From the NCBI RefSeq assembly GCF_963921235.1, contig NC_086107.1:111850001-111914000 (forward strand): a DNA stretch of 64,000 nt, written 5' to 3'. The notes under the pieces are model-generated. The model was not told the DNA's origin and ran no database searches. It saw only the letters and a list, made by a program, of their open reading frames with translations. Made by a program: the position numbers and the translations under genes. The DNA is from Mobula hypostoma. Its lineage: Eukaryota. Below, piece after piece: positions 1 through 64,000 of this stretch. Position 1 is the first letter of the stretch. Every line of letters begins with the position of its first letter.

Positions 1-1419
1 ACATTTCTATTTTATGAGGAAGTGAGAGTTTGACACAAATGGTTTCATTAATATTTAACTTGGAAGGTTGCAGTGCAAGCACTACTCAGAGTGAACCGAG
101 CAAAAAGCAAATATAATCACAATGCCCCAGAGTCATGCTTTTCCTTTCTCAAACACCTTTCAGAATGTTCTGGAAGCAGTAATGTCTCTGCATCTCTCTC
201 TGGGACCCTGGAAAAGAGTTAGGGATTCAAACATTTAGGGTACATTAAGTGGAAGGAAAGCCCGCAGGGCTCATTTCCTGCTGTGGTTTTCTTCTGTAGA
301 TCCAGGCAGACTTACTGGAACTTTCCACTCACTACAACAAATTGCTCTTCACAGCTTTAGGGATCTGGTTTCACTCCTGCCTTCTGGTGTGGAACCATCA
401 GTGTGCATTTTCCACTAAGTGTCATACCAAAGATCTGCCAATAAGTTAATTGGTTACTATAAATTACCTTTTATTTTATTGATTTATTTGTTTGTTTTAC
501 TTAGAGATTTATTTATTTATTGAGATACAGCAAGGATTAGGTCCTCCTAGGCCTTGAAGCAACGCCACCCAGCAACCCCCGACTTAACCTCAGCATAATT
601 ACAGGAAAGTTTACAATGACCAATTAACCTACCGTCCAGTACATCCTTGGAATGTGGCAGGAAACCAGAAGAAACAGGAAGAACGTACAAACACCTCACT
701 GTAATGGGTACTGTTCCTTCTTAGCTGCGCAGGCGCGTGGCCACGCGGTAACTGAAATGCTCCCACGCACGTAGCCTTTGTTAACGCGCAGCTGGAGTTT
801 TCTTTTATATAATGCGAATAAAAAAGTTCCATGCACTTTTCGGGCTGCGTAAATGTTTTCAGCTCAGCGCAATGGAGGTACGAAAAAAATTAGAGTTGGT
901 GGTAGGAATTGTACCTGGGTCGCTGGCGCTGTGATAGCGTTGTGTGAACTGTTATAATGGCAATGAATAAAATGGCCAAAGGAGATTGGTTGAGTAGACA
1001 TGAGAGAGAAGTTTACATGAGTGTAGAGAAATAGTGGGAGGGAGTTGGAAATCTTGATCTTGCTCCTCTGGGATGTCATGGACCTAATGGGCCAAATGGC
1101 CTTTACTTTTTTTAAATATAAGAGTCACCTCAGTAACAGTTAGCTGCGTGTGATAACATTCCTTAAAGCTGTGCAGTGTTAAGGCAGCAGTGATTGTTAA
1201 CAACCAGTCTTAGAATGGCACCAATGTAGCCTGGCAACTCTGGAAATAACAATGGAATAAGAAACAGATCATGTTTCAGTGGTTAATCAAGGATAACCTG
1301 CCCAAGGGCACAAGGAGATCTCCTCTACTGTTCCGCAACTAGACTGGAATAAAATGCTGCCATCCAGTGTTTTGATGGCGACCATTCCCGATGCAGTGCT
1401 TTTGTCTACCCAGATCCAC

Positions 1420-2182
1420 TTACACCAGAGGCACTTTATTGGGTGCCTCCTACACACCTGCTCGTCAATGCGAATATCTAATCTGCCAGAAACTTCATGT
1501 ATAAAAGTGTGCAGACATGAGGTTCAGCTGTTGTTCAGACCAAACATCAGAATGGGGAAGGAATGCGATCTAAGTGACTTTGACTGACGAAGGGTCTCGG
1601 CCCGAAACGTCGATTGTACCCCTTCCTAGAGATGCTGCCTGGCCTGCTGCGTTCACCAGCAACTTTGATGTGTGTTGCTTGAATTTCCAGCATCTGCAGA
1701 ATTCCTCGTGTTGACGGTGGAATGATTGTTGGTGCCAGACGGGGTGGTTTGAGTATCTCAGAAACTGCTGATCTCCAGGGATTTTCACGCACAGCTGTCT
1801 CTAGAGCAGGAGTTCCCAACCTGGGGTCCACACACCCCTCGGTTAGTGATAGGTGTCCATGGCATAAAAAAGTTTGGGAACCCCTACTCTAGAGTTTACA
1901 GAGAACAGTGCAACAAACAAAGAGCATCCAGTGAGTGGCAGTTCTGTTGGTGAAAATGCCTTGCTAATGAGAGAGGTTAGAGGAGAATGGTTTAAGCAGG
2001 GAGGAAGACAACAGCAACTCAAATAACCACGTGTCAAAACAGTGGTATGCAGAAGTGCATCTCTGAATGTACAACACATCAAACCTCAAAGTGGATGGGC
2101 TTCAGAGGCAGAAGACTACAAGCATACACTCATTGGCCACTTTACTATGATCAGGATGCACCCAGCAAAGTGGCCACCGAGT
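1420..2182 (+). mobile_element. Tc1-derived non-autonomous element with two nested insertions
   Basis: MGKECDLSDFD...GARRGGLSISETADL transposase N-terminus; TIR-like ends cactttatt / aaagtggccaccgagtg. Confidence 0.8.
1807..1886. mobile_element. 80-bp hAT (Charlie-like) MITE
   Basis: TIRs caggagttcccaac / gtttgggaacccta-like; exact 8-bp TSD ctctagag at 1799-1806 and 1887-1894. Confidence 0.85.
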
Positions 2183-2579
2183 GTATTTGCTTGAATCAGC
2201 AAAGGAATGGGATTTGAACTCTTGTCTCCAAGCCTCTGTACATTTCCGCCAACAACCACTGTGTGACCAAGCAGAAGGGAGTGGACAATCTACCCCAGGG
2301 AGAAACAAATGCCTGTGTGGTTCCACTATTACAGCTTGGTGGGCCAACTTTACGACTCTAAACTAGAAAATAACATCAACCCAACAGGAAATATCATGTC
2401 AATAATAAATGTTAACCTCATTTCTTGTTGGAATACGAATCAGGAAATAACTGCTTTAACTTACATCAGCCAAATTCCTCAGTGTTATTATTTCAGTGGA
2501 ACTGTCCTGCAATTACAAAGTAAGCACAGCAGCGCCTCTACTTCCTTAGAAGTTGCCAAGATTCGGCATGATAACTTAA

Positions 2580-3208
2580 AAGTTCAATAAACTTCTTTAG
2601 ATGTGTGGTGGAGGGTATATTGATTGGCTGCATCACAGCCTGGTATGGAAACACAGAATATCAAAATAGAGTAGTGGACACAGCCCATTTCATCATGGGC
2701 AATGCCCTCCCCACAGTTGAGCATATTTACAGACTACTGCATTCATCATCAAGGACTCCCACCACCCAGGCCATGCTCTCTTCTCACTGCTGCCATCAGG
2801 TAGAAGATACAGGAGCCTCAGAACGGATACCACCAGGTTCAGGAAAAGTGATTATCCCTCAGCCATCAGGCTATTGAACCAAAGGGGACAATTTCACTCA
2901 ACTTTATTTGCCCCATCACTGAACTGTACCCATAACCAATGGACTCACGTTCAAGGACTCTTCATCTCACGTTCTCATTATTTATTGCTTTTATTTATTA
3001 TTATTATTTTTCTTCTTTTGTATTTACAAAGTTAGTTACCTTTTGCGCATCGACAGTTTGTCCGTCCTGCTGGATGCGGTCTTTTCCTTGATTCTATTAT
3101 GGTTCTTAGATTTACTGAGCGTGCCCAGAAAAAGAAAACAAATTTCAGGGTTGTAGATGGTGACATAGCTGTACCTTGAAAATAAATTTACTTTGAACTT
3201 TGAACTTT
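2580..3208 (+). mobile_element. Rex1/Babar 3' fragment
   Basis: VVEGILIGCITAWYGN; tail tttgaactttgaacttt. Confidence 0.75.
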
Positions 3209-3614
3209 AAAAAATATTCCAGAATCATAAAATCATAAACTTTTATTAAATCTGCGAGGGAATTGCAAAAGGCTAAACTTCCTTCTCAATGCTAATAATA
3301 ATTAGATTTGTCCTGAAGGTACAAAGGTCATAAGATTTAGGATTCAATAAACTCCCGCTGTTCCCATCTTCCCTTATCCTTGGTTGTATTATTTATTGAG
3401 ATACAGTGTGGAATAGGCCCTTCTAGCCCTTTGAGCCACACCTTCCAGCAATCCCTCGATTTAACCCTAGTCTAATTACAGGGCAATTTACAATGACCAA
3501 TTAACCTACCGACCGGTACGTCTTTGAAATGAGGGAGGAAACCGGAGCACCTGGAGGAAACCCACATATTCCATGAGGAGGTGCACAGACTCCTTACAGC
3601 TGACATTGGAACTG

Positions 3615-3902
3615 GGGGCGGCACGGCCGCGCAGTGGTTAGCACAACACTTTACCGTACCAGCGACCTAGGTTCAATTCCTGCCGCTGCCTGTAAGGAGT
3701 TTGTACGTTCTCCACGTGACCCCGTGGGTTTCCTCCGGGTGCTCCGGTTTCCGTCCACCATCCAGAGGTGTAGTGGTTAATAGGTTAATTGGTCATTGTA
3801 AAGTTGTCCCGTGATTAGGCTAAGGTTAAATCGGGGGTTGCTGGGCGGTGCGACTCGAAGGGCTGGAAGGACTTACTCCACTCTGTATCTCAGTAAAAAA
3901 AA
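3615..3902 (+). mobile_element. tRNA-derived V-SINE/HE1-like SINE nested in an antisense copy (about 3395-3612)
   Basis: A/B-box-like head (cagtggttagc, ggttcaattcc), core gggtttcctccgggtgctccggtttcc, A-rich tail. Related copies at about 510-700(-), 23080-23285(-), 24670-24960(-), 25680-25955(+), 26220-26420(-). Confidence 0.8.
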
Positions 3903-4084
3903 ATTGAACTCTGAACTCTGTAACGACATCGCGTAACTGCTACGCTACCGTGACATCATAATCTAATTGAGTCCACAAACTGGCCCTTCAGTCCACAATC
4001 TCCACTCCTATCATTCCAATCACCTGCACGTATCATAGATTGGTTCGATAATATCTATGCTGTCAATACAACACCAATTCTACT

Positions 4085-4270
4085 TATCCCTGCAAGTGGC
4101 CTAAGTGCTACACCTGCCCATTCGCCTCCTCCCTCACCTCTATCCAGGGGCCAAACAGTCCCTCCAGGTGAGGCAACACTTCACCCGCAAATTTGCTAAG
4201 GTCGTCTACTGTGTCCTATGCTCCCAATGCGGCCTCTTCGACATTGGTGGGACCCATCGTAAATTGACCC
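4085..4270 (+). mobile_element. Penelope-like GIY-YIG endonuclease fragment
   Basis: KQSLQVRQHFT...VVYCVLCSQCGLFDIGGT. Confidence 0.75.
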
Positions 4271-4289
4271 GCTTGACCCATCGTCAGTT

Positions 4290-4690
4290 GATGGCTCTGA
4301 TCTGTACTCAATGGAGTTTGGAAGAGTGAGAGGGGATCTCATAGAAACCTATCGAAATGTTGAAAGGCCTTGATAGACTACATGTGGAGAAGATGTTTCC
4401 TATGGTGGGGGAGTCTAAGACCAGAGGACACAGCCTCAGAACAGAGGGATGTCCCTTTAGAACAGAGATAAGGAGAAATTTCTTCAGTCAAGGAGAGGCG
4501 AATCTGTGGAATTGATTACCACATGTGGCAATGGAGGCCAAGTCATTGGGTACATCTAAGGCAGAGATTGATAGGTTTTTGATTAGTCAGGGCAGAAGAT
4601 TGGAGCTGAGAGGAAAATGGATCAGTAATAATGAAATGGCAGAGCAGAACTGATGAGTCAAAAGACCTAATTCTGCTCCTATATCACTGG
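4290..4690 (+). mobile_element. CR1 3' fragment
   Basis: LYSMEF...RGDLIETY-like, RTEIRRNFFSQ-like sequence, CR1 3' UTR. Confidence 0.8.
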
Positions 4691-5359
4691 ACAATTTTTT
4701 TTTTTGATAGTTTTGTTTCCTCAGAAATTTTTTTCTTTATGATAAACCACTTGAAGCTGAACACAAGTAACTTCAGACTACTTGTAATATGTAGGAATAA
4801 GGAGAAACAAAAAATAACTGTTATCGAAAATAATGCACTTCATTGCATAACGTTGCTGACGCTTTGCAATAGTTCAACAAAGCTAAAAATGTTTTGTTAA
4901 TGATTTTCATTTGAACTCAGTGTCTGAGGCTTCTCGCTTAAGTGTCCAACAATAATCAGCCAGCATTGATGGATTCCAGTTGCCCTGATACCGTTTCTCC
5001 GTGACTGCGATGTCCTGGTGAAACCTTTCACCGTGCTTGTCACTGACAGCGTCAAGATTTGCAGGGAAGAAGTCTAAATGGGAATTTAGAAAATGAATCT
5101 TTAGTGATATGCCTCACTTCATGGTTTCAGCTTACCTTGTAGGCAACATTTTAATTACCTTGATTTATGAATAGAAATAACAAATACAGGTGACTTTTCT
5201 AAAAAAGATGCAATAGTGAAATTCCATGGTGATTTTCATGATGAGCAGGCCAAAATCCATAAGATACACCCAAAAATATTCAGGAAGCAAAATCTTTGTT
5301 GTCTTATAACTGTTAACACTCAGTAACATAATAAATGGTTGTAGTGGTGGGTTTGTCAG

Positions 5360-5860
5360 AATCAGAATCTGGTTTATTTTCACTGGCATACATCATGACA
5401 TTTGTTGTTTTGTGACAATAGTACAATGCAATACATAAAATAATACGTTACAATAAAAAAAGGGAGAAGTTTCATAAATCTGATGGCCGAGGGGGAAAAG
5501 CTGTTCCCAAAACTCTGAGTGTCACCAAGCTCCTGTACCTCCTCTCTGATGGTGTAATGAGAAGAGGGCATGTCCTTGATGGTGATGGTCCTTAACGACA
5601 GAAGTCATCTTTTTGAGGAACCACCTTCTGAAGATGGTGTGGAGGCTTGTGTCCATGATGAGGTTGGCCGATTCTACAACCTGAAGCCTCCTTCAATCGT
5701 GTGCTGTGGCACCTCCACACCAGGGGGTGATGCAGCCAGTCAGAATGCCCACCAACATGCATTTGTGGGAATTTGTTAGTCTTTGGTGACATAAGAAACC
5801 TTCTCAGACTCCCGATGAAGTATAGTAACTGGCGTTCTTTCTTTGTGATGACATCACAGG
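5360..5860 (-). mobile_element. Rex1/Babar 3' fragment
   Basis: KKERQLLYFIGSLRRF; FGNSFSPSAIR; cagaat-repeat tail. Confidence 0.7.
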
Positions 5861-5958
5861 AACTTATGCAAAGGATTGCAAGAAGTAAAGTCATTACTGA
5901 TATGAGATCAGTTATGATTATAGTTTCTTAATAATGTTCTCTCTTTTTTCATCAACAG

Positions 5959-5986
5959 GAAGGTGTTTGCAGTCAAAATTGCTCAG
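5959..5986 (+). CDS. 28-nt micro-exon (EGVCSQNCS + G), probably just after the signal-peptide exon
   Basis: Strong pyrimidine tract and acceptor ttctctcttttttcatcaacag|GAA, donor CAG|gtgagt. The phase-1 end G joins AT at 22154 to give D-IQVSPVNTT in frame. Confidence 0.65.
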
Positions 5987-8900
5987 GTGAGTTCCATAGT
6001 TCTACTTAGTTTCGATGATCATTTCTAGTTGAGCACGCTGCCAAATTAAAAACAGCAATAGTAATGTTCAAAGTTCAAACCCATTTATTATCAAAGTATG
6101 TATAAATTAGACAGCCTTGAGATCCGTCTCCACACAGGCAGCCACAGAACAAGAAACCTGGAAATACCCATTAAAAGAAAAGACCAACACAACACCCAAA
6201 GTTCACAGAGAGAGAGAAAAAAAACACAAATTGTGCAAACAGTAAAAACAAGTAGCATTCAGAACTAAAGTGGGTCCAAAGGCACGGAGCCCGGAGAAGC
6301 CGGAGCAGGCCCACGAATGGAGCCCAAGGCAGGATCATGGCCGTACCTTAGTGCCGTGGAGAGCAAATGTCGCGGAGCATCAAGTAGAACAGTCCCGACA
6401 CCTGGCCTTTTCAATCCTGTGGGAAAGGAAAACTAAATCAGCAATTCAGGTGGCCCTTCCTCAGAACTGTCCAACATGTCTTAATTAGTAGAGAAGAAGG
6501 AGTGTGGAGAGGACAGGAGCGATGTCTGCGCTGAAATGATGGTATAATTGGCTAGCTGTAAATTTAAATTAGGTTAGTGACAAAATTCAAGTTCATGTTT
6601 CATTATCATTCAACCATACATGAATATAGCCAAACGAAACAGCTTTCTTTGAGGGCCAAGCTGCAAAACACATTACTGCACATAGTACACAGCACCGAGA
6701 GCACAGAGGGTTATGGTTTCAGAACTCCCTGTATGGCACAATGAGATTTTCGGTAAGTTGTCCAGGTCCCGCTTGTTCTTCCACCGAGCGAGCACTGGAG
6801 TGTAGCACCAAGCGAAGAGCGGAGGGCAGTACCGAGCCAACGCTTGTGCGCAGCACCGAGCGAGCACTGGAGTGCAACACCAGGTGTACACAGGAGCTCA
6901 GCACTGAGCGAACACCAGCGAACAGTACCGCCTTGGCGTCTCCTCCCCTGAGCTTCTCAAATGAATCAAAGGGAATTGAAAGTCATGTGAGAGAGGATAA
7001 TTTAATGGAATACAGGGAAATAAGGAGAGGGGAAAATCCAACTGGTGTAATTATACTCTTCACCCGGGAGACAACAAGCAATTTGATGGGTCTATATCAT
7101 CGTAAGACTAGAATCGTAGATAACGTGGTGGTTGTTGTAATGTATTATTATCTAGTTCTTCTCTGAGCCAGTGGCGACGTTTTTTTGCTTGCAGATTATC
7201 TTGGATTACTGCATGATTGTTAGCAGATGCCCATGTGTTTACAGCAAAGAGTTTGGTTGGTAGACATGTGTTCTCTCAGCACATTCACAGGCAATAAAGA
7301 AAAACAGCCAAAAGAGTAAAGATCAGCTTCCTCCATGTTAATATCTAACAGTGTTGGTGAAGTAAACACGGAGGAAGCTGGAAATAGTCAGCAGGAAGGA
7401 GAGCAGCTGTGCAGAAAAAAACAAGGTCAGCATTTCAGATCAATGACCTATTGTCAGGTCTGGCCAATTTTGATGCAAACTGGAAGGGCTGGTTATCTGG
7501 AATTGTTGATTTGGCAAGGTACAATCCTTGGGATTTAACAGTGAATTCAACATTTTAGCTCATGTGGTGAATCTGTGGAACTCATATAACCATATAACAT
7601 ATAACCATATAACAATTACAGCACGGAAACAGGCCATCTCAACCCTTCTAGTCCGTGCCAAACTCTTACTCTCACCTAGTCCCATCGACCTGCACTCAGC
7701 CCATAACCCTCCATTCCTTTCCTGTCCATCTAGCTATCCAATTTAACTTTAAATGACAACATCGAACCTGCCTCAACCACTTCTGCTGGAAGCTCGTTCC
7801 ACACAGCTACCACTCTCTGAGTAAAGAAGTTCCCCCTCATGTTACCCCTAAACTTTTGCCCTTTAACTCTCAACTCATGTCCTCTTGTTTGAATCTCCCT
7901 CACTCTCAATGGAAAAAGCCTATCCACGTCAACCCTATCTATCCCCCTCATAATTTTAAATACCTCTATCAAGTCCCCCCTCAAACTTCTGCGCTCCAAA
8001 GAATAAAGACCCAACTTGTTCAACCTTTCTCTGTAAAGGTCATTGCCACAGGCAGCTGGGGAGGCCAAATCATTGGGTATATTTAAGGCAGAGGTTGATA
8101 GATTCTTGATTAGTCAGGGCATGAAGAGACATAAGGAGAAGGGAGGAGATTGGGGCTGAGAAGGAAAATGGATCAGCCATGATGAAATGGTGGAGTAGAT
8201 TCGATGGGCCAAATGGCCTAATTTTTAAAAAAAAGAACAGACCACCATGACATCTTAACATGAAGGAAGTTTGGATGCTACTGAAACACTGTAAGATGCC
8301 AAAGATAGAGAGGAACAGAGTGAAAGTGGGATGGAGAATTAAAACGATGGGCAACTGGAAATTCAGATGCCCCAACGCAAACTGAATGGAAATGTTCTAC
8401 AAAGCAAAATCCAAGTCTCTATTTGGTAATTCCAAACTAAAGAAGGTCATGTCATGAGCATGTTGAAGGAGGAAAGGGATTAGTAAGAGATTAGGTGTTG
8501 TACCTGCTGCGGTTGGAAGAAAAACCGTGGCATGAGATGCAATGTGGTGTTGGTGGTAAGGACCAGAGTATTGGGAGGGAGTAAGCACTTTGGAGTGTCA
8601 AGGGGGAGGGGAAGATAACAAATTTTACAACCAATTTGAAGAGTAAGAATGAGTCCAAGGTTGGTATTTTAAGATTAAGGCAGTTTTGATGGAACTCAAT
8701 CAGCACTGGCACTGAAAAACCTACAAACTGAAGTGTATGCATCCCAGCCCATCATGGGTAAAGTCTTCCCCACCAGTGAGGACATAAGAACATAAGACAG
8801 TAGGATATAGGAACAGAATTAGGCCATCCAGGCCATTCCATCATGACTGATCCATTTCCCTCTCAACCCCATTCTCCTGCCTCCTCCCCGTATCCTTTCA

Positions 8901-11900
8901 TGCCCTGATTAATCCAGATCCTATCAACCTTTACCTTAGATACACCCAATGACATGGCCTCAGCAGCGGCCTGTAGCAATGAATTCCAAAGATTCTCCAC
9001 CCTCTGGCTAAAGAAAATGTTCCTCATCTACGTTCTAAATGGACATCCCTCAATTTTGAGGCTGCACCCTCAGGTCCGAGACTCCCCCATCATAGGAAAC
9101 ATCCTCTCCACATCCACTGTATCGAGGCCTTTCAACATTTGATAGGTTTCAATGAGGTCTCTACCCCCACCCCCATTCTTCTAAACTCCATCAAGTACAG
9201 GCTCAAGGTCACCAATTGCCCCTTACATGATAAGTCTTTCATTCCCGGAATCATTCTCCTGAACCCTCTAGAACATCAGCACATCCTTTCTTAAATAAGG
9301 GTTCAAAAACTGCTCACAATACTCCAAGTGAGGCCTCACCAGTGCTTTATAAAGCCTCAACATTACATCCTTGTTTTTATATTCTTGTCCTTTTGAAACA
9401 AATGCTTACATTGTATTTACCTTCCTTATTACTAACGCAACCTCCATATTTATTGCTTATTTATTTATCACAATTATTAGTTCTTTTTTTCTCTTTCTTT
9501 TAGTATTTGAAGTTTGCTGGGTTAATGATTTTTTTTCCCAAAGTACATATATGTCAACACATACAACCCTGAGATTCATTTTCTTGTGGGCAAACTCAGC
9601 AAATCTATAGAATAGTAACTATAACAGGATCAATGAAAGATCAACCAGAGTGCAGAAGACAACAAACTGTGCAAATGTAAATATCAATAAATAGCAATAA
9701 GTATTGAGAACATGAGATGATGAGATAAAGAATCCTTAAAAGTGAGATCATCGATTGTGGGAACATCTCATAGGTTGAGCAAGTAAATGTAGTTAACCAC
9801 TTTGTTCAAGAGCCTGATGGTTGAGGGGTAGTAACTGTTCTTGAACTGGTGGTGCGAGTCCTGAGGCTCCTGTACCTTCTACTTGATGGCAGCAGCAAGA
9901 AGAGAGCATGGTCTGGGTGGTGGGGATCTCTGATGATGGGTGTTGTTTTCCTATGACAGCGTTTCATGTAGACGTGCTCAATGGTTCGGAGTGCTTTACC
10001 CGTGATGTACTGGGCCAGGTCCACTACCTTTTAAGGATTTTCCTTTCAAAGCCATTGGTGTGTCCATACCAGGCTGTGATGCAGCCAGTCAATACACTGT
10101 CCACTACACACCGATAGAAGTTCGTCAAAGTTTTAGAAGTAATGCCGAATCTCTGCAGACTCCTAAAGAAGTTGAGGTCCTGCTGGGCTTTCTTCGTAAT
10201 TGCACTTCGTGCTGGGTTCAGGACGGGTCCTCTGAAATAGTAACACCCGGGAATTTAATGCTGCTAACACTCTCCACCTCTGTTCTTCTGAGTTCTTAAA
10301 ATCGAGTGGATATTGAGGAAATTTATGCATAGATTTTGATTTCCTGAATTTCTCAGGTGCAGTGAAGGTTCCATTTAAATGGAGAATGACAAATTATTAA
10401 AAAAATGGAGAAGAGACAGAAAACAGGAAAGTACAGGGCAGTTAGCTTAGCATTCAATAACAGGAAAATGTCGGAAGCTATATCCAAACAACAGGAATTC
10501 TGCAGATGCTGGAAATTCAAGCAACATACATCAAAGTTGGTGAACGCAGCAGGCCAAGCAGCATCTGTAGGAAGAGGTACAGACGATGTTTCAGGCCGAG
10601 ACCCTTCGTCAGGACTAACTTCCTTCAGTTAGTCCTGACGAAGGGTCTCGGCCTGAAACGTCGACTGCACCTCTTATTACAGATGCTGCTTGGCCTGCTG
10701 CGTTCACCAGCAACTTTGATGTAAGAAGCTATATCCAGTTGTGCCAGCTGGAAAAATGGGCAGAAAGAATGGGAGATGGAATTTAATTCAGTCAAGTGTG
10801 TGATGTTGCACTTGGGGGGGCCGGGGGGTGGACAAACCAGGGTAGTACTTACACAGTGAACGGTAGGGCACTGTGGAGTGTGGTAGAGCGAAGAAGTCTG
10901 GGAATTCAGATCCAGAGTGTCACAGATAGATAGGGTTGTAAAGAGAGCTTTTGGAACAGTGGCTTTCATAAATCAGATTATTAAGTACAGGAGTTGGGGT
11001 GTTATGTTGAAGCTGTAGAAGATGTTGCTGAGGCCAAATTTGGAGTATTGTGTACAGCTCTGGTCACCTGCCTACAGGAAAGATATCAATAAGATTGAAA
11101 GAGTGCAGAGCGAGTTTACAAAGATGTTGCTCAGACTTGAGGATCTGAGTTACAGGGAAAGCTGAATAGGTTAGGGTTTTTTCTCCCCCTGCATGGAGGA
11201 ATGAGGGGAGATTTGATAGAGGTATACAAAATTATGAGGGTTATATATAGGGTAAATGCAAGCTGTTTTTTTCCACTGAGGTTGGCTGAGACTAGAACTA
11301 CAGGTTATAGGATTGGGATGAAAGGTGAAATACTTAAGGAGAATCTGAGTGGGAAATTCTTCACTCAAGCGTGGAATGTGTTGCCAGCGGAAATGATGGA
11401 TGCAGGTTTAATTGCAGCATTGAAAAGAAGTTTGGATAGGTACATGGATGGGAGAGATGTGGAGGGCTATGGTCTAGGTGCAGGTTGATAGAGGTAGGCA
11501 GTTCAAATGGCTCAGGTGGACTAGATGGGCCGAAGGGCCTGTTTCTGTGCTGTAGAGTTCTATGACTCTATCATTAAGACTATTATAGCAAAGCAATTCA
11601 GAAATATTCAAGGTCAGAAGACAGTCAACGTGTAAAATGGTTGTGTGATTTGGCAAATAAACTGCAAATGTAGCGTAATGTGAAGAAATGTGATATCATC
11701 CACTCTAGTCGAATAAATAAAGAATAAAGGAATAAATATCTTCTGATTACAGCCATAGAAAAGTACGACCAGAAGCAGGCCCTTTGGTCCATCTAGTCCA
11801 TGCCGAACCATTTAAACTTCCTACTCCCATTGACCTGCCCACCATCCATGTGTCTATCCAAACTTCTCTTGAACACATGCTCACATGCACCACACTCTCA

Positions 11901-14900
11901 CCATCCTCTGAGTTTCTCCTCATGTTCCTCCTAAATATTTCACCTTTCACCCTTTACCCATGATCTCTCATTGTAGTCTCACCCAACCTCAGTGGAACAA
12001 GACTGCTTGCATTTACCTATCTACACCCCTCATAACTTAGTATACTTCTATCAGATCTCTCTCTAAGGAATAAAGTTCTAGCCCATCACAAACGAAAGAA
12101 AATCTGCAGAGACTGGAAATCCAAGCAGCACACACAAAATGCTGGAGGAACTCAGCAGGCCAGGCAGCATCTATGGAAAAGAGTACAGTCTCCGTTTTGA
12201 GTCGAGACTCGTCAGCAGGACTGGAGAAACAAAGAGTCAGAGTTAGAAGGGAGTGGAGGAAGAAAAACAAGGTGATAGGTGAAACTGGGAAGGGTGAAGT
12301 AAAGAGTTGGAAAATTGGTGAAAGAGATGCAGTGCTGGAGAAGGGGGAATCTAATAGGAGAGGACAATCGTAATTTCTGGTAATGCCCCCCACTTCTCTA
12401 TTTTCCATCCCCTTTTCCCTCTCTCACCTTATCTCCTTTCCTGCCATCACCTCCCTCTGGTGCTCCTCCCCATTTTTTCTTTCATCCATGTCCTTCTGTC
12501 CTCTCCTATTAGGGTCTGGGTGAACATGGGCTCAGAATAATGAGAATGCATCTCAGTTCAAAGTAAATTTATTATCGAAGTATGTATGTATCACCTTATA
12601 CTACCCTGGGATTTATTTTCTTGCAGGCATTCACAGTAGAACAAAGGAAAAAACAATAGAATCAATGAAAAGCTATACACAAATACTAATTCAAAGGTAC
12701 AAAATTTCGATAGGGTGATTAGTCTGGAAATAGTAAGGTTCATTACAGAAACAGGTTGTGGTCTCAAGATACAGGGTAGGACTTTTAGACTGAGATGAAG
12801 AGAAAGTGGGCGATGACCCTATGGGATTCTCTATTGCAGAAGTCTGTGTAGACATGTTTGTTTAATGCATTTCAAAGTCCAAAGTGCATTTATTATCAAC
12901 GTATGTACAGTACGGTGCAAACGTCTTAGGTACATGTAAATAAACTCTGATGCCTTTAAAAATAATAAAATGAAAAGTTTCCAAATATCAAAAAAATTAC
13001 TATAAAGAGCAGTAAGCAGTAACAATCTAAATCAAATTCAGTATTTGGTGAAAACAGCCCTTTGCCTTTGTCTTAACAATTCTCTTACATAAAACTGTCA
13101 TGCAGTTTTATAAGAAAATCATCTGATAGATTGTTTCAAGCACTTTGGAGAACTTGCCATAGTTCTTTAGACTTTGGCTGTCTCACTTGCTTCTGTCTCT
13201 CCAGGTAATCCCAGACAGTTTCGATGATGTTGAGATCAGGGCTCTGTGGAGGCCATACCATCTGAAACCATATAAAAAAATCTAGGCTTTTGCACCGTGC
13301 TGTATGTGTCACCTTGAGATTTATTTTCTTGTGGGAATTCACACTAGATACAAAGAAACACAATAGGATCAATGAAAAACTGTACACAGAACAATGATGG
13401 ACAAACAACCAATGTGCAAGAGCATTTAAACATGAAGTAAATAGATTTACACAGGCTAAGGTTAACAAGAGGCTGGCCAGTGGTGTAATAGCATTCACAC
13501 TGGACTTCGAGGCAAGTGGTCGCAGGTTCGAAACCGGCCGGCTGCTCGCACGCTTTCCATCAGTGCTGGGTTGAGTGCCGAGCTAGAAACTCAACTTCTG
13601 TTAAAAAACAGGCAATGCGCCAGTTAACAAGGGACATAAAGAGGGCAGGAATATACTAGGGAGACAGATTGTCTCGAGCAGTTGTCGAGCAACTAACGCC
13701 TACTCCGATTTGAGATTTTCTTCTGTCAAATATCACACTCACCAATCTCTGAAGTCAATGCAAAAATGATGTCATATCACTACACAATCATAAACAATAC
13801 CATGCAAATAAACATGTTTAGTTGTTAGCAGAAATGCCATTGGAAATGGCCAAACTGATGGCTCAAACCCGTAACCATATTTAATTTTAAAATGGTGGGT
13901 GGAACGAAATTCCTAAGCACTGAGTTATAGCAACAGGGTGTGTAACCTGCAAAAAATACCTAGGTGATAGGGATAGGCTGCACGTGCCTTATACTAAGCC
14001 AAAAATAGATAAAATCAGGACGAATATCTTGTCTTGTATTTACCGACTAACTTTGACCTTCAATGGAGGGAAATTTCACACTTGATATAGGATGCTCTTC
14101 TAAGGTGATTGGATCATTCAAAGGCAAGACAAAAATAATTGCTGTTTACTTCAAGCATTTAACCTGGTAAAATGTTGTATGATTAACCCCATCACATCAG
14201 GTCCAGCTCAGCACGTTAACAGAACCAGACTGGCTTGTGTAATGTTCTCAGCATGCAAGTAACCCCTTCAAGGCCATTGCGTTCACGGCAATGATCAGGC
14301 GAGATCTGCACTCGGTATCCTCTCTAGTTGGTACCTCCTGTAACTAATAAAGTGGCCACTAAGTGTATGTTCATGGTCTTCTGCTGCTCCAGCCCAACCA
14401 CTTCAAGGTTTGACGTGTTGTGTGTTCAGCGATGCTCTTCTGCATACGACTGTTGTAATGTGTGGTTATTTGAGTTACTGTCGCCTTCCTGTCAGCTTGA
14501 ACCAGTCTGGCCATTCTCCTCTGACCTCTCTCATTAACAAGGCATTTTCACTCACAGAGCTGCCACCTGCTGGATATTTTTTGTCTCTCGTACCATTCTC
14601 TGTGAGCTCTAATGAATGTTTTGCATGAAAATCCAGGAGATCAGCAGTTTCTGAGATACTCAAACCACCCCATCTGGCACCAGCTATCATTCCACAGTCA
14701 AAGTCACTTAGAGCACATTTCTTCCCCATTCTGAAGTTTGGTGTGAACAACAACAGAACCTCTTGACCATGTCTGCTTGCTTTTATTTATGAAGTTGCTG
14801 CCACATCATTGGCTGATTAATGAGAATGTGCGTAGGTGTACCTAATAAAGTGGCGACTGAGTGTGAAACAATATGAACCTTCAGCTCCAAATGGGCCCAG

Positions 14901-17900
14901 ATTGGCCAAGGCTAAGTCAGATCTTGATTTGTCATAGCAAGGTCAGGTCTGGATTGGCTGAGGGCAGATGTTGAATAAAGATTGGCCAAATCAGTCAGAT
15001 CTGGATTGGTGAACATCAATCCAATCTGGCTCTGACCAGGTGTATAAGATGATGAGAGGCATTGACCTTGTGGATGGTCGGAGGCTTTTTCCCAAGGCTG
15101 AAATGGCTAACACGAGAGGGCACAGTTTTAAGGTGCCTGGAAGTAGGTACAGAGGAGATGTCAGGGGTAAGTTTTTTACGCAAAGAGTGGTGAGCATGTG
15201 GAATGGGCTGCCGGCGATGGTGGTGGAGGCGGATAAAAAGGGTATTTTAAGACACTCTTGGACAGGTACATGGAGCTTAGAAAAATAGAGGGCTATGGGT
15301 AACCCTAGGTAATTTCTAAAGTAAGTACATGTTCGGCACAGCTTTGTGGGCCAAAGGGCCTGTACTGTGCTGTAGCTTTTCTATGTTTCTATGATCAGGT
15401 CAATTAATGTCAGGTTTTAATTTTGTGGCCAAGCCGATGAGAGTCCTTGTCACTTTATATTATCATAAACCACATGGGTAGATGTTAAGGAAACATTTCA
15501 CTAAAGAAGTGAGAAATCTGTTGACTCCCTTTCTCAACACACATCAAAGTTGCTGGTGAACGCAGCAGGCCAGGCAGCATCTATAGGAAGAGGCGCAGTC
15601 GACGTTTCAGGCCGAGACCCTTCGTCAGGACTCCCTTTCTCAGGTCTGATAAAGCAGCTACAACCTGAAACATTATCTTTGGTCTCTCCACAGACACTGC
15701 CTGACCTACTGTGTCTCTCCAGTATTTTCTGTTTTATTTCAGATTTCTGGCATCAGTTTATTTTAATGTTTAAGTAGTGATCTGCACCTATTATTAGATC
15801 AGCACCACAGGAAGGTTGCAATAGTACAAGAGAGGACACAGAAGAGAGGTTGAGTGATATTGTCTGTGCTACTGGTTAGGGTTCTGAGGAACCTAGAGTA
15901 ACTTCCTATGGAACAAAGATGGCCAAGGGGAAATTTAATTGAAATGAAATGGAAGTTTTACGTGTCTATGGCATGGTGCACTGAAGCAGATACTTCCCTT
16001 AGCAGAGAGGTTGGTAACTGAGGACATAAATGTAATTTAATTGGTGAGACAATCAGAAGGGAGTTGAGGAAGGCCTTTTTTTACTCAAAGAGTGGAGGAT
16101 CTAGAATTCATTGTCTGAAGGACTGATGGAGGCAGAAGGCCTCACAATCTGAAAAAAAGCCCTCAAAGAAGCATCTGAAGAGTTGTAGCATACTGGGTGC
16201 TGAAAAGTAGGAATAACATAAATACCCATTTTAGACCATAAGACAGGAGCAGAATTAGGATATTTGGCCCATCAATTCTGCTCCGCTATTCCTTCATGGT
16301 TGATTTATTGATCCTCTCAACCTCATTCTCCTGCCTTTTCCCTGTAACCTTTGACACCCTGACTAATCAAGAACCTATCAACCTCCACTTCAAATATATT
16401 CAATGACTTGGCCCCTACAGCCATCTGTGGCAATGAAGTCTACAGATTCACTGTCCTCTGACTAAAGAAATTGCAGTCATCTCTATTCTAAATGGACACA
16501 CCTCTATTCTGATAATGTCCCCTCTGGTCTAGACTGCCCCACTATTGGAAACATCTTGTCCATATCTAGGTCATTCAATATTCAATAGGTTGAGAGGTGG
16601 ACCTGATAGAGCTGTATAAGATGATGAGAGGCATTGATCATGTGGATAGTCAGAGGCTTTTTCCCGGGGCTGAAATAGTTAGCACGAGAGGGCACAGTCT
16701 TAGGGTGCTTGGAAGTGAGTACAGAGGAGATATCAGTGGTAAGTTTTTTACACAGAGAGTGGTGAGTATGTGGAACGGGCTGCCAGCGACAGTGGTGGAG
16801 GCGGATATGATAGGGTATTTTAAGACACTCTTGGATGGGTACATGGAGCTCAGAATAGAGGGCTATGGGTAATTTCTAAGGTAAGGACATGTTCGGCACA
16901 GCTTTGTGGGCTGAAGGTCCTGTAGGTTTTCTATGTTTCTATGTTTCAATGAGACCCCCCCACCCCCATTCTTCTAAAATCCAGCGAGTATGAGCCTAGA
17001 ACGCCTTCGACATTAACCACTTCATTCGCAGAATCATTTTCGTGAACCTCCTCTGGACCCTCTCCAATGCCAGCACATCTTTTCTTAGATAAAGAGAACA
17101 AAACTGCTCACAGTACACAAAAAGCAGTCTGCCCAATGCCTTATAAATCCTCAGCATTACATCCTTGAAGCTAGCACGAATATGATAGACTTTCAGATTT
17201 CTATAATGCATGGATCTGTGAAAGAGTAGATACTTCCTTTGGCAAGCAGAAGAACAGCAACAAAAAAAAATACCTATTAGGACAGCTCAATTGAGCTGGC
17301 CTAAAGGAGGAACAGTTCTGAACAGTTGACTCAAGGCTGATAATTATGTAAATATGATTTTCAGGATAACCAATACTATTTGCTGATGTGTTAACCTTTG
17401 TTCCTTTACTGCATTCCTGCAGCTTTATCTACTTTCTGTAGTGAAGTTCTGAAACGTCCCTTATTTTTTTTCTTCTTCCCTTAACTACAATACAACACAG
17501 GAGGCCTTCGGACCCATTAAGACAATGCTTCCTCTTGGCAGAGAATTTCAATTGTACATCTTCCTTGCAGTTCACTAATTTATGTTCCCTTAAATGGCCA
17601 TCAACTTTCCCCTCGATAAACACCAGAGATTCTGTAGTTGCTGGAAATCTATAGCAACGCATACCAAATGCTGGAGTGTCATGCAGTATCTATAATAAAC
17701 AGTTGATATTCCAGGCCAAGCCCTTCCTTCTGGACTGAGAAGGAAGGGGGAGGTGTCTAAATTAAAGGTGGGAGGAGGGGAAGGAGTCCAGCTGGAAGGT
17801 GATAGCTGAAGCCAGGAGGGTCAAGGGCTGGAGAAGGAAGGATCTGATAGGAGAATGGACCATAGGAGAAAGGGAAGGAGGAGGGGAGCCAAGGTGAAGT

Positions 17901-20900
17901 GATAGGTAGGTGAGAAGAGGTGAAGGGTCATAGTGGGGAGTAAAGGAAGGGGGGATTTGTTTACTGGAAGGAGAAATCGATATTCATGCCATCAGGTTGG
18001 AGGCTACCCAGATGGAATATTGCTCCTCCACCCTGAGGGTAGCTCTTCTTGGCACAAAAGGAAGCCATGGACCAACACACTGGAATGGGAATTAAAATGT
18101 TTGGCTACCGAGAAGTCTCGCATATGGTGGATGGTGCAGAGGTGCTCGACGAAGCGGTCCCCAGCTTACGATGGGTCTCACCAATGTAGAGGAGGCCATG
18201 CCAGGAGCACCAGACATAATAGACAACCACAGCAGATTCGGAGGTGAAGTACTGCCTCTCCTGGAAGGACTGTTGGGGGTGAGGGAGGAGGCATTTGGAT
18301 AGCTGCAACACTTGGGCTGTTTGCAGTGCTGTTTGCTGGGAGGGAGGTTAGTGGGGAGGGACAAATCGACCAGGGAATCGCGAAGGAAGGGATCCCTGTG
18401 GAAAGCGGAAGGTGGGTGGGGGGGAGGTAAGGATATGTTTAGTGGTAGGTAAACATAGTGGTTACAATAACTAGTTAAATTCTCAACATATACACTCAGT
18501 GGCCACTTTATAAGGTACATTTGTACACCTGTTCATTCATGCAAATATCAAATCAGCCAATCATTTGGCAGCAACTCAATGCATAAAAGCATGCAGGCAT
18601 GGTTAAGAGGTTCAGTTGTTGTTCAGACCAAACATCAGAATGGGGAAGGAATGTGATCTAAGTGACTTTGACTGTGCAATGATTATTGGTGCCTTGGTGC
18701 CAGACAGGTTGGTTTGAGTATCTCAGAAGCTGCTGATCTCCTGGGATTTTCACACGCAATAATCTCTAGAATTTACAGGGAATGGTGTGAGAAACAAAAA
18801 CACATCCAGTGAGTGGCAGTTCTGTGGGCAAAAGCACCTTGCTAATGAGAGAAGTCAGAGACAAATGGCCAGACTAGTTCAGGAGACATGAAGACGACAG
18901 TAACTCAAGTAACCATGCATTACAACAGTGGCGTGCAGAAGAGCAACTCTGAATGCACAAAACGTTCAAACGTCAAGTGAATGGGCTATAGCAGCAGAGG
19001 ACCATGTATAAACACTCAGTGGTACAGGGGTTATCTAATAAAGTGGCCACTGGGTCAATATGCTCTGGCATGAGGAACTCAGAGAATAAGGTGCATACAT
19101 TCAGCATCTGAAGTCAGGAATGAACTTGGGTCCCTAGAGCTGGGAGGTACTGCCATTAATTCCTGCATCGTTGTACCATCCTAGTCCAGGTTGACCACCA
19201 CAAATCCAGAATGATCGGGTCCTGCCTGCGCAATGCTGGGTGAGTGATTTTGCTGAATCACAGGTGGCTTAGGTTAGGGTTAAATAAATAAACACCTCTA
19301 ATCCTCTTAATGATCACCTCACCCTTTCTTTAAAGTATTCCGCAAATAAATAAAGAAAAAAGAAATAACAAATGAAAAGTAAGTGAGATTTATTGAAGTA
19401 CAGTACAGTTACACACCTTTGCTGACATGAGTTGAAACCACTTTCTGAGAACTTTAGTTGTGAATATCTTCCACCTTTCATTGTTTGCCTTATGCACATG
19501 TTTTTTTTTCTCATTTGCTGTCAGCAAAGAACTGGAGCAACTTCCCTTTTTGGGTTTCTTTATATCACAAACTGTGGAAGAATGGTGTTATGCAAGTTGC
19601 AAATGCTTTTCACAGACACACCACTGTTGAGTTTTTTCAGAACTTCCACCTTATCTTGTATATATAACATATGGTGTTTGCACTTTACACGACAAGAAGC
19701 ACTTCTTTTATTCATTGAAGACACAATTGGAGCCCGATAAGCACAGGTTGTAGAAATAAATGTAGAATATCACAGAGAAACGAAGCTTCTTTTGTCCAAA
19801 CCAGCGGTGGACTCATATTACTGATTGCCTGATTTGAGGTAGTTGACACACTTTTCCTGCAACCTCTGAACTCATAACATTAGTTATGAGTTGTTGAGAC
19901 AAATCTCAAGATTATATAATGTACACTATTTCCTAAAGGTTCACAAAGTCAGGAAGCAAGTGTGGAAAGAAAAACAGAGGTAACAATTCAGGTCAAAGAT
20001 TAATACTCTAATAAAGTCTATTCAACCAGAAACAGTTCTCTTTCCACAGATGTTCCCCTGGGTGGCCCCAGTATTTTCTGGTATCATTTCAAATTTCTGC
20101 AGTTTTTGATTTTTATTTACAGTTCAGAGAGGCACCTGAGAAGAGGGGAATCGCTCCCTTACCCCGCTTCTCTCGCTTACTGAGTGGTGTGCAGAAGAGG
20201 CAATTGAATGTAGCAGGACCGAGGCAAGGCAAGGCAAGGCGGGCTGGTTGTCGAGAGTGAGGCAGACCCGAGGTTCGATCATTTTAAGCGTCATGCCGAA
20301 TTGGAAAGATCGGTTACAGGCCAGATCGGGGTTCAGACACCAGAGCAGATCAGGGCAACTGAAACTGATGTTCGGACAGACATTTAAGCACAGAGCCGAA
20401 TCGGAAAGGGCAAGTTCAGGCCGAATCGAGGAGGTAGGGTCCTGGCCCCAGGGCATATCGAGGCGATTGAAGCCAATGGTTGAACGTCGATTTAGGTGCT
20501 GGGCTAGACGGAAAAGGTCAGGGTGTCAGGGCCTGAGGTGAGGGAGGGGTCAGCTTGGCCCTTTGCTCCATGACTCTGCTCCGCGCTGATCTATGGGACT
20601 CCCTTTGCAGACATCAGTTCAGAACACTATTTGCTTGTGGTTATTGTTTGCATGTTTGTGTTTTTCCCTGCACATTTTGTGTTTGAGTGTTTGCTTTTAA
20701 ATGGGCTCTTTTGGGTTTCTTTGTTTCGGGGCTGCCTGTAAAGGGACGAATCTATATAACGAAGTTGTATAATGTATACATACTTAGATAATAAATGTGC
20801 TTTGAACTTTGAACTTTGGAGTTGCTAAGAGGCAGAGAGACTATTAAGATACTGGAAGTACTCCATGGCTCCAGCAGCATCCGTGGAGAGAAAAACAAAT

Positions 20901-23900
20901 TTAATCTTTCAAATCAATGTCCTTTCATCCGAAAAAAAATAAAATTGTGTTTGGATGGAGAAAAAGTAAGGTGGGGTAAAGATAACCAATGGGAAGTTAT
21001 GTGATAATATAGACGTCAGGAGATACCCAATGATAAGAGAGCTGATGATGCAAATGGAAGCCTGTGTGGATTGGGTCTAGACCAGGAGTTCAGAACCTGG
21101 GGGTCCATGGACCCCTTCCTTAATTGTACTGGCCTTTGTCCAAAATTTAAATGATGATTTAAGTACTGGGCCAAATTGGAAAGGTCAGCTACAGGCCGGG
21201 CAAGGCGGCAGGCCTGGGCCCCAGAGCATATTGAAGCCACTGGACCCAAAGTTTGGACAATGATTTAGGCACCGGGCCAGATTGAAAGCATCAGGGTGTT
21301 GGGGCCCGAAGTGAGGGACGGGCCGGCTTCACTCACTGCTTGCCTCTGCTTTGAACTAAGGGACTGTGGACAGACTCTCTGTGGACTTTAGTTCAGAACG
21401 CTATTTGCTTGCGTTTATTGCTTGCATGATTTGTTTTTTTTCCTCTCTGCGCATCGGATGTTTGACGATCTTTTTTTATGAGCTCCTTTGTGTTCCTTCG
21501 CTTCGTGGCTTCCTGTTAGGAGACAGTCTCAAGGTTGTATAATACATACTTTGATAATAAACAACAGGAATTCTGCAGATGCTGGAAATTCAAGCAACAT
21601 ACATCAAAGTTGCTTTGATAATAAATGTACTTTGAACTTTCAAAAAAGGTTGTGAGCACCTGGTATAGAAGAACTTTCTCATTAAATATCTTAATCCAAG
21701 CATCTGTTGGCAGCTAGTTGTGGAGAGCACTATGTGACTCATGATGTCGGGTCAGTCATTTTCACAGCTACCTTTTTAAGGTCATTTACCTGACTACTTA
21801 ACCAGACCTTTCACAGGGTCCGCTGAGTGAGCCTCTAGGTGGCTGTAGAACTAGAGGTGTGACCTGTGGACCACTGCTGCTGGGACACAAGCCGGGCCTG
21901 ATCAACCCTGGCTGGGTCTCCTGGGCAAGAATGTCAAATGTTGAAAGACCCAAATCACCCGATGGCCCAAGTTACATTGCTGGTGATGTGACCCAGCACA
22001 TCCTAGGATATACCTCAGCATCTTCACATTGAATTGCTTCATGGGCTGTGGGTTTCCCGTGGACATCCCATGATGTTTCACATAAAATAAAATGTATGAA
22101 TGTTCTAACCATTTTCTTTCCAAAATTGTGTTTCCTCACTCTCAACAACCTAGATATTCAAGTCTCGCCTGTTAACACGACAGCTCTGAAAATTGCCCGG
22201 AGCTCCATAGCTAAAGACTTAAAAGAGATCAATATCACCATCACCATTGATCAAGTTACAAGATTCATCAACAGCGGCGATGAAGAGATCATTGGTAAAC
22301 TTAAACCTGGGACGAACTATAATATTTCCATCCATGTTGAATACACAAATGGATCATTCAACTGTAATCTATCAACAGCAACAAGTAAGTTCATTATAAA
22401 TCACAAATTAAAGCAAGACATGGGAAGTCATCTGAGAATAACTCTCCAACCCCGCCCCTCGCTTGCGAAACCCAGTGGCCCTAAAGTCATTTGGTTCTTT
22501 ACTTCAGCCTAGCCAACAAATCGCAACGGAGGTTCCTTTGGGTGTTCTATAACTCAGGCCCCTGTGGGAAGCAAGATAATGCAATATAGGAATCCTCAAA
22601 CATGATGGTATTGAATAAGGGCAGGATTGGGCCGGAGCTATTTGTGTGATCTACCATTGTCCCCATCCCCTTCATGCGTGTTTTCCTGTCAAAAGCCTTG
22701 GATGCCACTGAGGCCTTTGGAAAATGCAGACACCTATTCCTTTGGGGCAAGGGTGCATCAAGATTCCAAAAGTGATGATGAAGGCCTGTGAAAGAAAAAA
22801 AAAATTCCTTTTGCCTTCCAGGACATTCAAAGCTCTTCACAGCAAAATAAATCCTCTTGAAGAGTAATCACTGCTATTCCTCTAGCAGTCTGCATAAAGG
22901 AATAGCAGGGGAGATCATTTGTTTCGGAAGTACTGAGTGAGGGATAAACATTGGCAATACATACCGGCAAAAACTCTCTTGTACTTCAGTGAATGAATGG
23001 TACCATTGAATCTTTGAAAGGCACAGCACTCCCTCAGTGCTGGGCAGATAATGTCAGCTAGATTTTGGACTCTATTTGCAGGTATTTAAAGGTACAGCGC
23101 AGATCTCCTTCTTCTGGCCCAACGAGCAGCATGGTAAATTGTCCTGTGACTAGTCCAGGGTTGAACCCATGTATTTAAACCTGGCCTAATCACAGGACAA
23201 TTTACAATGACCAATTAACCTACTAACTGGTCCATCTTTGGACTCTGGGAGGAAACCAGAGCACCTGGAGGAAACCAATTGCACTCAGCATATACAGAAA
23301 AGTATGAGAGAGAAATAGATAATTCAAGGCAGCCTTCAAATTCATATTCAGTTTACCATACCTTGCAACATGCCACAATACAGCTTCCAGCTCACAGTTG
23401 GCATATCTTACATCAGGCCAGAATGAGCACTCTACCCCACACTAAACCTTACTCCACTTCCACATCCTCAGCAGGAACCATACCAGAATCAAATTGTTCT
23501 CCACATTCCATCCTCCGGAAATGTACCCCAGGCTATACCCACTATTTCAAAGAAAACTATAGAAACACTCAAGGGAATACAGTTAAAGTTTAAAGTTCTA
23601 AGCAGCAACGTCTTCTGTTACTGTAATTGAATGAAGCACTCTATGGAAAAACTTTCACTTGTTCTTCACTTGATCATGGAGTTACTAATAACCCACGTTC
23701 AACGTAAGACCATCAGACACAGGCACAGAATTAAGCCATTCGGTCCACCCTCTGCTCCGCAATTCTATCATGGCTGATTTATTGTCCCGCTCAACCCCAT
23801 TCTCCCGCCTTCTTCCCATAACCGTCGATGCCCTGACTGATAAAGAACCTATCAACCTCTGATTTAAATATAACCATTGGCTTGGCCTCCACAGCCATCT

Positions 23901-26900
23901 GTGGTAATGAATTCCACAGATTCACCAACCCTTGTCTAAAGAAATTCCTCCTCATCTCTCTTTTAAAGGGACGCCCTTCTATTCCAAGGTCGTGCCCTCT
24001 GGTCCACTGTAGGAAACATCCTTGCAATGTCCTCTCTACCTAAACCTTTCAATATTTGGTATGTTTTGATGAGATGCCCCCCTCAGCAGTTAAAGATTGC
24101 CACATAACTTGAGACAGATAAACAGCCCGTGGCCCATTTAACATGAATTTTATTTGCTGTTGCTATTAGTTGTTAGTCACCCTCAGCAGACATGGCAAAC
24201 AGATTTTCCTTTGAGAACAAGTTTATTTGCTCCCCATTACATCACAGGCATTTAGGGCAGCAATGAAGGTCCTCCATCTCTGGTGGTGTTCAGGGCTTCC
24301 TTCATCATGTCAGTAGCTTCCTCTCAGTTTTCACTACTGTCAGTCATGCAAGTCCTGGGTGGAGACTCAGGAATACTGTCACACTCAGATGTAGAAAGAT
24401 TCTTCATTGATGTTTCCATAACAGTTTTGTTTGACCAGTCAGGGTTGTTAGCCCTGAATTGAACCCCTGAACATGGAGGACCAGTGGACCACTCTCAGTC
24501 TGGCCTCTACCCTTTGACCTGGTTGGCATGGGTGACCCTACCAAGAGCCGAAACGTAAAGCCCTGACTCCAGCCAACATAGTTCTCCGGGCCATTGAGGC
24601 ACGCAAGTCTCCAAACCCTCTGGCAAGGTTGTGGTCCTCTTGGAGGTTTGAGAACAAAACATGAGCAATAATGCCATGCTGAACAAATACAGGCCATTTG
24701 GCTCACTGTCCACACCAATAACCCAGCACCCAGCTACAGTAATCCCGTTCGATCCACCCCACCTTCCCAACAGCTCTCCCGAGATTCTACATACCAGGGG
24801 CAACTTACGGTGGCTGATTAAGCTATCAACTCCACCACCCCCCCATTCTTTGTGATGTAGGAGGAAATCAGAGGGTCCAGAGGAAACCGGTGGGCACAAG
24901 GACGGGACACAAACTCTGCACAGATCGCACCGGAGGTCAGGGTTGAAACCAGACCACTGGCCTTACTACTTTTGCCACATAGATTTGTACCTTCTTCAAT
25001 CTGATGGCATGAACATCGATTTCTCCTTCCGGTAATCTTTTGCTCTTTTTTTTCTTTTCCCCTCCCCCTTCCCTCGTCTTCCATTCCCCACTCTGGCCTC
25101 TTGTCGAATCTCCTCAGCTGTCCAGCCCTCTTTCTTCTTCCCTTTCTCCCACAGTCCACTCTCCTCTCCCATCAGATCCCTTCTTCTCCAGCCCTTTAGC
25201 TTTCCCACACACCTGGCTTCACCTATCACCTTCCAGTCTGTCTTCCTTCCCCCCACTGCCTTTTTATTCTGGCCTCTTCCCCCCTTCCATTCCAGTCCTG
25301 ATGAAGGGTCTCAGCCCAAAACGTTGACTGTTTATTCATTTTCATAGCTACTGTCTGTCCAGATGAATCCCCCAGCATTTTGTGTGTGTTGCTTTGGATT
25401 TCCAGCATCTGCAGAATCTCTTGTGCCAATACCTCCCAGTTTGTTCTGCTTTGATCACGGTTTATGCTTTGCCTCCATAGCACTTTCCGATCCAACGCTT
25501 TTTAATTTCCTCACATCCAAACGATTCCCAGTCTTAGTAATGATTACACTCACTACGAATCCTCAGCTATCTCGGGGGAAAAAAAATGTCAGGATGTATA
25601 TTGTATGCATTTCTCTGGCATTAAATGTACCTATTGAAAACAAAATTTCAAATACTTACAACCGATAAGCTACTGTGACACGGTGGTTCGTGTGACGCCA
25701 CTAATACTCGGGGCATCAGAGTTTGGAGCTCAGCATCAGCATCCTCTGTCAGGATCCCGCACGTCCTCCCCGTGGAATGTGTGGGTTTTCTCTGGGACCT
25801 CCGGCTTCCACCCACAGTCCAAACGCGTACCGGTTAGTCAGTTAATTGGTCGTGGTAAGTTCTCCCATGATTAGGCTAGGGTTAAATCGGGTGCTGTCGG
25901 TGGTTGCTGGGCAGCGCGGTTGGGAAGGCTGTATGCGCTGTGCCTCTAAATAAAATAACCCAGTAAGGAAATGTCTATTTATCTCAGTTCTAAATGGGCA
26001 ACTCCCCATCGTGAAGGAAGGTTGGAAAACCTGTCAGTGGAGTTGTAAGGCAGTCGCACGAACCAACTGTATTGTTGCTCACTCAATCACCTTCCAGTTT
26101 CCTAAGCTCCTGAGAAAATCAAATCCAACTGAATACATCCTCAAGCAATAACACACTCATTCCTGAAAGGCAAGGCAAGAAAAGCCTGCACTTGATATCG
26201 AAAATGTAATTATACAGGGCTTTCTTTATTTAGCGGTAATAATAACCGCTAAATATACCAACGAGCCTGCGCCACCCAATTACACCCATGTGACCAATTA
26301 ACCTACTAACCCGTACGTTGTAGGAATGCGGGAGGAAAGCAGGGCACCCGGAGGAAACCAGCACAGCCATGGGGAGAAGGAACAAACTCCTTACAGACAG
26401 TGGCGGGAATTGAACACTGGTTACTTGAGAGGACACACAGAGGACTTATGACCTGGCTGCTGACAATGGAAGCAAATAGGAGTCTTAGAAGAAACTACCA
26501 AAGATTCTTTGCCCTCTTTTCTCCTACTCCCCAATCCTGCAGAGTTACCCTAACAGTCTTTGCAGCGTTAGAGTCCCTGCTACTTTGGAATGATGGCTGC
26601 CATGGTGACCCCTTGTGGCATTGAGGTACTGCAGGTAAATTGGGCCACAGGGAGCCCATCCACTGGCTTGTGCCCTTGGACCTATGTTCTAGTGTCTGGA
26701 GAGGAATCTGCTCCAGAACGATGGACTCACCAATCTCCTTCTTGGACTTCTGCTCTGGTAGAGACCCCGCAAGCGATGATATGTCTCAGTGAGTGATTGT
26801 AGAGTACTCACCTGCACGGTGTGAAAATTAATGCCATAATTTTGAAGAATGAATTTTGGCTCAATTTCAATGAACTTGCAATAACTTGCAAGACCCTTGC

Positions 26901-29900
26901 ACAATTTGCAACAGATATTCAAATTCACATTGAGAATTAATGGAATGAAGAATATTGCGATTTTGGGAATATTGAGATAACAACTTGATAGCATGAATTT
27001 TCAATATCATCTTCTGGGGAAAGAATTTCTCTCTACCTCCTATCTTCTTCTATCCTCACTCTGGCCTCTCACCACTTTTCACCTGCCTATCACCTCCCCC
27101 TGGAACCCCTCCTCCTTCTTCCTTTTCTCCTGTAGGTCACTCACTTCCCCTATCAGATTCCTTCTTCTCCAGAAATATTTTGAGGATGTGACTAAACACG
27201 TTGATGAAGAAAGAGCAGTAGATGTAGTGTATATGGATTTCAGCAAGGCTTTTGATAAGGTACCCCATGCAAGGCCTATTGAAAAAGTAAGGAGGCATGG
27301 GAACCAAGGGGACATTGCTTTGTGGATTCAGAACTGGCTTGCCCACAGAAGGCAAAGAGTGGTTGTAGACGGGTCATATTCTGCATAGAGGTCGGTGACC
27401 GGTGGTGTGCCTCAAGGATCTGTTCTGGGACCCTTACTCTTAGTAATTTTTATAAATGACCTGGATGAGGAAGTGGAGGGAGGGGTTAGTAAGTCTGCTG
27501 ATGACACAAAGGTTGGAGGTGTTGTGGATAGTGTGGAGGGCTGTCAGAGGTTACAGCAGGACATTGATAGGATGCAAAACTGTGCTGAGAAGTGGCAGAT
27601 GGAGTTCAACCCAGATGAAGTGGTTCATTTTGGTAGGTCAAATATGATGGTAGAATATAGTATTAATGGTTAGACTCATGGCAGTGTGGAGGATCAGAGG
27701 GATCTTGGGGTCCGAGTCCATAGGATGCTCAAAGCCGCTGCGCAGGTTGAAGCTGTGGTTAAGAAGGCATACAGTGTATTGGCCTTCATTAATCGTGGAA
27801 TTGCATTTAGGAGCCAAAAGGTAATTTTGCAGCTATATAGGACCCTGGTCAGATCCCACTTGGAGTACTGTGCTCAGTTCTGGTCGCCTCACTACAGGAA
27901 GGATGTGGAAACCATAGAAAGGGTGCAGAGGAGATTTACAAAGATGTTGCCTGGATTGGGGAGCATGCCTTATGAAAACAGGTTGAGTGAACTCAGCCTT
28001 TTCTCCTTGGAGTGACGGAGGATGAGAGATGACCTGATAGAGGTGTATAAGATGATGAGAGGCATTGATCGTGTGGATAGTCAGAGGCTTTTTCCAAGGG
28101 CTGAAAAGATTGCCACAAGAGGACACGGGTTTAAGGTGCTAGGGAGTAGGTACAGAGGAGATGTCAGGGGTAAGTTTTTAACTCAGAGAGTGGTGAGTGC
28201 ATGGAATGGGCTGCCGGCAACGGTGGTGGAGGCAGATATGATAGGGTCTTTTAAGAGACTCTTGGATAGGTACGTGGATCTTAGAAAAACAGAGGGCTAT
28301 GGGGAAGTCTTGTAATTTCTAAGGTAGGGACATGTTCGGCACAACTTTGTTGGGCCAAAGGGCCTATATTGTGCTGTAGGTTTTCTATGTTTTCTGTGGT
28401 TGGGAATGTTACCTTCCCCAACCATCTGGCTTCAACTATCACTTTCTAGCTATCCTGCTTCCCCTCTCCCCCACCTTTTTATTCTGGCATCTTCCTCCTT
28501 CCTTTCCAGTCCTGAAGAAGGGACTTGGTCCAAACTGTCAACTGCTTATTCATTACGTAGGTGCTGCCTGACTTGCTGAGTTCCTCCAGAATTTTGTGTG
28601 CATTGCTCTGGATTTCCAGCATCTGCAGATTTCTCTTGTTACTAATTGTGGTGGTTTGTGATTGAACATTACGGTGTGATGTGTAACGTTTAGATTTTGA
28701 GAAATGAAGTTTGGCTGAACTTCAGCAAGCAGAGTATGAGAACAATTTGCAACTTACTTGCACATTTGACAACAGAAATTTAATGTCATCTTTGAAAATG
28801 AAATAAAGAATATTGGGAAAGATGGGTTAAGTCATAGGATAGCGATCCCTTAGTTTAACATCCACTAATATTAAGATAGGTTTTAATCAAGTTTATGCTA
28901 GATGATGTCAGATATTTCTGTCTGACTGTGAGATCACCACATATCCATACACAAACCAAAGAATAGCACTCATCCTGAAAAGATCACAATGTCCCAGAGC
29001 AATCATGATGGAGGATGTCTTGTACTAATTAACCATCCCTTGTCTTTTATCTTGACAGATCCATCACCAGTCACTGGACTTAATTCAGTAAAGAGGGCAA
29101 CAAATTTGTTAACAATTGAATGGATGAAGCCAAATGATACAAGAGCTGTTAACTATACCTACAGAATTACAGTCACTAATGTGATGGATAATGTCAGTTC
29201 GATCAACTACACAAAAGAAGGCCAGACAAATTTCACAGTGACAGGCCTGAATCCTGGAGTTGAATACAGACTATCAGTGGAGTCAGTAACTCCGGAGCGC
29301 ACACTGAGCTCTCCTGAGGAGGTGACAAACACCACAAGTAAGTAATTCTGTAAGGGTCAATACCTGCTCCACTGTTTCAGTCAACAACAGTTCCATTATT
29401 ATTATGTTTTTAATATTCTTATTGTGTTGTTTATCTTATGGTTTTTTATGCTGTGTTGGATCCAGAGTAACAACTATGTAATTATCCTTACTCTTGTGTC
29501 AAGTAGAGTTACAAGGCAGCTACTTCTTCTTCTTCTTCCTTTCAACCCTTGTGGTGCCTCGGGTAACAACCTCACCATTTCTTTAGCATTTTTGTTTGTT
29601 TTTTACGAGGCCGAGTTGTTAGTTTGATACTCAACCCAGCACAGATGGGAAGTGTGCAAGGAGATGGCTGGATTTGAACCTGGAACCACTCATCTCAAGA
29701 CTGTTTCGGATGTTACTACCCCACTGGCCGGTGATACAAGATAGTCACAGTTTGTGATACATAAGCCGGGAGGAAGTGGAATCGATATGGGTAGAGCTGC
29801 GTAACACTAAGGGGCAGAAGACGCTGGTGGGAGTTGTGTACAAGCCACCTAACAGTAGTAGTGAGGTCGGAGAAGGTATTAAACAGGAAATTAGAAATGT

Positions 29901-32900
29901 GTGCAATAAAGGAACAGCAGTTATAATGGGTGACTTCAATCTACATGTAGGTTGGGTGAACCAAATTGGTAAAGGTGCTGAGGAAGAGGATTTCTTGGAA
30001 TGTACGCGGGATGGTTTTTTGAACCAACATGTCGAGGAACCAACTAGAGAGCAGGCTATTCTGGACTGGGTTTTGAGCAATGAGGAAGGGCTAATTAGCG
30101 ATCTTGTCGTGAGAGGCCCTTTGGGTAAGAGTGACCATAATATGGTGGAATTCTTCATTAAGATGGAGAGTGACATAGTTAATTCAGAAACAAAGGTTCT
30201 GAACTTAAAGAGGGGGAACTTTGAAGGTATGAGACGTGAATTAGCTAAGATAGACTGGCAAATGACACTTAAAGGATTGACGGTGGATATGCAATGGCAA
30301 GCATTTAAAGGTTGCATGGATGAACTACAACAATTGTTCATCCCAGTTTGGCAAAAGAATAAATCAAGGAAGGTAGTGCACCCGTGGCTGACAAGAGAAA
30401 TTAGGGATAGTATCAATTCCAAAGAAGAAGCATACAAATTAGCCAGAGAAAGTGGCTCACCTGAGGACTGGGAGAAATTCAGAGTTCAGCAGAGGAGGAC
30501 AAAGGGCTTAATTAGGAAGGGGAAAAAAGATTATGAGAGAAAACTGGCAGGGAACATAAAAACGGACTGTAAAAGCTTTTATAGATATGTAAAAAGGAAA
30601 AGACTGGTAAAGACAAATGTAGGTCCCCTGCAGACAGAAACAGGTGAATTGATTATGGGGAGCAAGGACATGGCAGACCAATTGAATAATTACTTTGGTT
30701 CTGTCTTCACTAAGGAGGACATAAATAATCTTCCAGAAATAGCAGGGGACAGAGGGTCCAGTGAGATGGAGGAACTGAGCGAAATACATGTTAGTAGGGA
30801 AGTGGTGTTAGGTAAATTGAAGGGATTGAAGGCAGATAAATCCCCAGGGCCAGATGGTCTGCATCCTAGAGTGCTTAAGGAAGTAGCCCAAGAAATAGTG
30901 GATGCAATAGTGATAATTTTTCAAAACTCGTTAGATTCTGGACTAGTTCCTGAGGATTGGAGGGTGGCTAATGTAACTCCACTTTTTAAAAAAGGAGGGA
31001 GAGAGAAACCGGGGAATTATAGACCGGTTAGCCTAACCTCGGTGGTGGGGAAACTGCTGGAGTCAGTTATCAAGGATGTGATAACAGCACATTTGGAAAG
31101 CGGTGAAATGATCGGACAAAGTCAGCATGGATTTGTGAAAGGAAAATCATGTCTGACGAATCTCATAGAATTTTTTGAGGATGTAACTAGTAGAGTGGAT
31201 AGGGGAGGACCAGTGGATGTGGTATATTTGGATTTTCAAAAGGCTTTTGACAAGGTCCCACACAGGAGATTAGTGTGCAAACTTAAAGCACACGGTATTG
31301 GGGGTAAGGTATTGGTGTGGGTGGAGAATTGGTTAGCAGACAGGAAGCAAAGAGTGGGAATAAACGGGACCTTTTCAGAATGGCAGGCGGTGACTAGTGG
31401 GGTACCGCAAGGCTCAGTGCTGGGACCCCAGTTGTTTACAATATATATTAATGACTTGGATGAGGGAATTAAATGCAGCATCTCCAAGTTTGCGGATGAC
31501 ACGAAGCTGGGTAGTAGTGTTAGCTGTGAGGAGGATGCTAAGAGGATGCAGGGTGACTTGGATAGGTTGGGTGAGTGGACAAATTCATGGCAGATGCAAT
31601 TTAATGTGGATAAATGTGAAGTTATCCACTTTGGTGGCAAAAATAGGAAAACAGATTATTATCTGAATGGTGGCCGATTACGAAAAGGGGAGGTGCAACG
31701 AGACCTGGGTGTCATTACACACCAGTCATTGAAAGTGGGCATGCAGGTACAGCAGGCAGTGAAAAAGGCAAATGGTATGCTGGCATTTATAGCGAGAGGA
31801 TTCGAGTACAGGAGCAGGGAGGTACTACTGCAGTTGTACAAGGCCTTGGTGAGACCACACCTGGAGTATTGTGGGCAGTTTTGGTCCCCTAATCTGAGGA
31901 AAGACATCCTTGCCTTAGAGGGAGTACAAAGAAGGTTCACCAGATTGATTCCTGGGATGGCAGAACTTTCATATGAAGAAAGACTGGATGAACTGGGCTT
32001 GTACTCGTTGGAATTTAGAAGATTGAGGGGGGATCTGATTGAAACGTATAAGATCCTGAAGGGATTGGACAGGCTAGATGCAGGAAGATTGTTCCCGATG
32101 TTGGGGAAGTCCAGAACGAGGGGCCACAGTTTGAGGATAGAGGGGAAGCCTTTTAGGACCGAGATTAGGAAAAACTTCTTCACACAGAGAGTGGTGAATC
32201 TGTGGAATTCTCTGCCACAGGAAACAGTTGAGGCCAGTTCATTGGCTATATTTAAGAGGGAGTTAGATATGGCCCTTGTGGCTACGGGGGTCAGGGGGTA
32301 TGGAGGGAAGGCTGGGGCGGGGTTCTGAGTTGGATGAACAGCCATGATCATAATAAATGGCGGTGCAGGCTCGAAGGGCCGAATGGCCTACTCCTGTACC
32401 TATTTTCTATGTTTCTATGTAATAATATGTATTGCCTGAGGTACAGGTGGTGGCAAGCAGAGGGCATCAGGTTCACCCAGCTCAGAAAAGAGTCTCAGGT
32501 CTCAGCTCTTCACAACATGAACTGGGCCGTTGAGTGATGGTTTAGTACACTCTGCATCCATCTCAGTTGCTGTATGGACTACAGCTTCATTTCCTTTATC
32601 TTTAATTTTGTTTAAATACAAAAAGAACTAGAAGTATGAAAAGATGAAAACTGCCACAATGGTACTTCCCAGTGGCAAAAAAGTTTAATTCCCATTCCCA
32701 TTCCAGCTCTGACATATCAGTCCATGCCCTCCTCTTGTGCCAAGGTGAAGCCTCAGGGTGGAAGAGCAACACCATCCATTGCGTCTGGGTAGCCTCCAGA
32801 CTAATGTCATGAATGTCCATTTCTCCTTCTGGCAGAAAAACTCTTCCCCGCCAACCTTCCTCCTCTATTCCCCACTCTGACCTTTCACCTCTTCTCATCT

Positions 32901-35900
32901 ACCTATCACTTCCCCCTAGGTCCCCAACACCTTCCGTTTCTCCCATGGTCAACACTCCTCTCCTGTCAGATTCTTTCTTCTCCAGGCCCTTACCTTTCCC
33001 ATCCACCTGGCTTCACCTATCACCTCCAGCGAGACTCCTACCCCTGCCCCACCTTTTTTAATCTGGCATTTTCCCCCTTCCTTCTCAGTTCTGAAGAAGG
33101 GACACGGCCCGAAATATTGACTGCTTATTCCTCTCCACAGATGCTGACTGACCTGCTGACTTCCACCATCAATTTGTGTATGTTGGTCTGGATTTACCGC
33201 ATCTGCAAATTTCTCCTGTTACTGATTGTGGTGGTCTGTGATTGAACAGCATCGTGTGATGTGTAACGTTTAGAGTCTGAGAAATGAAGTTTGGCTGAAC
33301 TTCAATAAGCAGAATGTTCGAACAATTTGAAACTTACTTGCACATTTGGGAACAGAAATTTCATTTTCGAGAACAAAATCAAGAATATTGGGAAAAGAGG
33401 ATTAAGTCTTAGAATGCCGAACACTTAGTTTAACATCCACTAATTTTAATACAGATTTTAATCAAGTTTATGCGAGATGATAATCTTTTTAATATTAAAA
33501 GGAACTATTAAAAGTAGTGTGCAAAGAAGAAATGGATTTAGCTGGGCTAAGACAGAGCTGCACGGTGTGAAATTTAATGCCATGCTTTTGAAGAATGAAG
33601 TTTGGCTCAACTTCAATAAACAGAGCGTTGCAACAACTTGCAAGACCCTTGCACAATTTGCAACAGATATTCGAATTCACGTTGAGAATTAATGGAATGA
33701 AGAATATTGCGATATCTTCAACTTCCTTACAGACAGGACCCAGGCTGTAAAAATAGGGGACAACTCTCCTCTACAATCACTCCGAGCACCGGTGCCCCAC
33801 AAGGCTGTGTACTCAGCCCCCTGTTGTACTCACTGTACACCCATGATTGTGTAGCCAAGTTTCCATCAAACTCAATATATAAGTTTGCTGATGACACCAC
33901 AATTGTAGGCCATATCTCGGGTAATGATGAGTTTGAGTACAGAGAGGAAATTAAGAACCTGGTGGCATGGTGCGAAGACAATAACCTATCCCTCAACGTC
34001 AGCAAGATGAAGGAGTTGGTTGTTGACTTCAGAAGGAGTAGCGGACCGCACGACCCAATTTACACCAGTGGTGAGCAAGTGGAACAGGTCGAAAGCTTTA
34101 AGTTCCTCAGGGTCAATATCACAAATGGCCTGACTTGATCCAATCAAGCAGAGTCCACTGCCAGGAAGACCCACCAGAGCCTTTACTTCCTGAGAAAACT
34201 AAAGAAATCTGGCCTGTCCCCTAATACCCTCACTAATTTTTATAGATGCACCGTAGAAAGCATACTTCTAGGGTGCATCACAACCTGGTATGGAAGTTGT
34301 CCTGTCCCAGACTGAAAGAAGCTGCAAAAGATCAGGAACACGGAGCAGCACAACACACAAACCAATCTTCCGTCCGTGGACTCACTTTACACCGCACGCT
34401 GTTGGAGCAGTGCTGCCAGGATAATCAAGGACACGACCCACCCAGCCAACACACTTTTCATCCCTCTTCCCTCCGGGAGAAGGCTCAGGAGCTTGAAGAC
34501 TCGTACGGCCAGATTTGGGAACAGCTTCTTTCCAACTGTGATAAGACTGCTGAACGGATCCTGACCCGGATCTGGGCCGTACCCTCCAAATATCCGGACC
34601 TGCCTCTTGGTTTTTTTGCACTACCTTACTTTCCATTTTTCTATTTTCTATTAATGATTTATAATTTAAAATTTTAATGTTTAATAATTTTTACTATTTT
34701 TAATATTTTAATATTTGTAATCCAGGGAGTGGGAAGCGCAGAATCAAATATCGCTGTGATGATTGTACGTTTTAGTATCAAATATTTGTCGACAATAAAG
34801 TATAAGTATAAAGTATTGAGAAAACAACCTGATAGCATGAATGTTCAATTTCATCTTCTGGGAAAAGAATTTCTCTCTACCTCCTATCTTCTTCTATCCT
34901 CACTCTGGCCTCTCACCACTTCTCATTTGCCTATCACCTCCCCCTGGAACCTCTTCTCCTTCCTCCCTTTCTCCTATAGTCCATTCACCTCACATGTCAG
35001 ATTCCTTCTTCTCCAGAACGTTACCTTTCCAAACCATCTGGCTTCAACTATCACTTTCTAGCTATCCTGCTTCTCCTCTCCCCCACCTTTTTATTCTAGC
35101 ATCTTCCTCCTTCATTTCTAGTGCTGAAGAAGGGACTTGGTTCAAACTGTCAACTGCTTATTCATTTACATAGGTGCTGCCTGACTTGCTGAGTTCCTCC
35201 AGCATTTTACATGTGTTGTTATTGGGATAGGTGTGTTAGGTCATTGAATAACCATCTCTTAGTTTAAAATCCTCTGATATTCTCAAAGTCTCCAGTATTC
35301 GCCAATAGTGCAGAAGTCTCACAGTATACACTCTCCCATGGGAGAGACTCCAGGTAATTTTTAATTATATCTATGCCAGATGATGTCAGATATTTCTGTC
35401 TGACTGTGAGGCCAATGCTTATCCATACACAGAGCCAAAGAATAGCACTCACCTTGAAAAGATCACAATATCCCACAGCAATCATGATGAGGATGTCTCA
35501 CACTAATTAACCATCCCTTGTCTTTTCTCCTAACAGATCCATCATCAGTCACTGGACTGTCTGTGGTAAACAGGACCACAAATTCATTGACAATTCAATG
35601 GACAAAGCCAACTGATAGAAGAGCCTCTGACTATACCTACAAAATTACAGTCACTAATGTGATGAATAATGACAAGTGGATCAACAACACAAAAAAAGGC
35701 GAGACAAATTTCACAGTGACAGACCTGCATCCTGGAGACCAATACAAACTATCGGTGGAGTCAGTAACTCCAGAGGGCACACTGAGCTCTCCTGAGAATG
35801 TGACAGACACCACAAGTAAGTAATTCTATAAAAGTCAGTACCTGCTCCAGTGTCTCAATGACAAGATACAGGATGAGCCCATGGCAGTTTAGGAAATGCA

Positions 35901-38900
35901 CTGACATGGACTGAAGATTGGCTGTCTGAGGGATGGCAAAGTGTGGAAATAAAGGGGGCCTCTTCTGAATGGCTGCCAGTAACTAGTGGTGTTCTGCAGG
36001 AGTTGGTGTTGGGTCCATTAGCTCTCGTGTTCTACATTAATGCAAATAATCGAATTGGGACCAACAAGATAGGAAAAGGTGAGACAACGTTCATAGTGAG
36101 AGACCTGGGTCTTGGGGAACAGCACAATCTATCAGTGCAGTCGGTAACTCTGGAGGACACACTGAGCTCTCCTGAGAATGTGACAAACACCACAAGTAAG
36201 TAATTATGTAAGGGTCAATACCTGCTCCACTGTCTTAGTCAACAACAGTTCAAAAATTTTTATGTTTTTAATATCCTTATTGTGTTCGTTATCTTATGAT
36301 TTTTTATGCTGTGTTGGATCCAGAGTAACAACTATTTAATTCTCCTTACTCTTTTGTAGAGTTACAAGGCAGCCACTTCTTCTTGTTGTTCCTTTCCGCC
36401 CCTTGTGGTGGATTGGGTAACAACCTCGCCATTTCTTTAGCATTTTTGTCTGTTTTTCACAAGACTGGGTTGTTAGTTTGATACTCAACCTAGCACAGAT
36501 GGGAAATGTGCAAAGGAGATGGCTGGATTTGAGCCTGGGACCATTCGTCTCAAGACTGTTTCGGATGTCACTATCCCACTGGCCGGTGATACAAGATAGT
36601 CACAGTTCGTAATAATATGTATTGCCTGAGGTACAGGTGGTGGCGAGCAGAGGGCATCAGGTTCACCCAGCTCAGAAAAGAGTCTCAGATCTCAGCTCTT
36701 CACTACATGAATTTGGCTGTTTGAGTGATGGTTCAGTACACTATGCATCCTTCTTAGATGCTGTATGGGCTATAGCTGCATTTCCTTTTTCTTCAATTTT
36801 GTTTAAATACCAAAAAGAACTAGAGGTACGAAAAGATGAAAACTAATTGTGGGGACCACTTTAACTGCCACAAACTGAACTTCCCGGTGGCCAAAAATTT
36901 TAATTGCCATTGACTTTCAAGTTCTGACATGTCAGTCCATGCCCATGCCCTCCTCTTGTGCCATGATGAGGCCTCCCTTCGCATGGAGGAGCAAACGTTA
37001 TATTCCGTCTGGGTAGCCTCTAACCTGGAGGCATGAATATTGATTTCTCCTTCCCGTAGAAAAACTACCCACCCCCATTACCCTCTTCCTCTATTCCCCA
37101 CTCTGACCTTGCCATTACCCTCACCTACCTATCACTTCCCCCTAAGTCCCTAATACTTTCTCTTTCTCCCATGGTCCACTCTCATCTCCCTTCAGATTCC
37201 TCTCTTCTCCAATCCCTTACCTTTCCCATCCACCTGGCATCACCTATCACCTTCTAGCCAGCTCCTTCTCCTTCCCTAAATTTCTTTTCCGGCATTTTCC
37301 CCCTTCCTTCTCAGACCTGAGGAAAGGTCTTGGCCTGAAATGTCAACTGCTTATTCCTCTCCATTGATGCTGCCTGACCTGCTGAGTTCCTCCAGCATTT
37401 TGTGTGTGTTGCTCTGGATTTCCAGCATATGCAGATTTCTCTTGTTACTAATTGTGGTGGTCTGTGTTTGAACAGTACGGAGTGATGAGAAATGCTTAGA
37501 TTTTGAGAAATGGAGTTTGGCTGAACTTCAGCAAGCAGAGTATTAGAACACTTTGCAACTTACTTGCACATTTGACAACAGAAATTTAATTTTATTTTTG
37601 AGAATGAAATGAAGAATATTGGGGAAGGTGGATTAAGTTTTAGAATGGCGATCTCTTAGTTTAACATCCACTAATATTAATGCAGATTTTAATCAAGTTT
37701 ATCCTTGATGATGTCAGATATTTCTGCCTGACTGTGAGATCACCGCCTATCCATACACAGAGCCAAAGAATAGCACTCACCTTGAAAAGATCACAATATC
37801 CCACAGCAATCATGATGAGGATGTCTCACACTAATTAACCATCCCTTGTCTTTTCTCCTAACAGATCCATCATCAGTCACTGGACTGTCTGTGGTAAACA
37901 GGACCACAAATTCATTGACAATTCAATGGACAAAGCCAACTGATAGAAGAGCCTCTGACTATACCTACAAAATTACAGTCACTAATGTGATGAATAATGA
38001 CAAGTGGATCAACAACACAAAAAAAGGCGAGACAAATTTCACAGTGACAGACCTGCATCCTGGAGACCAATACAAACTATCGGTGGAGTCAGTAACTCCA
38101 GAGGGCACACTGAGCTCTCCTGAGAATGTGACAGACACCACAAGTAAGTAATTCTATAAAAGTCAGTACCTGCTCCAGTGTCTCAATGACAAGATACAGG
38201 ATGAGCCCATGGCAGTTTAGGAAATGCACTGACATGGACTGAAGATTGGCTGTCTGAGGGATGGCAAAGTGTGGAAATAAAGGGGGCCTCTTCTGAATGG
38301 CTGCCGGTAACTAGTGGTGTTCTGCAGGAGTTGGTGTTGGGTCCATTAGCTCTCGTGTTCTACATTAATGCAAATAATCGAATTGGGACCAACAAGATAG
38401 GAAAAGGTGAGACAACGTTCATAGTGAGAGACCTGGGTCTTGGGGAACAGTACAATCTATCAGTGCAGTCGGTAACTCTGGAGGACACACTGAGCTCTCC
38501 TGAGAATGTGACAAACAGCACAAGTAAGTAATTATGTAAGGGTCAATACCTGCTCCACTGTCTTAGTCAACAACAGTTCAAAAATTTTTATGTTTTTAAT
38601 ATCCTTATTGTGTTCGTTATCTTATGATTTTTTATGCTGTGTTGGATCCAGAGTAACAACTATTTAATTCTCCTTACTCTTTTGTAGAGTTACAAGGCAG
38701 CCACTTCTTCTTGTTGTTCCTTTCCGCCCCTTGTGGTGGATTGGGTAACAACCTCGCCATTTCTTTAGCATTTTTGTCTGTTTTTCACAAGACTGGGTTG
38801 TTAGTTTGATACTCAACCCAGCACAGATGGGAAATGTGCAAAGGAGATGGCTGGATTTGAGCCTGGGACCATTCGTCTCAAGACTGTTTCGGATGTCACT

Positions 38901-41900
38901 ATCCCACTGGCCGGTGATACAAGATAGTCACAGTTCGTAATAATATGTATTGCCTGAGGTACAGGTGGTGGCGAGCAGAGGGCATCAGGTTCACCCAGCT
39001 CAGAAAAGAGTCTCAGATCTCAGCTCTTCACTACATGAATTTGGCTGTTTGAGTGATGGTTCAGTACACTATGCATCCTTCTTAGATGCTGTATGGGCTA
39101 TAGCTGCATTTCCTTTTTCTTCAATTTTGTTTAAATACCAAAAAGAACTAGAGGTACGAAAAGATGAAAACTAATTGTGGGGACCACTTTAACTGCCACA
39201 AACTGAACTTCCCGGTGGCCAAAAATTTTAATTGCCATTGACTTTCAAGTTCTGACATGTCAGTCCATGCCCATGCCCTCCTCTTGTGCCATGATGAGGC
39301 CTCCCTTCGCATGGAGGAGCAAACGTTATATTCCGTCTGGGTAGCCTCTAACCTGGAGGCATGAATATTGATTTCTCCTTCCCGTAGAAAAACTACCCAC
39401 CCCCATTACCCTCTTCCTCTATTCCCCACTCTGACCTTGCCATTACCCTCACCTACCTATCACTTCCCCCTAAGTCCCTAATACTTTCTCTTTCTCCCAT
39501 GGTCCACTCTCATCTCCCTTCAGATTCCTCTCTTCTCCAATCCCTTACCTTTCCCATCCACCTGGCATCACCTATCACCTTCTAGCCAGCTCCTTCTCCT
39601 TCCCTAAATTTCTTTTCCGGCATTTTCCCCCTTCCTTCTCAGACCTGAGGAAAGGTCTTGGCCTGAAATGTCAACTGCTTATTCCTCTCCATTGATGCTG
39701 CCTGACCTGCTGAGTTCCTCCAGCATTTTGTGTGTGTTGCTCTGGATTTCCAGCATATGCAGATTTCTCTTGTTACTAATTGTGGTGGTCTGTGTTTGAA
39801 CAGTACGGAGTGATGAGAAATGCTTAGATTTTGAGAAATGGAGTTTGGCTGAACTTCAGCAAGCAGAGTATTAGAACACTTTGCAACTTACTTGCACATT
39901 TGACAACAGAAATTTAATTTTATTTTTGAGAATGAAATGAAGAATATTGGGGAAGGTGGATTAAGTTTTAGAATGGCGATCTCTTAGTTTAACATCCACT
40001 AATATTAATGCAGATTTTAATCAAGTTTATCCTTGATGATGTCAGATATTTCTGCCTGACTGTGAGATCACCACCTATCCATACACAGAGCCAAAGAATA
40101 GCACTCACCTTGAAAAGATCACAATATCCCACAGCAATCATGATGAGGATGTCTCACACTAATTAACCATCCCTTGTCTTTTCTCCTAACAGATCCATCA
40201 TCAGTCACTGGACTGTCTGTGGTAAACAGGACCACAAATTCATTGACAATTCAATGGACAAAGCCAACTGATAGAAGAGCCTCTGACTATACCTACAAAA
40301 TTACAGTCACTAATGTGATGAATAATGACAAGTGGATCAACAACACAAAAAAAGGCGAGACAAATTTCACAGTGACAGACCTGCATCCTGGAGACCAATA
40401 CAAACTATCGGTGGAGTCAGTAACTCCAGAGGGCACACTGAGCTCTCCTGAGAATGTGACAGACACCACAAGTAAGTAATTCTATAAAAGTCAGTACCTG
40501 CTCCAGTGTCTCAATGACAAGATACAGGATGAGCCCATGGCAGTTTAGGAAATGCACTGACATGGACTGAAGATTGGCTGTCTGAGGGATGGCAAAGTGT
40601 GGAAATAAAGGGGGCCTCTTCTGAATGGCTGCCGGTAACTAGTGGTGTTCTGCAGGAGTTGGTGTTGGGTCCATTAGCTCTCGTGTTCTACATTAATGCA
40701 AATAATCGAATTGGGACCAACAAGATAGGAAAAGGTGAGACAACGTTCATAGTGAGAGACCTGGGTCTTGGGGAACAGTACAATCTATCAGTGCAGTCGG
40801 TAACTCTGGAGGACACACTGAGCTCTCCTGAGAATGTGACAAACAGCACAAGTAAGTAATTATGTAAGGGTCAATACCTGCTCCACTGTCTTAGTCAACA
40901 ACAGTTCAAAAATTTTTATGTTTTTAATATCCTTATTGTGTTCGTTATCTTATGATTTTTTATGCTGTGTTGGATCCAGAGTAACAACTATTTAATTCTC
41001 CTTACTCTTTTGTAGAGTTACAAGGCAGCCACTTCTTCTTGTTGTTCCTTTCCGCCCCTTGTGGTGGATTGGGTAACAACCTCGCCATTTCTTTAGCATT
41101 TTTGTCTGTTTTTCACAAGACTGGGTTGTTAGTTTGATACTCAACCCAGCACAGATGGGAAATGTGCAAAGGAGATGGCTGGATTTGAGCCTGGGACCAT
41201 TCGTCTCAAGACTGTTTCGGATGTCACTATCCCACTGGCCGGTGATACAAGATAGTCACAGTTCGTAATAATATGTATTGCCTGAGGTACAGGTGGTGGC
41301 GAGCAGAGGGCATCAGGTTCACCCAGCTCAGAAAAGAGTCTCAGATCTCAGCTCTTCACTACATGAATTTGGCTGTTTGAGTGATGGTTCAGTACACTAT
41401 GCATCCTTCTTAGATGCTGTATGGGCTATAGCTGCATTTCCTTTTTCTTCAATTTTGTTTAAATACCAAAAAGAACTAGAGGTACGAAAAGATGAAAACT
41501 AATTGTGGGGACCACTTTAACTGCCACAAACTGAACTTCCCGGTGGCCAAAAATTTTAATTGCCATTGACTTTCAAGTTCTGACATGTCAGTCCATGCCC
41601 ATGCCCTCCTCTTGTGCCATGATGAGGCCTCCCTTCGCATGGAGGAGCAAACGTTATATTCCGTCTGGGTAGCCTCTAACCTGGAGGCATGAATATTGAT
41701 TTCTCCTTCCCGTAGAAAAACTACCCACTCCCATTACCCTCTTCCTCTATTCCCCACTCTGACCTTGCCATTACCCTCACCTACCTATCACTTCCCCCTA
41801 AGTCCCTAATACTTTCTCTTTCTCCCATGGTCCACTCTCATCTCCCTTCAGATTCCTCTCTTCTCCAATCCCTTACCTTTCCCATCCACCTGGCATCACC

Positions 41901-44900
41901 TATCACCTTCTAGCCAGCTCCTTCTCCTTCCCTAAATTTCTTTTCCAGCATTTTCCCCCTTCCTTCTCAGACCTGAGGAAAGGTCTTGGCCTGAAATGTC
42001 AACTGCTTATTCCTCTCCATTGATGCTGCCTGACCTGCTGAGTTCCTCCAGCATTTTGTGTGTGTTGCTCTGGATTTCCAGCATATGCAGATTTCTCTTG
42101 TTACTAATTGTGGTGGTCTGTGTTTGAACAGTACGGAGTGATGAGAAATGCTTAGATTTTGAGAAATGGAGTTTGGCTGAACTTCAGCAAGCAGAGTATT
42201 AGAACACTTTGCAACTTACTTGCACATTTGACAACAGAAATTTAATTTTATTTTTGAGAATGAAATGAAGAATATTGGGGAAGGTGGATTAAGTTTTAGA
42301 ATGGCGATCTCTTAGTTTAACATCCACTAATATTAATGCAGATTTTAATCAAGTTTATCCTTGATGATGTCAGATATTTCTGCCTGACTGTGAGATCACC
42401 GCCTATCCATACACAGAGCCAAAGAATAGCACTCACCTTGAAAAGATCACAATATCCCACAGCAATCATGATGAGGATGTCTCACACTAATTAACCATCC
42501 CTTGTCTTTTCTCCTAACAGATCCATCATCAGTCACTGGACTGTCTGTGGTAAACAGGACCACAAATTCATTGACAATTCAATGGACAAAGCCAACTGAT
42601 AGAAGAGCCTCTGACTATACCTACAAAATTACAGTCACTAATGTGATGAATAATGACAAGTGGATCAACAACACAAAAAAAGGCGAGACAAATTTCACAG
42701 TGACAGACCTGCATCCTGGAGACCAATACAAACTATCGGTGGAGTCAGTAACTCCAGAGGACACACTGAGCTCTCCTGAGAATGTGACAGACACCACAAG
42801 TAAGTAATTATGTAAGGGTCAATACCTGCTCCACTGTCTTAGTCAACAACAGTTCAAAAATTTTTATGTTTTTAATATCCTTATTGTGTTCGTTATCTTA
42901 TGATTTTTTATGCTGTGTTGGATCCAGAGTAACAACTATTTAATTCTCCTTACTCTTTTGTAGAGTTACAAGGCAGCCACTTCTTCTTGTTGTTCCTTTC
43001 CGCCCCTTGTGGTGGATTGGGTAACAACCTCGCCATTTCTTTAGCATTTTTGTCTGTTTTTCACAAGACTGGGTTGTTAGTTTGATACTCAACCCAGCAC
43101 AGATGGGAAATGTGCAAAGGAGATGGCTGGATTTGAGCCTGGGACCATTCGTCTCAAGACTGTTTCGGATGTCACTATCCCACTGGCCGGTGATACAAGA
43201 TAGTCACAGTTCGTAATAATATGTATTGCCTGAGGTACAGGTGGTGGTGAGCAGAGGGCATCAGGTTCACCCAGCTCAGAAAAGAGTCTCAGATCTCAGC
43301 TCTTCACTACATGAATTTGGCTGTTTGAGTGATGGTTCAGTACACTATGCATCCATCTCAGCTGCTGGATGGACTAAAGCTTCATTTCCTTTATCTTTAA
43401 TTTTGTTTAAATACAAAAAGAACTAGAGGTACGAAAAGATAAAATTTAAGATGAGGGCCCCTTTATCTGCCACAAACCGGCTCTGACATGTCAGTCCATG
43501 CCCTCCTCTTGTGCCAAGGTGAAGCATCAGGGTGGAAGAGCAACACCATCCATTCCGTCTGGGTAGCCTCCAGACTAATGTCATGAATGTCCATTTCTCC
43601 TTCTGGCAGAAAAACTCTTCCCCGCCAACCTTCCTCCTCTATACCCTGTTCTGATCTTTCACCTCTTCTCATCTACCTATCACTTGCCCCTAGGTCCCCA
43701 ACACCTTCCGTTTCTCCCACGGTCCACTCTCCTCTCCTGTCAGAACCTTTCTTCTCCAGTCCCTTACCTTTCCCATCCACCTGGCTTCATCTATCACCTT
43801 TCAGTGAGACTCCTACCCCTGCCCTGACTTTTTTGTCTGGCATTTGCCCCTTCAGTCTCAGTACTGAAGAAGGTTCTTGGCCTGAAACGTCGAATGTTTA
43901 CTCGTCTCTACATATGCTGCCTGACCTGCTGAGTTCCTCCAGCATTTTGTGTGTGATGCTCTAGATTTCCCGTATCTGCAGATTTCTGCTGTTACTCATT
44001 GTGGTGGTCTGATTGAACAACACGGTGTGATGTGTAACGTTTAGATTTGGAGAAATGAAGTTTGGCTGAACTTCAATAAGCAGAATATTAGAACAATTTG
44101 TAACTTACTTGCACATCTGGCAACAGAAATTTCATTTATGAGAACAAAATTAAAGATATTGGGAAAAGAGGATTAAGTCAAAGAATGCCGAACATTTCGT
44201 TTAACATCCACTAATATTAATGCAGATTTTAATCAAGTTTATGCCAGATGATAATCTTTTTAATATTAAAAGGAACTATTAAAAGTAGTGCGAAAAGAAG
44301 AAATGGATTTAGCTGGGCTAAGACTGAGCTGCACACTGTGAAAATTAATGCCACTCTTTTGAAGAATGAAGTTTGGCTCAACTTCAACAAACAGGGTGTT
44401 GCAACAACTTGCAAGACCCTTGCACAATTTGCAACAGATATTCGAATTCACGTTGGGAATTAATGGAATGAAGGATATTGCGGTATTGGGAATATTGAGA
44501 TAACAACTTGATAGCATGAATATTCAATTTCATCTTCTGGGAAAAGAATTTCTCTCTACCTCCTATCTTCTTCTATCCTCACTCTGGCCTCTCACCACTT
44601 CTCATTTGCCTATCACCTCCCCCGGAACCTCTTCTCCTTCCTCCCTTTCTCCTATAGTCCATTCACCTCACGTGTCAGATTCCTTCTTCTCCAGAACGTT
44701 ACCTTTCCAAACCATCTGGCTTCAACTATCACTTTCTAGCTATCATGCTTCTCCTCTCCCCCACCTTTTTATTCTGGCATCTTCCTCCTTCATTTCTAGT
44801 CCTGAAGAAGGGACTTGGTTCAAACTGTCAACTGCTTATTCATTTACATAGGTGCTGCCTGACTTGCTGAGTTCCTCCAGCATTTTACATGTGTTGTTAT

Positions 44901-47900
44901 TGGGATAGGTGTGTTAGGTCATTGAATAACCATCTCTTAGTTTAAAATCCTCTGATATTCTCAGTCTCCAGTATTCGCCAATAGTGCAGAAGTCTCACAG
45001 TATACACTCTCCCATGGGAGAGACTCCAGGTAATTTTTAATTATATCTATGCCAGATGATGTCAGATATTTCTGTCTGACTGTGAGGCCAATGCTTATCC
45101 ATACACAGAGCCAAAGAATAGCACTCACCTTGAAAAGGTCTCACTATCCAAGAGCAATCAGGATGGAGGATGTCTCGCACTAATTAACCATCCCTTGTCT
45201 TTTCTCTTGACAGATCCATCACCAGTCACTGGACTTGATGCAGTAGACAGGACAACAAATTCGTTAACAATTAATTGGACAGAGCCAAATGATACAAGAG
45301 CTGTTAACTATACCTACAAGATTACAGTCAGAAATGTGATGCATAATGTCAGTTCGATCAACTACACAAAAAAAGGCCAGACAGCTTTCACAGTGACAGA
45401 CCTGCATCCTGGAGACCAATACAAACTATCGGTGGAGTCAGTAACTCCAGAGGACACACTGAGCTCTCCTGAGAATGTGACAAACACCACAAGTAAGTAA
45501 TTATGTAAGGGTCAATACCTGCTCCACTGTCTTAGTCAACAACAGTTCAAAAATTTTTATGTTTTTAATATCCTTATTGTGTTCGTTATCTTATGATTTT
45601 TTATGCTGTGTTGGATCCAGAGTAACAACTATTTAATTCTCCTTACTCTTTTGTAGAGTTACAAGGCAGCCACTTCTTCTTGTTGTTCCTTTCCGCCCCT
45701 TGTGGTGGATTGGGTAACAACCTCGCCATTTCTTTAGCATTTTTGTCTGTTTTTCACAAGACTGGGTTGTTAGTTTGATACTCAACCCAGCACAGATGGG
45801 AAATGTGCAAAGGAGATGGCTGGATTTGAGCCTGGGACCATTCGTCTCAAGACTGTTTCGGATGTCACTATCCCACTGGCCGGTGATACAAGATAGTCAC
45901 AGTTCGTAATAATATGTATTGCCTGAGGTACAGGTGGTGGCGAGCAGAGGGCATCAGGTTCACCCAGCTCAGAAAAGAGTCTCAGATCTCAGCTCTTCAC
46001 TACATGAATTTGGCTGTTTGAGTGATGGTTCAGTACACTATGCATCCTTCTTAGATGCTGTATGGGCTATAGCTGCATTTCCTTTTTCTTCAATTTTGTT
46101 TAAATACCAAAAAGAACTAGAGGTACGAAAAGATGAAAACTAATTGTGGGGACCACTTTAACTGCCACAAACTGAACTTCCCGGTGGCCAAAAATTTTAA
46201 TTGCCATTGACTTTCAAGTTCTGACATGTCAGTCCATGCCCATGCCCTCCTCTTGTGCCATGATGAGGCCTCCCTTCGCATGGAGGAGCAAACGTTATAT
46301 TCCGTCTGGGTAGCCTCTAACCTGGAGGCATGAATATTGATTTCTCCTTCCCGTAGAAAAACTACCCACCCCCATTACCCTCTTCCTCTATTCCCCACTC
46401 TGACCTTGCCATTACCCTCACCTACCTATCACTTCCCCCTAAGTCCCTAATACTTTCTCTTTCTCCCATGGTCCACTCTCATCTCCCTTCAGATTCCTCT
46501 CTTCTCCAATCCCTTACCTTTCCCATCCACCTGGCATCACCTATCACCTTCTAGCCAGCTCCTTCTCCTTCCCTAAATTTCTTTTCCGGCATTTTCCCCC
46601 TTCCTTCTCAGACCTGAGGAAAGGTCTTGGCCTGAAATGTCAACTGCTTATTCCTCTCCATTGATGCTGCCTGACCTGCTGAGTTCCTCCAGCATTTTGT
46701 GTGTGTTGCTCTGGATTTCCAGCATATGCAGATTTCTCTTGTTACTAATTGTGGTGGTCTGTGTTTGAACAGTACGGAGTGATGAGAAATGCTTAGATTT
46801 TGAGAAATGGAGTTTGGCTGAACTTCAGCAAGCAGAGTATTAGAACACTTTGCAACTTACTTGCACATTTGACAACAGAAATTTAATTTTATTTTTGAGA
46901 ATGAAATGAAGAATATTGGGGAAGGTGGATTAAGTTTTAGAATGGCGATCTCTTAGTTTAACATCCACTAATATTAATGCAGATTTTAATCAAGTTTATC
47001 CTTGATGATGTCAGATATTTCTGCCTGACTGTGAGATCACCGCCTATCCATACACAGAGCCAAAGAATAGCACTCACCTTGAAAAGATCACAATATCCCA
47101 CAGCAATCATGATGAGGATGTCTCACACTAATTAACCATCCCTTGTCTTTTCTCCTAACAGATCCATCATCAGTCACTGGACTGTCTGTGGTAAACAGGA
47201 CCACAAATTCATTGACAATTCAATGGACAAAGCCAACTGATAGAAGAGCCTCTGACTATACCTACAAAATTACAGTCACTAATGTGATGAATAATGACAA
47301 GTGGATCAACAACACAAAAAAAGGCGAGACAAATTTCACAGTGACAGACCTGCATCCTGGAGACCAATACAAACTATCGGTGGAGTCAGTAACTCCAGAG
47401 GGCACACTGAGCTCTCCTGAGAATGTGACAGACACCACAAGTAAGTAATTCTATAAAAGTCAGTACCTGCTCCAGTGTCTCAATGACAAGATACAGGATG
47501 AGCCCATGGCAGTTTAGGAAATGCACTGACATGGACTGAAGATTGGCTGTCTGAGGGATGGCAAAGTGTGGAAATAAAGGGGGCCTCTTCTGAATGGCTG
47601 CTGGTAACTAGTGGTGTTCTGCAGGAGTTGGTGTTGGGTCCATTAGCTCTCGTGTTCTACATTAATGCAAATAATCGAATTGGGACCAACAAGATAGGAA
47701 AAGGTGAGACAACGTTCATAGTGAGAGACCTGGGTCTTGGGGAACAGTACAATCTATCAGTGCAGTCGGTAACTCTGGAGGACACACTGAGCTCTCCTGA
47801 GAATGTGACAAACACCACAAGTAAGTAATTATGTAAGGGTCAATACCTGCTCCACTGTCTTAGTCAACAACAGTTCAAAAATTTTTATGTTTTTAATATC

Positions 47901-50900
47901 CTTATTGTGTTCGTTATCTTATGATTTTTTATGCTGTGTTGGATCCAGAGTAACAACTATTTAATTCTCCTTACTCTTTTGTAGAGTTACAAGGCAGCCA
48001 CTTCTTCTTGTTGTTCCTTTCCGCCCCTTGTGGTGGATTGGGTAACAACCTCGCCATTTCTTTAGCATTTTTGTCTGTTTTTCACAAGACTGGGTTGTTA
48101 GTTTGATACTCAACCCAGCACAGATGGGAAATGTGCAAAGGAGATGGCTGGATTTGAGCCTGGGACCATTCGTCTCAAGACTGTTTCGGATGTCACTATC
48201 CCACTGGCCGGTGATACAAGATAGTCACAGTTCGTAATAATATGTATTGCCTGAGGTACAGGTGGTGGCGAGCAGAGGGCATCAGGTTCACCCAGCTCAG
48301 AAAAGAGTCTCAGATCTCAGCTCTTCACTACATGAATTTGGCTGTTTGAGTGATGGTTCAGTACACTATGCATCCTTCTTAGATGCTGTATGGGCTATAG
48401 CTGCATTTCCTTTTTCTTCAATTTTGTTTAAATACCAAAAAGAACTAGAGGTACGAAAAGATGAAAACTAATTGTGGGGACCACTTTAACTGCCACAAAC
48501 TGAACTTCCCGGTGGCCAAAAATTTTAATTGCCATTGACTTTCAAGTTCTGACATGTCAGTCCATGCCCATGCCCTCCTCTTGTGCCATGATGAGGCCTC
48601 CCTTCGCATGGAGGAGCAAACGTTATATTCCGTCTGGGTAGCCTCTAACCTGGAGGCATGAATATTGATTTCTCCTTCCCGTAGAAAAACTACCCACCCC
48701 CATTACCCTCTTCCTCTATTCCCCACTCTGACCTTGCCATTACCCTCACCTACCTATCACTTCCCCCTAAGTCCCTAATACTTTCTCTTTCTCCCATGGT
48801 CCACTCTCATCTCCCTTCAGATTCCTCTCTTCTCCAATCCCTTACCTTTCCCATCCACCTGGCATCACCTATCACCTTCTAGCCAGCTCCTTCTCCTTCC
48901 CTAAATTTCTTTTCCAGCATTTTCCCCCTTCCTTCTCAGACCTGAGGAAAGGTCTTGGCCTGAAATGTCAACTGCTTATTCCTCTCCATTGATGCTGCCT
49001 GACCTGCTGAGTTCCTCCAGCATTTTGTGTGTGTTGCTCTGGATTTCCAGCATATGCAGATTTCTCTTGTTACTAATTGTGGTGGTCTGTGTTTGAACAG
49101 TACGGAGTGATGAGAAATGCTTAGATTTTGAGAAATGGAGTTTGGCTGAACTTCAGCAAGCAGAGTATTAGAACACTTTGCAACTTACTTGCACATTTGA
49201 CAACAGAAATTTAATTTTATTTTTGAGAATGAAATGAAGAATATTGGGGAAGGTGGATTAAGTTTTAGAATGGCGATCTCTTAGTTTAACATCCACTAAT
49301 ATTAATGCAGATTTTAATCAAGTTTATCCTTGATGATGTCAGATATTTCTGCCTGACTGTGAGATCACCGCCTATCCATACACAGAGCCAAAGAATAGCA
49401 CTCACCTTGAAAAGATCACAATATCCCACAGCAATCATGATGAGGATGTCTCACACTAATTAACCATCCCTTGTCTTTTCTCCTAACAGATCCATCATCA
49501 GTCACTGGACTGTCTGTGGTAAACAGGACCACAAATTCATTGACAATTCAATGGACAAAGCCAACTGATAGAAGAGCCTCTGACTATACCTACAAAATTA
49601 CAGTCACTAATGTGATGAATAATGACAAGTGGATCAACAACACAAAAAAAGGCGAGACAAATTTCACAGTGACAGACCTGCATCCTGGAGACCAATACAA
49701 ACTATCGGTGGAGTCAGTAACTCCAGAGGGCACACTGAGCTCTCCTGAGAATGTGACAGACACCACAAGTAAGTAATTCTATAAAAGTCAGTACCTGCTC
49801 CAGTGTCTCAATGACAAGATACAGGATGAGCCCATGGCAGTTTAGGAAATGCACTGACATGGACTGAAGATTGGCTGTCTGAGGGATGGCAAAGTGTGGA
49901 AATAAAGGGGGCCTCTTCTGAATGGCTGCCGGTAACTAGTGGTGTTCTGCAGGAGTTGGTGTTGGGTCCATTAGCTCTCGTGTTCTACATTAATGCAAAT
50001 AATCGAATTGGGACCAACAAGATAGGAAAAGGTGAGACAACGTTCATAGTGAGAGACCTGGGTCTTGGGGAACAGTACAATCTATCAGTGCAGTCGGTAA
50101 CTCTGGAGGACACACTGAGCTCTCCTGAGGAGGTGACAAACACCACAAGTAAGTAATTCTACAGGAGTTAGTGCCTCGGAACCTGATCCCACATCTGAAC
50201 CAGTCAGTACTGGAGCAAACCTTACCATTTAATATCACCGGCATAGGTCATGAAATTTGTTGTTATGCAGCAGCAGTACATTGCAATAAATAAAAATATA
50301 AATTACAATTTTATATATATTTTTTGATCTGAAGAATACACTTTACAATGCTCTGAACACTACATGAGTGACATAAACTGGGGTCACTGGGTATATATCT
50401 ACAGTATTGTGCATAAGTCTCAGGTACATATACGAGGGGTGATTGATACCTTCGTGGCCTAAGGTAGAAGGAGTTAATTTTAGAAACCCTAGCACATTTA
50501 TTTTTCAATATAGTCCTCTCCTACATGTACACACTTAGTCCAGCGGTCGTGGAGCATACGGATCCCTTCTTTGCGGAAGTCGGCGTCTTTGACCTCCAGA
50601 AAGTGGTCCACAGCAGCGATGACGTCATCATCAGTGTCAAAATGGCGACCACTGAGTGCCTTCGTCATCCTGGGGATCAGGTAGTAGTCCGAGGGTGCCA
50701 AATCAGGTGAACGGGCGGGTGTTCGACGAGTTTGAATCGGCATTCCTGGATGGCAGCCATCGTCACTGTGGACTTGTGGGCTGGAGCGTTGTCCTGGTGG
50801 AAGAGCACTCCTCTTGTCAGCTTCCCACGCCAAATGTTCTTGATTTTCTCCCGTAGTTGTCTCAAGAGATCAGCATAGTAGGCCCCTGTAATAGTGTGAC

Positions 50901-53900
50901 CCTTTTCCAGGTAGTCCACCAGCAGCACTCCCTTTGCATCCCAGAAGACGGAGGCCATCACCTTGCCTGCGGACGTCACTGACTTGGCTTTCTTGGGAGC
51001 CGGAGGTCCTGGGTGTTTCCACTGTTTCTATTGTTCTTTCGTCTCTGGTTGGAAGCGGTGGATCCAAGTCTCATCCATGGTTACAAGTTGCTGGAGGAAT
51101 CTCTCGGGATCTGCCTCAAAAATGGCTAGATTGTCCCTTGACATGTTGTGCTGAATCCGCTTCTCATCAGGCCCAAGGAGTTTCGGGACCCAGCGAGCTG
51201 ACACCTTGGTCATTTTGGAGTTCGTTGTAGATAACTGCATGGACACATTCCTGGGAGATACCCAACTCTGTGGCAATTTACCGCTGTGTTATTCATCGAT
51301 CTGTCAAGATCATGTCATGGATCTTGTCAATGGTCTGTGTGGTGATGGTGACAGATCTTCCAGGATGGGGGTCGTCTTCCAGGCTCTCTCTGCCATGTTT
51401 GAATTCAGCAGCCCACTTCTTCACCATGCGGTAAGAAGGGGCACCCTCCCCTCGTGTTACCACCCTGTCCTCAAGGATCTCCTTGGGTGATAAGCCCTTG
51501 AGACCCAGGTAGCAGATGACTGTATGAAGGCCGATGTTGTCCATTTTCTCAGACAGTGCTTACTTGCAACTTTCAATTATCTGAAACAGAAATACCATAA
51601 AAGTTATTAACTTCAAAATTTCTGCATAATCACTCAAAGCGTTGAATTGCAAGTGCGTGTAACGAGAGCTTCTTCTTCTACCTTGGATCACGAACGTATC
51701 AATCACCCCTCGTATATAGTTAGGATACCTAGAAGTTTTGCATAGTACTGTAGTAATTTTATGTATTGCACTGTATTGCTGCCGCAAAAAAAAACACATT
51801 TCGTGACATATTTAAGTGATGATAAATCTGATTCTTATATGGGTCCCTATTATGCGCTGAGAGTGGAGAGGGGGCAGGAAGAGGGGAATCATGGATGGGA
51901 AAAGTGGAAGGGAGAGGGGAGGGAGTGGGGAGCACCAGCGAGGCATTCTGTAATGATCAATAAACCAATTGAATGGAATTGAATGACCTTGCCTGGTGTC
52001 TCAGTGCTGGGTTTGCCTGCACCCATGCCATTCCCCTGCCCCAGAACTCCTTCTCTGCCACCTGTCCTACATCCCTCCATCACCACTCCCAACATCATTT
52101 ACAAACTCACTCTCTGCTTCACATTGACAAATACAATACTGTGCAAAGGTCTTAGGCACCCTAGTTATATATACGTACCTAAGTCTTTTCCACAGTACTT
52201 TCTATATCAACTAAATTAAATAAGTAATGCAAAAATAAAGGAAAGAAAAATACTGAGGTAGTATTGATGGGTTCAACGTCCATTCAGAAATCTGATGGCG
52301 GAGGGGAAGAAACTGTTCCTGAAACGTTAAGTATGTGTCTTCAGGCTCCTGTACCTCCTTCCTGATGGTAGCAATGAGAAGAGGGCATGTTCTGGGTGAT
52401 GGGGTCCTTGATGATAAATGTTGTCTTTTTGAGGCATCGCTCCCTGAAGATGTCCTGGATACTAGGGAGGCTAGTGCCCGTGATACAGCAGACTAAGTTT
52501 ACAACTCTCTGCTGCTTACTTCAATCCTGTGTAGTAGCGACCCCTCCCCGGCCCCCAAACCAGATGGTGATGCAGCCAGTCAGAATGCTTTCCACAGCAC
52601 ACCTCCAGAAATTTTCAAGTGTTTTAAGTGACAAACCAAATCTCCTCAAACTCCTAATGAAATATAGCCACTGCCTTGCCTTTTTTATAGCTGCATCGAT
52701 ACGTTGGGACCAGGTTAATTCCTCAGGGATATTAGCACCCAGCGACTTGAAATTGCTCACTCTCTCCAAATCTGATCCCTCTATGAGGATTGGTTTGTGT
52801 TCCCTCATCTTACCCTTTCCCCCTTTCCGAAGTCCACAATCAGCTCTTTGGTCTTACTGACATTGAGTGCAAGGTTGTTGCTGTGATACCACTCAACTAG
52901 CTGGTATATCTCACTCCTGTACGTCCTCTCATTGCCATCTGAGATTCAGTGCACGTCCTGGGTGCTGGGGTGAGGATCGCGGCAATGTTTTGACATATCT
53001 GAACGAAAATATGATTTTCCCTTAATTTTCTGCATGAATAGTGAACTGAGATGGATAAGATTTTGGGGTCAGACTCTCATGTGTAACTGTTTCATATTAA
53101 AGTGAGCCTCTGCAAAGTGCTTTCTGATGGGAGCGATTACTAAATCTCCACACACTGAAAGTGCAGCAGCTGATGATGTTGAAGGCAACATATTGACCAA
53201 CCATGAACACAGACAGAAGCAGTCAGAGGCAGACTGGACGTGCACGCAGATTAGCTCAGAAGAGAGTGAAAGGTTTTCTCTATAGCATTGGGGGACTGTG
53301 TTGATGTTTTTGTAATCAATGCATCTGTCTCCGCTGATGCAGGGACTGCTGTTGCATTTCCTGCAGCCAAAGTTTGTTTTTGTTAAAAAATCAAGAGGAG
53401 CTAACAGGATGAAAAGAGGAAAAATGTTTTTGCTGTTCAATGAATGTGCTTCTCAGTGTAAAAGTTGTCACCAAGCTTTTAAAGAAACACATACAGAATG
53501 CTGAAGGAACTGAGCAGGCCAGGTAGCTTCTATGGAAAAGAGTAAGCATTCGATGTTTCAGGCCAAGACCCTTCATAAATCCTGTAGAAAGGCCTCAACC
53601 CAAAACGTCAACTGTTTACTCTTTTCCAAAGCAGCTGCCTCACCTGCTGAGTTCCTCCAGCATTTTGTGTGTGTTGCTTTGGATTTCAAACATCTGCTGT
53701 TTTTTTCCTGTTTTTGTAAAGTTTTTAAAGAAGTCAGCTGGCCACTGGTGTGCTGCCATCTGCACTGGACTTTGGGGTGAGTGGTCCTGGATTCAGATCT
53801 GACCGGCTCTTTGCACGCCTTCCATCCGTGCTGAGTTGAGCATCGAGCTACCAACTCGGCCTCATAAAACAGACAAATGCAAACAAATTGACAAGGTTGC

Positions 53901-56900
53901 CACCTGATGCACCAAACAAGATGCAGGAGGGAACTTTACCTTTTACCTTTTACCTAAGAAGCCGCTGGAAACTCTGCTTAAGCCACAAATGATATACCCT
54001 CTGTGGTCACTTTATTGGATATCTCCTGTGCCTAATAAAGTGGCCACTGAGTGTATGTTCATGGTCCTCTGTGCTGTAGCCCATCCACTTCAAGGTTCGA
54101 TGTGTTGTGCATTCCGATGCTCTTCTGCACACCACTTTTGTAACATGTGGTTATTTGAGTTACTGTCGCCTTCCTGTCAGCTTGAACCAGTCTGGCCATT
54201 CTCCTCTGACCTCTCCCATTAACAAGGCATTTTCACCCACAGAACTTGCGCTCACTGGATGTTTTATTTTTGCACCATTCCCTGTAAACTCTAGAGACTG
54301 TTGTGCATGAACATCCCAGGAGATCAGGAGATCAACAGATTCTGAGATACTCAAATCACCCTGTCTGGCATCAACAATCATTCCCCAGTCAAAGTCACTT
54401 CGATCACATTTCTTCCCCATTCTGATGTTTGGTCTAAACAACAACTGAACCTCTTGACCACATCTGCATGCTTTTATGCATTGAGTTGCTGCCACTTGAT
54501 TGGCTGATTGGATTCCAATAATGAGCTGGTGTACAGGCGTACCTAATAAAATGGCCACTGAGCGTACATCTCCAGATAAGTGAGTGCCAGAAATTTTCTA
54601 AAGAATTTCTCATACCTGGATCCCCTCAATGTATGGCTTTAGTCACTGATAACCCACATCCAAAGGCTAAAGACTAGCACATACCTCGCACTGGAGCCCA
54701 CTGCATGGGCGGTTTCTCACACCAATTAACCCTCTCTCTGCCATTCTCTTGACAGATCCATCATCAGTCACTAATCTCTCTGTGGTCAACAGTACAACGG
54801 TCTCATTTGAATTAAAATGGACAGCACCAAATGACTCAAGAGCCTCTGACTATACCTACAATATCACTGCTACCAGAGTTGCTAGCAGATCTAGCTACAG
54901 AGATCTAAATACTGGTGTTAGCACATCTTCAGTCACAGATCCAGGCAGTACAGAGTTCAACGTGACGGGACTGGTTCCAGGGGAACAATACGAGCTAACC
55001 GTGAAGTCAGTCACTCCCGAGAACACCCTGAGCGCCCCTGTGATGGTGACAAACACCACAAGTAAGTAATTCTATAAAAGTCAGTACCTGCTACACTGTC
55101 TCAATGACAAGATACAGGATGAGCCCATGGCAGTTTAGGAAATGCACTGACATGGACTGAAGATTGGCTGTCTGAGGGACGGTAAAGAGTGGAAATAAAG
55201 GGGGCCTCTTCTGCATGGCTGCTGGTAACTAGTGGTGTCCTGCAGGACTTGGTGTTGGGTCCATTGGCTCTCGTGTTCTACATTAATGCAAATAATCGCA
55301 TTGGGACCAACAAGACAGGAAAAGGTGAGACAACGTTCATAGTGAGAGACCTAGATCTTGGGGATCAGTACAATCTATCAGTGCAGTCGGAAACTCTGGA
55401 GGATACACTGAGCTCTCCTGAGGAGGTGACAAACACCACAAGTAAGTAACAGTGGAGGAGTATAAAAAACTATTAATTATGCAACCAAAATTACTACTTG
55501 GGCCCTTAGCTCCCCATAGAGCATAGGCCATTGATGACCTCCCACCTCTATCGTCTCTGAAGTCAATGGTACTCCAGGACTGATTCCAGGATTGAAGAGC
55601 TTGTCATATGATGAGCGTTTGATGCCTGTGGGCCTGTATTCACTGGAATTCAGAAGAATAAGGGGTGACCTAATTGAAACCTATCGAATGGTGAAAGGCC
55701 GTGATAGAGTGGATGAGGAGAAGATGTTTCCTATGGTGGCAGAGTCTAAGACCAGAGGACACTTTCTCAGAATAGAGGGGTGTCTTTTTAAATGGAGATG
55801 GGGAGGGATGTCTTTAGCCAGAGGGTGGTGTATCTGAAGAATTCATTGCCACAGGCAAACGTGGAGGCCAAGTCTTTATGTATATTTAAGGCAGAGGTTG
55901 ATAGATTCTTGATTAGTCAGGACACGAAGGGATAAGGGGGAAAAGGCAGCAGATTGGGGCTGAGAGGAAAGTTGGACCAGCCATGATGCAATGGCGGAGG
56001 AGACTCGATAGGTTAAATGGCCTAATTCTGCTCCTATATCTTATGGTCTTATGGTATGGTTAGAGTTCATCAATGCTTCTGTAATCCATTTCTACCCACG
56101 GTACAGGGGATTTCCCTATACAGCTTCACCAGAGCCCTGTTCACCAGCCTTACTCATTTCCACCTCTCCTGATGGGGGTGTAGGGTTAGATTTTAAGAGA
56201 AATACAAATTTACAGACTCTAATATCATTGGCGGTGACAGTCGAACAAGATGCACAAGTCCAGGTGAGACAGTACTCATGTTGAAAAAACTTATCTCTGG
56301 GCCCCAAAACAAGCTGATGGTGGAGCCTGTCATTCCTGGAAGAACACTGAGTTCCCCCGAGAAAGTGGCAAACAGCACAAACTGGTGAACCAAAGAACGA
56401 ATTGCTTGAGGAACTCAGCAGGTCAAGCAGCATCTGTGGAGGAAAGGATTTGTCAAAGTAGCCAGTGTAAATGGGAGTGGGGAGACGAGGGACAGTAGGT
56501 GATTGGTGGACTGAGAAGCAGTGAAGGGTTATAGGCAGGTGAACTCAGGTGAGGATAGGGTGAAGCTGGGAGACAGAGGGAGATGGATGACAAAGAAGTA
56601 AACAAGGCAGAGAGAGCCGCATGGGGATGCAGGCCAGTTGCTGTATCACTGCAACACTGATTCCTGGCCAAGATATAGTTCTTAAAATGCTCTCTTCATG
56701 GTGGCCTGGGACAATGTCATAATTACCTGTAAACGAAAACTATTTTAAAATTTGTTATGTGTTCTTTCCTGGTTTAGCTCAGAGTATTCGCAAGCGAAGG
56801 AGACGACACACATGTTCAAGGCCACAGGAGAACTCTTTACTAGAACTAGCACAAATCCAATACAGAAATAAATAAATAAATGTGTTATGTGGGAGCAGCA

Positions 56901-59026
56901 GAGAAATCAGAATGGCAGTTTGGCAGTTCAAGTGATGGTTTAGTACACTATCCATCCTTCTTAGATGCTGATGGGCTATAGCTTCATTTCCCTTTTCTTC
57001 AATTTTGTTTCAATACCAAAAAGAACTAGAGGTACGAAAAGATGAAAACTAATTGTGGGGACCACTTTATCTGCCACAAACCGAACTTCCCAGTGGCCAA
57101 AAATTTTAATTCCCATTGACATTCCAGTTCTGACATGTCAGTCCATGCCCATGCCCTCCTCTTGTGCCGTGACGAGGCCTCCCTTAGCATGGAGGAGCAA
57201 ACGTTGTATTCCGTCTGGGTAGCCTCTAACCTGGAGGCATGAATATTGATTTCTCCTTCCCGTAGAAAAACTACCCACCCCCATTACCCTCTTCCTCTAT
57301 TCCCCACTCTGACCATGCCATTACCCTCACCTACCTATCACTTCCCCCTAAGTCCCTAATACTTTCTCTTTCTCCCATGGTCCACTCTCATCTCCCTTCA
57401 GATTCCTTCTTCTCCAGTCCCTTACCTTTCCCATCCACCTGGCATCACCTATCACCTTCCAGCCAGCTCCTTCCCCTTCCCTAAATTACTTTTCCGGCAT
57501 TTTCCCCCTTCCTTCACAGTCCTGAGGAAGGGTCTTGGCCTGAAATGTCAACTGCTTATTCCTCTCCACAGATGCTGCCTGACCTGCTGAGTTCCTCCAG
57601 CATTTTGTGTGTGCTGCTCTGGATTTCCAGCATATGCAGATTTCTCTTGTTACTAGTTGTGGTGGTCTGTGATTGAACAGTATGGAGTGATGAGAAATGC
57701 TTAGATTTTGAGAAATGGAGTTTGGCTGAACTTCAGCAAGCAGAGTATTAGAACACTTTGCAACTTACTTGCACATTTGACAACAGAAATTTAATTTTAT
57801 TTTTGAGAATGAAATGAAGAATATTGGGAAAGGTGGGTTAAGTTTTAGAATGGCGATCTCTTAGTTTAACATCCACTAATATTAATGCAGATTTTAATCA
57901 AGTTTATGCTAGATGATGTCAGATATTTCTGCCTGACTGTGAGATCACCGCCTATCCATACACAGAGCCAAAGAATAGCACTCACCTTGAAAAGATCACA
58001 ATATCCCACAGCAATCATGATGAGGATGTCTCACACTAATTAACCATCCCTTGTCTTTTCTCCTAACAGATCCATCATCAGTCACTGGACTGTCTGTGGT
58101 AAACAGGACCACAAATTCATTGACAATTCAATGGACAAAGCCAACTGATAGAAGAGCCTCTGACTATACCTACAAAGTTACAGTCACTAATGTGATGAAT
58201 AATGACAAGTGGATCAACAACACAAAAAAAGGCGAGACAAATTTCACAGTGACAGACCTGCATCCTGGAGACCAATACAAACTATCGGTGGAGTCAGTAA
58301 CTCCAGAGGGCACACTGAGCTCTCCTAAGAATGTGAAAAACACCACAAGTAAGTAATTCTGTAAGGGTCAATACCTGCTCCACTGTCTCAGTCAACAACA
58401 GTTCCATTATTATTATGTTTTTAATATTCTTATTGTGTTCGTTACCTTATGGTTTTTTCTGCTGTGTTGGATCCAGAGTAACAACTATTTAATTCTCCTT
58501 ACTCTTGTATCAGGTTGAGTTACAAGACAGCCATTTTTTCTTGTTGTTCCCTTCCGCCCCTTGTGGATTGCATTGGGTGACAACCTTGCCATTTATTTAG
58601 CATTTTTGTCTGTTTTCTATGAGGCTGAGTTGTTAGTTTGATACTCAACCTAGCACAGATGGGAAGTGTGCAAGGAGATGGCCGGATTTGAGCCTGGACC
58701 CACTCGACTCGCACTAATTAACCATCCCTTGTGTTTTCTCTTGACAGATGCATCATCAGTCACTGAACTTAATGCAGTAGAGAGGACAACAATTTCATTA
58801 AAAATTGAATGGATAGAGCCATCTGATAGAAGAGCCTCTGACTATACCTACAGAATTACAGTCACTAATGTGATGGATAATCACAGTTGGATCAACAACA
58901 CAAAAAAAGGCGAGACAAATTTCACAGTGACAGACCTGCATCCTGGAGACCAATACAAACTATCGGTGGAGTCAGTAACTCCAGAGGACACACTGAGCTC
59001 TCCTGAGAATGTGACAGACACCACAA
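5959..59026 (+). CDS. Partial multi-exon gene (span of exons in window): FN3-repeat ectodomain, probably receptor-type tyrosine-protein phosphatase R3 subfamily (PTPRJ/PTPRH-like)
   Basis: A micro-exon and 12 FN3 exons with canonical AG/GT sites join in frame. Domains have the FN3 pattern (P..V..L...TT.SL.I.W..P....Y.I.V...F.V..L.PG..Y.L.V.SV) and many N-glycosylation sequons. Family assignment is inferred from architecture; no TM or PTP exon is visible. Confidence 0.7.
6782..6930. repeat. Degenerate 24-bp minisatellite, 6 units plus a partial unit
   Basis: Units start at 6782, 6806, 6830, 6854, 6878, 6902 and 6926 with a (c/t)ac(c/t) anchor. Confidence 0.8.
7586..8039 (-). mobile_element. 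CR1 3' fragment nested in a sense CR1 fragment (about 7560-8225)
   Basis: RLNKLGLYSLERRSLRGDLIEVFKIM...; ataaccat-repeat tail; host CR1 reads through tggaactcat|tgccaca. Confidence 0.85.
8785..9440 (-). mobile_element. CR1 3' fragment
   Basis: cataagaacataag tail and antisense CR1 ORF2 C-terminus. Confidence 0.8.
9520..10290 (-). mobile_element. Rex1/Babar 3' fragment
   Basis: IIRDPHHPDHALFLLLPSSRRYRSLRTRT. Confidence 0.75.
10487..10724. mobile_element. Penelope-like terminus pair in inverted orientation, with hammerhead motif
   Basis: Arms of about 95 bp are reverse complements; 13-bp TSD gaagctatatcca at 10474-10486 and 10725-10737. Confidence 0.85.
10631..10666 (+). ncRNA. Minimal type I hammerhead ribozyme motif
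   Basis: agtc CUGACGA a ggg ucucgg ccu GAAA cg UC gacu: stem I agtc/gact, stem II, core boxes, palindromic ACGU stem III. Confidence 0.7.
10750..11570 (+). mobile_element. CR1 3' fragment
   Basis: KWEMEFN..KC-like sequence; MRGDLIEVYKIMR. Confidence 0.8.
11750..12080 (-). mobile_element. Degenerate CR1 3' fragment
   Basis: LYSLERDLIEVY; CR1 3' UTR. Confidence 0.7.
13040..13275 (-). mobile_element. Tc1 transposase C-terminal fragment
   Basis: WPPQSPDLNIIETVWDYL motif. Confidence 0.8.
13470..13615 (+). mobile_element. Second tRNA-derived SINE family (copies at about 53735-53870 and 62985-63125; antisense in array units, e.g. 36400-36585)
   Basis: ggccagtggtgtaatagc...ggttcgaaacc head followed by shared body ctttccatc.gtgctgggttgag. 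Confidence 0.65.
14305..14865 (-). mobile_element. Tc1-derived non-autonomous element
   Basis: MGKKCALSDFDCGMIAGARWGGLSISETADLL; taataaagtggccact repeats near both ends. Confidence 0.85.
15035..15395 (+). mobile_element. CR1 3' fragment
   Basis: YKMMRGID...KFFTQRVV..WNGLP; ttctatgtttctat tail. Confidence 0.85.
15596..15632 (-). ncRNA. Minimal type I hammerhead ribozyme motif in a short Penelope-like insertion
   Basis: Reverse complement reads agtcctgacgaagggtctcggcctgaaacgtcgactg. Confidence 0.65.
16235..17170 (-). mobile_element. CR1 fragment interrupted by a sense CR1 fragment (about 16592-16945)
   Basis: LRKDVLALERVQRRFT on the minus strand; nested DLIELYKMMRGID on the plus strand with ttctatgt tail. 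Confidence 0.8.
17665..18420 (-). mobile_element. Penelope-like element 3' part (GIY-YIG plus pyrimidine-rich tail)
   Basis: VVYYVWCSWHGLLYIGETHRKLG; AFHRDPFLRDSLV; degenerate terminal motif. Confidence 0.8.
18493..19053 (+). mobile_element. Tc1-derived non-autonomous element
   Basis: cactcagtggccactttat...taataaagtggccactg ends; same internal sequence as other copies. Confidence 0.85.
20130..20817 (+). mobile_element. GC-rich non-coding element with Rex-like tail (related copy at about 21130-21641)
   Basis: Internal repeats atttaagc...gccgaat.ggaaag; ends aataaatgtgctttgaactttgaacttt like the Rex tail at 3190. Confidence 0.55.
22154..22384 (+). CDS. FN3 exon 1 (divergent, 231 nt)
   Basis: cctag|AT acceptor, ACAA|gtaagt donor; DIQVSPVNTTALKI...LKPGTNYNISIHV...LSTAT. 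Confidence 0.85.
23705..24085 (-). mobile_element. CR1 3' fragment
   Basis: TRGHDLGIEGRPFKREMRRNFFRQ.LVNLWNSLP. Confidence 0.8.
24975..25425 (+). mobile_element. Penelope-like 3' tail
   Basis: tggcatgaacatcgatttctcc, CT-rich tract, cagtcctgatgaagggtctcagcccaaaacgttgactg. Confidence 0.75.
27175..28403 (+). mobile_element. CR1 LINE 3' fragment with stop codons
   Basis: YMDFSKAFDKV, GVPQGSVLGP, SADD; ttctatgt tail; interrupts sequence that is continuous near 35005. Confidence 0.95.
29059..29337 (+). CDS. FN3 exon 2 (279 nt)
   Basis: ttgacag|ATCCA, ACAA|gtaagt; PSPVTGLNSVKRATNLLTIEW...GLNPGVEYRLSVESVT. Confidence 0.9.
29756..32419 (+). mobile_element. CR1 LINE, 5'-truncated, uninterrupted 850-codon ORF2 (endonuclease C-terminal part plus RT)
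   Basis: MGDFN, SDH, YRPVSLTS, LDFQKAFD, GVPQGSVLGP and FADD motifs; 3' tail ttctatgtttctatgt; empty site visible in sister units. Confidence 0.97.
33714..34813 (+). mobile_element. Rex1/Babar-clade LINE 3' fragment
   Basis: TGAPQGCVLSPLLYSLYTHDC, KFADDTTIVG, NNLSLNVSK.KELVVDFRR; aagtat-repeat tail; empty site near 44480 and 26960. Confidence 0.9.
35537..35815 (+). CDS. FN3 exon type A, copy 1
   Basis: ctaacag|ATCCA, ACAA|gtaagt, 279 nt, phase 1/1. Confidence 0.88.
36022..36195 (+). pseudogene. 3' half of an FN3 exon fused to a CR1 RT fragment (copy 1; others at 38350-38523, 40678-40851, 47647-47820, 49975-50148, 55268-55441, 59233-59406)
   Basis: KGETTFIVRDLGLGEQ(H/Y)NLSVQSVTLEDTLSSPENVTNTT with intact gtaagt donor; upstream is CR1-like SEWLPVTSGVLQELVLGPL instead of the normal acceptor and 5' half. 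Confidence 0.75.
37865..38143 (+). CDS. FN3 exon type A, copy 2
   Basis: Same translation and splice sites as copy 1, offset 2328. Confidence 0.88.
40193..40471 (+). CDS. FN3 exon type A, copy 3
   Basis: Same translation and splice sites, offset 2328. Confidence 0.88.
42521..42799 (+). CDS. FN3 exon type A, copy 4 (PEDT variant)
   Basis: Offset 2328; PEGT changed to PEDT; splice sites intact. Confidence 0.88.
45214..45492 (+). CDS. FN3 exon type B (mosaic of exon-2-like 5' part and A-like 3' part)
   Basis: ttgacag|ATCCA...ACAA|gtaagt; NDTRAVNYTY and NVSSINYTK shared with exon 2, TDLHPGDQYKL shared with A. Confidence 0.88.
47162..47440 (+). CDS. FN3 exon type A, copy 5
   Basis: Same translation and splice sites as copy 1. 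Confidence 0.88.
49490..49768 (+). CDS. FN3 exon type A, copy 6
   Basis: Same translation, offset 2328 from copy 5. Confidence 0.88.
50433..51712 (-). mobile_element. Full-length mariner transposon (1280 bp), frameshifted transposase
   Basis: About 40-bp TIRs cgaggggtgattgatac..., TA on both sides; SARWVPKLL, TMDETW, HQDNAPAH and SPDLAPSDY motifs split over several ORFs. Confidence 0.95.
52200..52950 (-). mobile_element. Rex1/Babar fragment (duplicate at about 61465-62215)
   Basis: ERVSNFKSLG.NI.EELTWS..IDAAIKKARQWLYFIRSLRRFG. Confidence 0.8.
53995..54565 (-). mobile_element. Tc1-derived non-autonomous element (duplicate at about 63250-63812)
   Basis: MGKKCDRSDFDWGMIVDARQGDLSISE; same termini. 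Confidence 0.85.
54756..55061 (+). CDS. FN3 exon type C (306 nt, longer central loop)
   Basis: ttgacag|ATCCA...ACAA|gtaagt; PSSVTNLSVVNSTTVSFELKW...GLVPGEQYELTVKSVT. Confidence 0.9.
55580..56052 (+). mobile_element. CR1 3' fragment
   Basis: LSYDERL..GLYSLEFRRIRGDLIETY; tcttatgg-repeat tail. Confidence 0.85.
56203..56380 (+). pseudogene. Decayed FN3 pseudo-exon
   Basis: Manual translation YKFTDSNIIGGDSRTRCTSPGETVLMLKKLISGPQNKLMVEPVIPGRTLSSPEKVANST aligns without gaps to type A YKITVTN...GETNFTVTDLHPGDQYKLSVESVTPEGTLSSPENVTDTT; donor is lost (actggt). Confidence 0.75.
58070..58348 (+). CDS. FN3 exon type A, copy 7 (4 substitutions)
   Basis: Splice sites intact; I>V, E>K, T>K, D>N relative to A. 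Confidence 0.88.
58748..59026 (+). CDS. FN3 exon type D
   Basis: ttgacag|ATGCA...ACAA|gtaagt; ASSVTELNAVERTTISLKIEW... Confidence 0.88.
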
Positions 59027-59696
59027 GTAAGTAATTCTATAAAAGTCAGTACCTGCTCCAGTGTCTCAATGACAAGATACAGGATGAGCCCATGGCAGTT
59101 TAGGAAATGCACTGACATGGACTGAAGATTGGCTGTCTGAGGGACGGCAAAGTGTGGAAGTAAAGAGGGCCTCTTCTGAATGGCTGCCGGTAACTAGTGG
59201 TATTCTGCAGGAGTTGGTCTTCGGTCCATGAGCTCTTGTGTTCTACATTAATGCAAATAATCGAATTGGGACCAACAAGACAGGAAAAGGTGAGACAACG
59301 TTCATAGTGAGAGACCTGGGTCTTGGGGATCAGTACAATCTATCAGTGCAGTCGGTAACTCTGGAGGACACACTGAGCTCTCCTGAGGAGGTGACAAACA
59401 CCACAAGTAAGTAATTCTACAGGAGTTAGTGCCTCGGAACCTGATCCTACATCTGAACCAGTCAGTACTGAAGCAAACCTTACCCTTTAATATCACCGGC
59501 ATAGGTCATGAAATTTGTTGTTATGCAGCAGCAGTACATTGCAATAACTAATAACAAAAATATAAATTACAATTTTATATATATTTTTTGATCTGAAGAA
59601 TACACTTTACAATGGTCTGGACACTACATGAGTGACATAAACTGGGGTCACTGGGTATATATCTACAGTATTGTGCATAAGTCTCAGGTACATATA

Positions 59697-60976
59697 CGAG
59701 GGGTGATTGATACCTTCGTGGCCTAAGGTAGAAGGAGTTAATTTTAGAAACCCTAGCACATTTATTTTTCAATATAGTCCTCTCCTACATGTACACACTT
59801 AGTCCAGCGGTCGTGGAGCATACGGATCCCTTCTTTGCGGAAGTCGGCGTCTTTGACCTCCAGAAAGTGGTCCACAGCAGCGATGACGTCATCATCAGTG
59901 TCAAAATGGCGACCACTGAGTGCCTTCGTCATCCTGGGGATCAGGTAGTAGTCCGAGGGTGCCAAATCAGGTGAACGGGCGGGTGTTCGACGAGTTTGAA
60001 TCGGCATTCCTGGATGGCAGCCATCGCCACGGTGGACTTGTGGGATGGAGCGTTGTCCTGGTGGAAGAGCACTCCTCTTGTCAGCTTCCCGCGCCGAATG
60101 TTCTTGATTTTCTCCCGTAGTTGTCTCAAGAGATCAGCATAGTAGGCCCCTGTAATAGTGTGACCCTTTTCCAGGTAGTCCACCAGCAGCACTCCCTTTG
60201 CATCCCAGAAGACGGAGGCCATCACCTTGCCTGCGGACGTCACTGACTTGGCTTTCTTGGGAGCCGGAGGTCCTGGGTGTTTCCACTGTTTCTATTGTTC
60301 TTTCGTCTCTGGTTGGAAGCTGTGGATCCAAGTCTCATCCATGGTTACAAGTTGCTGGAGAAATCTCTCGGGATCTGCCTCAAAAATGGCTAGATTGTCC
60401 CTTGACATGTTGTGCTGAACCCGCTTCTCATCAGGCCCAAGGAGTTTCGGGACCCAGCGAGCTGACACCTTGGTCATTTTGGAGTTCGTTGTAGATAACT
60501 GCATGGACACATTCCTGGGAGATACCTAGCTCTGTGGCAATTTACTGCTGTGTTATTCATCGATCTGTCCAGATCATGTCATGGATCTTGTCAATGGTCT
60601 GTGTGGTGACGGTGACAGACCTTCCAGGACGGGGGTCGTCTTCCAGGCTCTCTCTGCCACGTTTGAATTCAGCAGCCCACTTCTTCACCATGCGGTAAGA
60701 AGGGGCACCCTCCCCTCGTGTTACCACCCTGTTCTCAAGGATCTCCTTGGGTGATAAGCCCTTGAGACCAAGGTAGCAGATGACTGCATGAAGGCTGATG
60801 TTGTCCATTTTCTCAGACAGTGCTTACTTGTAACTTTCAATTATCTGAAACAGAAATACCATACAAGTTGTTAACCTCAAACTTTCTGCATAAGCATTCA
60901 AAGAGTTGAATTGCAAGTGCGTGTAACGAGAGCTTCTTCTTCTACCTTGGGTCACGAACTTATCAATCACCCCTCG
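59697..60976 (-). mobile_element. Mariner transposon, duplicated copy (1280 bp)
   Basis: Same TIRs, flanks and ORF breaks as 50433-51712. Confidence 0.95.
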
Positions 60977-63900
60977 TATATAGTTAGGATACCTAAAAGT
61001 TTTGCATAGTACTGTAGTAATTTTATGTATTGCACTGTATTGCTGCCGCAAAAAAAAACACATTTCATGACATATTTAAGTGATGATAAATCTGATTCTT
61101 ATATGGGTCCCTATTGTGCGCTGAGAGTGGAGAGGGGGCAGGAAGAGGGGAATCATGGATGGGAAAAGTGGAAGGGAGAGGAGAGGGAGTGGGGAGCACC
61201 AGCGAGGCATTCTGTAATGATCAATAAACCAATTGAATGGAATTGAATGACCTTGCCTGGTGTCTCAGTGCTGGGTTTGCCTGCACCCATGCCATTCCCC
61301 TGCCCCAGAACTCCTTCTCTGCCACCTGTCCTACATCCCTCCATCACCACTCCCAACATCATTTACAAACTCACTCTCTGCTTCACATTGACAAATACAA
61401 TACTGTGCAAAGGTCTTAGGCACCCTAATTATATATACGTACCTAAGTCTTTTCCACAGTACTTTCTATATCAACTAAATTAAATAAGTAATGCAAAAAT
61501 AAAGGAAAGAAAAATACTGAGGTAGTATTGATGGGTTCAACGTCCATTCAGAAATCTGATGGCGGAGGGGAAGAAACTGTTCCTGAAACGTTAAGTATGT
61601 GTCTTCAGGCTCCTGTACCTCCTTCCTGATGGTAGCAATGAAAAGAGGGCATGTTCTGGGTGATGGGGTCCTTGATGATAAATGTTGTCTTTTTGAGGCA
61701 TCGCTCCCTGAAGATGTCCTGGATACTAGGGAGGCTAGTGCCCGTGATACAGCAGACTAAGTTTACAACTCTCTGCTGCTTACGTCAATCCTGTGTAGTA
61801 GCGACCCCTCCCCAGCCCCCAAACCAGATGGTGATGCAGCCAGTCAGAATGCTTTCCACAGCACACCTCCAGAAATTTTCAAGTGTTTTAAGTGACAAAC
61901 CAAATCTCCTCAAACTCCTAATGAAATATAGCCACTGCCTTGCCTTTTTTATAGCTGCATCGATACGTTGGGACCAGGTTAATTCCTCAGGGATATTAGC
62001 ACCCAGCAACTTGAAATTGCTCACTCTCTCCAAATCTGATCCCTCTATGAGGATTGGTTTGTGTTCCGTCATCTTACCCTTTCCCCCTTTCCGAAGTCCA
62101 CAATCAGCTCTTTGGTCTTACTGACATTGAGAGCAAGGTTGTTGCTGTGATACCACTCAACCAGCTGGTATATCTTGCTCCTGTACGTCCGCTCATTGGC
62201 ATCTGAGATTCAGTGCATGTCCTGGGTGCTGGGGTGAGGGTCGCGGCAATGCTTTGACAGATCTGAACGAAAATATAATTTTCTGAATGAATAGTGAACC
62301 GAGATGGATAAGCTTTCAGGGGCAGACTCTCATATGTAACTGTTTCATATTAAAGTGAGCCTCTGCAAAGTGCTTTCTGATGGGAGCGATTACTAAATCT
62401 CCACACACTGAAAGTGCAGCAGCTGATGATGCTGAAGGCAACATATTGACCAACCATGAACACAGACAGAAGCAGTCAGAGGCAGACTGGACGTGCACGC
62501 AGATTAGCTCAGAAGAGAGTGAAAGGTTTTCTCTATAGCATTGGGGGACTGTGTTGATGTTTTTGTAATCAATGCATCTGTCTCCGCTGATGCAGAGACT
62601 ACTGTTGCATTTCCTGCAGCCATAGTTTGTTTTTTAAAAAAATCAAGAGGAGCTAACAGGATGAAAAGAGGAAAACTGTTTTTGCTGTTCAATGAATGTG
62701 CTTCTCAGTGTAAAAGTTGTCACCAAGCTTTTAAAGAAGCACATACAGAATGCTGAAGGAACTGAGCAGGCCAGGTAGCTTCTATGGAAAAGAGTAAGCA
62801 TTCGATGTTTCAGGCCAAGACCCTTCATAAATCCTGTAGAAAGGCCTCAACCCAAAACGTCAACTGTTTACTCTTTTCCAAAGCAGCTGCCTCACCTGCT
62901 GAGTTCCTCCAGCATTTTGTGTGTGTTGCTTTGGATTTCCAACATCTGCTGATTTTTTCCTGTTTTTGTAAAGCTTTTAAAGAAGTCAGCTGGCCACTGG
63001 TGTGCTGCCATCTGCACTGGACTTTGGGGTGAGTGGTCGTGGATTCAGATCTGACCGGCTCTTTGCACGCCTTCCATCCGTGCTGAGTTGAGCATCGAGC
63101 TACCATCTCGGCCTCATAAAACAGACACGAACGAAATGGCAAGGTTGCCACCTGATGCGCCAAACAAGATGCAGGAGGGAACTTTACCCTTTACCTTTTA
63201 CCTTTTACCTAAGAAGCAGCTGGAAACTCTGCTTAAGCCACAAATGATATACCCTCTGTGGTCACTTTATTGGATATCTCCTGTGCCTAATAAAGTGGCC
63301 ACTGAGTGTATGTTCATGGTCCTCTGTGCTGTAGCCCATCCACTTCAAGGTTCGATGTGTTGTGCATTCCGATGCTCTTCTGCACACCACTTTTGTAATG
63401 TGTGGTTATTTGAGTTACTGTCGCCTTCCTGTCAGCTTGAACCAGTCTGGCCATTCTCCTCTGACCTCTCTCATTAACAAAGCATTTTCACCCACAGAAC
63501 TTGCGCTCACTGGATGTTTTATTTTTGCACCATTCCCTGTAAACTCTAGAGACTGTTGTGCGTGAACATCCCAGGAGATCAGCAGATTCTGAGATATTCA
63601 AATCACCCTGTCTGGCATCAACAATCATTCCCCAGTCAAAGTCACTTCGATCACATTTCTTCCCCATTCTGATGTTTGGTCTAAACAACAACTGAACCTC
63701 TTGACCACATCTGCATGCTTTTATGCATTGAGTTGCTGCCACTTGATTGGCTGATTGGATTCCAATAATGAGCTGGTGTCCAGGCGTACCTAATAAAATG
63801 GCCACTGAGTGTACATCTCCAGATACGTGAGTGCCAGAAATTTTCTAAAGAATTTCTCATACCTGGATCCCCTCAATGTATGGCTTTAATCACTGATAAC

Positions 63901-64000
63901 CCACATCCAAAGGCTAAAGACTAGCACACACCTCGCACTGGAGGCCACTGCATGGGCGGTTTCTCACACCAATTAACCCTCTCTCTGCCATTCTCTTGAC

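Follow-up and report, generated by a model that had tools for sequence, protein, structure and literature searches.

Several genes carry near-identical tandem units of exon plus intron, each adding a whole folded domain in frame; the kringle IV-2 repeats of LPA, the long homologous repeats of CR1 and the SRCR domains of DMBT1 are examples. Such coding arrays presumably change through unequal crossing-over, and copy-number polymorphism is a hallmark of the LPA array. That proteins evolve by tandem duplication of symmetric domain exons is textbook knowledge. The vertebrate R3 receptor protein tyrosine phosphatases (RPTPs), namely PTPRH/SAP-1, PTPRJ/CD148/DEP-1, PTPRB and PTPRO, share an FN3-type ectodomain, one transmembrane span, one PTP domain and YxN motifs. 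Passages of a review give the R3 group six to seventeen FN3 repeats, and human SAP-1 eight (PMC9900141). [quoted passage not shown]

The locus described here differs from the LPA, CR1 and DMBT1 arrays in that a single exon per 2.3-kb unit supplies a single domain, which is of the FN3 type, in a protein that is a transmembrane phosphatase; unlike the polymorphic LPA array, it is known from a single genome sequence. Compared with the vertebrate R3 RPTPs, it adds an N-terminal and a membrane-proximal domain to 13 Pfam fn3 stretches, and most of its FN3 domains stem from a very recent amplification of one exon. We consider it very likely that this is a long-standing FN3 exon array in fast turnover (concerted evolution) within an R3 phosphatase gene, rather than one in simple net growth.

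The window, which is the whole 64,000-nucleotide stretch of Mobula hypostoma DNA analysed, holds the ectodomain-encoding part of a gene whose protein product is an R3-type RPTP. Its features, with three that lie beyond its end, are as follows (window coordinates, strand, description).

5959-5986, +, mini-exon of 28 nt, residues 36-44 of the RefSeq model (exact peptide mapping; AG acceptor, GTGAGT donor)
22154-22384, +, exon for the N-terminal 77-aa domain, phase 1-1, residues 45-121 (exact mapping; splice sites present; 72/77 identical in the manta orthologue)
29059-29337, +, older-type FN3 exon d1, 279 nt, differing from type A at 43 sites (exon mapping, comparison with type A)
29758-32328, +, LINE ORF2 in an intron, 856 aa without a stop, endonuclease and reverse transcriptase (Pfam RVT_1 E 7.3e-34, Exo_endo_phos_2 E 2.2e-08)
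35537-37864, +, unit 1, 2328 bp: type A exon, then 61 intronic nt, LINE RT fragment 35877-36045, relic B' 36046-36195, intron (repeat finding)
35537-35815, +, type A exon heading unit 1
37865-40192, +, unit 2, 2328 bp: type A exon and relic 38374-38523 (repeat finding, exon comparison)
37865-38143, +, type A exon heading unit 2
40193-42520, +, unit 3, 2328 bp: type A exon and relic 40702-40851 (repeat finding, exon comparison)
40193-40471, +, type A exon heading unit 3
42521-42799, +, recombinant exon with a type A body that departs from A once, at exon position 241
45214-45492, +, mosaic FN3 exon, 33 differences from A; in isoform X1, skipped in X2
47162-49489, +, unit 5, 2328 bp: type A exon and relic 47671-47820 (repeat finding, exon comparison)
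47162-47440, +, type A exon heading unit 5
49450-55069, +, first copy of an older ~9.26-kb duplication, comprising an A exon, a relic, a mariner-like element and a long FN3 exon, with 96.9% identity to 58708-64316
49490-49768, +, fifth identical type A exon; its unit resembles the others over 669 nt only
49999-50148, +, relic in the 49490 unit (repeat finding)
54756-55061, +, long FN3 exon L1, 306 nt, with a relic half exon behind it (~55292-55441)
58070-58348, +, type A-like exon with d1-type downstream flank; 4 differences from A, all nonsynonymous
58748-59026, +, mosaic FN3 exon, 23 differences from A; relic behind it (~59257-59406)
63955-64000, +, acceptor pyrimidine tract of long FN3 exon L2; the window closes on '...ctcttgac'
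67159, +, membrane-proximal FN3 exon, downstream of the window
69035, +, transmembrane exon, downstream of the window
74885-105008, +, exons for one PTP domain, downstream, same strand as the FN3 exons

The spliced product matches the RefSeq 'receptor-type tyrosine-protein phosphatase H-like' of Mobula hypostoma letter for letter, so the gene itself was already known. RefSeq XP models are predictions; XP_062918971.1 (1615 aa) lies in 25 segments, letter for letter, from -19871 to +105008. Relative to this model isoform X1 (1708 aa) has the extra exon 45214, which is missing from isoform X2; isoform X3 is X1 minus 102 aa, i.e. one long FN3 exon. The exons at 5959-5986 and 22154-22384, upstream in the window and of the same gene, were overlooked in an earlier note made from the letters. 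The N-terminal 77-aa domain alone matched no Pfam family.

Pfam placed fn3 in 13 stretches of the 1708-aa model, the other ectodomain matches being overlapping FN3-like or Ig-like families, and Y_phosphatase in a single stretch (residues 1441-1673, E 2.6e-86). This model has only one hydrophobic span (IIIGAIMGSLLGLILIGVLLFFIF), intact catalytic motifs (HCSAGVGRTG and WPDHGVP) and two YxN motifs read from the sequence C-terminal to the PTP domain (YENQ at 1686, YENA at 1694). Judged from its predicted sequence, the protein would combine an FN3-only ectodomain, a single pass, exactly one PTP domain and a YxN tail, as in an R3 RPTP. The best single-domain PDB chains were all R3 enzymes (rat VE-PTP 363 bits, PTPRJ 353, PTPRB 327, PTPRH 314, PTPRO 285-294, Ptp10D 278, PTPRQ 271). 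The earlier note had assigned the receptor to the R3 family and proposed a search for transmembrane and PTP exons downstream. Both were found 5-41 kb downstream of the window end, together with the membrane-proximal FN3 exon, and PTP exons lie on the strand of the FN3 exons 27-35 kb past that end; the product is a PTP-type protein, and the assignment holds. Within the family the gene may be orthologous to PTPRH or to PTPRJ: among the PDB chains PTPRJ (353 bits) outscores PTPRH (314 bits), whereas the NCBI name is H-like, as it is for all elasmobranch relatives bar one skate isoform ('eta-like'). A protein search with the cytoplasmic part was dominated by two-domain phosphatases, with no tetrapod PTPRH or PTPRJ among the matches.

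Eleven FN3 exons lie between 29059 and 59026 on the + strand, ten of 279 nt and one of 306 nt. All are phase 1-1, with a pyrimidine tract and AG acceptor and a GTAAGT donor; their number, phase and intact splice sites had been described from the letters. The three exon types scanned all matched Pfam fn3 (E 3.9e-13, 2.5e-11 and 3.9e-10). The window had also been said to end on the acceptor tract of another exon, and it does: AG follows at 64001-64002, and a twelfth FN3 exon, L2 (306 nt, 64003-64308), starts 3 bases beyond the end. Five type A exons (35537, 37865, 40193, 47162, 49490), earlier credited with the same translation, are identical even in nucleotides, and each type A domain carries the four sequons attributed to it (NRT, NNT, NFT, NVT); the ectodomain has 65. 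Most substitutions between exon types alter the amino acid.

The repeat units were defined by repeat search and self-BLAST, and a search of the species' own genome placed them at this one locus only. Tandem Repeats Finder, whose longest period of 500 is shorter than the unit, returned no rows. Start to start, type A exons are spaced 2328 bp. The four complete units (from 35537, 37865, 40193 and 47162) differ pairwise at 3-6 positions per 2328, without gaps, a divergence of 0.13-0.26% (99.7-99.9% identical) that supports the claim of a very recent event; each has private variants. The description of five near-identical 2328-bp units stands for these four, but the unit at 49490 is alike over 669 nt only.

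Each 2328-bp unit also holds relic B', which is what remains of a dead FN3 exon, its 3' half, and is joined to a LINE fragment. Seven such relic half-exons, overlooked at first reading, lie each ~380 nt behind one of seven FN3 exons. The relic ORF at 35877-36200 matched no Pfam family, nor did a mariner-like ORF fragment at 50498-50869 (minus strand). All copies keep the LINE-plus-B' frame open over 108 aa; its exonisation was considered and set aside, the copies being too young for openness to be informative. In run X5, guessed to be RNA, the only contig that fits the relic itself has a depth of 14.9, which is the intron level. A higher figure for the relic bin in this run may reflect cross-matching real exons, which are 90% alike.

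Three exons are recombinant or mosaic, with breakpoints of the kind that marks concerted evolution. Exon 42521 joins a type A body to the 3' end and downstream intron of B'/45214 type (0/60 mismatches to the flank of exon 45214); its unit has no LINE fragment and is 380 bp shorter, with a spacing of 1948 bp. In exons 45214 and 58748 the 5' part is diverged and the 3' part A-like: 31 of the 33 differences from A in the former fall within exon positions 9-172, and 22 of the 23 in the latter within positions 3-140. Directly upstream of exon 45214 the intron differs from A type at 9/298 sites, against 31/172 in the 5' part of the exon. Exons of this kind are the expected trace of unequal crossing-over or gene conversion.

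Each FN3 domain corresponds to one symmetric phase 1-1 exon within a ~2 kb exon-plus-intron unit; because of this, unequal crossing-over or gene conversion could add, remove or overwrite whole 93-residue modules in frame. The order of events may have been as follows: originally, the array would have consisted of ~1.95 kb units, a unit type in common with a tandem paralogue downstream. Next, a deletion would have fused a LINE fragment to mid-exon, giving relic B'. A block of ~9.26 kb was then presumably duplicated. Finally, and very recently, the 2328-bp block (A exon, relic and intron) would have multiplied, reaching 5-6 copies. In other sharks and rays this process would likewise leave each species with its own homogenised FN3 set.

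Domain counts in orthologues, a check that the earlier note had suggested, were obtained with our own profile on gene models, those of other species being unverified at the DNA level. Mobula hypostoma X2 has 12 FN3 domains (11 strong and the weak membrane-proximal one; 13 with exon 45214 of X1), against 9 (8 strong) in the manta X2 model; 7 of nine other elasmobranch gene-1 models have 10-11, with 6 in Pristis and 7 in Scyliorhinus. The FN3 domains of 11 elasmobranch orthologues cluster by species. On a tree built from 119 FN3 domains (15 proteins), the species labels require 34 changes, compared with 91.7 on average after shuffling (0/200 shuffles as low), and the type A group (8 rows) forms one clade (SH-aLRT 89) with no manta domain within it. 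The nearest FN3 domain is in the same protein for 12/12 domains in Mobula hypostoma, 7/8 in manta, 9/11 in Hemitrygon, 8/10 in Hypanus and 10/10 each in Rhinoraja, Narcine and Carcharodon; the pattern is weaker in Leucoraja (6/11) and Scyliorhinus (3/7). Repeats are thus more alike within species than at matched positions between species, a second mark of concerted evolution. Both ends of the protein are 92-99% identical between this species and manta (72/77 in the N-terminal domain, 82/89 in the membrane-proximal FN3 and 325/329 in the cytoplasmic part of the orthologue), but manta gene 1 has no close FN3, the best match to type A being 65/89. Part of a preprint on manta and devil ray genomes places the two Mobula species ~20 My apart.

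Pure recent net expansion, with an array growing in this lineage, polymorphic in copy number and selected for ectodomain length, is possible but appears the less likely account. It would fit units only 0.13-0.26% apart and the difference from manta, in which isoforms of 1708 aa (X1) and 1408 aa, and X2 counts of 12 and 9, differ by FN3 modules. However, a Hemitrygon stingray isoform reaches 1700 aa, and 7/9 other elasmobranch gene-1 models have 10-11 FN3 domains, each species with its own near-identical set; the length is therefore ordinary, and homogenisation explains the identity without net growth. Of the earlier claim that the ectodomain is expanding, a modest net gain survives. The FN3 counts, the Hemitrygon length and the clustering by species together point to turnover and homogenisation of an old array.

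A stronger version of the turnover reading, that of a fast-cycling, species-specific coding macrosatellite whose middle ectodomain was replaced between the two Mobula species under diversifying selection and not by drift, we regard as rather doubtful.

There is little likelihood that the copies are present in DNA but mostly skipped in splicing, as cassette or mutually exclusive exons, leaving the protein no longer. RefSeq isoforms do differ by a single FN3 exon (X2 without 45214; X3 102 aa shorter than X1), but identical strong splice sites occur in all copies, the six type-A exons (five identical plus 42521) are kept in every RefSeq isoform, and the A exon stands far above introns in two runs. 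Its contig depth is 3163 in X5 and 213 in X6, with intron contigs at 5-16 and 3-11; both runs are only guessed to be RNA, and expression is a hint. One X6 contig begins precisely at exon base 35537. No A-to-A splice joint was among the 15 of 810 joints listed, which mostly connect TE-rich parts; short-read contigs are unable to count identical exons. We infer that all copies are spliced into one mRNA.

Least probable of all is an assembly or polishing artefact hiding fewer or more divergent units: near-identical 2.3-kb repeats are error-prone, and parts of a preprint on the Mobula hypostoma reference report a nanopore assembly with short-read polishing and purging of duplicates, but also many long nanopore reads, some >100 kb, while the units have private variants and contig depths in DNA run X1 scale with copy counts (57-62 for five exact assembly copies, 82.6 for six, and 7-15 for variant or indel paths and one divergent contig, the inferred single-copy relatives). 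This depth check is a weak one, with one figure per contig and no copy number, from a run that may be of the assembly's own individual. If the window comes from that polished assembly, polishing could exaggerate the likeness of the repeats.

Some 74 kb past the downstream end of the window lies a tandem paralogue with three FN3 domains (RefSeq PTPRH-like, 629-698 aa), which has the same architecture and the same ~1.9 kb unit. Its third FN3 exon and upstream intron share 89% DNA identity with the type A unit (74/93 in protein). Unlike the array described here, its own is stable, domains 2 and 3 pairing one-to-one between the two Mobula species (SH-aLRT 98 and 92). Our literature search found no report on this locus or on FN3 exon-array turnover in R3 phosphatases, and 'PTPRH', 'phosphatase' and 'fibronectin' are all absent from the main text of the manta and devil ray preprint.

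Since the gene was already annotated and the route is a textbook one, the find is not categorically new. Its value is that of an unusually clean young example: the units share 99.7-99.9% identity, a dead half-exon built into them marks their descent, recombinant exons point to the mechanism, and the FN3 set was wholly replaced between two congeners beside a stable neighbouring paralogue. Were copy number to vary among individuals, the locus would supply a natural series of R3 phosphatases with ectodomains of different length and glycan load (each module bringing 4 sequons), which could test ideas on the size-dependent sorting of receptor phosphatases. Should the diversifying-selection reading be true, it would suit an ectodomain exposed to an external partner that itself evolves, such as gut microbes or parasites at the epithelial brush border, or one whose length and glycan load are tuned adaptively, with copy-number polymorphism present as standing variation.

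The window, a stretch of vertebrate DNA, spans contig positions 111850001-111914000. A motif scan of it located 11 open frames with the start motif of an FN3 exon on the forward strand between 29059 and 59026. Each is preceded by a pyrimidine tract and an AG one base before the first codon of the motif, and each ends in the donor ACAA/GTAAGT. Ten of the exons are 279 nt long and one is 306 nt (54756-55061); because of these lengths, all 11 are symmetric (phase 1-1). The three exon types scanned against Pfam fn3 gave E values of 3.9e-13, 2.5e-11, and 3.9e-10. The window closes on the bases ctcttgac, directly followed by AG and then by another 306-nt FN3 exon from 64003. The earlier note had described 11 phase 1/1 FN3 exons with intact splice sites in a window stopping at an acceptor tract, and that observation is confirmed.

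Used as a protein query, one type A exon (the type carried by the five exons starting at 35537, 37865, 40193, 47162, and 49490) returned 32 matches, comprising 28 elasmobranch proteins and four carp titins. All but one of the 28 are named by NCBI as receptor-type tyrosine-protein phosphatase H-like (or H; one eta-like), the remaining one being a hypothetical protein. The top match, XP_062918971.1 from Mobula hypostoma (1615 aa), matched the window and the sequence on either side of it without a single mismatch, in 25 segments; the gene carrying the array, here called gene 1, is thus already annotated in RefSeq.

Parts of gene 1 placed by exact mapping of XP_062918971.1 (window coordinates)
19.9 kb upstream of the window: exon 1
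5959, + strand: mini-exon
about 22153, + strand: exon encoding the N-terminal domain
within the window, + strand: ten of the 11 FN3 exons (exon 45214 skipped)
64003, + strand: long FN3 exon, 306 nt
67159, + strand: membrane-proximal FN3 exon
69035, + strand: transmembrane exon
up to 105008, + strand: cytoplasmic exons

Exon 45214 is present in isoform X1 (1708 aa), while isoform X3 (1606 aa) equals X1 minus 102 aa, the size of one long FN3 exon. An independent Pfam Y_phosphatase search of the 3.48-Gb genome placed PTP exons on the strand of the array at +90.8, +96.9, and +99.3 kb, and Pfam found 13 fn3 stretches and a single Y_phosphatase stretch in isoform X1. The protein contains a single hydrophobic span, the motifs HCSAGVGRTG and WPDHGVP, and, at its C-terminal end, YENQ and YENA. 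The best single-domain matches among solved structures were all R3 enzymes: VE-PTP (363 bits), PTPRJ (353), PTPRB (327), and PTPRH (314), with further matches to PTPRO (285-294), Ptp10D (278), and PTPRQ (271); two-domain phosphatases score above these only because their two stretches add up. Gene 1 therefore classifies by homology as an R3-type receptor tyrosine phosphatase. Its orthologue may be PTPRH, as in the NCBI name, or PTPRJ, whose structure scores above that of PTPRH (353 vs 314 bits). The family proposed in the earlier note thus holds, with a transmembrane segment and a single PTP domain downstream.

The five type A exons, reported to share one translation, also proved free of any nucleotide difference. 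Four complete 2328-bp exon-plus-intron units, likewise described as near-identical, differ pairwise at 3-6 positions (0.13-0.26%) and align gaplessly, in agreement with very recent copying. Each unit contains more than the earlier note described: it runs from the type A exon through 61 nt of intron into a LINE reverse transcriptase fragment and then into B', a relic of a second FN3 exon. The relic retains its own donor and intron, is absent from every RefSeq model, and is a dead half-exon; a repeat search found seven such relics in total. The reverse transcriptase in the relic fusions is a fragment of the same kind as an ORF2 in the first intron of the array, which may belong to a young element.

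Relics and mobile elements in the array (window coordinates)
29758-32328, + strand: LINE ORF2 with endonuclease and reverse transcriptase, 856 aa without stops, in the intron separating the first FN3 exon from the second
35877-36045: LINE reverse transcriptase fragment
36046-36195, + strand: B', the 3' half of an FN3 exon, joined in frame to the LINE fragment
50498-51559 and 59762-60823, - strand: transposase remnant, one copy in each interval
49450-55069 and 58708-64316: the two copies of a duplication of ~9.26 kb, 96.9% identical

Read together, the LINE fragment and B' give a 108-aa open frame (35877-36203 and copies), intact in five of the seven relics; this is uninformative, since the copies are too young.

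Exons 45214 and 42521 end in the same ~45 nt as B' and share its downstream intron sequence (0/60 flank mismatches), which makes exon 42521 an A/B' recombinant. Its unit is 1948 bp long, and the 380 bp between the A exon and B' are gone; recombination between A and B' would have removed this segment and left the shorter unit. Of the 33 differences between exon 45214 and type A, 31 fall within exon positions 9-172, and only 9/298 sites differ in the adjacent 300 nt of its upstream intron; in exon 58748, positions 3-140 contain 22 of the 23 differences from type A. Such mosaic exons are the expected traces of unequal crossing-over or gene conversion. The ~9.26-kb duplication is older, and the block that it copied includes an A-type exon and a relic as well as a mariner-like element and the long exon. 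The transposase remnants, which by their motifs are probably mariner/Tc1-like, gave no Pfam match in the one piece scanned; they predate the duplication, since both of its copies carry them.

Logan contigs from four coded sequencing runs (run names such as X1 are unrelated to the isoform names) were placed on 34000-37650. In DNA run X1, contigs of sequence present in five assembly copies had depths of 57.4, 61.2, and 62.5, the A-exon contig (six assembly copies) had 82.6, and variant or indel paths and one divergent contig, presumably single-copy relatives, had 7-15. These depths fit the assembled copy number as a weak check, each being one figure per contig and not a copy number, from a run that may represent the assembled individual. 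The species reference assembly preprint describes an assembly of nanopore reads reaching >100 kb that was polished with short reads and reduced to a single haplotype. Should the window derive from it, reads of this length could bridge the array, and polishing may overstate the identity of the units. In runs X5 and X6, both only guessed to be RNA, the A-exon contig had depths of 3163 and 213, as compared to 5-16 and 3-11 for gene 1 intron contigs, and the first base of one X6 contig is exon base 35537. The contig fitting B' had a depth of 14.9 in X5, the level of introns, and the LINE-plus-B' frame was rejected as a used exon on this ground. The contigs hint that type A exons, and not the relic, are in mature RNA; the number of A exons per transcript lies outside their reach. 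In run X8, DNA of a related species, a 448-nt contig was 91% identical to unit intron 36513-36952, and the type A exon had almost no cover over its 3' part at 90% likeness. The depth of that contig (181, vs 37-60 in several neighbouring X8 contigs) indicates that this species, too, may have several copies of the homologous intron.

FN3 domains per gene 1 protein model, counted with a profile from the FN3 exons of gene 1
Mobula hypostoma, X2: 12 (11 strong and a weak membrane-proximal one); 13 with exon 45214 of X1
Manta (another Mobula species), X2: 9 (8 strong and a weak membrane-proximal one)
Seven of nine other elasmobranchs: 10-11
Pristis: 6
Scyliorhinus: 7

Species labels on a tree of 119 FN3 domains (93 columns, with many unresolved forks) required 34 changes, against a mean of 91.7 for shuffled labels, and none of 200 shuffles was as low. 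The eight type A-like domains grouped in one clade (SH-aLRT 89); another (SH-aLRT 90) united five manta domains. The nearest domain lay within the same protein for 12/12 domains of M. hypostoma, 7/8 of manta, 10/10 each of Rhinoraja, Narcine, and Carcharodon, 9/11 of Hemitrygon and of Amblyraja, 8/10 of Hypanus, and 5/6 of Pristis; the proportion fell to 6/11 in Leucoraja and 3/7 in Scyliorhinus. Relative to the manta orthologue, the N-terminal domain (72/77), membrane-proximal FN3 (82/89), and cytoplasmic part (325/329) are conserved, whereas type A matches its best manta gene 1 counterpart at only 65/89. The middle of the ectodomain has therefore been replaced since the two mobulids split, ~20 My ago by the figure cited in the available part of the assembly preprint. 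A stingray isoform, at 1700 aa, is as long as the gene 1 protein of M. hypostoma, which argues for turnover with homogenisation more than for steady growth. Of the recent expansion originally proposed, the recency stands, given the divergence between units, but "expanding" is too simple a description, given the equally long stingray protein and the species-wise clusters; copy-number polymorphism and the tuning of ectodomain length, also proposed there, stay hypothetical.

Gene 1 is followed at ~+137.8 to +202 kb (contig 111987835-112051900) by a tandem paralogue, named PTPRH-like in RefSeq, with 629-698 aa and three FN3 domains. The introns and exons of this paralogue are 85-90% identical to the unit, so a unit of ~1.9 kb predates both genes, and type A matches its third FN3 at 74/93, above the best manta gene 1 match. 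While the FN3 domains of the array have been replaced between Mobula species, FN3 2 and 3 of the paralogue form one-to-one pairs between the two in the domain tree. Residues ~469-525 of the manta model (two PTP-domain exons, with NRYANILPYD) found no match between +164.2 and +175.6 kb in M. hypostoma; the one isoform examined likewise lacks this part, and all three RefSeq isoforms fall 56-125 aa below the manta model. The M. hypostoma paralogue may be catalytically impaired.

In the 12 pairs of exon types whose dS exceeded 0, dN/dS was 1.02-2.54, as pairwise figures from small counts in mosaic exons. All differences were nonsynonymous between the two long exons (7), type A and exon 58070 (4), exons 42521 and 58070 (5), and type A and exon 42521 (1). 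These values may point to weak constraint on the FN3 surfaces or to diversifying selection there. Homology makes the gene 1 protein a phosphotyrosine phosphatase of the type I membrane kind, carrying a rod of FN3 domains; its model has 65 N-X-S/T sequons, with four in each type A module as first noted. For CD45 and CD148, ectodomain size governs whether they are kept out of close contacts, and length may matter likewise for the gene 1 protein. Mammalian SAP-1 (PTPRH), found mainly in intestinal epithelium, has eight FN3 domains in a group ranging from six to seventeen, according to a review (PMC9900141). A literature search found no report of a marked unit, recombinant exons, or species-wide concerted evolution in R3 FN3 arrays. 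The mechanism is of a known kind, and by it the FN3 arrays of this R3 phosphatase in sharks and rays appear to undergo species-wide concerted evolution.
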